Shown: positions 1 through 64,000 of the stretch, piece after piece
Layout: every line of letters starts with the position of its first letter
Numbering within the stretch: the stretch's first letter is position 1
Source: Podarcis bocagei
Lineage: Eukaryota
Reading direction: 5' to 3' (one strand)
Length of the DNA stretch: 64,000 nt
Assembly: GCA_964188305.1 (NCBI GenBank)
Contig: OZ076888.1
Made by a program: the position numbers and the translations under genes
The notes under the pieces: generated by a model
Databases searched by the model: none
What the model was told of the DNA's origin: nothing
Seen by the model: only the letters and a program-made list of their open reading frames with translations

Positions 1-2893
1 CCAACTGGTTCTGGCAAGGCTGGGCACAAAGCACACTTGACCCAGGGACTGCTGCCAACCTCTGGTGCTGCTGGAATATCCGGGTTCCCTTTGGCACTGC
101 TCCTGCCTCTGCGGCTCTTGTAGGACTTGGCTAACCCAGACACGGGGAAAGCTTGCTTGGCTGTGATATAGGTCATGGTAGCAGCTGACACACAAGTCTC
201 CCACCTCTTCTCCCCCAGCCATATGTTGCAGCTCCTTCCCTTCCATTTGGGGATTCCGGGCATGCGTGGGCACGGGCGCCGGGCAAAGACCTGTCACTGA
301 AGAGGACTAGTGCACTAGCACTTAATGTTATGGCTAAAGATCTAGTGCGAAGCTAAAAGATTAAACTTGGGGGTGGGTGGTATAAGTGCAGTGGAGGAAG
401 AAGCAGGGGGAGGAGGAATAAAACTAAGCCTTTAATTCTGGGTTTGTTGCAGGCTGTCCCATATCGCCCTATGTTACTGAGTCACTTTAATCCTCTGTGC
501 TTTTTTTCGTCGTCTGCCGCGGCAAGCCTTTTAAAATTCCTTCCCTTGTTCTCTTCTGCCTTCGCTACTCTCCTCCGGAACCCCACGCCCTGTGCTGTTA
601 GGCCAGGCGAGTTTCCTGTGTGACAGATCGGCTTCTTGCCCCAACAGGTGTTTCAGGGTACACGCCCCCTCCTGTGAGGTCACCTCCCCTCCCTATGATT
701 AGCATCATTCATTACAAAGGTGTCCAAAGGCATTTTTATTGCATGCTCACCTCCAGCCCTTCTGCTGCCAACACTACCACCTTGTACAGAGTCAGTCTTA
801 GGGGGGGGAGGTGTATTTAGCTGTACAAGGAGGCCAGGTTGGGTGAGATTTTGCATCCTTTACCAAAGACATGACTTGGTATCCCGACTGCAGGACTGAA
901 AAAAGGGGCTGAGATCGTTAGTGGGATTCTTCCCCCCCCCCCGGGCAGAATGGGGGGAAAGTCTGTAATCTAGGCAAAAGAGAATCAGGGTTTGGGCAAG
1001 TTCAATAACAGAGAACTAGGAAGAAAGGGCAAGTTTTATGTGAGTATTAAAATGTTTCCTTGCACAATCTCGTCCATTTTAGTATCCCATTATTTTTGAC
1101 CCTCGGAAATCCACACCCTCTCATTAACTGTGACAAATGTCCTGTGAGACTGATATTATAGTCTGGGAATCCATACTATCCTATCCTGTTGGGTCATTTT
1201 AGTTTCCTGGGTGTTCTTTGTTTGGGGAAGCCTATTTTATTTATCACTGGCAGGCTTTTGAAAAAACAAAAAACACTCCCTGACCCTTTTCTAAATAGAG
1301 GCCAATCTCCTTTTGCCAAATCATGTTCTGATAGGCCTGCAGTGAACCTACTTAAGCTATGGGAATTATTGTTCCTCTTCTTATGCTACCTTCTCAATAA
1401 TGGAGGAACTATTAAAGTGCATTTTGGAAAGCCAGAACGCAAAATGCAAACATTATTGGTTCACAAAGAACATGAAAAACTACTCAGAGAACCTCGTAAG
1501 TTTGAGATGGGTTTTTGTTATAAAGGAATCTGCGGATACCTGAAGGCATGTATAATAAGACCTTTGGTTCTGAATATTGAAATCCAGATTTTTAAAATTC
1601 TCATGTTAATTCATTGAATGTTCACAGTCCTCAATCTCCTACCTGGTTGGTCCTTTCATGACATCACAGCAGTTAAGCCACTGGAAGCAAGGGAACTTGT
1701 GACGTAGCCTGTCCCCCAAGTCAGGGCCAATTGGCCAGATGTACATTGAGAAGCAGGGTGAACAGAATACTTGGAAGAGGAGGAGACCGCAAAGACAGAT
1801 TGCCATATTGCTGCATCACCAGCTAATATCACGGGAAACCACTGGGACAGCTAGTTAAATGCAGTGAGCTCAGTTGGGGTAATATATTTAACTTATGTAT
1901 GCATTCGTAGAAAGACCAGAACTTTGAACCCACTCCTCTCCTCCCTCCGACAGGCAACTGAATTTATTCCACCCACTGGAACAGTAGAGTTAAACCCTGG
2001 TTTTTTTTTCCAGTAAGGTGGGTGGGCTCAAACTTTGGATGGCAGCAGGATTTGTGGATTGAAACACATTTAAAAGTAGCACAACGAGCTGCATATTAGC
2101 TATAAAAATCTGAAATGCCTCTGGCATGTATGACTCTGTAAGCTGTGAAATAAGTTTGACAGCACATCTGCGCTGTCCCTGTCTCTTCCAGGACAAGTTC
2201 TGCTTCTTTTGTCAGCAAATATCAAACCTGCAGAGGTATAAAAGAAAGGAAGAAGTTCTTCCCCCATCTCTGCTGCTGAGAGCCTGATCTCTGATGCAGG
2301 CCAAGCGAAAGAAAAACTATATATAATCAATGAAACAGGAAGCGTTTCCATTGGTTTCCCAAAGGTACAGAGTGAGACATTAAGTACTTACTGGTTGGAA
2401 ATGGTGGAGAACTCTGTGGCCCTCTCAGGGCAGTTCACAACATCAAAATGCAGTATGAAAACCCCATTGGCCATTGGCCATGGTGGAAACTGGAATCCAA
2501 CAACATCTGGAAGGTCTCAGGTTCACCACACCTGGAATCAAGCTAGGCTTGCCACTTTCCATATAAAGTAACAGGTGGGGAATGCCTTTAAGTGTAGAAA
2601 GGATGTGCAGACCAGAGTTTATCTAAAATCTCCCCTGTAGTGCAGCTTTCTTTTTCAGAGTCCATCACTAGAATGCCATTCATCTCCACCCATTTCTGAT
2701 CTTGCCTCTGATGCTGGAAAGGAGCCTGGCAGAGGTCAGAGACAATGGACTGTGGGGAAGGCAAGCTGTGGAGAAGGGGAGGGTTCATTCTCCTCCCCAA
2801 CTAAGAATTTTTTTGTTCTTAAAACTGGGCCACCGTGCTCCTGTCCTTTGTATTATCCATGATTGGGGAAGGCTTCGACCCAACAGGCCAGCT

Positions 2894-2909
2894 GTTGTTG
2901 TTGTTGTTG

Positions 2910-2942
<33 letters not shown>
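2894..2942. repeat. Compound microsatellite (GTT)n(GT)n
   Basis: Read directly from sequence. Confidence 0.95.
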
Positions 2943-2946
<4 letters not shown>

Positions 2947-4027
2947 GGGGGGGGGATGCATTGTTCTGGGATGAATGGTGGCATTTCCATCCAGAGCAAA
3001 ACCTGCTGTGGGAAGTGATCGGTTGTCTTCTGCAGATGGTAACACCCCACTCTATTCTCCAAAGGCTCCCTTGCAGGAAGATTCCTCTGCTGACTTTCAC
3101 ACTAGTTGTTCGGTTCTTAAAAGCAGAGTGCATGTTAATGGCAGCAAGCCCTCTGGAGGAGCTGGGAGAGAAAAATCAGCCCCCTCAGAAGGGAAGGCCA
3201 TTACAAAAAACACCCCAAACTTCCAGGAACAAAGAGCCAGGTTTCCAGGGCAGAAGGTGTTCCGGGGCGGTGAGGTGGGGGGTGTATGTTTTTTTATTTT
3301 ATTTTCTTAGTGTGTTTGCGCGCATGTATGTGTTAAGGATCCTTTTCTTCCCTGTTCCTCTTCTCACATGCATTTGATGAATACCAAAACTGAGGGGATT
3401 GTTTCCTTGTGAAAGAGCGTGAAAAATCTCATTTGGAGAAGTTTAATGCTTATTAGACCCATCTGCCTCCAGGGCGAATTCTCTTTTTCTTTGGTGCTGA
3501 GGCCATGAAAAGAGGAGAAGGAGAGACCTCCGGAATCCAGCACAATAATAATCTGACACAGGCACAGGGCTGAGATGGAGACAGGGGAAATGTTCACACA
3601 CACACACCACTCTTCAGTTTCAGTGAGAGGTAATGTGGGCAAAAGATCTCACAACGGTTTAAGTGAATTGTAGTTCCTGAGAAGTAGGCCTCTTCATTTA
3701 CCACGAGTCTTTCTTTCTTTTTTTAATATTTATTAAGATTTTCAAAAAATTAAAAAAAGAAAGAAAGATACAAAATAAAAATAGTTAAAAACAATTCAGT
3801 CTTTCCATCACATATTTTCATTTGCTTATTTTCCAGACCTCCTCACGCCTCCCTTTTCTGTATTCCAATTCAAATTTTTAATTCAGCAAATCCCTCCCCT
3901 CTTCAATCATCTTAATCTTCAATTTTAAAATATTATAACATTAAGTTTTTACCTATTAATAACCTTTTTCTCGTATTCTCTTATAGCATTACAGCTAAAG
4001 ACCACTTAGTTTCTATCCAACATCATT

Positions 4028-4332
4028 CTAACATTCATTAATTTTACAATATTTCTGAAGATAGTCTTTAAATTTCTTCCAATCTTCTTCCACTGACTCT
4101 TCTCCCTGGTCTCGGATTCTGCCAGTCATTTCCGCCAGTTCCATATAGTCCATCACCTTCATCTGCCATTCTTCCAGGGTGGGTAGATCTTGTGTTTTCC
4201 AATACTTTGCAATAAGTATTCTTGCTGCTGTTGTGGCATACATAAAAAAAGTTCTATCTTTCTTTGGCACCAATTGGCCGACTATGCCCAGGAGAAAGGC
4301 CTCTGGTTTCTTCAAGAAGGTATATTTAAATA
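4028..4332 (-). pseudogene. L1 ORF2 C-terminal remnant (last segment, ...FKYTFLKKPEAFLLG...YCKINEC*)
   Basis: ORF track 4028-4315; nearly identical to ORF 27059-27373; frame joins the 5731-6289 segment once the TA-flanked insertion is removed. Confidence 0.88.
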
Positions 4333-5730
4333 CCGTATTTTTCGCCCTATAAGACGCACCGGCCCATAGGACGCACCTAGTTTTCAGGGGGGGAAATCAA
4401 GGAAAAAAATATGATTTCCCCCCCGCAGCTCTGGGAGCAGCGGACGGGCTGCACGCAGCCTGTGCGCTACTCCAAGACCTTCTCCCTGCTTTTGCGGGAG
4501 GTGGCGGAATTCCCCCACCTCCCGCAAAAGCCCACAGGAGCCCCACTTGACTCCTGCGGGCTTTTCGACCAGGAGGGAGAAGGGACTGATTCGGCCAGTC
4601 AGTCCCTTCTCCCTCCTTGGGGAAAAGCCCCCAAGAGCGGCGCGCTCTTTAAAGGGTGCACGGCTCCTGCAGGCTTTTCTAGGAGGTTGGGGAATTCCCC
4701 CCCTCGTAGAAAAGCCAGCAGAAGCCGCGGAGCCCCTTTAAAGAGCGCACGGCTTTTGCCTGCTTTTGCGGGAGGTGGGGGAATTTCCCCATCTCCCGCA
4801 AAAGCCAAAAGGAGGGTTGGAGAGCAGCGGCAAGGCGTCGTGCGCCTTTCTGCTGCCCCCCATCCTCTGGGGCTGGCGATGGGGGAAGCGCTGCTTTCCC
4901 CACCGCCAGCCTCAAACCCGGGTTGGAGAGCAGCGGCAAGGCGTCGCACGCCTTCCTGCTGCCCCCCATCCTCTGGGGCTGGCGATGGGGGAAGCGCTGC
5001 TTTCCCCACCGCCAGCCTCAAACCCGGGTTGGAGAGCAGCGGCAAGGCGTCGCGCGCCTTCCTGCTGCCCCCCATCCTCTGGGGCTGGCGATGGGGGAAG
5101 CGCTGCTTTCCCCACCGCCAGCCTCAAACCCGGGTTGGAGAGCAGCGGCAAGGCGTCGCGCGCCTTCCTGCTGCCCCCCATCCTCTGGGGCTGGCGATGG
5201 GGGAAGTGCTGCTTTCCCCACCGCCAGCCTCAAACCCGGGTTGGAGAGCAGCGGCAAGGCGTCGCGCGCCTTCCTGCTGCCCCCCATCCTCTGGGGCTGG
5301 CGATGGGGGAAGTGCTGCTTTCCCCACCGCCAGCCTCAAACCCGGGTTGGAGAGCAGCGGCAAGGCATCGCGCGCCTTCCTGCTGCCCCCCATCCTCTGG
5401 GGCTGGCGATGGGGGAAGCGCTGCTTTCCCCACCGCCAGCCTCAAACCCGGGTTGGAGAGTAGCAGCAAGGCGTCGCGCGCCTTCCTGCTGCCCCCCATC
5501 CTCTGGGGCTGGCGATGGGGGAAGCGCTGCTTTCCTCCACCGCCAGCCTCAAACAGCAGACTCTCCTGGCTTCAGCGGAAGCAACGCGAAGCCTCCGGAG
5601 CGCAGGCTTCGGAGGCTTCGTGTTGCTATCGCTGAAGCCAAGGAGTCTGCATTCGCCCCATAAGACGCACCCACATTTCCCCTTCATTTTTGGAGGGGGA
5701 AAAGTGCGTCTTATAGGGCGAAAAATACGG
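4333..5730 (+). mobile_element. Non-autonomous Tc1/mariner (Tc2/pogo-like) element, copy 1, with hairpin/minisatellite interior
   Basis: Perfect 27-bp TIR ccgtatttttcgccctataagacgcac; TA duplicated at 4331-4332 and 5731-5732; empty site seen in the second L1 copy (aaaaaggtatttaaatata, about 27062-27080); no transposase. Strand is arbitrary. Confidence 0.93.
4814..5554. repeat. 106-bp GC-rich minisatellite, 7 copies, each with an internal hairpin
   Basis: Unit starts gggttggagag at 4814, 4920, 5026, 5132, 5238, 5344, 5450; internal inverted repeat ggctggcgatgggggaag...ctttccccaccgccagcc. Confidence 0.95.
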
Positions 5731-6289
5731 TACCTTTTTCAATTCATTATATATCATCTCCCAGAAAGCCTTAATCCTTGGGCATGTCCACCAAAGGTGA
5801 AAGAATGTACCTTCAGTTTCTTTACATTTCCAACATTTATTATCGGGCAGATGATAGATTTTTGCAAGCTTGACTGGTGTCATGTACCACTTGTATATCA
5901 TTTTCATAATATTCTCTCTTAGGGCATTACATGCCGTAAATTTCATACCTGTTGTCCACAACTGTTCCCAGTCAGCAAACATAATGTTATGTCCAACATC
6001 TTGTGCCCATTTAATCATAGCAGATTTGACCGTTTCATCCTGAGTATTCCATTTCAACAGCAAGTTATACATCTTTGACAAAATCTTAGTTTTAGGTTCT
6101 AACAGTTCTGTTTCTAGTTTTGATTTTTCCACCTGGAAGCCAATTTTCTTATCCAAGTTATATGCCTCCATTATCTGATAGTAATGTAGCCAGTCTCGCA
6201 CTTTATCTTTTAATTTCTCAAAACTCTGCAGTTTCACTTTGTCTCCTTGTTCCAAAATTTCCCAATATTTTGGCCATTTAGCCTCCATA
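5731..6289 (-). pseudogene. L1 ORF2 remnant containing the CCHC zinc knuckle
   Basis: Part of ORF 5626-6321: MEAKWPKYWEILE...CWKCKETEGTFFHLWWTCPRIKAFWEMIYNELKKV; no stops in this segment. Confidence 0.88.
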
Positions 6290-6644
6290 CAGTGGTACCC
6301 CGCAAGACGAATGCCTCGCAAGACGGAAAACCCGCAAGACGAAAGGGTTTTCTGTTTTGGAGGCGCTTCGCAAGACGAATTTCCCTATGGGCTTGCATCG
6401 CAAGACGAAAGCCCATAGGGAAATGCTGGCGGTCAGGAGCAAAGACTTTCGCCCACAGCCGGCCTTCAGAAGAGGACCTCTTCTGAAGTCCGGCGGGGGG
6501 CAAAAGTCTTTGCTCCCCCCCCCGCCTGCCTCCCCCCCGCCTGCCCCGGGCGATCTTAAAATGCTGGCGGGCGGGAGCGAAGCGTTCGCTGCCGACCCCC
6601 AGCATTTTAAAATCTCCAAGGGACAGCAGAGAAGTCTCTGTCCC

Positions 6645-7010
6645 GGGGAGATTTTAAAATGCTGGGGGTCGGGAGCGAAGCGCTGCAGACCCCCAACATT
6701 TTAAAATCTCCCCGTGTCCTGGGAAGATTTTAAAATGCTGGGGGTCGGGAGCGAAGCGCTGCAGACCCCCAGCATTTTAAAATCTCCCCGTCTCCTGGGA
6801 AGATTTTAAAATGCTGGGGGTCGGGAGCGAAGCGCTGCAGACCCCCAGCATTTTAAAATCTCCCCGTGTCCTGGGAAGATTTTAAAATGCTGGGGGTCGG
6901 GAGCGAAGCGCTGCCGACCCCCAGCATTTTAAAACCTCCCCGGGACACGGGGAGATTTTAAAATGCTGGGGGTCGGCAGCGCTTCGCTCCCAACCCCCAG
7001 CATTTTAAAA
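6645..7010. repeat. About 66-bp palindromic tandem repeat, about 5.5 units, last unit inverted
   Basis: Unit ggg[g/a]agattttaaaatgctgggggtc-gggagcgaagcgctgca-gacccccagcattttaaaatctcccc-gtgtcct with about 26-bp arms. Confidence 0.9.
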
Positions 7011-7011
7011 C

Positions 7012-7646
7012 GCTGTTCCGAAGTGGGGCGGGGGGGCGGGGACACCTGGCCCCGCCGCCCCACTTCAGAAAGCTCTTCCGAAGTGGGGAGGGGGGCGGGA
7101 ACACCTGGCCCCGCCGCCCCACTTCGGAAAGCTCTTCCGAAGTGGGGAGGGGGGGGCGGGAACACCTGGCCCCGCCGCCCCACTTCGGAAAGCTCTTCCG
7201 AAGTGGGGAGGGGGGGGCGGGAACACCTGGCCCCGCCGCCCCACTTCGGAAAGCTCTTCCGAAGTGGGGAGGGGGGGCGGGAACACCTGGCCCCGCCGCC
7301 CCACTTCGGAAAGCTCTTCCGAAGTGGGGAGGGGGGGCGGGAACACCTGGCCCCGCCGCCCCACTTCGGAAAGCTCTTCCGAAGTGGGGAGGGGGGGCGG
7401 GAACACCTGGCCCCGCCGCCCCACTTCGGAAAGCTCTTCCGAAGTGGGGAGGGGGGGCGGGAACACCTGGCCCCGCCGCCCCACTTCGGAAAGCTCTTCC
7501 GAAGTGGGGAGGGGGGGCGGGAACACCTGGCCCCGCTGCCCCACTTCGGAAAGCTGTTCCGAAGTGGGGCGGGGGGGCGGGGACACCTGCCCCATCCGCC
7601 CCACTTCGGAAAGCTGTTCCGAAGTGGGGCGGGGGGCGGGAACACC
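7012..7646. repeat. 60-bp palindromic G-rich minisatellite, about 10.5 copies
   Basis: Unit gctcttccgaagtggggagggggggcgggaacacctggccccgccgccccacttcggaaa; lines 7261-7500 are identical; arms ttccgaagtgggg / ccccacttcggaa. Confidence 0.95.
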
Positions 7647-8308
7647 TTCTGAAGGCGGGCAGGGGGCGAAAGTCTTTGTCCCCCCTGCCTGCCTTCCCAG
7701 GGGCTTTTAAATCGCCCCGGACAGCGGAGAAGTCCTCCGCTGTCCGGAGCGATTTTAAAATGCCGCCCGCCAGCATTTTAAGATAGCCCCGCACAGCGGA
7801 GAAGTCCTCCGCTGTCCCAGTGTTTTTTAAAATGCTGGGGGTGGGAAGAAAAGCCCTTGTCCCCCCCCCCAGCCTTCAGAAGAGGTCCAGGGACAGACTG
7901 TCCCCGGACCTGGTCTGAAGTCGGTTTCCCTAGGAACGCATTAATTGATTTTCAATGCATTCCTATGGGAAACCGTGCATCGCAAGACGAAAAAACCGCA
8001 AGACGAAGAGAATTGCGGAACGAATTAATTTCGTCTTGCGAGGCACCACTGTATTAAGTTTTTTCTGAGCCCATTTGCCACGAGTCTTTCAAAGCATAAC
8101 CCTACAGTATTTAGACAAAGATATATGCCATTTATGGGTAGGAAAGTATTGTTTCATTAACTGAGGCTGCAATCCTAGTTTCACTTGCCTGAGAGTTGAA
8201 TTCAGTGGAATTTACTTAGGAGTAGGCATGGTTAGGATTGTGCTATTCATCTCTCTTTAATGATGTGTGTGTGCAAGGAACAATGCATTTACATTGTAAT
8301 AGATGAGT

Positions 8309-8418
8309 ATCATAGAGTTGGAGAGGACCTTTTGCAGGAATCTTTTTGCCCGATGTTGGGCTTGAACCCATGGCCCTTAGTTTAAGAGACTCATGCTCTA
8401 CCGACTGAGCTATCCCGC
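8309..8418 (-). mobile_element. tRNA-Lys-derived SINE with CR1-like 3' tail (internally deleted)
   Basis: Reverse complement gggatagctcagtcggtagagcatgagtctcttaa...gggttcaagcccaacatcgggc resembles tRNA-Lys(CTT) and is followed by ccaactctatgat. Confidence 0.8.
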
Positions 8419-9459
8419 AGGATTCCCTTAATCTGTTTTTAAGGGTTGATAACTTTCTCATATGAGAGAGATGTTGATTCAAGAACTTTCTAGTATTTAC
8501 TGGTGATAATCAATTATAGTTAGTGGATTTCCTTTATTAACTTGGTTATTCATTAAAGGAAGTTAATTTTTTTAAAAAAATCATTTAAGGATGACATATT
8601 TTTTAAAAAATGATCCCGATCCCTCCCGTAAAGTGATATTCAGGAAAAATCTGTAGTCCACATTGGAGTTTACTATAGTGAGATGTTTTATATAATTTGA
8701 TCAGAAAGTTATAAAGTATAAGATTAGCAATTTGTCCAGAAAGGTAATTTTATAATCAATTGATACTTATTGCACATAAGGGGCGGGATTATACATAGGT
8801 TTTGGTCTTACTCAAGAATTGACCTATTATATTGCACCATAATTTAATGAGAAGTATGGTGAAAGGTGTGATCAAAGCACAAACATTTTCTGATTGTTGC
8901 CAATTAACACATGAGCTCAAGTAGAACTCTGTATCTGAGAACAGAATCTGGCAGGTGGAATACTTAATAGATTAGGAGGTGGTTGTCACTCCAGAAGAAA
9001 GCTAGGTATACGAAAGGGGTACGTTAGACTGAATCTAAATATATATATATATATATTAAAAGATTGTCAGCCCACTCTTGTACTTGACAGTAAACAATCC
9101 ATATGTTCAATTGGGCTTACTCCTTTGGGGGTGGGCATAGGGGCTGCAGCGTTCCATAACCAGCACCCAATGACAGGAGCTAAAGATGTTCACAAGATAA
9201 TTGTTCTTGAAGTGAAAATAAATAAAGCATTTGGGCTCAGTGTTCAGGTCCCAAGCAACATGCTTTCACACCTAGGATGTCAGGTGCCAAACGTGAGTCC
9301 TGTTAATTTCTCTCACTTGGTCACCACCTACACCCCCACACCCCTTGTCATCTGAATATTTCAAGCAACATCAAATTTTGTTTAATATTCCAAACATGGT
9401 TGGGTTTTTTTGGTTGGCTACAAGTCTCCTGGAATTGTAGCAAGCTTGTTTTCTAATGC

Positions 9460-9670
9460 TTCGGAGGCTAAGACCCAAGCCAACGACTTCAAGTTACAAG
9501 AAGGGAGATTCCAACTAAACATCAGGAAGAACTTTCTGATCGTAAAAGGCAAGGATCAGTGGATATGAGGTGGGGGACTCTCTTCCATTGGAAGTTGAAT
9601 GGCCCTCTTTTGAGATCCCTGCATTATAGGCGTTGGACGCTCAGAATCCCATCCAACTCTATGATTCTAT
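9460..9670 (+). mobile_element. Degraded CR1 LINE 3' end
   Basis: caagttacaagaagggagattccaactaaacatcaggaagaactttctga ... ccaactctatgattctat, homologous to 27505-27877. Confidence 0.78.
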
Positions 9671-10382
9671 AAGCATGCTTAAACGTTGTAGCTGTATGCA
9701 TTCCCTCCCTCCCTTTCTCCCCCTCTCTCGATATTGAGCTTGCCTGCCCGCCCTGTGCTGGGCTTGTGACTGACTCAGCTTTGCAACAATTGTTCACCTT
9801 TCCACTTGTCCCCAATTATCCTCTCATTTGATTTGACCTAGTTCAGTTCCATCTTTTTTCTTCCTTTTGGTCTTCCATTTGACACTTCTTGGAACCAAAT
9901 GAGGTAGCGGTGGTGGTGGGATCAGGGAGAGAGCTTTTTTCTCATGATTTCACCATTCCCGAGGAATAACTGAACACGGCCATGTTTGGTGAACATTATT
10001 GTCTCCAAACAATACAGAAAACTAAAGGTGCTGATGTCATAAAAAATGTTTGCCTCTCCCACCTACTGCTGACTTCAATGCAGTATTGTACTAAACTTCA
10101 GGGTGCAGGTGATTGGGATGGGTGGGCAAATAAACACTTGGTCGAGCCAAGGATTTTTTGTTTTGTTATCAAAGCGGGAGACAGAGATCCTGCGACTTTG
10201 TTCTGTACCATTGTGTCGAATGGCAGCCACCAGTGTCGGCAAGATAAGCCAAGATGTTGCAACTGCTGTGGAAAGACTAGATCAAGAAAGATGACCTGCG
10301 AATGGAATTTGGTGCCACCTTGTAAATAAGCAAACCTATGGGGCATTTGTATTCTCACCTGATCACTCTAAGGATCTAGGTC

Positions 10383-10518
10383 CAGGGTTTCGCAAACTTG
10401 GGTCTCTAGCTGCTGTTGGACTACAACTCCCATCATCCCTAGCTAGCAGGACCAGTGGCTAGGGATGATGGGAATTGTAGTCCAAAAACATCTGGAGACC
10501 CAAGTTTGGGATACCCTG
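10383..10518. mobile_element. Palindromic hAT-like MITE (ggactacaactcccatcatccc family)
   Basis: Near whole-length inverted repeat cagggtttcgcaaacttgggtctc...gagacccaagtttgggataccctg; relatives at 22681, 37560, 44820, 53480, 59093. Confidence 0.75.
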
Positions 10519-10890
10519 GTTCAGTCCATTCATCTGGGTGTGAGGTGGAACCTGTGCATGTGCTCTTAAATTCAGTTTCAGGTGTGGGATTTTGAAACTA
10601 TATGTGAGCCAGCTCTAAAGCTGAGTTACCTGCTCATCTAGGAAGCTCACCAGGTGGCCTTGGGCAAGTCGCCATTGCTCACTGTGCCTAATCCACTTCA
10701 CAGGTATGGCTGCCATGTTGCAGCTTGGAGAACCAGTTCCGCCACTCACCATGCTACCTGCTCTAGGGCATTTTTGAGTGTCTCACTTGCTGGGAAGTCA
10801 AAGGAAAAAGGTGGGGAGAAGAACCAGGGAGTAAGCACTAGGTAGGAGGCACTCTCACTGCACTGTCTCCCACTGCAGTTGCAAACTGTA

Positions 10891-10953
10891 AAGAAGAAGA
10901 AGAAGAAGAGGAGGAGGAGGAGGAGGAGGAGGAGGAGGAGGAGGAAGAAGAAG
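10891..10953. repeat. Polypurine microsatellite (GAA)n(GGA)n(GAA)n
   Basis: Read directly from sequence. Confidence 0.95.
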
Positions 10954-12009
10954 GCTGTTTCTCCAGGTCACAAGCTGGTAACACAGTTAACAGGCCCAGT
11001 GTGTGAATGCAAAGGGATAATCCCATGCATACAACTTTGCACTCTTTGGAGGCATGTAGGGTTCAAACGTAATCAAAATCCACATGGCCATTGCACTTTA
11101 AACCTGACTAGACTCCAGCATACACTGACAAAACAGGGGAGACAATATTGGCTTAGGCAGCAGATGTGGCGGCTTGTTTTCGTACAAACAGCCTTGAAGA
11201 GGTGTGTAGAGAGAATACCAGCCTGTCCGCCAACACATACTCTGGGTTGCAAGATTGCTCAAGTGTTGGCTATGGCAATCTGCTCGCTGTAAAATATTGG
11301 TTACTTGGTGACGTTAATGGCAGTGACAAACCAGAATGTGTGCTTCAGGCAAACAACTGGACAGTGCGTACCTTGCCCTGTGAAAGTAGCAGGTTGTGTC
11401 CCTCAAGCTGTTTGGGGGGGGGGGGATTGTAACACAAGCAAGCCTTTGTGCAAACTTCCCAAAGAGGGACAACCTGTAGGGTTAGGAGGTGGACCACGCT
11501 TTGCTAAAGCTCCCAATTAGCATGCTAATTAACTCCTATTTGGATGGTGGGTTCACTAATGTGGGCATATGATCTACTATTGGGAGCTGGTCTGAAGGTA
11601 GTTGCTGATTTCATCCTGTTCACCACTTGGCATTTTTGGGTTACTCTCCTCATTCACTCTTGAATAAATCATGCATCCTGTCACATTTATATCCCACCTT
11701 TCTTCCATGCCATCACGCCTGAGGTTGTTTAATTTTTTCCTCCCAGTAACACTGTGGCTTGCCCAAGGCAACTTCTCAGTTAAGCAGACACTGTAATTTG
11801 CTCTACTCGCTATACCACACTGTCTCTAATATACATGTAGTGCACACTAAAAATATAACCTTTCTGAGTGATCAGTTTATTCTAACCTAACTATTAATAC
11901 CATGAGACTTAGGGATATTCTTAAATGAGAGAATTTAGACGAGTTTGAAATTCTGAAGAAGATGAGTTTGAAATTCTGTAGCGACTTCAGAACAGTCTGG
12001 AACTGTAGC

Positions 12010-12102
12010 TATTAAGGCTAGATAAATCTGTCATGTCCAGCTTCTCATTTTTTCTCTTCATCCATTTCTCATCTTTTCACTTCAGCTTTCTGTTTGTTTG
12101 TT

Positions 12103-12158
<56 letters not shown>

Positions 12159-12425
12159 TTTGCTTGCTTGCTTGCTTTTTAAAAAAGTCCTCATGGAAAT
12201 TTATAAACATTTTAGTTAGTATTCCCCCCCCCCTTATATATACATTTTTGCAAGCAGTTTTCTCTAATGCGTTTCTGTATGCAATTTAACAAACAATTCC
12301 CTCTAATACAAATTCCTCTAATACACATTTTTCGGTTGGAAAACTCCTGCCACAACATTCAGAGAAGTTTGGATTTCATAGGTCATGGGTTGCATATTTT
12401 TTGGAGCAAGTGTAAATTAGGTACC
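12010..12425 (+). mobile_element. Unclassified old interspersed repeat containing a (GT)n tract at about 12106-12155
   Basis: Shares ctcatg[g/a]aaatt...cattttagt...ttcccccc..tata..tttttg with 19955-20467 and, reversed, about 51960-52258. Confidence 0.5.
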
Positions 12426-13779
12426 AGTTTTCTTCCCTATCCCCAGCAAGCAGCTATGGTACCCCGGGTCATTCATTTACCCTGGCAGCTTTCACTTGGC
12501 AACTTTTGGTTCCTGGGTCCTCCTCTGTGCTGGCCCCTCATGGGCTTCCAGTCCTTTTGGCATCCCAGAATTGATCTCTGTCTCATTCTAAACGATAAAG
12601 GACCAAAGCCATAGCATGTCAAAGTAGTATGGATGTTGTCCATGAGTGTTACACAGCAATGTCTGTTTGTTATGTCTTATCAAGGGACATATGTTTTAAG
12701 CTTGTCAGCATGCCCCTCTTGGTGAAAGATTTCCAAGATGCAGTGTAAACAAAACCATGATTCCATGGGTCATGCGGTGTGACTAGCTTGAAAGGCTGGA
12801 AATTGCCTCTAAGCCTTTCAAACTACTGCTTATCTGTGCGATTGTGTGTACGATTTTGAAGTTTGCAAGAAGATGAGTTTGCAAAAAGATGGAGTTTGCA
12901 AGAAGATGGCTGAAGTCCCATGAGAGAAGACTAAGGGATGGCTAAGATGTTCACACATGCTTTTGAAGATACTTCTCTTAACAAGGTGCAAAAATACCAC
13001 TGTGTGGGTAAAGTGAGGCAATGCAAATACTTTTCCTCCTCTTGGTCATCAGAAGCAAAAGCGAGCAGCAGCAATGTAGCCATGTTCGGAGGCAAGCAGC
13101 AAAATCCCAAGAATGGAGGCAAAAGAGGCAAACCCGATTGGCCGGCCAGGGGGCGTGACGCAGCCGGGGTTCCTGCTGCAATACTCAGGGTTGCTGCAAG
13201 GACCTGGATTCCTGCCCACAAAGGGGGAACTGACTTGTAGCCTTAAGTTGATGCTGTGACATGATACTCTAGTCTAACAGGACCAGAGAGCTCTTTTTTT
13301 GCCACTCAGCCGCTGAATCAATTGACCAATACATTTCAGGTTCAAATACGATTTTAGAAAATGATTGTCAGCAGTGAAGTCCGCCTCACAGCAGCAGACC
13401 TAAGCTTAACCTAATTCTGCATTTCAACCATCTTATCTTGAGCCATATCCCCGCAGTTTAGGGTCTCCCAGAATATGATGAAGAATATACTATTTTCAAG
13501 CTGCCCTGGTAGCTAAATGTATAATCATAACGCTGAATGCCTAGGAAAGTCCCAACAGCAGGACTTGGAACAGAGGACTTTCATTTGACCTACAAATAAA
13601 ATAAATATATTTAATTCAGATGGGGTACCCTGGATTTGGATCTAGATGTGATTTTTAGACTTAGTTGGATAAGAGACTTGGAACTGCTGCCCTGCTTTAG
13701 CCACAGTTCCCTTCCCTAAGCTCACTTTCAATCTTCTCTTTCCTGTTTCTGTTTCCTGGGTTACAACTGATTGGTTGGT

Positions 13780-13935
13780 TGCATCTATATCCCACTTTTC
13801 ACTGGATCCCCACAACAACCCTGTGATGTAGGCTAGGCTCAGAGGCAGCGACTAGCCCAAGGTTACCCAGGGAGTTTAATGGTCAAGTGGAATTTGAACC
13901 ATGGTCTCCCAGGTCCGACTCTCGAACCACTACAT
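13780..13935 (-). mobile_element. CORE/MIR-like SINE fragment
   Basis: cccacaacaaccctgtgatgtaggctaggctcaga...cccaaggttacccag...ggaatttgaacc; homologous to 22820-23010 and 41515-41734. Confidence 0.65.
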
Positions 13936-14943
13936 CTGGGAAGGAGCAGATCATTGGGAAGTGGGTTGGATATGCTTGTTTTTGGGTTTGGTCCTTTATT
14001 GTGGCCTTATGCAAGTTTCGTTGATTTTCATATGTATATCATGAATTGCTTTGGGGAATATTAGTTTAGTCTCCCCTCTCTCCAACTGCCAGATACAGTT
14101 TAGCTTAATTGACTATTTGCACCTCACTTTCGCATGTCAGCTGGCTCTCACCTGGCTGCTTCTATTTTGTAGTAAAAACATTCATGTTTGTGTGTCCAGA
14201 TTAGGGTCCCGTACTGTTTTTTGTTGAAAAGTGCCCCTTTAAGGGTAAGTAGAATATGGGGCAGTTTTCAGCAGTAAACCAGCATTGGGCATTAAATTGC
14301 ATTCGGCCGCTTTTTCACCAAAATAAAAGTAGCCAGGTTAAGCGTGTTTGTTTAAATGCTTTTAACCCAGCCTTCATCACACCCTGCTCCCCCGAGCTGG
14401 CTTGGCTGTGCTGCAGATACAACCACAGATGCTTGGGAATAGGCAGGATAGCTTAACGCCACCTGCTGTGGTCATAACTTACCGTACAGTGCTGGGCTGG
14501 CCATCCTGTCATTCCAGTGCTGGGCACTGATGATTTTTCCATGCCAGTGTTTGCTGCCTGTCAACCAGAAGTACTACCAATAGCATGAGCACAGAATGTC
14601 TCCACGCCAGATACCAGGATGGGCCAATGGCCAACGCTACATGTTACAGCTGCAGTGGGGAGAAGCCTGGAATGGCATGCAGGTTGTTGCTAACTTCACT
14701 CTGCGTAACATCTGAGCGATGATGCAGCAGTGATGTAATTGTACAGCTTAAGGATATGCCTACTGTAATATAGGCTGTCGTTTAGTTCTACGAAAATTCT
14801 GCACGTCAAAGCTCTCTGGAGGCTTCTTGGCTTTGAATTCTTCTGTTTTATTTATTTTAAAATATTTATAAAACACATTATAAAGCAGCAGAGTGGTGCA
14901 CAGAAAAAAAGTATAAAATATCTAAGTATAAAAGAAATATTAA

Positions 14944-15145
14944 CGGTAGTGGTGCCCACTCTGTGGAATGCTCTCCCATTAGATGTTAAGCAGATGAGTC
15001 ATTATATAACGTTTAGGAAACATCTGAAGGCAGCCCTGTATAGGGAAGCTTTTAAAAGGTTTAATGTTTTACTATGTTTTTATATGTGCTGGAAGCCGCC
15101 CAGAGTGATTGGGGCAATCCAGTCAGATGGGTGGGGTACAAATAA

Positions 15146-15185
<40 letters not shown>
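14944..15185 (+). mobile_element. L2-clade LINE 3' end with (TAT)n tail
   Basis: VVPTLWNALP...FRKHLKAALYREAF motif; ggaagccgcccagagtg...gatgggtggggta; (tat)n tail; same family as 42853-43250. Confidence 0.82.
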
Positions 15186-15186
<1 letters not shown>

Positions 15187-18100
15187 ACCAGCAATAATAC
15201 AATTAAAGCAACAGGGCAACACCAGAATATGACCAGCAGGCAGTAATTAAAATAATTCAGTCAAAAAGAAATTTAAAAAGAAGCCTTGGAGTTTTACCCA
15301 GTGCTGCATGAGCAGAGTATGTGCAACAGGATGTCTTCCTTTTGTCTTCCCAAGAGTTCTCAAAATCAGCTCTTTGGATCAGATTTTGAGGGTGCAAGGG
15401 GAGCTGCAGAAGTAAGGAGGGGGAAATTCCACTGCGCAAGTGGGAGCCTGCTGCACTAGTGGAACAGCAGCGCTGGATACAGGCCTTAATTGTGCATATG
15501 AAAGCAGAGATTGTTGCAGTGACTGCACTCTGAGCAGTTGCTTCTTGCACTTTGTGAGTCTGTAAATAAATGAAAACCTACACTTCTGTATATCTTGAAT
15601 GTCCAAATATTGCAGATAGCAGTCTTTAACCTCCTATCGTTATATAACTTCTACAGGTGGTAGTTCGGGAGATCGATCTGTGTCCTAGATTGGTATTGGT
15701 CAGGGCCTTTTATTCCCTCCCCCCAAGAACTACAAGTACACATACATTTTTAAAAAAGTAATATATTAGCGAACTTGTAAATAGCTGGAGTTCAGTGTTC
15801 AGAGCAGATGTTGGCCTGTCAGGTATTTCATCTGGTATTCACTTAGCCTGTCCTTGTTTCTGTATATACAAATGACATATTGGGTCTGTTTTCATTAGTA
15901 TTTATGTACTAGCTGTAAGGGAATGCAGTCTTTCCAGCTTGGCTGTTAATGACCCCTCCATGCAATAGCCAAGACCACTTAGTAGTCTCAGCTGAGGAGT
16001 TTTACTGCCAGCCTCTCCATCTAATTCTGCCTCAGTCTGTCTTATGCCTTTGGAGAGTGATATAAAGAGATGAGTGTATGATTTTCGCGGGGAAGAAATA
16101 TATCGGTGTGTACATAGACTCGAAGATGGGATGCAAAGTGGGCTCCCACAAGGCTCTGCTTGCACAGTTTAAAAGAGGGAAAGAAAATGAGACACTTCCT
16201 GCTGCTTAGCTAGACTTGCATGCCCAAGCTACCCTGAGCCATGATATATTTAGCAATGTATGCATTTTTATATTCCAACGTGTTGCAGTTGTTAAGTATG
16301 TCACGTGGAAATACTGGTATCTTTGGAGAAACTTGGGACGTGAGCAAACTGGGATGGCTTGTTAGGTACTATGGAGACAGGTGCTGGCTCCAGCTGGCCA
16401 CAGGACAGCTGGATGGAGCCAGGGTGGAGAGGTAGAGGCCTTCAAGCCAGCGGACGCAAATTTCTGGCCAGAACCTTTTGCAGCCAGAGAGCCCAGCGTT
16501 CTAAAGCAGCAGCCACCTCCCATTCTCCCTCTTTAAATGCCAGGCATCCCTGCTGCTTTTTATTCTGAGCAATAGGTTACCGAAGGAAGCCCCTCATAGC
16601 CTGTCAGCCCTGCCTGCCTCCTTTGTTGTATAACTGCTTATTGCATTTGCCTTGCCGTGCTGGATCCCACTAAATAGTCGTGCATTCTTGGCGCAGCTAT
16701 TAAATTATTTTGGAACAGGGCTCCTAGTCAGAATCACTCTGATTCTCTTCCTCCTCACCCCCATCCTCTGCCATTACATACTCCAGCCCCAAAGGAAGAG
16801 GGAGGGAGTCTGTCCTAGTTTAAGAGACGTAAGTCTCTCTCATCTCCGCAACCTTTGTTGGCAACCTAGTGACCCACTGCCAAAGCTCTCATAATGGCAA
16901 GACTAAAGTCTCCACTTGAGAGCCACTGAAGCAAGGAACATGCTGTTCTGTTCAAGAAAGCTCCTCCTGTAAGTGGCAAGTGAAAGAGGCACAGGGTCAG
17001 CCATGATCTGGATAGGTGAATAAAGGATGCTTGAATAATCTCGACAGCTTCTTTGTGAGCAGCTCCTTCCTTGCCCACCATTGGTTTTCAAGAGTGGCTG
17101 GCGCGTTTGGTGAAAACGTTCCACATGCATCAGAGGTATTCTCTTTATTAGCAGCTCTTGATGGTAAGCTAGACTTTACTTTAAAGAAACAGCATGCTGG
17201 TGTATGCTGACCCGCTGCTCCCACTTCATGCCCCTGGTATAATCAGGATAAACAAACCAGGGCAATTTGAGTTCTGTTGCTTCCAAGCTAGGTGCCATGA
17301 ATTTGTTTACCCTTAATGAAGCATGGTGGTTAGCCAGCCTTGGCCATGCTTTGTTGTTGGTTTGCTGGTTGTGGCAACAACCATGATTGTTAGTTCAGAT
17401 GTAAAGGGGAATCCAAGGATTCCTGGCTTGTTTCTCCTGCTTGCACCAGAGGAAGAGTGAAGCTGTAGCACTCAAGCAGCATGCACTCAAGCACACACAG
17501 CTCATTCACAGTAAACCACAGTAAGCCACAAAGTCTGGCTTATCGTTATGTGCAAAAGCAGACAGTCTCTCCATTGTTCATAATATTGTTTTAATGCACC
17601 AAGGCTGCAGTTCCCAGCATTCTTACTAGGAGCTTGCTTCTGAGTAAGCCTGTTTAGAATTGCTCTGTAATGTGTAAGATACTGGGGTTGTCAACATACC
17701 TGGAAGCCACACCAGGTTTTGAAGCTTTGCTTTCTGGCTCTAGAAAGGAAACTCAGGATGAGGCAAAGGCACTCTGCTTGAAACTAGAGTTCAAAATGTT
17801 CAAATAAAACAGTAGTAATATCGAAGGAAAGAAAACGTTTGAATCATGCAAGAATTTATTTATTTTTAGTAAACACTGCCACTTACGACATGGATCATGT
17901 GGGTGTGGTGGAAAGAATCTTCCATCCTTGGAAGCCGTACAACACACACTTCTTAGACCCACTTATAGCTAAAAGATCAATGGCGCTCCATTGCTTTATG
18001 TTGGGTTATTGTAAAAGTAACCATAAATATTGATGGATGTGCTGCAGCCCCTGCCATTTCTGAAGGCATGTGCAATCAAAATATTGCCAATACTAAGTAC

Positions 18101-18621
18101 AACAAAAAATAATGTGTTGCCGATACTAAGTGGAGGGAAAGTGGGGAAAAAAATGCTGAGAAAGTTATTAGGCTAATTTTAATACAGAATAACCACTCTG
18201 CTGCGTATACTGTTCTAGCTGTTAATATGAATCAGACTACAGCCTGCATATCATACCTTTTTTTAAAAAGGAGGTAAATACATTTTTCAGCATGCATTCA
18301 CAAGTGCACTATGACTTAGATTCAAACCTGTAGTAGGAATCCCCATTGGTTATCAAGTGTTAACACATTAGTTGATACAGGTTTTGCATTTATCAGTACA
18401 GGGGATGCAGGTAGCCAGGAGCAGAACAGTCTCAGCAGAACAGGACTGGCGCTTGGTGGGACATAATATGACCTAATAAGTCAAGAGTGTTCAGGGGTTT
18501 GTATGAATCCCATGAAGAGGAAGTGGAGGACGTTGCCTGGAGGGGTTTTGGATTTGTCTTAGGTGAAGCAGGGTAGGAGTTGAGCTGAACTGGGGAGCCC
18601 GCACACCCTGAAGCGCCTTGG

Positions 18622-19195
18622 TGTCATGGACTGGCTGGATGCAGAGGAATGGTGGGGGGAACCAGCTGGGGAACCCCCAAAGGAAGAAGCCTGGGGAGTG
18701 GTGGTGGGACAACAATGACTGGTCACAGGGAAAAGATTGAGAAGAGGTGGTATTGGAAGCTGAGGAGGTAATGGGGCTTAGTGAGCTGGGAGAGTCTGTG
18801 GCAGAGAGGTCTAGAATCAGAAAGCTGAAGCAGGAGTAAAGAAGGAGGTAGGTCAAGAGGCAGAGATGAGTCAGGCTGGTGAAGAGTCAAGGGTGTCTCC
18901 CTTTCCTGCTGTGATGAGCTCCTCTCCCCTCTGGTCTCCCAGAACCAGAAGAGGCATGAAAAGGGCAGAGGGGAGGTTCATGCATGCAGAATCTCTGATT
19001 GCTTGGAAAAAGCCCTGGAGAGGAGGGAACTTTGATGGCTGTGGAGAGGTGAGGTCTCAGCAACTGACCTACTGAGGATGAGCTGCTGTGCCCATTAGAC
19101 CTGACATTCCACCTACTCTGTGCATATTGTGTTTTTGCTAATAAAGAGTTATCTCCAGCGTGAACGGCGTGATTTACTGCTGGCTTACTACTGAA
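18622..19195 (+). mobile_element. Probable degraded LTR-like element (solo LTR)
   Basis: Starts tgtcatgg, purine-rich body, aataaa at about 19140; 3' CA end and TSD not resolved. Confidence 0.4.
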
Positions 19196-19780
19196 GAAGG
19201 GAAAAGTAATACAATGAAATGATCTCTTTTTAGCATCTCTGTGGAAGTATGAGTGGTTAATGGATCATCAGAGTAGTGTTCTGCCAGAGGGTCTCTTGAA
19301 TTAGGCTTTTGTCATGTAAACTTCCGTCAGAATTATTCAGGGCCATTCATCTGATCCAGAAAATCACAGTTTGTGCTGAGAAGTTGCACCTGCTGCAGTG
19401 TGTCTCTCCTGTAGTTCAAAGAAGGATGCCACCCATGTTTCAACACCAGGCATTCATAGCTTCTCCTCCCTTCCCTCATGTATTTGTCACAGAAATCCAT
19501 AAATGTTTTTCTAGGCTTGACTAATTTTTCACTCTGTTCTGATAATTCTAGGAAATTATTCTTTTGTCTAACTTGTCTTGCCTTTCATGATCTCATTCTA
19601 TATTTAAACCAAAGCTGCCACATTTAGGCTGCAATCTTGTACACACCTACCTGGGTGTTGTCAACCTCTATAGAATTTAGTTTTCAACTACGGCATTGTC
19701 ATCCAGTCCTCCACCTCTCTAGGTAATTTTCAGCATTTTTTCAATGGACTGGTTCCAGTCTTCTAGCTTTGGACACCAAA

Positions 19781-19783
<3 letters not shown>

Positions 19784-19857
<74 letters not shown>
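19784..19857. repeat. Compound microsatellite (CT)n(CA)n
   Basis: Read directly from sequence. Confidence 0.95.
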
Positions 19858-19861
<4 letters not shown>

Positions 19862-20111
19862 CCCCAAAATGGGAAGAGTCATAGTTCAGGGATGTGGAGC
19901 ACATGCCTGTATTCTGAAAGCTCCAGGTATGATTCCTTCCCATTGTTAAAAGGATCCTGGATAAGGATGGATGAATCTGACCCTTTCCATTTCTGGTTTT
20001 TCCAGTCTTAAATTCAATTCTCCACATTCCCATATCAGTTGGGGGGGCAGGAATTAAAGTTAGAGTTCTCATGAAAATTCACCAGCATTTTAGTATGATT
20101 CCCCCCCTATA

Positions 20112-20445
20112 CAGTGGTGCCTCGCAAGACGAAAAGAATCCGTTCTGTGATTCTCTTCATCTAGCGGTTTTTTCGTCTTGCGAAGGAAGCCCATTGACGG
20201 ATTAGCGCTATTAGCGCTTTTAGCGGCTTTTAGCAGCTTATCTGCTGATCGGATCAGCTGATAAGCGGGTTAGCGGCTTAGAAAAGGGGGGGAGGAAAAA
20301 AAACCAGCAGGAACTCGCAAGACATTGTCATCTTGCGAAGCAAGCCCATAGGAAATTCGTTTTGCGAAGCACCTCCAAAACAGAAAACTCTTTCGTCTAG
20401 CGAGTTTTCCATCTTGCGAGGCATTCGTCTTGCGGGGCACCACTG
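20112..20445 (+). mobile_element. Tigger/pogo-like MITE, short form (334 bp) of the 6290-8051 family
   Basis: TA|cagtggtgcctcgcaagacgaa ... ttcgtcttgcggggcaccactg|TA; core of short ttagcg(g/c) repeats; splits an older repeat. Confidence 0.92.
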
Positions 20446-20499
20446 TATATATTTTTGGAAAGCAATTGGGCTAGATGCGTCAGTGGTCTGGCTTGAGTA

Positions 20500-20731
20500 C
20501 AGTGGTATCTTGGGTTACATACGCTTCAGGTTACATACACTTCAGATTACAGACTCCGCTAACCCAGAAATAGTGCTTCAGGTTAAGAATTTCGCTTCAG
20601 GATGAGAAGAGAAATCATGCGGCGGCAGCACGGCGGCCCCATTAGCTAAAGTGGTGCTTCAGGTTAAGAACAGTTTCAGGTTAAGAACGGACCTCCAGAA
20701 CAAATTAAGTACTTAACCCAAGGTACCACTG
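20500..20731 (+). mobile_element. Tigger-like MITE, second family (caggttaagaa subterminal repeats)
   Basis: TA|cagtggtatcttgggtta ... taacccaaggtaccactg|TA; copies at 53991 and 63762. Confidence 0.9.
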
Positions 20732-21147
20732 TATAAGGCAACCACATTTTTCTGATCCATCGCTCTTATAGGTGTGATTGAAGACACAGCTCTCAACTGA
20801 CCTAATTCCCATTTTACTCTAGAAAAATGGATGGGGGCCTTGGTCCTTTTGATTTCTAGGATTACTTGTATCATAGCCTTATGACAGAGCAGGGAGCACA
20901 GAAAGTAGGTGGGCACAGGTGTCTCGGACCTTTGGCAGACCTTTCAGGACCACCAGTTTTGGAGACTAACCTGTCTCAAAAACTAACCTGTCTCAAATGT
21001 ACTGGAGTGTGCACTTGCAGAAAACCAGCCCTTTAAATAATGTTTATACCTAATACGTATATGAGAAAGGAGAAACAATTTAAGAGTTTGTGTGCTGAGA
21101 TAGCGAAATTTCTACTGCAGAGTACTTAGTGTCCTTGCTTATAGTAC

Positions 21148-21296
21148 AAAACTATAATTTTTATAATGAATGATTTTAGAATGTTGTTTATGTTGTACTT
21201 TTGTACTGTTTTATTGTTGTTAGCCGCCCTGAGCCCGGCTTCGGCTGGGGAGGGCGGGATATAAATAAAATTTATTATTATTATTATTATTATTAT
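21148..21296 (+). mobile_element. L2-like LINE 3' UTR end with (TTA)n tail
   Basis: gttagccgccctgagcccggcttcggctggggagggcgggatataaataaaatttattatta terminal hairpin plus tail. Confidence 0.7.
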
Positions 21297-22680
21297 ATCA
21301 GATTCTTTTAAATTGTAAGCTTATCGTCTGGTTCAGATGACATGTTAATGGTCGTGCTCTACAACTCTTTGAGAAACTTTCTTTAAGAAGAATGCCAGGT
21401 TATGAAGTCTAAAGGAAAGAATGCTAAAATACTATTTATTTAGTGCATGGCGTGTAGCCACGAGGAGGGGAGAGAGCCAGTAACTCTTGAGAGCCGACCT
21501 CAAGGTGTTTTAAAGCTGAGATTTCTGGCTGTGTTGATTTCTGTAAAGAGCTTGTTCTGATTCTTCCCACTTCAGGCAGTGAGAAAACCAAGAGTGAATT
21601 TGGACCCAAATTTAAAGAGGGTGGGGAACAGTTAACAAAATAGAATGGAATAATTCTGGGGTGCTGTGCGCAATGACAAAACCTGTAGAGCTTTGAAGTA
21701 GGATAGCTACCGTAATAAACATTCATTTTTGTGTTGGTCAGTGCCTTTTGCGTAGAAGCAAGAATTGTAGTCCCCTGTTCTGCCTCCCCAGCCCTACCCT
21801 TGGACAAGGAAATGGGAACAAAAACACACACACAAAAAAACCCAGCAACTTGCAAGCCGAAAAACATTAGGTAAGGTTGGAAAGAATTATGCTTGTGTTG
21901 CCAGAAACATTTGATGTCATTTGGGGTGCAGTTAAATTTCATGGACGCCTGTTTAGAAAGAAATCAGCATGAACATAAAACCGCTGGCAAATGAAACCAA
22001 GTCCTGTCTTATTCCCTTTTGCTTTCCACAGAGGTATGCTTTCTTTGCATTTTGAGAATAACGGTGATAATACTGGTTGGTGGCTGTTAAATTTGTTCCG
22101 CTTGTTACTTTCCCAAAGACTTCAGGACGGGGCGAGCGAAGAAATCTTTCAGTACATAAAAAATCTTTACTGCCTCTCGCTGATGCTGCTGCGATTACTG
22201 CCGAAAACGGAAACATCACACGAAACAGAATCTTGTTGTATATGACCTCTTCCTTAGAGGATCTTCCTATTGCCGCCGCAAAGTAAACAATGGTTCTTAA
22301 GGGAGAATCTGATTCAGTTAATTGTGCGCTGTTTCATATTGCATTGAATGTAACTCTTGGGCCACCCAGGGTCTAGGCTCATTGAGAGTGAGGATTTCCT
22401 GCACCTCCATCTCACTGACCTAATCGCCCCCTGAAAAACAAGAAACCAATTATGATTGGACAACTTGCCGCACCGCTTTCAAACCAAGGGTGTATAACAT
22501 CAACCATATCTTTACTTCTTCTGCCTGTTAAAGAGGAAACTAGATTACTACAGTATAAGAGCTATTTATTTTTCCCCTGGGTGTCTCAGAGTCTGCTGTG
22601 TTTCTTTCAAGCGAGCTGCTCCAGCAACCCAGGTGGTAGCACAGCAACCTGGGTGTTCTCCTCCTCCAAGTGTGCTATAG

Positions 22681-22818
22681 CAGGCATAGGCAAACTCAGC
22701 CCTCCATATGTTTTTGAGACTACAATTCCCATCATCCCTGACCACCGGTCCTGTTAGCCAGGGATGATGGGAGTTGTAGTCCCAAAAACATCTGGAGGGC
22801 CTAGTTTGCCTATGCCTG
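22681..22818. mobile_element. Palindromic hAT-like MITE
   Basis: TIR caggcataggcaaact / agtttgcctatgcctg; degenerate 8-bp TSD tgctatag / ggctagag. Confidence 0.85.
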
Positions 22819-22819
22819 G

Positions 22820-23010
22820 GCTAGAGTGTTAGGTTAGGACCTGGGGGACAAGGATTTTCATCCCCAATCAGTCATTAAGCTCACTAGCTATGGCCCACTG
22901 GCTGACCTTGGGCCCAACATCATCATTTCTCAGCCTAACTTGCTTCACAGGGTTGTTGTGAGGATGACATGAGAAGCTCCTTGTAAGAAATGTGGGGTAT
23001 AAATGTAATT
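22820..23010 (+). mobile_element. CORE/MIR-like SINE (head interrupted by the preceding MITE)
   Basis: tagagtgttaggttaggacctggg...gctgaccttgggc...ctcagcctaac..cttcacagggttgttgtgaggat. Confidence 0.68.
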
Positions 23011-26000
23011 TGCTGTATATTTTGGAAAGTTTGCTTGGCTGTTCACTATGCATTTGGACACCTCTTACGATATCAGAGCCAAATTTTTGCATGATTGTTC
23101 CTGAGACCAAGGAGCAGGCTTTAATCAATGTTTGAACACATCTGGACGCAGTTTTGAATTGCAAACCTTTCGAAGCTGCACTGGTTTTAATGACTGATTT
23201 CATAACTGCACTGATTTTCACTGCTGGTTTTATAACTGCACAGATTTTGGAGGAGGGGTGTGGATGCTCTCATAACTTCTGAGCAACACCAGGTATGAAG
23301 ATGCCAGTTATAATAAAGAAAACAAATAAATATTTGGTCACACAGTCTGGAATGTGTTTGAGGGTACAACCCAGAATTGCAATCTGGAGATTTTAGAAAC
23401 CACCACTGCAAGGTTAGGATCTCAGCTTTCTGTTCACCATCTCTGTTTAGCAGAGAGAGAGAGTTCCTTATGAGTTATCTTGATCCTGCTGTCTTCTCAC
23501 TCCAGGTAATTTGCCCACCTTTTCTGCTGGCTCTTTAAAAATGGATTGTTTGCTCACACTGAGTCTTCTCTGAAGAGGGATACATTTCTCAGGGTTTTGT
23601 TTTTTTACTTCTTCTAGGTTTTTTCTGTCTTCAGGCAGAAAAGACTGTCATTTCCTCCAGTGATTTATTTCTATGTGCTGTGGACTGGAACTGCTCTAAA
23701 TGTCATGAGCACACAGCTGTTGACCTGAAGGTGCAGAAGCAAGAGCTGTCTCCAGAATCCATGGCACGAGAGAGCCTTTCATGTAGCTTCTTGGTAAAGC
23801 AGACCATATAACAGATTCATTGGAGCCTAAACTGTGCTATTCCATCGTCTCCCAGCACAAGGATAGCTGGAGGGATGCTCATGTGTAACTTGTGACAATC
23901 CTATTCTCTCAGCAAGGACCACGAGCCAAGTCTCCCTCCTTTCACTGTTATGGGACTAAAGGCTCTTCCCTGCTCACTATGCTAACACATTGTGCTTTCT
24001 TTGCAAAACCCTCTGGGGCACAAATTTATAAGTACAAAAGGTTGTTTGTTCTTGTGGTTGAAGATATTCTACAAAAACAATAGCAGTCTCCTACCAGCAA
24101 TTCCAAATTGCCCTTAACTGGCTTATGAAATGGCAAGTCCGGCTACCTTTCAGTTGTGATCCTTCCGACTCAGAAGCAAGTGTCACTGAGCTTCCATGGA
24201 ATAGTTGCTTGTATAGGCTTGTTGTAAACAACCTCTCAGTTGCTTGGGACCACTGGAAGGAAAGCGATGGAAAATTGATTCTCCCTCTCTCCCCCCCCCT
24301 TCTTTTTTTTTGGACCATTCATGACCAACACACTTTTTGATTTCAGAAGTTTTGCAAGCGAGACTTGGTAAAGCATTCGTGGAACACAGTGTACAAGTAC
24401 TTGAGAGGAACTCAAAAGGGAAAAGAAATGGACCCATCCAACACTGAACCTTCCTCTCCCACTTGGCTTAATACTGCAGATAAAGACATAGAAAAACCCA
24501 GCACTGTTATTTCTTAAACAACAGCGAAGAATCCGATTTGATTTGTTTAGACCAAAAATAACTCCAGAAATGAGACAGAGGAAGAAAAGCACGATATAAA
24601 CCTCTCAGACTTTTGTGTGTGTGTGTGTGTGTGTGTTTAGAACAATGGCTGTTGGCTGAAATTGCATGGAAAAGGCAGAGAGGCTGGTAGGGACAGGACA
24701 CAAAAGGCACCAAAACCCTGTAGCTTGCCTAGTTATGGTAAATGGAGAAGTAATGACAAAACAAAATTGTTACTTAAAGCCCAGGAAATGGCGGGGAAGA
24801 AAGGGTAGGAATGGATGTTCATTGTGGAATTACTGAGAAAATCGGTCTCCCCTTTTCACTGGCCTGATTATAGGAACGCCAGTGATAAGATAGAATTGCA
24901 ATCTGAAATTGTTAATGGGAAACTAGAGCAGTAAATGAACAACAAGTGCTCTCCCAAAACACATACTCTGGGCTGAAATGGGATTTCAGAGCTTCCCAAA
25001 GTCTAAAGGTATAATTTAAAGTTTGGGGGAGATACACATAGTCCGCAAAAGTTCAACATCATGTGCCGTCTCCTTTTCAAACTCTTTGAAGTGGCAAACA
25101 ATATTGGCTTCAGCCCAAGGAGTCGGATGCACTTGGAAAACACTTCTTCTTGCAAAAGGGGTTGGGGGGGGGAGCAGTGTCTCCAGTTTCAGCTGACTTC
25201 CCTTCCTCCATGTTTCCTGCTGTGGATTTTTTTTTTAAAAAGTTTGCTTTTTTCCCCTATGGTGGGGAATTTGGGCTGCAATCCAAACCCCTCTTATATG
25301 CCAGGCTGTCGATAGTTTGGATTGGACAGAGGCATCCTTCCGCTCGCTTTTTCTGGCTCCACTGGCTTGATTTGCTCTGCCAGTACAGAACTACCCCCTC
25401 TACATGTGGAATGGGCAAGTGGAAGGCCTGCCATTGGTATCTCTGTTGGCAGTGCCCAGTGGAAACCCCCAAATTGGGCCTTCCAGTGAGCCTGAGCAAG
25501 CCTGGGAGCCAGTGAATCCTAGACTGTTCTTACAGCTGGTACCAGCCAGCAGAAGACCTGATTGCTGCACCATCCTGAAATTGGTACAGGGATCAAACCC
25601 AGTTGGCCTCCCCACCTTCCTTTCCACAGCTGGCATGAGTTGCCAGGCTGAAGCAGTTTGGATTACTCTGCCTGTTGAGAATGTGTGTGTGTAGCTATGC
25701 TGTGCTTCATTGACAAAATTCTTCGAGCCTAGCTAGGTGCATTCTTATTCAGGCTGATGGCAAAGTCACCTGATGTGGAATAGTGCCGAGAACCTACATT
25801 GCTTATGATGACGAAAGCTTTCATACTCTTTAGTGACGCTTGCATTGTTTTTTCCAAATGTCTAATACCAAAGATTTATTAAAAACAAGGCATTTTTTTA
25901 AAAAAAATAGCATTAAAAATGCAGCAGTGGAAGATGGGAAGGGCAGAGTAAAGGAGACAAGAAAGTAAGTCTTGAAATGTTCGTCCAAGAAGACACGATA

Positions 26001-27044
26001 GAGAAAATTAAGCATATTTGGCCTATTTGTTTAACACAAAAAGCGCAAGTAAGAACACCTGTTGGTGTTATTTTAGAGGTAACTGAAACAGTGCATCAGA
26101 GGGACTTGGCACACACACCTGACTCTCTCTCCATGGGAGACCAGAGTGATAGCTGTTGCGGTTCGTTGGGCATTGGTACAAAATAATGTTTCTGCAGAAA
26201 CAAAGCAGCCTTTTATTTCATTAACTGAAGTGCCTGCAGCTCCCATTTTCAAGGCTGCTGGAAAGATAATAAATGCCGAGCAAAGAAAGTTAATCTGTAA
26301 ATCGCATTTCAATAAATAAGTCAGAAACAAAATCACTGCAGGCCCATTGTGTCCTGCTGACTTCTTGTCTGTTTGTTTGGCTCCCTGCCCCCCAACCATT
26401 ATTTTAGCTCACGTTAGTGCAGAGAATTGGGACAAATGGCAATTAGCAAAACGGGTTTAATTGGGGGTGTTAAATGCTCTTAAGACATAGCTAAGAAGCT
26501 ACAGTGGCATCTGATGAAAAGCTAGGTCAGCATTTCCCAAACCAAGGGCACCCCCGCCCCCCGATTAAAACTTGGGGTGCGGATCTTATTCCTGCACTCA
26601 GGAAAATAAAATCCTGTTTTCTTGATCATCTTCTAGAGAACAATGGCGATCGTTTGTGCCACCAAAGGGTAACCCAGCTAATACTGTATCCAGCATTTTG
26701 ACCTCTCCTTTCGCGGTAGCTGAGTGTGTCTTCTGTGTGTCTTGGCGTACCCTGGGCCACGCCAAGGGCTCTTGGCTCATCCTTCTTCCATTGGGGATGC
26801 CATTGCAGGGTGCCAAGTAGCATGGTAGAATCAGTTCTGCACAGGGCCTTTCCACTCCAGTGGACTTAAACTCCAAATGAGTGGCATACAATTTTAATGG
26901 TGCATTTCAGCCTCACTAGTTACAAATACGCTCCTGGGGCCCCCAGCCCACAGTTTGGGAATATGCATGCTTGTAGTTTCTTGAGAGAGTAGACTGGACA
27001 GAATGGATAGATTCAAAGCTTCTCTCTCAGAATACCTAAACTGA

Positions 27045-28099
27045 TGATTTATAATTAAATGAAAAAGGTATTTAAATATACCTTCCTGAAGAAACCAGAG
27101 GCCTTTCTCCTGGGCATGGTTGGCCAATTGGTGTTAAAGAAGGATAGAACTTTCTTTATGTATGCTACAACAGCAGCAAGAATACTTATTGCAAAGTATT
27201 GGAAGACACAAGATTTACCCACTCTGGAAGAATGGCAGATGAAGGTGATGGACTATATGGAACTGGCGGAAATGACTGGCAGAATCCGAGACCAGGGAGA
27301 AGAGTCAGTGGAAGAAGATTGGAAGAAATTTAAAGACTATCTACAGAAATACTGTAAAATTAATGAATGTTAGAATGATGTTGGATTGAAGTTAAGTGGT
27401 TTTTAGCAGCAATGTTATAAAGGAATATGTAAAAATGGATTGTTAACAGGTGATAATCTAAAGTTATAATATATTAAGTTAAAAGATTAAGATAAAATCA
27501 AAGAGGAGAAGAGGAGGTTAAGGGGTGATATGATAGCCATGTTCAAATATATAAAAGGATGTCACATAGAGGAGGGAGAAAGGTTGTTTTCTGCTGCTCC
27601 AGAGAAGCGGACACGGAGCAATGGATCCAAACTACAAGAAAGAAGATTCCACCTAAACATTAGGAAGAACTTCCTGACAGTAAGAGCTGTTCGACAGTGG
27701 AATTTGCTGCCAAGGAGTGTGGTGGAGTCTCCTTCTTTGGAGGTCTTTAAGCAGAGGCTTGACAACCATATGTCAGGAGTGCTGTGATGGTGTTTCCTGC
27801 TTGGCAGGGGGTTGGACTCGATGGCCCTTGTGGTCTCTTCCAACTCTATGATTCTATGATTCTATTCTATGATTCTAGGGAAAGGATTTGCTGAATTAAC
27901 TAATTGAACTGGAATACAAAAAAGGGAGGTGTGAGGTGGTCAGGGAAACAAGCAGATGAAGGACAAGATATGGAAAGACTGATCTGTTTTTAACTGTTTT
28001 TACCTTGTATTTTCATTTTCTTTTTTTTCTTCTCTCTTTTTTTCTTATTTTTGTAATATGTTGAAACTTTAATAAATATCTTTTTTTAAAAAAACAAAA
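27045..28099 (+). mobile_element. 5'-truncated L1-clade LINE (same family as 3714-8071), containing a CR1 insertion
   Basis: ORF2 tail 27059-27373; 3' UTR homologous to 3714-4027; aataaa plus A-rich tail; perfect 17-bp TSD cagaatacctaaactga at 27028-27044 and 28100-28116. Confidence 0.93.
27505..27877 (+). mobile_element. Young 5'-truncated CR1 LINE 3' end
   Basis: Intact ORF2 tail GDMIAMFKYIKGCH...RKNFLTVRAVRQWNLLPRSVVESPSLEVFKQRLD; (attctatg)n tail. Confidence 0.93.
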
Positions 28100-28116
28100 C
28101 AGAATACCTAAACTGA

Positions 28117-28521
28117 AGAAGCTGAACATTGGGAAATTCCAAACGGATAAAAGAGAGTACATCTTCATGCAGCGTGTGGTTAATCTGTGAAACTCGTTCC
28201 CACAGGGAACAGTGATGGGCCACCTACTTGGACGGCTTCAAAAGAGGTTTGGACAAATTCGCACAGCGTATAGGCTATCAGTGGCTGCTACCCACAATGG
28301 AGGCTATGCTCTTCCTCCATGGACCCTGAAGGTGATGACCACAGTTGGAGGCAGTGATGCTTCTGAATAGCAGCTGCTGGAAACAAGGAGTGAACCGTGC
28401 TCTTGTGCTCACGTCCTGCTTGCAGGGTTGCCCACAGGCATCTTGGTTGACTGCTGTGAGAATAGGATGCTGGACTAGGTGGGCTACTGGCCTGATCTAG
28501 CGAGCTCTTCTTATGTTCTTA
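28117..28521 (+). mobile_element. Older CR1 subfamily 3' end; its upstream part lies at about 26995-27044, split by the L1
   Basis: gaagctgaacattgggaaattcc..gataaaagagagtac..., ggcttcaaaagaggtttggacaaattc, ends gctcttcttatgttctta. Confidence 0.8.
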
Positions 28522-28587
28522 CAAGATGCAGGGATACCACCAACCATGCTTTCCTGTAATAAGAAAAGGCCCCTGCTTGTAGATATA

Positions 28588-28937
28588 GGTAAAGGGACCC
28601 CTGGCCATTAGGTCCAGTCGTGACCGACTCTGGGGTTGCGGTGCTCATCTCGCTTTATTGGACAAGGGAGCCAGCGTACAGCTTCCGGGTCATGTGGCCA
28701 GCATGACTAAGCCGCTTCTGGCGAACCAGAGCAGCACACGGAAACACCGTTTACCTTCCCGCCGGAGTGGTACCTATTTATCTACTTGCACTTGACGTGC
28801 TTTTGAACTGCTAGGTGGGCAGGAGCTGGGACCGAACAATGGGAGCTCACCCCGTCGTGGGGATTCGAACTGCCGACCTTCTGATCGGCAAGTCCTAGGC
28901 TCTGTGGTTTAACCCACAGCGCCATCCACATCCCACC
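28588..28937 (-). mobile_element. Full-length Sauria SINE
   Basis: Reverse complement gggatgtggatggcgctgtgggttaaaccacagagcctagg...agttcgaatcccc...ggggtccctttacc; 13-bp TSD gcttgtagatata at 28575-28587 and 28938-28950. Confidence 0.92.
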
Positions 28938-30779
28938 GCTTGTAGATATAACTGAGTGCAATTTGTGACTCCTGTTGTAAATCACCGTTTTTGAATATGT
29001 GGTGATGAATGAATAATGAAAATAATAGTAGTAGTAGGCTGATGATTATGATGCTATTTATAGGATATTAACTTCCTTTTCCAGAGTTCAATTTATAAGG
29101 AGTGTTCAGTGGAGTGCACTTAGCCAAGAAAGCATATTTCACTGAGGTGTGCCTAAGAACCTACTGGTCCATTTTTATCTTGTTTGTTTTCTTCTGTCTG
29201 TCTAGCACTGTGGAAAGTTGAGTATGGTCCTATATAAAGGACTTCTCAATTTGTGGCCTTCCAGCATTATACCTTTGGGCATTTAAGAAAACCTTTTATT
29301 TTCAATCCCTGGAGTTTCCTTTTATCCTGCAGTAAGATTGCATCTTCCTTTAATTCACTGGAGTTTAGTTTCCAAAAAAAGGAAATGTTTTCAAAAACAG
29401 GCTACTTTCTCTCCCCCCCCCCTTTTCTCCAATTTATATATACTAGCTGCATACCTAAAGCATTACTGAAGCACCTGCTATGCTGAGTATATCTGAAGTT
29501 GCCAAATTTCATCATCCTTCCATTCTTTCAGCAAATTCCCCTTTAATTGAATGCAAAATCCCTTTGAGTCCCAAAGCGCAGATAAGAACCTTTTTTTTCT
29601 TTTTAAATTATTTTTTAAAAGAATGATTTGCATGAAATCCACTAACATGTCTATTGGCTTCTTTTGTGTGTGTGTTTTTAAAAAAAACCCAGCAACACAT
29701 AGATTTGTTGCACAGTCATTTGCTAACACAAATTGGGACTGGGCAACAGATAGTCTTGTTAACAGGAGCAGCGTATCTAAATACCTCTGCATAGCACTGG
29801 AAATGAATGAATCACCTGCATAAATACACTCTGTATGTGTTAGAGTGATGGGCTCCTGCAAAGCTGGTTAAAGGTCTCGCTTTCTAATTAAAAGTAATAA
29901 TCATCACATATTTTCCAGTTTGTTATTAAAAAAAAAGTGTCTCTGACTTTTCTCGCTCCATGTATAAATTGGGTTTGAATTGAGGTGCCAAAAAGGTTAA
30001 GCTGCAGAAATTGTTTAGAACTTTACACTCTCTCTGCAAAAGTGTTTGCATAGAGCATTAATATGAGATTCTAGATGTTCCTTGCCCTCGTTTCACGTTA
30101 CGTTGCATACATCCAAAAATGCTCAGTTTCCTAATTCACACCCATTGGGCATGTACAGGCATGCGAGTCTCTGAACCAGTCGATGAGGTTTTCTACCTCT
30201 GAACTTAGTCACGTACTCCTCTGCCAGAATACTTCCAGCTCTTCATTTCTGCCTCTGCCGTCTCTGCATTAAACACATCAAACCAGGGACTCAGAAGGAG
30301 CGTGGGAAGTTTCTGCAGATTGTCACACTGCTGGTCCATCTAGCCTAGCACTATGCTGGAGTGTCGTAGTTTGCCTTTGAGTACTGGGATTTTCTTCAAC
30401 CAATATCTGGCACAGGGTACCCTGAATCATATGGGGGCTAAGGCACAGTGGGGAGGAGAGGTTTAACCCTTTGCCACCGCCACAGTCCTGACGAGAAGTT
30501 CCTCACCCCGCCTTGTGCTTACAATTTGGAATGGGAAGAAAGCCCCCAAACTCTACAGCGCCACCTCCAGCTCTTTGGCTTGGTCCAACTATTCAAAGTC
30601 AACTATTATCCGTATTATCAGTATTATCTGTGCTATAGACTTCGACTGTATGTAGCTTACTGTCCAAACCAAGAGTCTCATCTGATGCTCCACCAGCTTT
30701 TGCCACTGTCCCCGCCCACCGCTATCATTAACCATGAAGGTAAGTGGTCCACAAGCTGAAAAAGGATGCTTTACCCTTT

Positions 30780-30916
30780 GGCCTACGCTGACTGGCAGCA
30801 TCTCTTTGGGGTTTCAGGCAGTCTTTTCCATCCTTATCTGGAGATGCTGGGAGACTGAACACACAACTTTCTAAAGGCAAAGCACGTGCTCTTCCATTGA
30901 GCTACTGAGTTTCCCA
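30780..30916 (-). mobile_element. Degraded tRNA-head SINE
   Basis: Reverse homology to 31199-31362 (atctggagatgctggga..actgaac...cttccattgagctact). Confidence 0.55.
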
Positions 30917-31198
30917 GATTGTTTAACTTCCCTCTCTACTCTCAGACACCTTAAACCTGTTTAATTTACTCCATCTCCAACAGGGCACCCAGGGCATGTT
31001 TATGCAGGAGTAGGGATGGCTCCACCTGTTTCTAGTCCATGCCAGTTTCACATGTGTCCGTAAGTCTGTCTGTCCCATTTCTACACCAACCTTTGATGAT
31101 TTAATTTACTTACCTATTTAAAAGGAAGAAGCTTGAGTAAAGCTTGGTACACGAAGGCGGGAGTTTGGTGTCTGAATGGTGCATCAAGGCCATGGGGA

Positions 31199-31362
31199 AA
31201 GGCCATAGCAAAGGAGCAGGACACCTGTTTTTCATGCAGAACGTCCCAGGTTCAATCCCCAGCATCTCCAGGTAGGACTGGAAGAGACTGCTGCCCTGGA
31301 GAGCCATTGTCGGTCAGTGGAAACATTACTGAGCTAGGTGGACCAGTGAAAGGCAGCTTCCT
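31199..31362 (+). mobile_element. tRNA-head SINE (older family)
   Basis: B-box ggttcaatccccagcatctccagg; body ccctggagagcc...gagctag.tggacca; ends aggcagcttccta. Confidence 0.65.
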
Positions 31363-31494
31363 ATCACAGAACTGTTGAGTTGGAAGGGACCACGAGGAGA
31401 ATCTAATCCAACTCCCTGAAGTGCAAGAATCTTTTGCCCTACAGGGTCTCAAACCCATGACCTTGAGATTAAGAGTCTCATGCTCTACCAACTG
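31363..31494 (-). mobile_element. tRNA-Lys-derived SINE with CR1-like tail
   Basis: Reverse complement cagttggtagagcatgagactcttaatctcaaggtcatgggtttgagaccc...ggtcccttccaactc. Confidence 0.82.
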
Positions 31495-34400
31495 GACTCA
31501 GTACTGGAGGGACACCTTTTGACATCTGGAATACTGGAGGGACACCTCTTCAAGGTAGCAAAATAGCTGCTCAAAGAGTCCAGGGAATTTTATACTGTGA
31601 CCAGATGCATTACTTGGGATTCACGATGCTCCCTGTGCAACCTTGGATGTTTAGGCACTGGGACTTGTGCAATGTATGTCCCTGCAAACCTTATGAAGAC
31701 TGGGAGATGATGGAAATAAAGAGAAAACCCTCAGGGACAAGGCAGAAGACCTTGTGGGAGAGTGGAGTTATATATGCAGAATATATATTGCCAACAAATT
31801 GCCGTTCAGTTCAGTTAAACAGGTACCACAAGCCAACTGCATTGGGATATGCCTAATTAGGAAACTGAATCCATTTGATTTGGGAGAAGTGTAGGGGAAT
31901 TGTTGAGTGGAGACTACTTGGTCGTAATATGCTTCCTACAGCAGAACCTTCCATACTACACGAGTGGAGTTATGGAAGGAAGCCATGCTACTCAAAAGGG
32001 AATGGACTTGCTGCTGCAATTGCCATATTGGCCCACCTCTGGTAACTTTGCTAAGTGCCCCCCCCCCTGATTTCCCTATCCAGTAGCATGAATAGCTTTG
32101 GCTATGTTCACCCACTGAGAAAGCAGCTTCCCTCCTCCATCTCCTCCTCCTATTACATTTTGTTTGTTTGGAGGGTGTGTTTCTCCTTCTGAAAAAAAGA
32201 GAGAGAGAGAGAGTTGTACTTGTTGCCTTGATCCAATTCCTCTTTACAGGGAGATAAAGATCCTGTCTGGCGCCTGGGTTTCAAATCTGCTCCTTGATTA
32301 TCTGCAGACGCCCTGGTAGAAGAGCCCGAGGCAACAGATAAAGAGAGAAGGAAGGCATTCTTCAGGCCCACAGCCACAGCCAGTCTCCCCCCCCCCCCAT
32401 GGCCTGTCTGCTCTGCTCGCTGGGGCAGGACAAAACCCTACTGGGATGTATTAATGCCACTACTGTGGTGAGGGACGGGAAGTTCACCTCTGTTAGAAGG
32501 AGCAGTTTTAACCGGCTTCACCAGCGGTGATCGAAACGGGGTGGAATGAGAGGGCAGCAATCCTGGGGAAGGCCTAGGTGGGATGAATGCCTTTATTAAG
32601 CACAAAAGACGTCCCTTGAAGCATTCCCCCTCCCTCATCAAATTAAGTTGTGGAATGAAGGCAGAAGAAAAGTGTAACACTGTCCAGTTTTCTTCTGCTG
32701 AGGCGTTTCTTCCATGATGGAATTGAGGAAACCAACGTGCTAATGAGAGACAGCTGCTGGACTGCTTGCCGTCAGTGCAGGGACTTCAGATCTGTCGGGC
32801 CGAGAGGGGCCTTTTGGGTACCCCCACCCCCACCCCACCCCATCGCTTGGTGTAAATCTCAGAGAGGAAAGCCTGGCGAGCGAATGCAAGGTTGTTGCAG
32901 CGGGGAAGTCGAGAGGGAGAGAGGATTGTACAGGCAATAGTTGCTCACTTGCTCATGGGGCTTCCAAATGGCGAATCTCAACAATGTGGTGAAAGCTGCT
33001 CAAACCAGTTTGCAGTTTTGTGGGTTTGGTTTGGTTCCCTTGAAGTCGGACCAAAATAAACGAAGCCAGCAATGTAATATTTAGGCTTTCTCTGAGGCTT
33101 TTCTTTCTCTCTTTGAGTGCGAGAGAGACTAGTGTGAACACAGGAGTCTTTTGTTGAGTCAGACTGTTGGTCAGTCCAGCCCGATACTGTCTGTTCTCTT
33201 TGTTCATGGTTCTTTCGAAGTCAGAGTTGCAGAAACTATTACTCCCCAAGTGAGGTTGAGCTCCACCTCTCATCATCCGCAACCAGTGGCTCAGGATGAT
33301 GGGTGCTAGAGTCCGGCAGCAGCCAGAGGAGCCCAGCACCCCTGAGATTTCCCTCTCAAAGACCACATAAAACAACCCCTGTTCCCCCCCGAAATTCAGG
33401 GCTAACACTGCCGGCAAGGAAGAGAGTGCCATTCTAACCAAAGCCAAGGTGGAGCTGGTTTTTAAATACATTGTAATTCAGCTTCCAGGAGTTGTAAAAC
33501 GCAATCGCATCTTCATGCTGGGTAAATAAACACCAGGCACAGAGGCTGCAAGTCCAGGCCAGTCTGTATATATTTTCACTGCATCATCTGCTGTAGGGCA
33601 AAGTGCTGAGCCAGCCTGGCAGGCCCTTCCCTGGCCTTGCCCTGGCTGTGCGCAGAGTCCTGACCCATTAACTGTGCTGTGCTATTTAAAGCCCATACAG
33701 TTCTGTTCCCTGCAGCAAAGGGAGCCTTTCTCTCTCTCCCCCCCCCAACCCACCGCTCACCGCTGCTCATTTGCATATTAATAACCAGAATGCTTTTCCA
33801 GCTCCAAGTACTTCATTGCAATGGTAAATATTGGAGCTTGCAAGGAATGATCTGAACCGTTGTTGTCACAGCCCCATCTCTACCCCCCGCCCCATGCATA
33901 GCTTAAGAAATAGTGTCAAATTATTTATTGTTAAGTCTCTCTCTGCATGTCGATCTCTTGATGAAAAGGTGGGAATGGGTGGCATGAATCCTTAAAAGCT
34001 CCAGTAGAAATATTTTTCCCACACCTTGCTTATTCAGATTTTAGCTCTCGGCCATCAAGCTGCGCTCTAAACTCTATGCAGTTCCCCCCTTCAACTGTGG
34101 GTTGGTGTGCTCTCCCCCTCTTCTAGTGAAGGCTGGGCGTGCTGTACTGCCTTTTCCCTGAAAGAGCCTTTGTGGGTCGGGTATCGTGTGTTGTCCCTTT
34201 TCAGCCTGGTCCCTTCTTGATGTGGCAGATGGACAAAATCCAGCTCAGATTTCCAAATCCTTGTGGGCGGGTAAGAGGACCAATGGAAGCACTTTGTAGG
34301 CACACTGGATCTTGGGAAGCGTGGGTGTTTGAAGGCCATCTGTCTTCATCTCCTGCACCCGGACTACCGACAACGCAAGCTAAGGGAGAGGAGGATATTT

Positions 34401-35334
34401 TCCCTCTGCCCACCCCACCTCTAATGGTTGCAATTTGCTTCCCAGAGAAAACCTCTGTGACATTCAGGAAATTGTCTCGAAGCCACGTTGTTGTTGTCGT
34501 AGCAAAGAAATGCTGGGCATGCCATTTTAATGTTTGTTCATTTTTGATTCTTAAGCGTTCTTTGCTTTAAATGAATATTTATGTAACCCTTGATAAAAAG
34601 AATGCCTTGAGCTTCTTTCAGTTTCTTATTCCACCTGAAATACAGCTCCACCAGCGAAGCCTTGAAGCAGTTTTGCAAAGTACCTATGTAGCGAAGATGA
34701 ATATATATTTTTGCTTAAATTGTCACCGTTCCGCTGGTGCACAAAAGAACCTGCTAGCAAAAGTGTGTGGCAGTAGCCTAAGTTTGGAGGGGGCAGCAGG
34801 TTTTGAGGGTATCCCTATTGTTTACTGTTTGCCACAATCACTTGTACCTCTGGGCTTCTCAGACAATGGGGGTACCACACCTCCTCAAGCCCCCCATACT
34901 AACAGGGATGAGGATCTGGTGACCCTACAAATGTTTGCACTCCAGCTCCCCATCAGCCCCAGCTAGTATAGCCAGTGGTCAGGGATGGTGGAAGCTAGAA
35001 CCCAGCAACAACCTGAAGGCTGTAAGTGTGCCATCCCTGCTATACTGACTCTCACATATTCCTCTTCAAGCAACAGAAAGCCCTTTTGGCCATTCAGTTC
35101 AAAGCTTTTCATGTCATATCTTTGCTGCATGACCGTTGCTCCCCACTCGCCCTACCACCGTCAGCTACAAATCTCTGGTGGTCTTAAATGGTTGGACCCG
35201 TTCTCCCTCCCTGTCCTTTAGGCCTAGAACACCTGCTTCCAGTACACAGTTCTTTCTCTTTCCCTTTGACCCCCAAAGCCTACTTCTTTAACCGCTCTTC
35301 ATCCTTTTAGTCCTCTTCATCCACAACTTGGTAA

Positions 35335-35538
35335 CATCCACACCAAGCATTTAAAGCACATTTACAGCCATGGCTTTCCTCGAGAAGTCCTAGGAGCTGG
35401 GAATTGTCTTCTGGAACTGTAGCTTTGTGAAGTATCTCCTCCCAGTTGTCAGCAGCTCTTAACAAATGACAGTTCCCAAGATTCTTTGCGAGAGCCCATA
35501 GCCGTTGAAGTGCTTCAGATAAGTGATGTGGTCTGCAC
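35335..35538. mobile_element. Palindromic MITE, unclassified (catttaaagcac / gggaattgtagctctgtga family)
   Basis: Imperfect whole-length inverted repeat; relatives at about 43490-43635 and 44500-44666. Confidence 0.6.
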
Positions 35539-35790
35539 ACAATTGTTCTTTTTCATCCCTTCTTTATCCTCGTCTCCTCTTCCTCTCTCCTGTTGTTGTC
35601 TATATTGTTTAACGAGGTTGTAAGCTCCTTTAGGACAGGGCTTTCCCTTCTCTTTTAATTATGTTGAGGTATTTTTAATCCATTTTTAGTTATTTTAACT
35701 TTTGTATGTTTTGAAGTGTGGCTGTGAATTTTTCATCAATTTTATTGTTTTATCCTTTTGTAAACCCACTTTGAGTTTGTGCAATCAAGT

Positions 35791-35793
<3 letters not shown>

Positions 35794-35839
<46 letters not shown>
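35794..35839. repeat. (AT)n microsatellite
   Basis: Read directly from sequence. Confidence 0.95.
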
Positions 35840-35845
<6 letters not shown>

Positions 35846-38800
35846 AATAAACAATGTTACTTTGTGCATTGATATAAATCAATCATAATTATAATATAAT
35901 GCCCTACTGTGAAATAAACTCTTTCCTATCTGAAGCATTTATGAAGACTGGATATTGCATTTATGGAGTTTGAAGGTTTGTAGCACATGTTGCCTGTTTC
36001 ACACAGATGTCCCAACATGTGAATATTTTAAATAAAACGTTATTTGATGAGCATCCACAGAATGAGACTCTGCAACCAACCACCTCAAAAAAAATCCCCC
36101 AAGTTATTAAGTTCACTCATTTGGGGGTCAAGGTTTTTTATATATATAGAAAGCTTAAATCCTATTGATTTGTCCACCGTGTTGTTGCTTATTGCCCAGA
36201 AAGAATATTTCTTTTTAGCACCAAAGTCACCAATGAGGCCTTCAAGTTTACCCTTGGCTGCAGAGCATTGTTTCAAGCCCATCTTGCATCCCTTGCCAAA
36301 AACTACTCCTTTTATCCCTCTGGAAAACAACTTACGTTCTGTCCAAATAGTAGGGAAAAACTTATGTGTTATGGCAGGACACCTTCCTCTGAGACAGACT
36401 GCAAACATACATGGTCTCTGGTTTCCGGTGTGCTTTCTTGTGACGCTTCCTGGCATTAATATTTGATACTGTTTCCTGGGATGAATATTCAAGATATACA
36501 GTCCCTCTGTCCTCCCCATCTCCTCCTGCCCCCTCCCCCCAAAAATAAGTTGGGGGGGGGAATGGAAACAAAATCATTTTTTATGACTTCCTGGAGCTGC
36601 TGTTGGATGCAGTTGGACAGCAGTGGGTCAGGAGCAAAGGGCTGATGGCCTTCTGATTGCCTGCCTCCACATATCTCTCCCCTTTTAGGTCGTAAATATA
36701 AAACCACTGCTTGAAAAACAAAATGGTCATTAAGCTGTCAGCAGGCTCCGGCTCAGAAGATCGTAAATGTTTCTCCTTAGCAGCAGTTTTGCCTTGGCCC
36801 TGGGCTTTAGGTGCCTCTGCATCCTGGAAAAAACCGTAGCATCTTCCTTCAAGGCCAAGTGGATGGAGAGAGGTACTTGGACCTAGCAGATGCTGGGGTT
36901 GAGCTCCACCACTGCCATGGATGGGTTGCTGCTTGTCTAAAGCCCCCCAAAATATCTCTCTTGACGAGTGATGACCCCATCATCATTAGCAACTTCCTTG
37001 TCAAGTTACAAGTCCAACCGGGACAAAAAGTTCATTCCCTTTTTTTACTACGAAATTTCAAACTAACTCTGCATTTGAGCATCACCAAAGTGCATGTTAA
37101 GAATATTTTGGCAGACGTAATACGATCATGGCGCATCTTTTTTATGGCTGGTATCACATGTGCTTTATTTACAATAGTTGATACGCATGGAGCAGGACCA
37201 ATGGGTGGAGGCAGTGGTTACTGAAGCAGACCGAACGTCAGCAACAAAAAGGCCTGTTTATTCATTGCAGGAATCTGCATGTTGCTGATGCTGTTGAGAA
37301 GGCTAAAGGGTTAAAGTAAAACCATTCCACGTGCCTTGCAAATGGTACATTTTGAATTTCGTTCAGACAGCAGAAAACAGGCAAGCATGCACAAAGGTGG
37401 TAGAATTTGGCCACTGAATCCTGCCCACCATACACATCACACAAGTACAGGAAATATAACTCACAATTAATCTCTGTTTGAATTGCAAAAAAATTTTAAA
37501 GTTTGTTTCACCAAAAGTCAGGGCTAGTCGTACATTTGAGAATTAAGTACCTACTTAGATCCGTGTTCTTCAACCTTGGGTCCCCATATCTTGCTGGACT
37601 ACAGTTCCCCCCAGACTCATGGATTATGGGAGTTGCAGTTGAACAACATCTGGGAACCCAAAGCTGGGCAACAGTGTAGTAGATTAATCTTATGAACTAA
37701 TTTTGAGTTACATCAGTGTCTGAACCCTTAATCTTCAGTTCCCCATCTGAAAAATGGGAAGCAACACTGACCTGGCTCTTGGCAAGTAGGCTGTTCAAAG
37801 GCCCAGCTCTTCCCAATGGAGAAAGGGGAAATGGATATTTGTTACTGGCTGTATCTATCAATAAAGACCCAACCACCCCCTTCCAGTTTACATTTCCACT
37901 TCCATCTGTATGAAGGGCCACAACTGCTTTGCCTCTAACATGTAATGACTCTGTGATGCAGCTTCTAGCACTGACACTTTTAGTCACAATGATCTGAAGC
38001 TTCACTGAGTACTGAAATCCAGATAGGCTTGAAGCATTGCTAAGGGATAGTACTTAATGGAGCAAGGTCTGAGGTTTCTTTGCAGAGAACAACTAGCTCA
38101 AGGGACAGGCTGTCCTTGAGGTTAAGCAACCGAGTGGCACTTGTTTCCAGGATGCTTTTCTCTGTGAGATTGAGGCCTCTTGTATAAGGAGCAATTGTTG
38201 ACCCCCCCCCCCGCACAATTTGGGATTCTTTCCTGCCTTGTAGGTAGGAAAACCCTCCTGGTTTGTGGTTGTTCCATGTTCTCCTGCCAAACATGTCTGC
38301 ACATAAAATTATCATGTTTGCAAATATAGGGGGGGATAATAGATCTATCATTCGCTTTCCCTCCCTATCCTTTCTCTTTTTATTAAAACACAAAAAATAG
38401 CAGTGTCATTGCAGCCAGACCCCATTTTAGATTGGGTTGCAGCCCTACAGCCCTACAGTAATGATTCATTAGTTGTCTATGTAATCAATATGGTTTCAAC
38501 CATGCAGCCCAATGCTGAGCATGTTTCTGTGGACTTTACTCACAAGTAACGATTGCCGCCACAGTGAGTGTTGTGCTTGCATGCTGAATTAAAAGAGATT
38601 GCCTATTGAAACATCACCTACCTATCGCCGTTCCTTTCCTCTTCGTGATCGGTTCAGAAATTTCTATGGCTGCTGTTGCCTCCCTACACTCTGTAATGAT
38701 GGCTTTGGCTTTCTTAATAAAGTTTTTAGTGCCTGTGTTAGAGTGATAAAGGATACTAGAAACTGAAATTAGATTAGTTCTTCCTAATTACAGTGAGTTT

Positions 38801-39930
38801 GGAGCTCTGGGTTATATGTATGCAAGCAAGCAGGGGGAGAAGCTGGGGGATGAAGAGGCTGAGAAGATGGAACATTTAATGGGAACTTGATTTCCGAATC
38901 TGTTTAGGGTTTTTACGGTCTTGTAAGTAATTACGACAGGCAGCCTTCACCTACTTACTCTGTGCAAGGAGAGGTGGGAACCAAAAGCAAGGGCACAGAA
39001 TCCTGGCATCACGGCGCTTTATTAAGTTTATTACTAATAACTTGGCTCTGCCGCTCATAACTTTCTGACATATGGAAATTAGGGAACCATTCGGATAAAT
39101 AAGGAAGACTGATAAAGTGTTTGCGACGAAGGAAAACTTCCCGTGGGGCTCTGTCTTGTTGCCTGTCTGTACGTTTTGCCAAAGCGGTATTATCTTCCTG
39201 TCTACTTAATGGTTAATTATTTACAGGTATCTTGCAATGAAGTTCCTCTGCTTCCCGTGGAGAGATTTTAAAGCTCCTCCCATGCTATAGTCATTGGATC
39301 CTGGATTGGCTCACGATGGAGTGGCTACAACTCAAAATTATGTGACCAAAGTGTAACTAATTAGCCACACGACATGTGGCCAGATGGTGATTTGGGTAGA
39401 TTTTGGGCGTAGGCAAGGCCAAGTGTTCAAGAGACATTGAAAGCAATCTGCCCTATGCTAGAAATGCAAAACAAGATGGATGAATATAGACAGCTGTGTG
39501 CCAAGAGATAAAAATGCCAAGTGACAAGGAGAATTTTTACCAGACTTCCACTCCAGAGCAGAAATGCTGAGGACCAGTGGAGTGTTAAAATTCTTCTCGC
39601 CCCTTGGCAAGCGGTTGTGTGTGCAGTGCAGGGTGCGATAAATGTGCAGCTGGAGGGACAGGTGTAGATGATCACTCCAGGTTTTGCTGAGTAATTGCCC
39701 ACAAAATTACGATTTGCCAACTGTGTTCTGATAAATCCTGGGCAGCCTTGGAGGTTTATAGCAGGGGTAGCTGAATGAGAATAGCTGGCATGATGGACAG
39801 GTTTTCCTGGGAAGAGAGCTTGCCAAGCACTCCCATTCTTCCTAAGCCACACTCTTTTGAGTTCGAGCAAGACAGAGGCAAGGCTCAACAAGGCCCGAGG
39901 AGTGCTCCTTCTGATCTGAGTGTGCACCCC

Positions 39931-40310
39931 AGAATATATAAGAGCCTGCTGGATCCTTCTAACCTAGCATCCTGCTCTCTCGCAGTGGCCAACCAGATGC
40001 CTAGAGGAAGCCTGAACGTTAGACCTGAGTGCAATAACACTCTTCCCCATCTGTGATTTCCTGCAACTGCATGCTGCCTCCAGCAGTGGAGGTACAACAG
40101 TGCCTTCATGGCTGGTAACCATTGATAGCCTTAATTCCTATGAAATTGTCTAGCCCTCTGTTAAAGTTGGTGTCCATCACTACCTCCTGTGGAACTGAAT
40201 TCTCTGATTTAGATATTCACTGTGTGAAGAAGTAGATCCTTTTTGTCTGTGCCGCATCTTCTACTGTTCATCAGACATCTCCAAGTCCTAGTGCTATGGG
40301 AGAGAGAATC
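39931..40310 (-). mobile_element. Old CR1 3' end
   Basis: Reverse homology to 28117-28521 (aagagcctgctggatc...ctagcatcctg..ctcgcagtggccaaccagatgcc...). Confidence 0.7.
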
Positions 40311-41514
40311 CATAATCATCTGTAACGTGTCTAGGCTTCATGGAATGGGGGGGGGATGTCTAGGTGGCAACCGATTTGACTTGCAGATAATGAACAGTGC
40401 TAGGTGAGCAGCCACAAGGCCATTCAGAGCCAGATCCTAGGCCAATTTAGGCTGTAGAAAATGTTGAAAGAATGATGTGAAGGAAGCCAGGGTGACTCCT
40501 TGGATGTAATGGTATTCCTGAGGTGACAAGACAGAGGTGCTGCAGCAGGAAGCTCAGGTACCCACAATTAAGTCCTCTGCCTCACTTAAGAAAATAATGG
40601 CCATCATGTGCATCACATTAAAATAACTAACTGAATAAGTTGAAGCTTCTCTTGTTTTATTAACCCGAAAGAGGAGGGGGAGAGGAGACAGATTTTATGC
40701 ACGGCAATGGAAAGGTAAAATGACTTAATTAAGGATGATGTGCTCTGAGATGGGGTTTCTGCTGCGTGGTTCCCTCCTCCCATGTGTATGCATGCACACT
40801 TTTCCCCAGGAAGGCCAGCACTGATTGCTTCGCACAGCTGTTCTGGCGCTTCCTCTCTCTGCTGTTACCTGCAAAAAGAAGCAGGTTTTAAAAAGCAAAA
40901 GACAACAACTCAGGAGTGGTCCACAGAAGGGGACATTGGAGTACAAGCAGAAGGCAACTGTTGAGTTGGGATGCTGCAATTGGCAAACGGCTGTAAAAAG
41001 GGGCCAGTTTCTTAAATGCACAGAGTTCAGGACTTTAGTTTGTTCTCTTTCTGCAACAGCAACAGGTGTGCAGTGACAAGAAATAGAGAGGTGTTGCTTC
41101 TTTAATATTTCCGCACCCGTGCAGAAATGGGCCTCTGGAAGTCTTAGGTTTTTCCTTGGTGATCAAAAATGATCATAAGGACTAGGTCTGTAGGCTTCTG
41201 TATAAAGTTGGGATTTTGTAGTTGCAGCAGCTTCCCATGCAATCTTGCAACCACAGGGAAAGAACACTTTACTGTATTTAAAATATTTCTCTTCTGCCCT
41301 TCATGTTTCCAAGGCAGCTGACAAAACTAAGATAAAACTCAAGAATCAAAGTAAGTCATAATTTGGTTACAGCATGTTAAAACAAAACATTAAGAAGCCT
41401 GGGATAATGAATCGTGGGTTGTTCTGCTAAAACTGTTCACATAGTTGAAAACTATTTCTTGTGCATACCCTCCCAAATCAAGACAAGATTTTCAAACTGC
41501 TAATATGCTACAGT

Positions 41515-41734
41515 GAGAGCCACTGTGGCAAAAGGGTTAGAGTGTTGATCTAGGACCTGGGAGAGCAGGGTTTGAATCGCCACTCAGCCATGAAATTCAT
41601 TGGGTGACCTTGGGTGAGTCACCATCTCTTAGCCTAACCTACCTCACAGGGTTGGCATGAAGATGAAATGGGGAGGAGGAGAACCACGTACACCCCATTG
41701 AGATCTTTGGAAGAAAAAGGTGGCATATAAGTGT
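41515..41734 (+). mobile_element. CORE/MIR-like SINE abutting the assembly gap
   Basis: A/B-box-like head (ggttagagtgttg...gggtttgaatcgccactcagcc), core gggtgaccttggg...tagcctaacctacctcacagggttg. Confidence 0.75.
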
Positions 41735-41873
41735 NNNNNNNNNNNNNNNNNNNNNNNNNNNNNNNNNNNNNNNNNNNNNNNNNNNNNNNNNNNNNNNNNN
41801 NNNNNNNNNNNNNNNNNNNNNNNNNNNNNNNNNNNNNNNNNNNNNNNNNNNNNNNNNNNNNNNNNNNNNNNNN
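41735..41873. other. Assembly gap (139 N)
   Basis: Run of n. Confidence 1.
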
Positions 41874-42852
41874 GGGATTGGGTCTTAAGACTCCTTTTGT
41901 TATAAAACTCCCAGGCAGTGGGATTTAGATAGTTATTTTTAATATATCAGGCTACATAGATTTCTCCACACACACACTGACCCCAGGAAAGATCCCATAA
42001 ACAAGTGCTGGAAAACATAGTATTCAGCTATTCTCACCGCCCCAATCCATGTGGATTTTCAGTTTGTAGCATGATGTTAATTCTTCCAAAAGAATCGACC
42101 CAGAAATACTCCCATCGTGGAAATGTTTTGTCAGAACCGGCTTCTAACTAAGCTTCCAACTTGTCAATCGAGTCAAACTTTTTCCTTCAGTGACTTTGTA
42201 GGGACCGCTGACCACAAGCCTGTATTTTTGAAAGGGTGGCAAAGGGTGGATCAGAAAAGACCTGTTAGAGAGTCTCCATTACCTCTGGTGGGATTAGACC
42301 TTTGTTCTAGCGCTTTGTCCCAGCTAGCTTTACATGTCCCAGGAGCTCGCACCACTTCCTGTGGAGGCCGTTTCCATTGTGCGTTGACAGACATGTGTGA
42401 CCTAATAAATTGAAAGGTTCTCTACAATGGAGCTAAAAAGAAACAGCCTCCGTCTCCTGGCTTGCATTGTTCTTTATAATCAGCTTGGCATTTCATTTTA
42501 GAGAAAAAAAATAAAATGCATATATTTAGGCAGGGATTTGCAAAGTGCCTGCAGACTTTAGACATTGAAATCCCATTCACATGGTGCTCTATCCACTCCC
42601 TCCAGTTTCTCCTGGAAAATTCTGGTCTTTAAGTCTTTAAAAGCATCAGTAATCCATCTGTTCTCTCAGTAGCGTGTTAGCAGTCACTGTTTCAATTTGT
42701 TGTGTTTTGCTAAACCTCCTTCTCTGATTTGTAGTCTGGTGCAGCTCTTTCTTCATTCTGCCCTTCCCCCCCCAAAAAAAAAAATCCTTTCTTGTGTACA
42801 TACACACTAGCTCATTTGTAGTGAAAATGTGTGGTTTTTCTAAAGCTAGAAT

Positions 42853-43187
42853 CTAAAGCTAGAAACGGCCTCAGTACAGTATACCTGAAGGAGCGCCTCT
42901 ACCCCCATCGTTCTGTCGCCAAGGGCCTTCTGGCGGTTCCCTCACTTGGAGAAGCCAAGTTACAGGGAACCAGGCAGAGGGCCTTCTCGGTAGTGGCACC
43001 CGCCCTGTGGAATGCCCTCCCACCAGATGTCAAAGAGAAAAACAACTACCAGACTTTTAGAAGACATCTGAAGGCAGCCCTGTTTAGGGAAGCTTTTAAT
43101 GTTTAATAGATTCTTGTATTTTAATATTCTGTTGGAAGCCGCCCAGAGTGGCTGGGGAAGCCCAGCCAGATGGGTGGGGTATAAATA

Positions 43188-43250
<63 letters not shown>
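42853..43250 (+). mobile_element. L2-clade LINE 3' end with long (ATT)n tail
   Basis: KARNGLSTVYLKERL...RAFSVVAPALWNALP...FRRHLKAALFREAF; about 60-bp (att)n tail. Confidence 0.88.
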
Positions 43251-43251
<1 letters not shown>

Positions 43252-44499
43252 TCATGCTCACCCTCAACATTCCTCTTTCAGTCTAGGTTCTGCCGCCCCA
43301 ACTAGTGCATGAGGTTACTACATATGCATTTGAAAATGATCCCCTTGATTAGGTTGTCCATGCCTTTTTGTTCCATTACATGGCCCAGGTGAATGAAGAA
43401 CAAAGTGGTACTTGTAGCATACTCACAACATTATGGGTCAGGTGTGGGTTATACCCCTCTCCCATTGTGTACAGAATCAATCTGCAATGCAGTTTTCTTA
43501 AAGCACCCCCCCCCCAAGAAACCATGGATTTGTAGTTTCTTAAGAGAGCTGGGAATGGTAGCTCTGTGAGGGGACAAACTACAGTTCCCAGGGTTCTTTT
43601 GAGAGGGGTGCTTTTAATGTATAGTGTGTATACAGCCAGAGAGTCTGATGATGTGCATTTTCCCCCAGATTTGCCAGCTGCTAAGATTTGGAGAGAGCTA
43701 TAAAACCTCTTTTGTCTTAGAAGAGCTTGCCAGCTAGCCTGCAGTGCTAATACTCTGAGTATTGTAAACAGAAGCCTAAAGTAGCCATTGCCCTCACACA
43801 TATGCAAGGCATTAACAAATGAACAGCAGGACACCAGATGTTCCGTTGTCCGGGCGAGCTGCTATCAGTTTGACACCTGTTGGGTCCAGCAGAGCTGTGG
43901 CTGAAGGAGCTGGAGAGAGAGAACCCCTTTGCTGTTAGGGAATGCAGAGCCCTAATCTCCAGATTTAAGAGGGAGTGGAAAACCTCTCCCACTTCAGAAA
44001 ATAGATATGGGGGTGGGGGGTTCATTTCTAAAATGCTTTTAGGGAATTGATCCCACAAGGCTGATTTGAAATAATCTCGTCCTTTGTTCGATCTGCTGAA
44101 TTGTTTGTAATTTGGTTTCCAATTTAAACGAAGCAAAGAGTGCATTACAAATCCCCCACTTTCTCCTTTGCCTCAGATTGTCTAATTGGGATGTGCTCAT
44201 AAGCCACAAGCAGTGATCATGCACCACACACATTAAGTAACAACACACATGGGTAGGACTGTTAGAGCGTCAGTGGCAGTTTGACCCGTCACTTTCTTTG
44301 GCCCGTTGTTCACTTTTAAAATTGTCAGAAACTTGCTCCTGCAACTCATTGCAAACAGGCTTAGGTTTGTTTCAGTGCCATTCTCCTCTGTGCTGCTCTG
44401 CTGCACTCACTGTCCTTGGCCTCAGTTGTCCATACACTGCTTGTTACTACCGGAAACTGTTTCCCACCAGTTCAGACTCTTTGGCCACCTGGGCTTTGG

Positions 44500-44666
44500 C
44501 CACATCCACACCATGCATTTAAAGTGCATAGCTTTCCCCCCAAAAGAATCATGGGAACTGTAGGTTTTTTTAAGGGTATTGAGAATGGTAGCTCTGTGAA
44601 TAGTAAACCACAACTCCCAGAGTTCTTTGGGGGGAGCCATATGCTTTAAACATATGATGTGGATGT
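44500..44666. mobile_element. Palindromic MITE (same family as 35335)
   Basis: acatccacaccatgcatttaaag...ctttaaacatatgatgtggatgt inverted ends; aaagaatcatgggaactgt / acaactcccagagttcttt inner arms. Confidence 0.7.
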
Positions 44667-44818
44667 CATGTTCTGACTGAAAGTAGCTCTCCAGGGTCTT
44701 TCCTATTACTTTCTACTGGATGGATTGTGTGTGTGTAATTTTGTCAGTGACATCATGGACATAATAACATACATTTCCATTGTCAATAGGACTGCGCGGC
44801 AGGAATGGTTCTCTAGAT

Positions 44819-44958
44819 TAGGGATGGGGAACCTGTGGCCTTCCGGATGTTGTTGGACTCAAACTCCCATCAGCCCCTGTCAGCATGGGCAAAGGCCAAG
44901 GATGATGGTAGTTGTAGTCTAACAACTTTGAGAGGATGCCATGTCAGCTATCCCCATT
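44819..44958. mobile_element. hAT-like palindromic MITE
   Basis: tagggatggggaacctgtggcc...ctatccccatt; flanks ttctagat / ttctagat-like. Confidence 0.6.
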
Positions 44959-45744
44959 CTAGATTCTGGCCCCAGTTGATTGCAGTTGCTGCTAATCCCC
45001 CGGCCCTTATAACTACTTCAGACCTGTGACTTGACTTGATTAAATGGGTTATGTCTTCCTGTAGGAAATAAATATTTGTGAGGCTTCACACGAGGCAAGC
45101 CTGGCTTTACGTCATGGTTCGAATTGTGAGACAACTCAGTAGACTTTGTCTCGGAACCTGAGTCTTGAGGAGAACAGATTGGCCCCTGTTTTGAAGGCAA
45201 CTTGTCCATCTTGGCTCTTGCTCTCTGTGGAGCAGCTCATATGTTCTGACCGCTGACAGTAAGCTGGCTGGCTGCCACCTGGGGATTCCCCTTACTGAAA
45301 GGGAATCCTCTGCCAGCCGGATAAACCAGCTTGCTGGATGCTTTGTCCGCTGGGAACAGGCCCAAGAATCAGGTCCTTAATCTCCACAGCAGCCAGAGAT
45401 TTCTGATGGTGTGTCTAAATGTTAAGAGCTAATGGAGATTAGCAAAACAAACAAAACCCTAAAGCTCTGCCCCCGGACCTTCTGGTCAGGATCTTCTCCT
45501 CCAAAGAAGGATGTCGGGGGCAGGCAAAGTAGAGGGGACATCAAGCCAACTCTTGACTTCCACTTGCTGGTTGTTCTGACAGTCTGGGAGAGAGCTTTCC
45601 AAGTGGCCATCGCCTGCCCTGGGCTAAGGACTTTTATGGAGGGTAACCTGATGGCACAGTGTCTGACAATTCAAGATTTTGAAAGCACAACGAAGGTGTG
45701 AAATATGGAAGTTTTATACTATGAAGCATGAAGTGAACGCAGTT

Positions 45745-46088
45745 AGACCTTCCAAGTGTCCCTATTTTCCAGGGACACCCCACATTTATAGAAGCCGTCC
45801 TGGTTTCTGATTTGATCCCAGAATGTCCCGCTTTTCCTTAGGACGCCCCTATTTTCATCAGAGAAATGTTGGAGGGTGTGGAATCGGACATGTTGCCTTT
45901 CAAAAGTTATTGGCAGGGCTTTTTTCAGCAGGAACTCACTTGAACTCAGTTCTGGCACATCTCAGGTGGGCACCATTGCCATTCTAAGAGAACGAGGGAG
46001 GTGTTCATGGTGAGTTCCAGCACCTATTTTTCTAGAAAAATAGCACTGGACACCCCTATTTTCATCAGAGAAATGTTGGAGGGTATGT
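45745..46088. mobile_element. Composite of hAT-like MITEs with a duplicated 40-bp right end
   Basis: ccttccaagtgtccctatttt...gagaaatgttggaggg; inner element cagggcttttttc...gaaaaatagcactg (about 45913-46048). Confidence 0.55.
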
Positions 46089-47624
46089 GCAGTTTCTCTG
46101 GAGCCAGAGCCAAACAGCAGGAAGAGGCAATTAATTCTCATTCTGTCCACAGCCTGGCAATCGTTTGTAGTGATGTCTATGCAATTTCACACACATTTTC
46201 CTTACCAACCCTCATTTTTTGGAACTGGAGTGTTGAAAAATCCAGCACGCCCTACTAGGGTGTGGAGGGTATACAACGTCAGAGCTCTAAAGTGGAGTCA
46301 CTGCAGTGCCACGGAATGAAAGATGGCCAATTCTGAGCTTAAACACAGCAGTTGTTCTACTGGGTGACTAAACCTGCCGGGTACTGGATCCTTCCCACCT
46401 CCCCCACCACAGTGCTACAGGTGCCCTTTGATTCCCTCCTCTCTGTCTTTTCCAGGCTGCTCCCTTCCCTGGATCTCTGCGGGGAGAACAGTTGGCTGGA
46501 GACCACTTTGCTACTGGTTTGGCAGGCCGCACAATCATCTCAATTAGCCATTAGTCACAGCTGCAGGCAAACCGGCTGCTCATCAGGGAGAATATGGGAT
46601 TCTGTGAGGATAATACTGAGGGACAGCTTAAGAAATTAAGGTCATATGGGGGACAGTTTTGAAAGAGAAATTCCAGGAGAGTAGCTGCGTGGGAAGGGGG
46701 GATTTCTGACGCAACTTAAGAGACTTAAGGCCTCTGCAAATTAGGCTTACTCTGGAGAGGAATCCTACTCTGGTGAGAGTTTGGGGGTATGCAGGCCCAA
46801 TTTCCCGCCCCTTCTTGTTCCCTAAAAAGTTGGTGCTCCCCTTGTGGCACTTCCTCTCCCATCCAATAGCAATTTTCCTGTGTCTTCAGGGTCTGGTGTC
46901 TGAGATGTTTTCGAGGAGGGTAGTAGCTCTGCACATAATTGAGAGCAGCTTCAGGCATTCTGTTGGCATCTTCAGGGAGTGCATGATGGGGAGTTACAGA
47001 GATCGGTGCGCTAGCTCTGCTCCCCATTCCAGACACCTTCCAACCAATGAAGGAGACCTGGCGAAGTGTGAGACACATCTGTGATTACAGGGCAGTCCCC
47101 GCTTGCATGTGGTTATCCTCCACACGATGGGAGACAACCAGAACAGTGATGTGTGAGTGGAGCCAGCACACCTGTCCCTGGGTGCCCCCCCCATGTGTTT
47201 ACCTAACATGCTAACTGAAGTTTGTTCCTCCTTCAGACACAAACACACACAGAGGCTCTGCCTTCCCTGTTGTACGGGTCCGCAGTGCTGTAGAATGTAT
47301 GTGAATATTGGGACCATGCTGGTGGGAACCAATTGTTTGCATCTCTCTCCCCTCTTCCTCCTGACTGAGCGGCAATCAAGCAGGCAGAGCTGTAGCTAGG
47401 TGATCTTGCGCCCCTGGCAGAACCATTCAGTTCACCCTCTATTTAAAACAATTTCTTATGAGGCAATAATTGATATTGATATTTATGGACATATTTTTAG
47501 CCAATTTTGCACCCCCCGCCCAGTCTGCGCCCACCTCGCCACCCCCTAGCTACGGCCCTGCAAGCAGGGAAGATTCTTGCAATTCATTCCAGCCACAGCT
47601 GCTGTAGTATTGCTTTGCTTTGTA

Positions 47625-47760
47625 TAGCTCAGTCGGTAGAGCCTGAGACTCAGGGTCGTGGGTTTGAGCCCCACGTTGGGCAAAAGATTCCTGCATTGCA
47701 GGGAGTTGAACTGGATAACCCGCATGGTCCCTTCCAACTCTACAACTCTATGATTCTGTG
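47625..47760 (+). mobile_element. tRNA-Lys-derived SINE with CR1-like tail
   Basis: tagctcagtcggtagagcctgagactcagggtcgtgggtttgagccccacgttgggc (anticodon loop deleted), then ggtcccttccaactctac...tatgattctgtg. Confidence 0.85.
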
Positions 47761-48533
47761 ACAACCCAGGGAAAGCCAATCCCGCACAGCTGCAGTCCCA
47801 TGTGAACAGAAGAACCACGGTGGGAATTAATGAAAGTGGGGCTACAAAATGCATCCTGGCCCTTCTTTCTCTTCCTTCCTGTTTCCTCAGTTCCTTGTAT
47901 GCCTCACATTAGAGAATGACGGAAACAGAATACTGAGGTGCTTTGCCCAGCGTTCATGTGTGCGCACAAATTGTGCTAATACAAAGGCCATGTGCAAACC
48001 TTGCATTCTTCAGAAGCCATAGTTAGAGCCATCTCGGTTTATCGCAGAGGCACATATGTTTCTTGTATCCCATTACCTGCACCACTGCAATGATTTTAAG
48101 GCTGCTTGTCAAGGCGATGCATGTGGCTTGCCTCTTTCAGCTGGGCCACCGCCGAGCTGTCGCAATTGCCTGAAGCGTCCTGAGGGGTCCCTCTGGTTGC
48201 TACAGATATACCCTATGTCTTTCATTCTCGTCTCCTGTGGGCTGTTGCTGGGATGATTTATTTTAGAGGTGGGGGAAACGGATCCATTGTCGTTGGCTCC
48301 CGCAGCAATATGGCAGGGAGGGGGGAGTGATGTTGCCATTCACCTCTGCTGTTGTTTTGTGCATGAAAATGTTTCTGCAGGTGCAGGCAAGTGTGTGTTT
48401 ATAGCCCAGTAGGCTTTCCAGTTTAGTGCAGCAAAATCAGAGCTTTTTTTTTTGGGGGGGGGGAGTATGGGAAGGGAAACCTTGTACACTTCCAGGGCTC
48501 TCTTGGAAATTGCTCTGCTCTTTAGCTTAGGAT

Positions 48534-48592
48534 ATAGAATCATAGAGTTGGAATAGACCACAAGGGCCATCGAGTCCAACCATCTGCCAAGC
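48534..48592 (-). mobile_element. Very short CR1 3' terminus
   Basis: atagaatcatagagttggaatagaccacaagggccatcgagtccaacc is the reverse complement of the 27797-27860 tail. Confidence 0.8.
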
Positions 48593-49390
48593 ATGGATAG
48601 TCCCTGTTGAAAAAGAAAAAGGGAAATTAGCCACGAGCCTTGTGTAAAGCAGCATTTTCAGAGAAAGTAAAGTAAGGAGGGGAGAGGGGGACGAGGGACA
48701 CCAAACATTTGACAATACTGTTTCCCTGCCTAATTTGTAGAGACAACAGCAGGTATCTCAAGAACTACTGCTCTTGTATGTCTTGCAGCAAAGCAGCGCC
48801 AGATGTTTCCCATATGGTTTTCGCTTCCTGTCTGGCTCCTCCACATTTAGCCTTTTTAGAATATAAAAATGAACATGTTTGCTTTGGACTACAAATAAAG
48901 AAAAAATAACAACAAAAACAAAAAGCGAGGGGGGTGTCTTTTATAATCCTTTCCCCAAGGGAGGTTGTTCAGGATGCAATCTGAACTCTATTCACTATTG
49001 TATGCTATTGAAGAACTATTGTTTCTTTTCCTCCTGCTTTTGTTAAATGTCTTCTGTTCTCTCCCCCCCCCCCCCGCCAACAACACCATTACATGTTTTC
49101 TTATTGTGTCACCAGGCCTTTGCTGTGATCTCTTCCAGCCATCGGTCAAAGGCTGGGAATGGCGTAGTGCAGCGTTTCTCAAACGAAAAACCCACAGCAG
49201 AGTTTGCAGAAACTTCAGCAGCTTTGCTGCATCCTACCACTGCCACCCCCCAATGGCACATGCCTGTGCATTATTATTAGTAAGCATTAACTAGTTAATT
49301 AGTCAACAAAAGCTTTAGTTGTTGTTTACTGGGAAAATACCATTCGTAGTGACAGGCAAGGGGTGTGTGCGTGCCTGTGTTTGTCTATAG

Positions 49391-49649
49391 CAGGGGTCAG
49401 CAAACTTTTTCAGCAGGGGGCTGGTCCACTGTCCCTCAGACCTTGTGGGGGGCCAGACTATATATATTTGGGGGTATGAACGAATTCCTATGCACCACAA
49501 ATAACCCAGAGATGTATTTTAAAAAAAAGGGCACATTCTACTCATGTAAAAACATGCTGATTCCTGGACCGTCCGCAGGCCAGAATGAGAAGGCGATTGG
49601 GCCAAATCTGGCCCACGGGCCTTAGTTTGCCTTAGTTTGCCTACCCATG
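49391..49649. mobile_element. hAT-superfamily MITE
   Basis: TIR caggggtcagcaaact / agtttgcctacccatg; perfect 8-bp TSD gtctatag at 49383-49390 and 49650-49657. Confidence 0.9.
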
Positions 49650-50598
49650 GTCTATAGGTAGGTAGGTAGCGAAGACACGTCTATTGCAGCGATCTGTGTT
49701 GGTGTGCAGGTGCGTATGAAATGCACAAAGAGACACAGTGCCTTGTTGTTCACTCAGTGTCAAGGTAACACAGGGCTTCTTTTTGTCCTTTTGTGGGTGT
49801 CCCAGGGTTTTAAGAGCTGTATCTTTGGGAACAAATTCTGAAATTATGGCAGCATCATAGAGACAGGTTTAGTTTTAGAAAGTATGTGACCAGCCCACGT
49901 GTATGTGTGTGCAAAGCGAATGCACATTCACCAAAATTTCCTCCCTTTAAAGAGCACTTTGAGGTCTGTGGATTGATATTATACAAACACCTCCCCCCCC
50001 CACACTCATAATTTATAATTATGTAGTTGTGCAGTTATGAACATGTACAGTATCTAGCACTGCCTTATGTATACAAAAATGTGCCCAGGACATCAGAATA
50101 TTCTGAATGAATGAATGGCTTGGTTAACAGTGCTCAAAACAGACCGCTGTATGCTCATAGCGTGGTAGTGAATGTGTGCGTTTTTGTGTGTGGTGAACAG
50201 AAGGGGGGCGGATGATACAGAAAATGAATCGCAAGTCACAGTAGCGCTTTGAATATGATCTGCCGCCTATTTATTTTGATTTAGATGCAGAATACAGGGA
50301 GGTGGGGGGAAATATAATAAGAAGGAGCAAACAACATGAGAAATGTGTTCTGCAAACAGAGCTGCAGTAAGTGTAATGAGGACTGGATCCATCCCAGAAA
50401 GAGTTCCCATTTCTTAAAGACCTTCCAACGTAAGCAGGAAGAGGGAGGGTAATGCCACAAGTGAATCTTCTCACGGCATCCTGCTGCTGTTGTGAGGAAA
50501 GTTGCACCTGCCAAACTTCTCTCTGTATGCAGGATGGAATCTTTACTATTATTCAGAGGGAGCTGAATATTATTCACAAGAGAAACAAACCCCGACTA

Positions 50599-50909
50599 CA
50601 GTGGTGCCTCGCAAGACGAAAATAATCTGTTCCGTGAGTCTCTTCGTCTAGCGGTTTTTTCGTCTTGCGAAGCAACCCTATTAGCGGATTAGCGCTATTA
50701 GCGGTTTAGCGGCTATTAAAGGCTTAGTGGCTTAGCAGCTTAGAAAAAGGGGGAGGAGTGAAAAAAATCGCAAGACTCGCAAGACTTTTTCGTTTTGCGA
50801 AGCAAGCCCATAGGAAAATTCGTCTTGCGAAGTGCATCGAAAAACAGAAAACCCTTTCGTCTAGCGGGTTTTTCGTCTTGTGAGGCATTCGTCTTGCGGG
50901 GCACCACTG
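50599..50909 (+). mobile_element. Tigger/pogo-like MITE, short form (311 bp) of the 6290-8051 family
   Basis: TA|cagtggtgcctcgcaagacgaa...ttcgtcttgcggggcaccactg|TA; colinear with 20112-20445. Confidence 0.92.
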
Positions 50910-52266
50910 TATCTGGTTGTGTAGGCTTCTAAAACTCTGCTGGTGGTGCCTAGGAAAAGCATACAGTTTTATTTTCAGTGTGCTGTCACTGAATAGCTCC
51001 TAAATATTTTTATTTTATTTTATTTTTTAAAATTCCAACCCTGGTGCAAGATGCTTTTTCGAGAACTAGCAATCAGCATGCCAACAGACAGGATCCGTTC
51101 AAGAAATGCGACAGCTGTTTTTCTCTCCTCCAACCCCAAGACAGCATCTCCTACTTATGGAGTTAAAGATTCTCTTTCTCCCTTGCTCCTGCCCTCCCCT
51201 CTCTTAATTGCCCATTAAATTATTTAAATATTTAGGACTAAAGGGCTTCAATTATCCATTAATTTACATTAGTAATTTATATATCAGACTGAATGGACAC
51301 GCTGTTAGTATAATGGGCCCCAGTGGACTGGCAGAAGCCACACTGCTGTGCATTTTCCTGGAATATGATCCATTTCTTTACACCTTCATAGCTTTTTAAA
51401 GCACACACAGAGAGAGCGAGACAGATAGGCACTCGGCCGCATGCACATGCACGCCAGCCTGTGCATCAAAAAGCATGTGCAGGGCTGCATGTCCTCAGTG
51501 CAACGCAAATGCACAGTTGCATTCCACGAATGGGTGCATGGAGAATAATGAAACACAGAAGAGCCCTCGACTCTCTCACACTCATATTCTCAAGTTCTGT
51601 GTCGTGCCGTCAGTCGCCTGCTCTTTCAACTGTGCTGCACAGAAAAGGCCCCTTCTCAACATTTCCTTTAGAAAGCCTGCAGCCCATCTTTCTCGACCTG
51701 CCTATTTCATGTGCAAATTCTGACAATCGCATCCTGTTAATCAGTACACTGCAGGCCTTGAGATCATTCTCTTGGCAGTAGGGGCAGCAAAGAAGAGGAT
51801 ATTTATTGCCTCTTCAGTATTTTTTTTTAAAAAAAGGAATCTAAATCGCAGTGAGGGTGGAGGCTTCAGTGGTCTGCTAGGCCCATCCAATCTAGTTTTG
51901 CTTGAACTACAGGTAAGGGTCATCAGGTGAAAAAGAAGACAAGGCTCCTGTACCTTTAATGGCCATCCTTCAAAATTTGCAGTTCTCTGAATTTTGCAAT
52001 GCAATTCTACATTGCCAAGTAATGTGTGTCAACTGGGTAAAGTGACCATTAAAAAATAATAAACATGTTTTCACTATCATGCAAAAATGCATTATTTGGG
52101 GGTAATTGCAAAAGGTATGGTGAATTTTCGCAAGGACTTCTTTTCTTTCTTTCTTTTTTAAAACCAAATTCTCAGATTGGCATGGGTATGTGGGGAACTG
52201 AACTTCAGACTGCAAAAACGAGAAATGGGCAGAAGCTGAAATGGACTGATTCACTGAACCCTAGTG

Positions 52267-52743
52267 CAGTGTTTCCCAACCTTTTTTGGGCAAAGGCACA
52301 CTTGTTGGATGAAAAAAATCTCGAGGCACACCACCATTACAGCCCCGTGACGTCAGCGCGCAGCGTCACGCCGGGAGGGACGCACGAAAGTGTAAGATTC
52401 AATTTTTCCCCCTCCCCCTTGCTGGGGAACCTCCAAGCTTTGGGGGGGGGGGAGGAGGCAGCAAAGCGAGGCAGGAAGGAGAGCGCGGCTTGGCTGGGTG
52501 AGGTTTGGCAGGGAATGAGAGCCGCGAGGCGGGCGCTGCGGACGGAGGCGCTGCCCGCCGAGCTCGCAGGCAGCCAGGCAGGCAGATGGCGAGAGCCCCA
52601 CGCTGGGCGGCCTCTCCTCGCCGCCGCCGCCCCGCCTCTCGCCGCCCGACTCACCCGCCTCCCTCCAGGCAACATCTCGCGGCACACCAGGCAACATCTT
52701 GCGGCACACTAGTGTGCCGCGGAACAGTGGTTGGGAAACACTG
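52267..52743. mobile_element. hAT (Charlie-like) MITE with CpG-rich interior
   Basis: TIR cagtgtttcccaacc / ggttgggaaacactg; perfect 8-bp TSD ccctagtg at 52259-52266 and 52744-52751; subterminal ggcacac repeats. Confidence 0.92.
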
Positions 52744-53990
52744 CCCTAGTGGGACTGTGGTCCCGATTCAGATCACGGGACTTGTGCTGGCAATTTGAGG
52801 TTGTTGGTTTTTTTAAAAAAAGAACAACAACCACCAAACCCTGCACTTGAGGGCACAGATACTGTGCCAGTGTTATCATCCTGTCTGACCCTTGAACAGA
52901 TTAGGATAAAGTTAATCTATCCAGTGAAGATACTTTAGCCTGGGAAGGTGAGATTTGAAGAAGCAGTGTCTCTCTTCTCCAGGTCCCTGGTGAGGATGCC
53001 TGCCTCTTTCATTCTGAGGATCCTAATCTTGAAGCCGGTCCTTTAAGAACTGCCTTCCAGGTACTGCTTTTGCCAATGCCTCCCAGAGGCTCCTGTGCTT
53101 TTGGTAAATAGCTCTTAGGAAGCCTCATTCTGGGCAGTGTCCTTGTTTGACATCCTGTCCGCCTGTGTGTCATCTGCTATCTCTGCCACAGCAACTCTAT
53201 AGCTGTAATGTAGTGGAAGCCTGCCTGCTTTTGACACTGTCTTACTTGAGATTCCTCTAATTGCCTGTAGAAGCTCTTTCCATGCAGTGGCAGTGGCAGA
53301 GGAGGAGTGGGAAAGTGTGTGTGTGTTGGGGCAGTGGGAGAGAAAACAGACTAGTAGTCTTATCTTCATCTTCACATAGAAAGATGGCAGCTTTTCAAGT
53401 ACTTGGGGGAAAGGCCTGGATTGAAAGCCAACCAAATTCTCACTGGAGAACTGGACTTGATTCTTTTATACCAGCCTTCAGCAGCCTTGCACCCTCCAGA
53501 TGATGGGAGTTGTAGTCGAAAACATCTGGAGGGACCAGGTTAGCAAACCTTGTCCTATACTATCCCAATTGTATTTGGAGATTTAAAGTTTGGTTAGCAA
53601 TGGAAGCAAAAACATCCCTATATGTTAAGCCATTTCTATAAGGTAGGGAAAATTGCGTTCTGTGTTGTTGACCCCAATCTTGGCCCACCCTCCTTTGCTG
53701 TGTAAATATGAGTGCCTTGCTCTGCAGTGAGCTTTGCAGAAAACAATGAGTTGAATGGATGCCCTTGTCTTATCTAATCTTGGCCAAGAGCTGGGTCTTG
53801 GTCTCTGCTTTTTAAGCATGGAAACAGTGGCACCCTTTCAGGGTTAGTAGGAAGAACACATATGCAGGCCTTGTGTAAACTCAGCCTCAGAACTTTAATG
53901 TCTCCACAGGGCACATGAGGTCCTTGCTTGTTGCAGGCTTCTTGTTTCTATGCTAACAACAAGGAAACTGATTGTGCATTCTTTTGTGTA

Positions 53991-54232
53991 CTGTGGTACC
54001 TCGGGTTACATACGCTTCAGGTTGCATACGCTTCAGGTTACAGACTCCGCTAACCCAAAAATATTACCTCGGGTTAAGAACATTGCTTCAGGATGAGAAC
54101 AGAAATCGTGCTCCGGCGGCACAGCAGCAGCAGGAAGCCCCGTTAGCTAAAGTGGTGCTTCAGGTTAAGAACAGTTTCAGGTTAAGAACGGACCGCCGGA
54201 ACAAATTAAGTACTTAACCCGAGGTATCACTG
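53991..54232 (+). mobile_element. Tigger-like MITE (20500 family)
   Basis: TA|ctgtggtacctcgggtta...taacccgaggtatcactg|TA. Confidence 0.9.
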
Positions 54233-55039
54233 TATATCCTTCTGTTTATATATCAGAGATGAATTGGATGGTGCTTTACCCTGATTGGACCTATCGTGTG
54301 TTGGGGATCACAAGCACCCCACCTAACCAGCACACTGGACCCACCTCCACAATCCGAGCTACCAACATGGAGGGGGACAGCACATTCAAACGTGGCCTTG
54401 CTTGCAAAATCCAATCTGTATAGGCCAAAATGAGGGAGCTGATTACCAGATCTTTTCCTGGCCTATATGCAGTAGATTTTACATGTGGGTGGCATATTGA
54501 GGTGTTTCATCCCCACACTGACAGCTGGATGCTCTAGAGGTGAGTCAGAGTTTGGAGAGGCCAGGGGTTTTTTTTATGCATTAAATGTACATGCTGCCCT
54601 TCAGCACTGCTGTTCCCAGGACAGCTAACGGGTCAATAAAACAGGCAAACTCATATAAGACACAATTAAAACTGAGTTGTGCAGAAGAACCAGAGAGGAA
54701 AGTGCAGAGAGGCAGCTGGAGATGGTACAGAATGGCCTACAAAGGGGCAAGGCGGCTGATGGATGTTCGTTGGAGGAGCTTGGTGAATTGCAAAAGGGAT
54801 TGTGAGAGAAGGCTGCAGAAAAAGGTGACCTCAGGTGGAATGCCAATAAGGAAAAAGGTGGAATGCCAATAGAACAAGAGGCATCTAGGAAGTAACATCT
54901 AATGGGGCCAACAAACGAATCCACAGAGTCTTTGGCCATGTGAGAGATGTGGAAAACACCTTTACTGGGGTAAAGGTGTCCCACCTCCAAAAGTAATTAT
55001 TGGGGAAGGTCTCATTAGAACTGACTACCAGGATGACAT

Positions 55040-55300
55040 GTATTATATCTCCAGAATGCTTGTTCAAAACCACAGTTATTGAAACTCAGCTGGAATGTAT
55101 ACCACTGATCAGGAAAGGTCTCTGTGGGGCCAAGAAAAAGGCAGCATGGTTAACAAGCAAAGTCAAGGAAGTTATTAGAGGCAGTTGCTGGGCACTGTTG
55201 CACTCAAGCTCTAATTTTGGGCTTCCTGTAGGCATCTTATAGGCCACTGTGAGAACAAGATGCAGAACTAAATAGGCCTTTGGTCTGATCTAGGAGGGAT
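55040..55300 (+). mobile_element. CR1 remnant: internal ORF2 piece joined directly to the 3' UTR
   Basis: LFKTTVIETQLECIPLIRKG...KKAAWLTSKVKEVIRG resembles the CR1 ORF2 linker; then ggccactgtgagaacaagatgc...ggtctgatctag as at 28440-28500. Confidence 0.65.
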
Positions 55301-57792
55301 CCAGAATGTCCTTACATGAAGAGGTACACAATGCTTGTTCATGGGAGATCGTAGGACGCGTGTTATGAAAACGTAAAGGGAGAAGAGGTCTGTTGAAGAC
55401 AATTGGAGGACCAGCTGAAGAAGAAAAGCTGGAGATGGAATAGAACAGAAGCAGGTCAGCAGAGGAGAGGAGAAGTGCACACTGGGAAACGGAACCATAA
55501 ACAGAAATGCTTTTTTGTGAGTGTGACAGGGACTTACTCGATGCAGCTTGTGACACACAGCTGATTCCGGTGCCGTGTAAACCACAGGAGGTCGGGGCTG
55601 GCTTTTTGGTTTGTTCATTAATATAATTGCTTGCTTGTGTTATCAGCAGTGAAGTGATTTCGTTCGTGCTCATTAGATTCCAGAGTGGTTGCCAGTCTGT
55701 CTCTTCTCATCTGCAGCTGAGAACTATTTATTTGAGGACGATGTGCGCTTCTCTTCCATGACCGTTTAATGGCCAGGCATTCAACCTCAGGCAGCTGAAG
55801 AGACTGCAAGTGACTCTGGGTTCTGCCACCTTCCAAAAGAGCTAGGAGGTCAGGGCACTCCTTGAACAGCTGGTTGCTCCTCCTGAGGCCTCTGAAGAGC
55901 AGCAGTGTGAGCCCAAGTTAATTAACATGGGAGGAGCATGTATATTTTGTATTGTTTTTTGTAAGTCCCTTTAAAAGCTTATTTAGCAGAAAGGTGTCTA
56001 ATACTGTACCTGGGGGGGGGGGGAGGAATAAACCAAACAATGGGATCACACATGCACACTGAGGACCATTCTCATTCCTACTTCTTATTTGTCTGTGTGT
56101 ACAGTCATCCCGAATTTCCTTTCTATAGGGCATTATGTGCCTGGAAAATTGTGGCTATGATATTTCAAAGGGGACAAAGAGTGCTATGCATGTGTGTTTT
56201 GATATATAGGTATATTCTTGCTGCAAACAGTTTTAGATGATGCAGACAGAACTGGCACTGAGTTGGCCTTTGATAGAAGCTTTGTGTGCCTGTAATAAAT
56301 ATATACGTATATATACAACCTATGACTTGGGCCATTTTGTCATGGTGCTGGCCCTGCTTTCAGCTCCAGCAGTAATAGTTTCATCGCCACACACACAAAA
56401 TAAACCTCAGCTCCAGCCAATCAGCATTTATGCTTCCAATAAAACCCAGCATTCTGGATCAAGAGCCATCAATACGATGTCATACAGCCACAGTCAGATT
56501 ATAGCATTAGCAGAGGAAATGGGGCCTTGTGTATTCCTTGAGAGGCTGCTAAAATAGGATGAGGTTTCTGTGGTGCCATTTGCGTTCCGTCTCAAAACAG
56601 ATCGGCAGAGTTATAGGCTTCAAAGGGTGCCATGCTGAAGAAAGCAAATATCGGCCATTGTGGGCTTTAGCAGGGGGAGGCCGTAAATGTTAGATGGCTG
56701 CTTTAAATAGAGGGTATCCTGCCTTGGGGCAGGAGTTGAACTGTCTGGCTCATAGGCCTGGTTCAGATGCTATAATGTTTTCCATACTGAGTCTTCCAAA
56801 CACCCATCAGTGTGGTCATTCTGAGTCAGACATTGCTTCCTCCCTGCGACCACTTCCACTGGGATGCTCAGCAGGGATAACTTTGCAGGTTCCGAACTGG
56901 GCCACAAACATCCATCCCATGTGTCTGGCACAAAGTTGGGCTTTGGAAAAACCTCCACTTTTATTTTTACTTCCAAAAATATATTTCTAGTTCTTAGGGC
57001 AACAGGTAGTTTAAAAAAGAGAAAAAGATCAGAACATTGTTTGAGCAGATTGATTCTTTTGGTACTTTGTATATCCCTGCATCCATCTTGGTTGATTTGT
57101 CCCCATTTATCCACCGCTTTTTTTAAAGTGCCCAGGCTTGGAAAACTGATTTAGACCGAGGTTTGGCATGGAATAGAACATCAGAAAATTGCCCTCGGTT
57201 AGATCCTGTTGCATTGCGCGGACATGTCAGCTTGCTGGAAATTGCAGCCATTGTGAATGAAACCAAATCAAAATGTTGCTTCTCCTGAGTTCTGCAGTGC
57301 CAGGGTCAATTTTCATTTTCCTTTGGAGAGAGTTTACTAACTTGTGTTAAAAAAAATCATCTATGTTATCTAGTTCCTAACCTGACTTCTTCACTATATG
57401 AATGATTGTGAGATGAAGTCCTAGTTTGACAGGCTCCTCGCTGTCACGGACTAACACCCAATTTCATGACTTGCCAGTCACCCATTATTTCATTGCTACA
57501 GAGACTTCTGTCTCTATGGAGGCAGATTTAGCTTGGCAAATCACCTTTTATTAGCTTTTAATGGCTAATGTCCACTAGAAAATGACAACCATTGCTGGCT
57601 TTTCATTATTGTCGTACTCGCAGGCACAGGGTGTAATCTGAGCAGGCAGACTGGTCCAAATTAGGTTTCCTGTTAGAGAAGGGGCACACACAGGCCTGAA
57701 TTCACGTGGGAGCTAAAACTGAATCCAGAGACATGAGCCTGAGAAAGTTAAATCACAGCATTCTGTATTTTAGGAGAATGAGTGTACATGCG

Positions 57793-58036
57793 TACAACAG
57801 AAGTCGAACGCCTTGCGAGTCAAACGTTTTGGCTCCCAAACACTACAAACCCAGAAGTTAATGTTCTGGTTTGCGAATGTTCTTTGGAACCTGAACGTCC
57901 GACACGGGTTCCATGGGTTTTGATTGACTGCAGGACCTTCCTGCAGCCAATCAGAAGCCGTACCTTGGCTTCCGAACATTTTGAAAGTCGAACAAACTTC
58001 CAGAACAGATTCCATTCGACTTCCGAGGTACAACTG
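57793..58036. mobile_element. Tigger-like MITE remnant (third family; left TIR lost)
   Basis: Right end ttcgacttccgaggtacaactg|TA; repeated cgaac motifs. Confidence 0.65.
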
Positions 58037-59270
58037 TATTACCGTTTTCAGTTCTCAACTAAATGATGTGCGTAGATGCAGTTACCAAAAATGTTTGAAA
58101 ATGCATACACTTCACCATCCCTGCCCATGTTGGCTGGAACTGCTGGACATTGTAGGCTGAAGGATTTGGAAAATATCAAGGTGGGGGAAGGTTGTCTGGA
58201 CCGTGTCCCAGGTATTTTAGCTCTTCAATGATAAATACCTGAACCTATTCTACAAGCCCCATTTCTGCTCTTCCTGATACTTTACTGCAAAAGTGATCAC
58301 TTTCCAGTTTGTTTATAGTTCTGAAAATAAAATCATAACAAGTCGTTGATCAACTTATCATGATCACTTTGATCTGAAGGTGGTAAAAAACAAATCAGAT
58401 ATGTATGCAATTTTGTTGCATTTGAAATTTACTTATTTATTAAATTTTTATACTGCCCTTCATCTGAGGATCACGGGGTTGCGTACAATATCAAAACACA
58501 TAAATGCATACCATAGTAACAAACAAAACAACAACCCCCACTATTGAATCAATAATGCTTGAGTGGCTATTAAAAATTCTGCAAAACCTTTGCCCCAAGT
58601 GTGAAATGTAAGTCACTTCAGGCGGGTGGGAGCTCACATGCTTCCCCATGCTCCTCTACATTGGGGGTGCTTGAGAAAATACTTTTCTGTGAATTCCAAG
58701 GCAAACTGGCATGATCTCCACCTCCTAATCTGCAGACTGAAGCACAATTATCCTTTGGGTTTCGCATTTGTCTGCAATACAGTTCTCCGTTCAAAAACAT
58801 ATGCAGGCATGTGTTTAACATCCTAACCCACATATTTTAGGATAAATTAAGTTTGAAACTAATAAATTGAGATAGACAAGTATTTAAATATTATTTTCTG
58901 TTTGGATTTTTTAAAATGCAGTTTAATGCAGGAACAGAACTTACGATGCAAAATTTACATGGACTAGAAATTGCCAGAACCAGCCATCCCTGCTCCATAC
59001 AAAAAATAAAATAAAATCAGCCCTCACTTTCAGAAAACTAGCATGTCAAGGAGAAGGCTAGGTTGGAAAAACACTTTCTCATATCTAGTTTGCAGGGATG
59101 GGGAAACTGTGGACCTCCCGATGTTGTTGGACTCCAGCTCTCATCATCCTTTAGCCAAAATGGCCAGTGGTCTGGAATGACGGCATGTTGTTGTCCAGTA
59201 GCACAGATTCCCTGTGCCACCCTATCAGAACAGATGGTCAAGTAATGCATAGATGTACCCACAGACTGCA

Positions 59271-59504
59271 TTAAGAAAGGTAAAGGGACCCCTGACCATT
59301 AGGTCCAATCGTGGCCGACTCTGGGGTTGCGGCGCTCATCTCGCTTTATTGGCCGAGGGAGCCTCGTACAGCTTCGGGTCATGTGGCCAGCATGACTATG
59401 CCGCTTCTTGTGAACCAGAGCAGCGCACGGAAACGCCGTTTACCTTCCCGCCAGAGTGGTACCTATTTATCTACTTGCACTTTGATGTGCTTTCGAACTG
59501 CTAG
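59271..59504 (-). mobile_element. 5'-truncated Sauria SINE
   Basis: Colinear with 28588-28815; 16-bp TSD gtacccacagactgca at 59255-59270 and 59505-59520. Confidence 0.92.
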
Positions 59505-60219
59505 GTACCCACAGACTGCAATACAAGGATGCTATTCTCTCTCTTGGACTAGGATCTACCATCCTCCCCTTTTTGTTGTTTTCTTCTTGTTGCTTTTGCC
59601 AAGTTATCTGGCCCAGTGCATTATGGGACATCTGGCATCTCTACGTTTTGTTCTTCCCATTCTCCACCCCTTCCTCCTCCACCCCACACTTCCACCTCTG
59701 AATTATTATTATTATTATTAAGTGCTGATGGGAAGGACATCATGCGTACTGGGGGAGAGGATGCAAGCACCAGATAAGGCTTGTATGTAAGAATGTGTCT
59801 GTCATCAGGCTTGTCTTTCCTCCTCTTCATTCTGGGACACTTACCCGTTTTAATTTTGACTCGTGTAAGTGAAGCTGGGTAGGCAGGCAGATAACGGGAA
59901 GCATCAAGAGTGGCAGGCACTGAGTCAGCAGCGCCTTGGATAAATGCAGACAGATGGCTTAGCAATGCTCCGAGATTCAAATGGGAAGCCTGGCCTTCTC
60001 ATTTAAAAATAATAACTACAAAACATGGGGGGTGTTCATTTAATCAAAGTGTTCTCTAATTAGTTCATACCTGCTTCCCCCTTATCTGTATCCAAGATGA
60101 AAAAATGTTCGGCCTTGCTCTTGGCTAATGTCGCATCATAGATGCAACCCCACCCATCATGGACAGCTGCTAACTTGCCATGTCAAATTAAGATGCCCGT
60201 GCACCCTCTGCTAGTATAG

Positions 60220-60549
60220 TGAAATATACGAGAGTGGATTTCATGCTCTTTATTCAGCTCACAGTGGTGAGGAGGAATGGAATTTCCCCCCAGAATGTCT
60301 GCTTTATATACATTATTTACACAATGGGCCCCACGTGATCCCTAATTCTGGGATTCTCCTGTAGGCCAATCAGGTTGCGGATTCACTTCCACCTGGAGCT
60401 GGATTGGGTGGCTCCTGTGGACCAATCAGGCTGCTGCATTCTGGATCCAATTTTTCTAGGACCAATCAGACTGCTGCATTCTGAAGCCTATTGTTCTAGG
60501 ACCAATCAGACTGCTGTATTTTGGATCCTATTCAATTCAGTACATAACA
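60220..60549 (-). mobile_element. Solo LTR (330 bp), probably from a Gypsy-like retroelement
   Basis: TG...CA termini; 5-bp TSD tatag at 60215-60219 and 60550-60554; on the minus strand three 40-bp CCAAT repeats, then TATATAAA (60303-60310), then AATAAA (60249-60254). Confidence 0.85.
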
Positions 60550-60641
60550 TATAGCATGCAGATTTCATGGAGCAGCAGTAAACTCATGCAGAACACAATT
60601 AAAATGTTGGTGTGTTTAGTGGGAAGGGCATGTGCCATATA

Positions 60642-62138
60642 CCGTATTTTTCGCCCCATAAGACGCACTTTTTCCCCTCCAAAAATGAAGGGGAAATGTG
60701 CCTGCGTCTTATGGGGCGAATGCAGGCTTTCGCTGAAGCCTGGAGAGCGAGGGGGGTCGGTGCGTACCGACCCCTCTCGCTCTCCAGGCTTCAGGAAGCT
60801 CTGCGCAACCCTCGGGAGACCGCCCCGCTCCCGGTGGCCCTGCAGAGCTGCCTGCGCTCCTGGGACCAGCGCAGCTCTGCCCGGCCACCGGGAGCCGGGG
60901 GAGAAGCTCCGCCCCGCTCCCGGTGGCCCTGCAGAGCTGCCTGCGCTCCTGGGACCAGCGCAGCTCTGCCCGGCCACCGGGAGCCGGGGGAGAAGCTCCG
61001 CCCCGCTCCCGGTGGCCCTGCAGAGCTGCCTGCGCTCCTGGGACCAGCGCAGCTCTGCGCCGCCATCCCGAGCGGGGCGCTAAGTCCCGCCCCGCTCGGG
61101 ATGGCGGCACAGAGCTGCCTGCCGTCGCGGGACTGCAGGCAGGTCTACGCCGCCATCCCGAGCGGTGCGCTAAGTCCCGCCCCGCTCGGGATGGCGGCAC
61201 AGATCTGCCTGCCGTCGCGGGACCGCAGGCAGGTCTACGCCGCCATCCCGAGCGGTGCGCTAAGTCCCGCCCCGCTCGGGATGGCGGCAGAGATCTGCCT
61301 GCCGTCGCGGGACCGCAGGCAGGTCTACGCCGCCATCCCGAGCGGTGCGCTAAGTCCCGCCCCGCTCGGGATGGCGGCACAGATCTGCCTGCCGTCGCGG
61401 GACCGCAGGCAGGTCTACGCCGCCATCCCGAGCGGTGCGCTAAGTCCCGCCCCGCTCGGGATGGCGGCACAGATCTGCCTGCCGTCGCGGGACCGCAGGC
61501 AGGTCTACGCCGCCATCCCGAGCGGTGCGCTAAGTCCCGCCCCGCTCGGGATGGCGGCAGAGATCTGCCTGCCGTCGCGGGACCGCAGGCAGGTCTACGC
61601 CGCCATCCCGAGCGGTGCGCTAAGTCCCGCCCCGCTGGGATGGCGGCAGAGATCTGCCTGCCGTCGCGGGACCGCAGGCAGGTCTACGCCGCCATCCCGA
61701 GCGGTGCGCTAAGTCCCGCCCCGCTGGGATGGCGGCAGAGATCTGCCTGCCGTCGCGGGACTGCAGGCAGGTCTACGCCGCCATCCCGAGCGGTGCGCTA
61801 AGTCCCGCCCCACTCGGGATGGCGGCAGAGATCTGCCTGCCGTCGCGGGACCGCAGGCAGGTCTACGCCGCCATCACGAGCGGGGCGCTAAGTCCCGCCC
61901 CGCTCGGGATGGCGGCACAGAGCTGCCTGCCATCGCGGGACTGGTGCACTTCTCCCCATCGCCAGCCCCACAAGCTCGGGGGACAGCGGGGAGGCAGAGC
62001 GTGCCTTCCCACTGTTCCCCGACCTGGTTCTTCCAGCCCCGCACCTGGGGGGGAAATAAATTTTTTTTTCTTTATTTCCCCCCCAAAAAACTAGGTGCGT
62101 CTTATGGGCCGGAGCGTCTTATGGGGCGCAAAATACGG
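60642..62138 (-). mobile_element. Non-autonomous Tc2/pogo-like element, copy 2, inverted relative to 4333-5730 and with a different interior
   Basis: TA|ccgtatttttcgccccataagacgc ... gcgtcttatggggcgcaaaatacgg|TA; about 85 bp at each end match copy 1. Confidence 0.93.
60821..61943. repeat. 89-90-bp palindromic CpG-rich minisatellite, about 12.5 units of two sequence types in one register
   Basis: Unit starts (cgcccc[g/a]ct) at 60821, 60910, 60999 (type A) and 61088, 61178, 61268, 61358, 61448, 61538, 61628, 61717, 61806, 61896 (type B). Confidence 0.95.
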
Positions 62139-63761
62139 TACCTTGCAATTGCTCTGTGATGCTAAGAAGCTCTTGGGATGGAACCCTAGATAAAAGGTTT
62201 GGATGTTTCTGCACCAGTTTATGGCATGAGGTAGATATCCATTCTATTCCCCCACAATTCTGCCACCTCTCACCTGTATCCTCCCCCCCCCCATTCCACT
62301 TTGTATACAATGGCAATATTTGAAATGGGAATCTGCACCCTTTAGTAAATCCCTTGGACCAGACTTGTGTGGTTTTGGTAGCGTGAAACGGTCCCTTCTG
62401 GGAGGTGTAGCTACTGATGCAATGTGGAGTAACGATGGGCAGAAGCCAGCCTGGCAGCCTGGTTTTCTTCTCTTGGTGCAGGCAATATCTGCAACAGTAA
62501 CGTAAAAGGCTCCAAATGCAGGCGTTGGCCAGTGAGACCGGTTGCAGCAAACAGGCAGCTTTGCTTCCCCTTTTACTGTGTGTATTTTATTTTATGTTAC
62601 TTCAGTCTCTGCTGAAGGTATGGCTATGTATCTCCTGATCACGTAGGTTTCCAAATGCTGGCTTTATTACCATGGGTTGGAAAGCCGAATAACATTCAAA
62701 CTGCCAAGGAAAAGGAAAACCTTGATTGTGCCCAAACTGTCCAGGAATCTGCTGGCTTCTCAGTCCTTGGCTTTGGAGTATGTTGTTCTGCCTTTATGAA
62801 ACTGAAAGGCTGGTTCCAGGATTCTTTTTTGGGGGGTGGGGGGCATCGTGTAAGATCCATCAGTGAGTCTCTTACCCAGTGAAAGATAGTAGGGAGAGAG
62901 GACATTTATTTATCCCTTCCAGGTGTCCCAGCACCCTTCCTCACCTTTGCATCACACTCCTGCAATCTCTTAGTTTCCCAGTGGGGTGGGAGAAATCTCA
63001 CCCCATCTCCCCTGTTCTCTGTGCACTCCTAAGGGAGTTGGAGGAAGGTTACTTTCGTGTTATGCTAGGCTCCTGAGAAGGCCAGAGCAGGGCTGCTTTT
63101 GTTTTTCCTGGTAACCTTGTGCGTAGTGTGAAAATAGCAACCTCGCCAGCTTGATGGGCCCTTCAGAAACCTCTTAACTCACGTTTCCCAAGCTGTGATT
63201 GCTGCCATTATGTTATATTACAATAGCCAGCGCTACTTCATGTTTTATAAGCTTGGAAGCATTTAAGCATCAGAGTGTAGAAACCTGACTGAGAACAAGG
63301 GTGGGTGGGTGGGTGGGTGTGCAGAAGAATTATTGGGCGCAAGTGCAACATGGTCATGCCATCATGTTCATTCCTTGCAATGACATGGATGAAAGCCAGA
63401 GCCTGCATTTCCTGTCCTCAGTCCCTCTCTGGAGTGTCATTCCACAGAGCTGGCATAGATTTGAGCCCAGCAGGCATGGGGTTCCAAAAGCTTCATTACC
63501 TACAGTGCACCTCTAGGAAGTAAAAGGGCTCCTGCTGTTTTATGTACAGAGTGCTCTATTAAAGAACACTATTACAGCCCCCGGCGGGGTGGTGGCGATG
63601 GATGGTGGAAGATGCATTTTGCATGGCTGATCGGTACCGGCAGGAACTTGCTGCTCTTGTATTTGCACGTGGAGATTATTTGGTGCTATGGTTCAAGGGC
63701 AGGTGTGTTTAATAATTCCACAGGAGTTCGTGGCAGTGGTGATGCATGGCACTTCCATATA

Positions 63762-63976
63762 CAGTGGTACCTTGGGTTAAGAACTTAATTTGTTCTGGAG
63801 GTCCGTTCTTAACCGGAAACTATTCTTAACCTGAGGTACCACTTTAGCTAATGGGGCCTCCCGCTGCCAGCACACGATTTCTGTTCTCATCCTGAAGCAA
63901 AGTTCTTAACCCGAGGTACTATTTCTGGGTTAGCAGAGTCTGTAACCTGAAGTATCTGTAACCCGAGGTACCACTG
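63762..63976 (-). mobile_element. Tigger-like MITE (20500 family, inverted)
   Basis: TA|cagtggtaccttgggttaag...taacccgaggtaccactg|TA. Confidence 0.9.
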
Positions 63977-64000
63977 TACTTGCTAGAACTCCTGCACATT

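Follow-up and report, generated by a model that had tools for sequence, protein, structure and literature searches.

Transposons with tandem repeats in their interiors have been described from several animals. miDNA4 of Xenopus tropicalis (Scalvenzi and Pollet; PMC12628747, PMC9659126) is, as summarized in those papers, a non-autonomous element of Tc1/mariner type with an internal tandem repeat, like the lizard elements analyzed here; its repeat is single in some copies and an array in others, and it likewise carries and seeds tandem DNA. Its authors propose capture of a repeat that already existed, with AT-rich microhomology expansion, whereas at least two of the lizard arrays come from the element's own modules. 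The lizard elements further differ in that their units consist of double hairpins rich in GC and in that the amplified module is not the same from one copy to another.

Xstir and Xmix, also from Xenopus (Hikosaka and Kawahara 2004, as summarized in PMC12628747), are MITEs whose interior gave rise to tandem repeats, as in the lizard. According to that summary, stem-loops during replication were proposed as the mechanism, and MITE, composite and array forms coexist. The Xstir unit given there consists of the MITE ends plus interior, whereas the lizard units are separate interior hairpin modules; family and host also differ, and no free tandem-array form occurs in the lizard window.

The pearl, DTC84 and DINE-1 type of bivalves and insects (PMC3879986) resembles the lizard elements in having flanking modules around a central array of variable number, ordered unit variants, copies that are each unique, and a junction palindrome proposed as a hotspot. 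A microsatellite lies next to their core repeats, their target duplication is AA and they may be related to Helitrons, in contrast to the TA duplication, true terminal inverted repeats (TIRs) and wholly palindromic units of the lizard elements; no microsatellite borders the lizard arrays. Foldback elements (FB, Galileo and Tetris, the last cited in PMC9659126) are likewise non-coding, consist mainly of self-complementary repeats and can seed satellites. Their arrays are the long terminal inverted repeats themselves, whereas the lizard elements have short TIRs of 27 and 22 bp, ends made of 87-128 bp of unique sequence, and central arrays in direct, head-to-tail orientation.

That template switching can give rise to mirrored changes in hairpins is well established (PMC8794818, PMC5453318, PMC8604942). 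Quasi-palindrome correction and related template-switch mutations produce one-step mirrored substitutions or indels that perfect or lengthen stems, as well as local inversions, much as in the lizard arrays, although the published cases come from RNA genes, coding DNA and genome-wide clusters and not from transposon interiors. For the lizard group, the only satellites that we found in the literature are SINE-derived (PMC10702118). Our literature searches returned no lacertid description of tandem-repeat-bearing MITEs, and neither TIR sequence was found in print.

A colinear backbone common to elements A and B

The stretch of lizard DNA analyzed here (the window) is 64 kb long. It contains two related elements, A (4333-5730, 1398 bp) and B (60642-62138, 1497 bp), the latter inverted relative to A. 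Their 27-bp TIR, CCGTATTTTTCGCCCYATAAGACGCAC, matches the window only at 4333, 5730 (minus strand), 60642 and 62138 (minus strand), with 0-2 mismatches and a chance expectation of 0. The parts of element A and its insertion site are as follows.

4331-4332, no strand: TA target-site duplication to the left of element A, with its partner at 5731-5732
4333-4424, plus strand: left end, in which the 27-bp TIR is accompanied by a G7/C7 hairpin and the GCCCATAGGACGCAC motif recurs as a second direct copy
4425-4813, plus strand: extra hairpin modules, nested within a large imperfect palindrome (h1 4479-4545, h2 4546-4640, h3 4641-4752, h1' 4753-4814)
4814-5554, plus strand: array of 7.0 units of 106 bp, 98% (TRF)
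5555-5643, plus strand: terminal hairpin, fold z -9.3
5644-5730, plus strand: right end, in which the TIR is joined by a small hairpin and by a further, inverted copy of its motif on the inner side
27043-27493, minus strand: paralogous (90%) to the repeat in which element A lies, with an uninterrupted target site

Elements of Tc1/mariner type insert at TA and duplicate it. A TA stands beside all four ends of A and B, and in the empty paralog the flanks that match those of element A are separated by one TA, at 27069-27070. Since the empty site has only one TA, element A was inserted at TA with duplication of the dinucleotide. The original prediction of non-autonomous, TA-inserting elements is supported. 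About 1500 reads skip element A by joining 4330 to 5731. We rejected this joint as evidence of an empty allele because the flanks of A are themselves a high-copy repeat.

Element B is read from its right end to its left.

60642-60728, minus strand: homolog of A's right end, with TA at 60640-60641
60729-60819, minus strand: terminal hairpin, fold z -8.7, alignment z 5.3 against A's terminal hairpin
60820-61048, minus strand: about 2.5 a-type double-hairpin units of 89 bp, the third an a/b hybrid (TRF reports 60820-61122, 89 bp x 3.4)
61049-61941, minus strand: 9.9 b-type units of 90 bp, 97% (TRF), fold z -7.3
61942-62046, minus strand: a single copy of module X, homologous to A's 106-bp unit
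62047-62138, minus strand: homolog of A's left end, with TA at 62139-62140

Comparison of A with the reverse complement of B by blastn gave 92 bp at 88% identity for the left ends (4333-4424 against 62047-62138) and 87 bp at 94% for the right (94.3% for 5644-5730 against 60642-60728). The TIRs, TA duplications and common ends of about 85 bp in the original prediction are borne out by these values, as are its element lengths and its arrays of 7 units of 106 bp in A and 12.5 of 89-90 bp in B. Its statement that the two units do not align holds as well (z -0.6 and 0.7 for the 106-bp unit with the 89- and 90-bp units, Smith-Waterman against dinucleotide shuffles), with one correction: the 106-bp unit is homologous to a single-copy stretch of B at 61946-62027 (z 14.8, 80.5% identity). 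Each 106-bp unit consists of two hairpins with a CCCGGG junction (fold z -6.1), and A's array is the X module, amplified.

In both elements the backbone is colinear, running from the left end through the X double-hairpin module and the terminal hairpin to the right end. The terminal hairpins share an outer stem, GCTGAAGCC/GGCTTCAGC, while their inner sequences differ, each being palindromic. The notion of shells with swappable cargo is correct only as to shared ends and differing arrays: the interiors are not unrelated inserts, since A's unit is the X module, amplified in A and single in B, and the terminal hairpins are homologous too. The shell is thus larger than first thought, and of the five arrays no fewer than two were built from the element's own sequence. 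With two copies of this family and three of the second read, the evidence for a common backbone is a single comparison, that of A with B.

A's modules at 4425-4813 (fold z -6.8 to -9.3) have no counterpart in B, and a search for the source of B's 89/90-bp unit among A's modules and the backbone gave no score above shuffles. A foreign origin for this unit is possible. In B's X module the first hairpin is intact and the second is interrupted at its loop, which is where the 90-bp array starts.

A second, unrelated family shows the same organization

The window also contains three TA-flanked copies of a second family, with the 22-bp TIR CAGTGGTRCCYCGCAAGACGAA (chance matches expected, 0).

6290-8051, plus strand: long copy, with TA at 6288-6289 and 8052-8053 and many subterminal CGCAAGACGAA motifs
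6639-7010, plus strand: array of 4.9 hairpin units of 76 bp within the long copy, fold z -10.1
7012-7647, plus strand: array of 10.6 hairpin units of 60 bp within the long copy, 96%, fold z -8.4
20112-20445, minus strand: short copy of 334 bp, with the TIR pair and TA flanks
50599-50909, minus strand: short copy of 311 bp, with the TIR pair and TA flanks

The long and short copies have about 128 and 85 bp of their ends in common, and the short copies have no arrays, in line with the claim that this family behaves as the first does. The 76-bp array derives from the adjoining single-copy module at 6544-6617. Its last unit, 6948-7010, is inverted: identity is 95% for the minus strand and 87% for the plus. 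No hairpin modules common to both families, or present elsewhere in the 64-kb window, were found, nor any free-standing copy of a unit. A weak score (z 4.8) between A's 106-bp unit and 7648-7972 resembles GC-run similarity.

Strict MITEs are usually up to about 600 bp long, non-coding and high in copy number. The short copies of the second family are small, non-coding and high-copy; A, B and the long copy, at 1.4-1.8 kb, are above MITE size because of their arrays only. As in tandem-repeat-containing MITEs, a central head-to-tail array lies between MITE ends, and single-unit or array-free relatives exist; within the first family, X is present once in B and seven times in A. The kind of element to which A and B belong has been recognized before, in frogs, clams and flies, and is not new. 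The names "Tc2-like" for the first family and "Tigger-like" for the second are putative labels suggested by the shape of the TIRs.

Excess of hairpins in the elements, and mirrored changes between units

Every repeat unit folds far better than its shuffles (fold z -5.5 to -10; none of 200 shuffles was equally good), in agreement with their description as hairpins. Across the window, mean fold z is -5.75 inside the three elements and -0.23 outside, and stretches outside with a GC content of at least 0.60 average -0.5. The hairpin excess is specific to the elements.

The a- and b-type units of B, whose difference amounts to one lineage split rather than many independent events, differ at five stem pairs changed on both sides, a pattern matched by none of 500 shuffles; in addition, four nucleotides in one arm mirror a CTGC duplication in the other. 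The switch between the two types lies between hairpins, not within one. The X hairpins of A and B differ by two compensatory changes, both from G-C to A-T (matched by 20 of 500 shuffles), and mirrored CpG decay could be the source of both. Template switching together with slippage, the mechanism suggested in the original prediction, is consistent with the mirrored a/b changes and with the inversion of one 76-bp unit.

The ratio of observed to expected CpG is 0.63-0.94 in the arrays against 0.37 in the whole window. Each array has units with private changes, mostly at CpG, and the arrays are therefore not under homogenization now. Pfam searches of the long open reading frames inside the arrays gave no domain besides one sub-threshold chance hit, and no transposase domain was present among the scanned open reading frames of the window.

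The ends are far more abundant than the interiors

About 4000-8000 reads at each element end pass, just beyond the TA, into unrelated AT-rich flanks, as two independent runs of raw reads show; to the left of element A, about 4000 reads have loose ends that begin exactly outside the TA. In the raw reads, both families are represented by thousands of copies, dispersed and with TA at their flanks. Relative to the unique flank bin, depth at the element ends is higher by factors in the hundreds to thousands. For element A, depth counted at 85% likeness, at which copies lacking the interior and copies with a diverged interior look alike, is about 4200 in the left-end bin (4334-4467), 340-530 in the hairpin modules (bins 4468-4735) and 8-128 in the array. 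The second family has 8500-11700 at its ends against 57-190 in its interior, and about 6500 loose ends at 6410 are attributable to its short form. Both depth and identity uphold the view that the ends are commoner and better conserved than the interiors. Selection of the ends alone for transposition, with faster decay of the CpG-rich interior, would produce the same contrast as the proposed rewriting of the interior.

The low mid-array depth in the two raw-read runs had been read as showing A's array to be private to its locus. We withdrew this reading because those runs come from organisms other than that of the run closest to the window, in which contig word depth at mid-array is roughly 100-160 times the unique level. 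Searches for both TIR patterns gave 0 matches in metagenome and viral collections, and the first family's TIR had 0 matches in a prokaryotic-genome collection.

Origin of the arrays

We consider it probable that A and B represent one high-copy, non-coding, TA-inserting family, in which different modules of a short ancestor were amplified by slippage and template switching; the mechanism and the short ancestral form are what we infer from the comparison. The common ancestor would have been roughly 350-400 bp long and composed of left end, X module, terminal hairpin and right end. Movement of a copy would require ends recognized by a transposase from another element, and the ends would remain alike because only copies with such ends move. 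The interior, unconstrained, rich in GC and CpG and made of near-perfect hairpins, would be prone to two kinds of error during replication or gap repair. By slippage or unequal exchange, a module would become a tandem array. If the growing strand switched to the other arm or the other strand, one arm would be copied onto its partner, which would keep or extend the palindrome and occasionally invert a unit. In the lineage of A, which has 389 bp of further hairpin modules, X would have been amplified seven-fold; in that of B, X would have been kept once and another double hairpin amplified 12.5-fold in two variants. The unrelated second family, named CAGTGG, would have taken the same route.

A less likely but substantial alternative is that each array arose once in an old master copy and was spread by transposition, as ordinary subfamilies are, with no ongoing rewriting and no unusual rate of change in the interior; A and B would then be members of two subfamilies. 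The high mid-array contig depth in the closest run is what such spread would give, and the private, mostly CpG changes agree with arrays that are not homogenized now. Against this, identity is 97-98% among units but 88-94% between the ends of A and B, and the a/b hybrid and the inverted 76-bp unit record change within arrays. This alternative is compatible with slippage and template switching as the first origin of the arrays and differs in timing only.

True capture of cargo, in which the ends picked up pre-existing minisatellites and the inserts of A and B are unrelated, is unlikely. It is the model proposed for miDNA4 (PMC12628747), and nothing corresponding to B's 89/90-bp unit was detected in A or in the rest of the window. 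However, A's unit is an amplified backbone module that is single in B, the 76-bp unit derives from its neighbor, no unit stands free within the 64 kb, and B's array begins in the loop of an X hairpin with neither a duplicated target nor the ends of a second element there.

Selection on the stems, with the arrays serving as small-RNA or dsRNA precursors or as CpG-rich regulatory DNA, is very improbable: mirrored changes do preserve the stems and CpG is elevated, but Rfam contained no matching RNA family in the elements or near the arrays, private CpG mutations are left unrepaired, and unit sequence is unrelated among copies of one family. Mis-assembly of GC-rich repeats is the least credible source of the arrays or their lengths, since all bins of the arrays are covered both by two independent raw-read runs and by two contig sets, and neither collapse nor inflation would yield private variants in a definite order or a hybrid a/b unit, even though short-read contigs of other runs break inside the arrays and array lengths are those of the assembly.

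From few events, we infer that slippage aside, template switching may have acted as a builder of transposon interiors in this lizard. More tentatively, the TA-inserting MITEs of lacertids might produce palindromic, CpG-rich minisatellites throughout the genome, with interiors generated largely de novo by repeated fold-back copying and slippage. Hairpins would then be conserved without selection as their sequence changes, and many unit types would arise independently in each family and be scattered by transposition. The locus joins two repeat classes, mobile elements and tandem arrays, in this vertebrate group. Mirrored arm changes in DNA without evident function provide a natural test of structure-preserving mutation and bear on the reading of compensatory hairpin changes as evidence of selection. 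If transposition has scattered GC- and CpG-rich hairpin arrays through these genomes by the thousand, they would have consequences for the quality of assemblies, for methylation maps and for the stability of replication.

Elsewhere in the window, a gap of N at 41735-41873, which has no bearing on these results, follows a SINE-like repeat and lies outside all element parts.

Element ends, target site and shared backbone

The elements considered here belong to two unrelated TA-flanked families, the second of which had been called Tigger-like.

4333-5730: element A, family 1
60642-62138: element B, family 1, inverted relative to A
6290-8051: long copy, second family
20112-20445: short copy, second family (334 bp)
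50599-50909: short copy, second family (311 bp)

Both A and B are bounded by a 27-bp terminal inverted repeat (TIR), which within the window occurs only at their ends (0 matches expected by chance), and both have TA on either side. With B reoriented, the ends of the two elements align over 92 bp at 88.0% identity and over 87 bp at 94.3% identity. The host repeat around A is 90% identical to a paralog at 27043-27493, in which the uninterrupted target site carries one TA only (27069-27070), indicating that A entered at a TA, which was duplicated in the process. This host repeat (3801-4330 and 5733-6287) is itself high-copy, with a read depth of ~5000 dropping towards 6200. Its 90% identical paralog in the window spans 27043-27960 on the minus strand, and the second-family long copy lies at the far edge of the host repeat around A.

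TRF identified in A an array of 7.0 x 106 bp (98% identity), and in B an array of 3.4 x 89 bp followed by 9.9 x 90 bp (97%). A and B thus combine shared ends with different arrays, as the original prediction had it. Also in agreement with it, the 106-bp unit showed no alignment to the 89- and 90-bp units (z -0.6 and 0.7, dinucleotide shuffles).

The 106-bp unit does align to a single-copy stretch of B, 61946-62027 (z 14.8, 80.5% identity), which adjoins the end homologous to A's. We refer to this double-hairpin module, of which the 106-bp unit is the amplified form, as X. The hairpin beside the other end is likewise homologous in A and B (z 5.3). In the terminal hairpin the outer stem is retained and the inner sequences differ, each forming a near-perfect palindrome. 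These three homologies beyond the array units define a colinear backbone consisting of left end, X, terminal hairpin and right end. A consists of this backbone with 389 bp of extra hairpin modules (4425-4813) and a seven-fold amplification of X. In B, X is single, and its second hairpin is cut at the loop, where the 90-bp array starts; comparisons within the window found no source for the 89/90-bp unit. The prediction is therefore partly supported: the elements do carry and generate hairpin arrays, not by swapping unrelated cargo, but probably by amplification of separate portions of an interior that A and B have in common.

In the second family, the long copy has ~128 and 85 bp of ends in common with the 334- and 311-bp copies, and carries 1562 bp of hairpin modules plus two arrays in place of their ~120-bp middle. 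Its 76-bp unit is derived from the adjoining single-copy module at 6544-6617. No modules common to both families, or present elsewhere, were found in the 64-kb window, and the elements contain neither protein domains nor Rfam matches.

Hairpin excess and base composition

Folded as single-stranded DNA, the units and single-copy modules reached z scores of -5.5 to -10, with 0 of 200 shuffles folding as well; the only exception was the truncated X copy of B (z -2.4). We also scanned the whole window for folding in 100-nt stretches.

Fold scan of the window in 100-nt stretches
Stretches; n; mean z; number with z < -5
Inside the three elements (A, B, second-family long copy); 94; -5.75; 57
Outside; 1179; -0.23; 8
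Outside, GC >=0.60; 20; -0.5; not listed

The difference between inside and outside, together with the weak folding of GC-rich stretches outside, shows that palindromy is a property of the elements and not of base composition, confirming the prediction that the units are more palindromic than shuffles. The GC content of the elements is 0.62-0.70, versus 0.46 for the window, and their CpG observed/expected ratio is 0.67-0.91, versus 0.37, corresponding to weaker CpG depletion than in the surroundings.

Copy abundance

Two independent raw whole-genome runs (~1.9 Gb of each) were mapped onto 4200-8200 at a likeness of at least 85%. At each element end, ~4000-8000 reads match through the TA and then continue into unrelated AT-rich sequence; this divergence just past the TA places both families at thousands of different sites.

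Summed read depth per bin, run X24 (raw reads from another organism)
Region; depth
Left-end bin of A (4334-4467); ~4200
Hairpin modules of A (4468-4735); 340-530
Bins of the 106-bp array of A; 8-128
Ends of the second family; 8500-11700
Arrays of the second family; 57-190

At 6410, ~6500 loose ends continue into the short-form sequence of the second family. Mid-array depth approximated that of unique sequence in both raw-read runs, which come from other organisms, and reached ~100x that value in contigs of the best-holding run (X15, the run nearest to the window). We rejected an empty allele as the origin of ~1500 reads skipping A from 4330 to 5731, as these reads originate at further copies of the host repeat.

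Depth in the long copy of the second family was 1300-2600 across the right-hand part of its interior (7684-7951), far above the remainder of that interior, and a subfamily with this right module seems to be common. At array positions such as 4825, 4831, 5341, 5355 and 5361, nearly all raw reads of X24 and X23 (two other organisms) differ from the window letter, whereas the X15 contigs have the window's letter; lineage-specific variants of the 106-bp unit may exist.

Traces of mechanism and timing

Comparison of the a-type (89-bp) and b-type (90-bp) units within the B array reveals five stem pairs in which both partners have changed, including three G-C to C-G transversions. None of 500 shuffles reached five mirrored changes, and slid controls gave 0-2. 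The third B unit is an a/b hybrid with its switch point between the hairpins, each hairpin being of one type throughout. In the second hairpin of the b-type, four extra bases in the right arm are the mirror of a duplicated CTGC that the left arm already had. In the second family, the final 76-bp unit runs in inverted orientation, matching at 95% on the minus strand versus 87% on the plus strand. In the first X hairpin, two pairs are altered on both sides between A and B, both G-C to A-T; 20 of 500 shuffles match this, and mirrored CpG decay could explain it.

Intra-strand template switching yields mirrored hairpin changes of this kind (PMC8794818, PMC5453318, PMC8604942), and tandem growth in such arrays is conventionally ascribed to slippage or unequal exchange at forks stalled by hairpins (PMC12628747, PMC3879986). 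From the handful of events seen here, we infer that both processes acted: template switching would have produced the mirrored arm changes and the inverted unit, and slippage or unequal exchange at stalled forks the tandem arrays.

Similarity is 97-98% among the units of each array but 88-94% between the A and B ends, making the arrays younger than the A/B split. Private changes in the units, mostly at CpG, indicate that the arrays are no longer homogenised. They may have expanded in place or been transposed ready-made. The interiors, 74-80% alike, have diverged faster than the ends, as would be expected if the ends are selected for recognition by a transposase and CpG decay acts inside, a special rewriting process not being required.

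Relation to known systems

Miniature elements (MITEs) that carry tandem repeats at their centre are documented in Xenopus (Xstir and the Tc1/mariner MITE miDNA4), bivalves (pearl and DTC84) and Drosophila (DINE-1, SGM and PERI) (PMC3879986, PMC12628747, PMC9659126). By our tests, the elements described here are TA-inserting, TIR-bounded, non-coding and high-copy. They differ from the pearl/DINE-1 group in having no microsatellite and a duplication of TA rather than AA, and from foldback elements in their short TIRs and central direct arrays. Searches of the open-access literature yielded no account of elements like these in lacertids or any other squamates, an absence that is itself weak evidence; SINE-derived satellites are described in squamates.

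Other repeats in the window

Two short palindromic elements, at 10390-10510 and 22690-22800, have a common hairpin (ACTACAAYTCCCATCATCCCT ... AGGGATGATGGGARTTGTAGT) and the strongest folding outside the three studied elements (z ~-10); they are probably another MITE family. Repeats of GGTTACATACRCTTCA and a lone CAGTTGTACCTCGGAAGTCGAA, at 20513-20551, 54004-54042 and 58015-58036, resemble the ends of Tc1-like elements and may be what is left of a further Tc1/mariner family. A tRNA-like match on the minus strand at 8356-8412 (Rfam RF00005, 32.8 bits) probably marks the head of a SINE of tRNA origin, not a tRNA gene. A SINE-like repeat at 41505-41734 abuts an assembly gap (41735-41873) that lies outside all element features and has no bearing on the finding. 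A GC-rich stretch at 52560-52730 contains two copies of the 22-bp direct repeat CCAGGCAACATCTCGCGGCACA and, after them, a short hairpin with a fold z of -5.4.

Follow-up and report, generated by a model that had tools for sequence, protein, structure and literature searches.

The array at 60820-61943 consists of two related types of palindromic unit, A and B, whose sequence differences are mirrored between the two arms of the hairpin that each unit forms. This mirrored pattern is real and lies far from chance expectation, and it amounts effectively to one lineage contrast, the single split between A and B. Most likely, it is the footprint of arm copying during DNA synthesis and not of selection for an RNA fold. 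We put at roughly 60% the probability that the mirrored arms were produced by DNA-level copying of one arm from the other, starting from one ancestral unit that was already palindromic. All coordinates refer to the window, that is, the whole 64-kb stretch of DNA that was analysed.

The units were delimited by cutting at a motif common to both types, CCGCCCC[GA]CT. The array then resolves into two A units, one A/B junction unit, nine B units and a 49-bp B stub, and TRF described it as 3.4 copies of 89 bp (91%) and 9.9 copies of 90 bp (97%). Its features are as follows.

60820-60997, plus strand: two type-A units, identical to each other, 89 bp each, starting at 60820 and 60909
60820-60997, plus strand: type-A fold, with outer arms of 13 bp and an inner stem of 10 bp + 3 bp with a 4-nt bulge
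60998-61086, plus strand: A/B junction unit, 89 bp, with A sequence up to ...GCAGCTCTGC at 61058 and the B right arm and spacer from GCCGCCATCCC at 61059
61050-61118, unstranded: junction hairpin across the unit boundary, -42.3 kcal/mol, z -11.9, with a 21-bp perfect stem + 8 bp
61087-61894, plus strand: nine type-B units of 89-90 bp, with starts from 61087 to 61805
61087-61894, plus strand: type-B fold, with outer arms of 17 bp and an inner stem of 12 bp including one T.G pair
61895-61943, plus strand: tenth B unit, truncated to 49 bp and stopping in the apical loop

The A arms, GCTCCCGGTGGCC and GGCCACCGGGAGC, are exact in every copy, with five mismatch-free occurrences in a gapless search that covered both orientations. 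For the B arms, CCGCTCGGGATGGCGGC and GCCGCCATCCCGAGCGG, the same kind of search returned 18 occurrences, 16 without mismatch and two with one mismatch, and it missed the left arms of units 61627 and 61716, each of which carries a 1-bp deletion. The arms quoted in the initial annotation are thus exact in A and in most copies of B. No further A or B units or arm blocks were present in the window outside the array, nor was a donor for the A-specific block found there.

Each unit is laid out as left arm, loop, right arm and spacer, which together form a near-complete palindrome, and the palindromic array can be read in two registers, either within the unit or across the junction (right arm, spacer and next left arm). 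In the junction register, 61059 is precisely where a B right arm starts, and with it the B part, which closes after a B left arm; the third A left arm pairs with the A right arm that precedes it. Every arm of the array therefore has a matching partner in this register, and unit 60998 is chimeric in the within-unit register only. Its earlier description as an A-left/B-right chimera holds for the one register and not for the other, and the hairpin that had been noticed across the junction at 61050-61118 was recovered with the perfect stem listed above. The switch from A to B could be located to one or two bases, in columns 61 to 63 of the unit alignment. This region is the most divergent part of the unit, and the long identical tracts lie elsewhere (columns 1-11 and 29-36). 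A simple homologous crossover between A and B at 61058/61059 therefore looks unlikely, the switch lying in this most divergent stretch and outside the long shared tracts.

That A and B are homologous and in the same register, as had been claimed from inspection, is well borne out. They are identical at 62 of 89 positions, about 7.7 SD above shuffles. The global alignment score is 32, whereas 2,000 dinucleotide shuffles scored -50 +/- 11, and significance also holds for either half of the unit when it is taken separately and aligned in direct orientation. In the loop the homology is thin (GGGAC and AAG..CCGCCCC). Unit length (89 versus 90), register and symmetry centre (around position 42-44) coincide in the two types. 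Folded as single-stranded DNA, the A unit (-37.9 kcal/mol, z -5.5) and the B unit (-43.0 kcal/mol, z -10) each give a nearly full-length hairpin, and RNA parameters or the opposite strand give the same folding picture for A, B and the junction. Since both units are palindromic and homologous to each other, mirrored differences between them follow by definition. What calls for explanation in the A/B case is how the palindromy was kept or remade, be it by selection on the fold or by re-templating of an arm.

For the pair table, the A and B structures were both projected onto the A/B alignment. Of the 24 pairs that both types have, 19 are the same, five differ on both sides and none differs on one side only, in agreement with the initial report of at least four left-arm changes matched in the right arm. 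Read from A to B, three of the five are C:G to G:C, one is G:C to A:T and one is G:C to T.G. A count of five two-sided pairs was reached by 1 of 500 shuffles and slid controls gave 0-2, and the probability that 10 changed stem positions fill exactly five pairs by chance is P = 6.5e-6. The mirrored changes are also clustered: 7 of the 12 left-half differences between A and B fall in columns 12-23, a 12-bp block adjoining 11 identical columns. The outer-arm block of A and that of B are each the exact reverse complement of their own partner, as a template-switch footprint should be. Relative to A, the 2x2 internal loop of B is displaced inwards by two positions, which is a block shift and not a set of point changes. 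It had been proposed that G-U-tolerant changes confined to one strand would speak for RNA structure, and clustered, strictly Watson-Crick mirroring for DNA template switching. The wobble pairs of B (one on the plus strand, two on the minus strand) favour neither strand, and the mirroring is of the clustered kind, with C:G to G:C changes in the majority.

The array makes up the interior of an element of 1,497 bp (60642-62138) that has terminal inverted repeats (TIRs) and is flanked by TA on both sides. From end to end this element is a chain of hairpins. Outside the array it contains the following features.

60640-60641, unstranded: left TA target-site duplication, supported by empty-site contigs of two DNA runs (X1 and X5) with the joint 60639 to 62139; the second copy in the window is also TA-flanked
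60642-60668, plus strand: left TIR, CCGTATTTTTCGCCCCATAAGACGCAC, 25/27 against the right end in reverse complement and common to the copy at 4333-5730
60650-60720, unstranded: subterminal hairpin with 18-bp perfect arms (60650-60667 and 60703-60720) and an 11-bp hairpin nested within
60733-60794, unstranded: left-chassis hairpin with 29-nt arms, complementarity 97%, built on the GCTGAAGCC segment
61970-62028, unstranded: family tail hairpin with 27-nt arms, 81% complementary, a decayed paralogue of the array arms
62046-62085, unstranded: G7AAAT hairpin with 15-bp perfect arms
62112-62138, minus strand: right TIR, 25/27 against 60642-60668 in reverse complement
62139-62140, unstranded: right TA target-site duplication, at the 60639 to 62139 joint of the contigs

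The element is bounded by TIRs and a TA duplication, its empty site is precise, it lacks coding capacity (its only ORFs are repeat read-throughs) and its copy number is high, with two copies in the window. These tested features class it as a non-autonomous TIR transposon with a TA target (MITE) and, by that target, probably Tc1-mariner-like. No autonomous copy of the family lies in the 64-kb window, the 71-aa ORF of the tail has no word-sharing relative in the protein index, and a scan of public metagenome contigs with the 27-nt TIR gave 0 matches. Contigs of X1 and X5, public DNA runs from two related organisms, join 60639 to 62139 and so skip 1,499 bases; they are near-identical to the flanks in the window, with 0-5 differing letters and up to 2 small gaps. 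The presence of an empty site in related organisms means that the insertion at 60642-62138 is young or polymorphic. The high CpG o/e of the array fits a young age (GC 0.74 and CpG o/e 0.94 in the array; GC 0.46 and CpG o/e 0.37 in the window).

In each of the three DNA runs, many contigs pass from 60796 to about 61954 over no more than 2-10 letters, and many copies of the family are therefore without the A/B array. Summed word depth in the three runs is about 1e6 for the chassis, against 9-89 for the right flank, which is unique. The bins of A and the first bin of B have 1.5e3-1.1e5, which indicates that A-like and B-like units are present elsewhere in all three genomes. The MITE belongs to a very abundant wall-lizard family, and the array is the GC-rich interior cargo of a young copy. 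To the host genome, it is no more than an ordinary MITE insertion of young age. The sequence to the left of the insertion (60300-60639) is itself a very abundant repeat, with a summed word depth of about 1e6 in the three runs; within it lies a tandem of 40 bp x 2.8 (60419-60532), and RNA reads map to it in both directions. Elsewhere in the window there is a run of 139 N at 41735-41873.

A second copy of the chassis lies at 4333-5730 on the minus strand, with the same ends and flanked by TA. Its interior holds a different array, seven 106-bp units (4814-5554, 98% alike) with two hairpins each. Further chained hairpins are found at 4440-4810 of this copy, and contigs of X1 suggest that tandem repeats of the tail module are frequent in the MITE family. 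The GCTGAAGCC segment forms a different hairpin in each of the two chassis copies, its inverted copy lying downstream in one and upstream in the other. At about 6250-7950 there is a third hairpin-rich element, the ends of which differ from those of the MITE chassis, and in which a 60-bp x 10.6 array (7012-7647) comes after a 76-bp hairpin array (6639-7010). The direction of the 76-bp array reverses near 6940: unit 6956 is the reverse complement of unit 6880, and a palindromic spacer joins both. Inverted duplication at the DNA level is thus directly visible in this neighbouring hairpin array.

Recent changes within the array are not mirrored. The nine full B units have seven variable columns, four of them in stems (G to A in column 8, a 1-bp deletion in column 11 of two units, G/T in column 28 and C to A in column 72), and none of the four is matched by a change in the partner column. 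Three of them break a pair, and the G to T change in column 28 converts a G.G mismatch to a T.G pair; the pair 28:57 reads G:C in A, while the B units have G.G at the edges of the array and T.G further in. Variable columns make up 4 of 70 paired and 3 of 20 unpaired columns, a difference that is not significant (P = 0.18). The first and last B units keep A-like states (G in column 28, T in column 48) that are lost from most inner units, as is usual where the edges of an array escape homogenisation. The A at 61147, in the internal loop of the B right arm, is mostly G in contigs of other copies, among the variants listed; G has all the depth in X10 and about half of it in X1 and X5, and with G the stem would gain a C:G pair that type A also has.

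The hairpins of the chassis allow a comparison over a longer time. Between the tail hairpin and its homologue in the second copy, 19 pairs show five one-sided and two two-sided differences (A:T and G:C), and in the G7AAAT hairpin the two-copy comparison gave one A:T to C:G swap. The older hairpins of the MITE family thus lose complementarity, and the tail hairpin is decaying. There is also a link between the array and this tail. The sequence CGCCGCCATCCCG is the B right arm and, in other family copies, the right arm of the tail hairpin; in organism G, 33 contigs run on past 61995 with a consensus that contains CGCCGCCATCCCG. B and this tail-continuation consensus have a 13-mer in common, and a shared word of at least 12 letters was found in 3 of 5,000 shuffles of B. 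The B right arm is thus no new sequence, and the array units are paralogous to the family tail hairpin. When A and B are aligned locally to the 106-bp unit and to the tail module, the scores are 15-19 only and too weak by themselves, so the link of B to the tail rests on the shared 13-mer.

From this material we infer a template-switch mechanism and an order of events for the array. The ancestor of A and B would have been a single unit, already palindromic; one of its arms would have acquired a new outer-arm block, of which the other arm then received a reverse-complement copy. This may have come about by intrastrand template switching, by fold-back synthesis where a polymerase had stalled or by mismatch correction in an extruded hairpin, any of which would restore a perfect stem in one event. 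Each unit type may have multiplied afterwards by tandem duplication or unequal exchange. With two possible partners for each arm, one within the unit and one across the junction, a new arm version could spread unit by unit, and the A/B boundary at 61058/61059 would be the point where that spread stops. It is a rather unlikely extension of this scheme that the family as a whole undergoes a zipper-like concerted evolution, in which a re-templated arm would be passed arm by arm along palindromic arrays to give sharply bounded types. If this were true, the family, whose A-like and B-like units number in the hundreds per genome and whose chassis copies number in the tens of thousands, would be a natural system for vertebrate germline template-switch rates.

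Template switching has been documented to leave perfect stems, to make compensatory changes of several bases and to invert loops (PMC8794818, PMC5453318), and stepwise compensatory evolution is expected to proceed mainly via G.U or G.T (PMC8794818). Re-templating is favoured over selection on the fold by the three C:G to G:C swaps among the five two-sided changes, for which there is no G.U or G.T intermediate. The concentration of the changes in the 12-bp block and the block shift of the internal loop favour it too. So do the stem variants of B that have no mirrored partner, since they indicate that no compensation is ongoing. The decay of the tail hairpin with age argues against fold selection, and the reversed 76-bp array, together with the two GCTGAAGCC hairpins, supports re-templating in that inverted duplication operates in arrays of this kind. 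There are counterpoints. Fold selection would also give perfect stems in both types, pair 28:57 looks like a stepwise, wobble-type partial repair, the non-significant depletion of stem variants (P = 0.18) points in the direction that selection predicts, and the A-specific block is without a donor within the window. Because the window offers a single A/B contrast, with no outgroup or ancestral state, a single-event origin of the mirrored block cannot be shown.

Selection on the fold was the other of the two explanations offered by the initial annotation. It would have RNA stem-loops (siRNA, piRNA or miRNA-like precursors) or helpful DNA cruciforms keep their pairing by ordinary compensatory substitutions, and it could explain why long perfect stems persist in both types despite about 30% divergence, why 0 of 24 shared pairs changed on one side only, and why a T.G pair has come to stand at columns 28:57 in place of a G.G mismatch. 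We nevertheless consider it distinctly improbable. Also in its favour, generic miRNA-precursor models match the array at 30-51 bits on both strands. These are matches to unrelated miRNA models, equally good on either strand, and in an Rfam search at a permissive E-value no family attained its gathering score (best match 51 bits against a gathering score of 142). A known structured RNA or miRNA precursor was rejected on this basis, all Rfam matches being far under the gathering score and present on both strands. The C:G to G:C changes have no wobble path, the wobble pairs have no strand preference, the recent stem variants of B went without a change in the partner, and the family's own tail hairpin is decaying. 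Moreover, the array is absent from many family copies and hence dispensable for transposition. In one RNA-seq run from organism G, the array received 0-4 reads per bin, and the chassis ends had 70-230 reads per strand per bin, in both directions. Given that DNA depth on the array stands to that on the chassis at roughly 1:50 to 1:850 in this organism, so few reads on the array are what the chassis background leads one to expect, and they speak neither for nor against expression of the hairpins. Of the two original explanations, re-templating thus fits better, and fold selection has found no positive support.

A different way to obtain mirrored arms is to inherit them. The A and B hairpins might have been born independently, each by its own fold-back of half-units that had already diverged, or the B hairpin might have been imported whole from another copy. 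In other family copies, the core of the B right arm does serve as an arm of the tail hairpin, the switch at 61058/61059 separates hairpin modules and falls where A and B diverge most, other contigs join A to B elsewhere (60899 or 60988 to 61795), and the loops of A and B have little homology beyond GGGAC and AAG..CCGCCCC. Two independent fold-backs, however, would not be expected to yield the same unit length, register and symmetry centre, and the halves of the unit are each homologous in direct orientation. We regard such an origin as somewhat unlikely; it is also a DNA-templating process and overlaps with re-templating. It is scarcely credible that the pattern is an assembly artefact, with reads from different copies of an abundant repeat mis-joined or collapsed. 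The family is extremely abundant (summed chassis word depth around 1e6), and none of the listed contigs covers the whole stretch. Against this, each of three independent DNA runs, from as many organisms, has contigs with A-like and B-like units, there are short contigs whose best placement is on the A-to-B transition or on the array-to-tail junction, and the right flank is unique, with both flanks fitting the empty-site contigs to within 0-5 differing letters and up to 2 small gaps.

Mirrored stem changes are usually taken as proof of a functional RNA structure. Here, a palindromic array borne by a transposon yields the same mirrored pattern without evidence of RNA function, and the locus is therefore a warning for covariation-based screens of the lizard genome. 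The MITE family may, in addition, offer unusually dense material on the making and repair of hairpins by template switching.

MITEs with internal tandem repeats or satellites have been described before, among them Xmix/Xstir in Xenopus laevis, the Tc1-mariner MITE miDNA4 in X. tropicalis and pearl/CvA in bivalves (PMC9659126, PMC12628747). Like these, the lizard element is short and non-coding, has TIRs, belongs to an abundant family and has an interior expanded into a tandem array that is present in some family members and absent from others. Unlike them, its unit is itself a near-complete palindrome, and two mirror-differing types stand in one array. In their clustered multi-base differences and exact reverse-complement arms, A and B resemble the template-switch and quasi-palindrome cases of Loytynoja and Goldman (2017, PMC5453318) and Monttinen and Loytynoja (2022, PMC8794818), and further likenesses are the stems that are perfect after the change and the inverted unit in the sister array. 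Those studies infer events on trees with ancestral states, whereas here there is a single contrast and no outgroup, and their substrates were an RNA gene or unique DNA, whereas here it is a transposon-borne minisatellite. Foldback elements (Drosophila FB; Tetris, PMC4079207 as cited in PMC9659126) are likewise hairpin-forming, repeat-rich mobile DNA that seeds tandem arrays. They have long terminal inverted repeats made of tandem units, whereas the lizard element has 27-nt TIRs and an internal array in one direction. The 27-nt TIRs and the interior-only, single-direction array rule out a foldback element. The element belongs with the MITEs bearing internal tandem arrays and is of an already known kind. 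Its two mirror-differing palindromic unit types are a particular feature and not a new kind of system, and they provide a good illustration of templated stem evolution.
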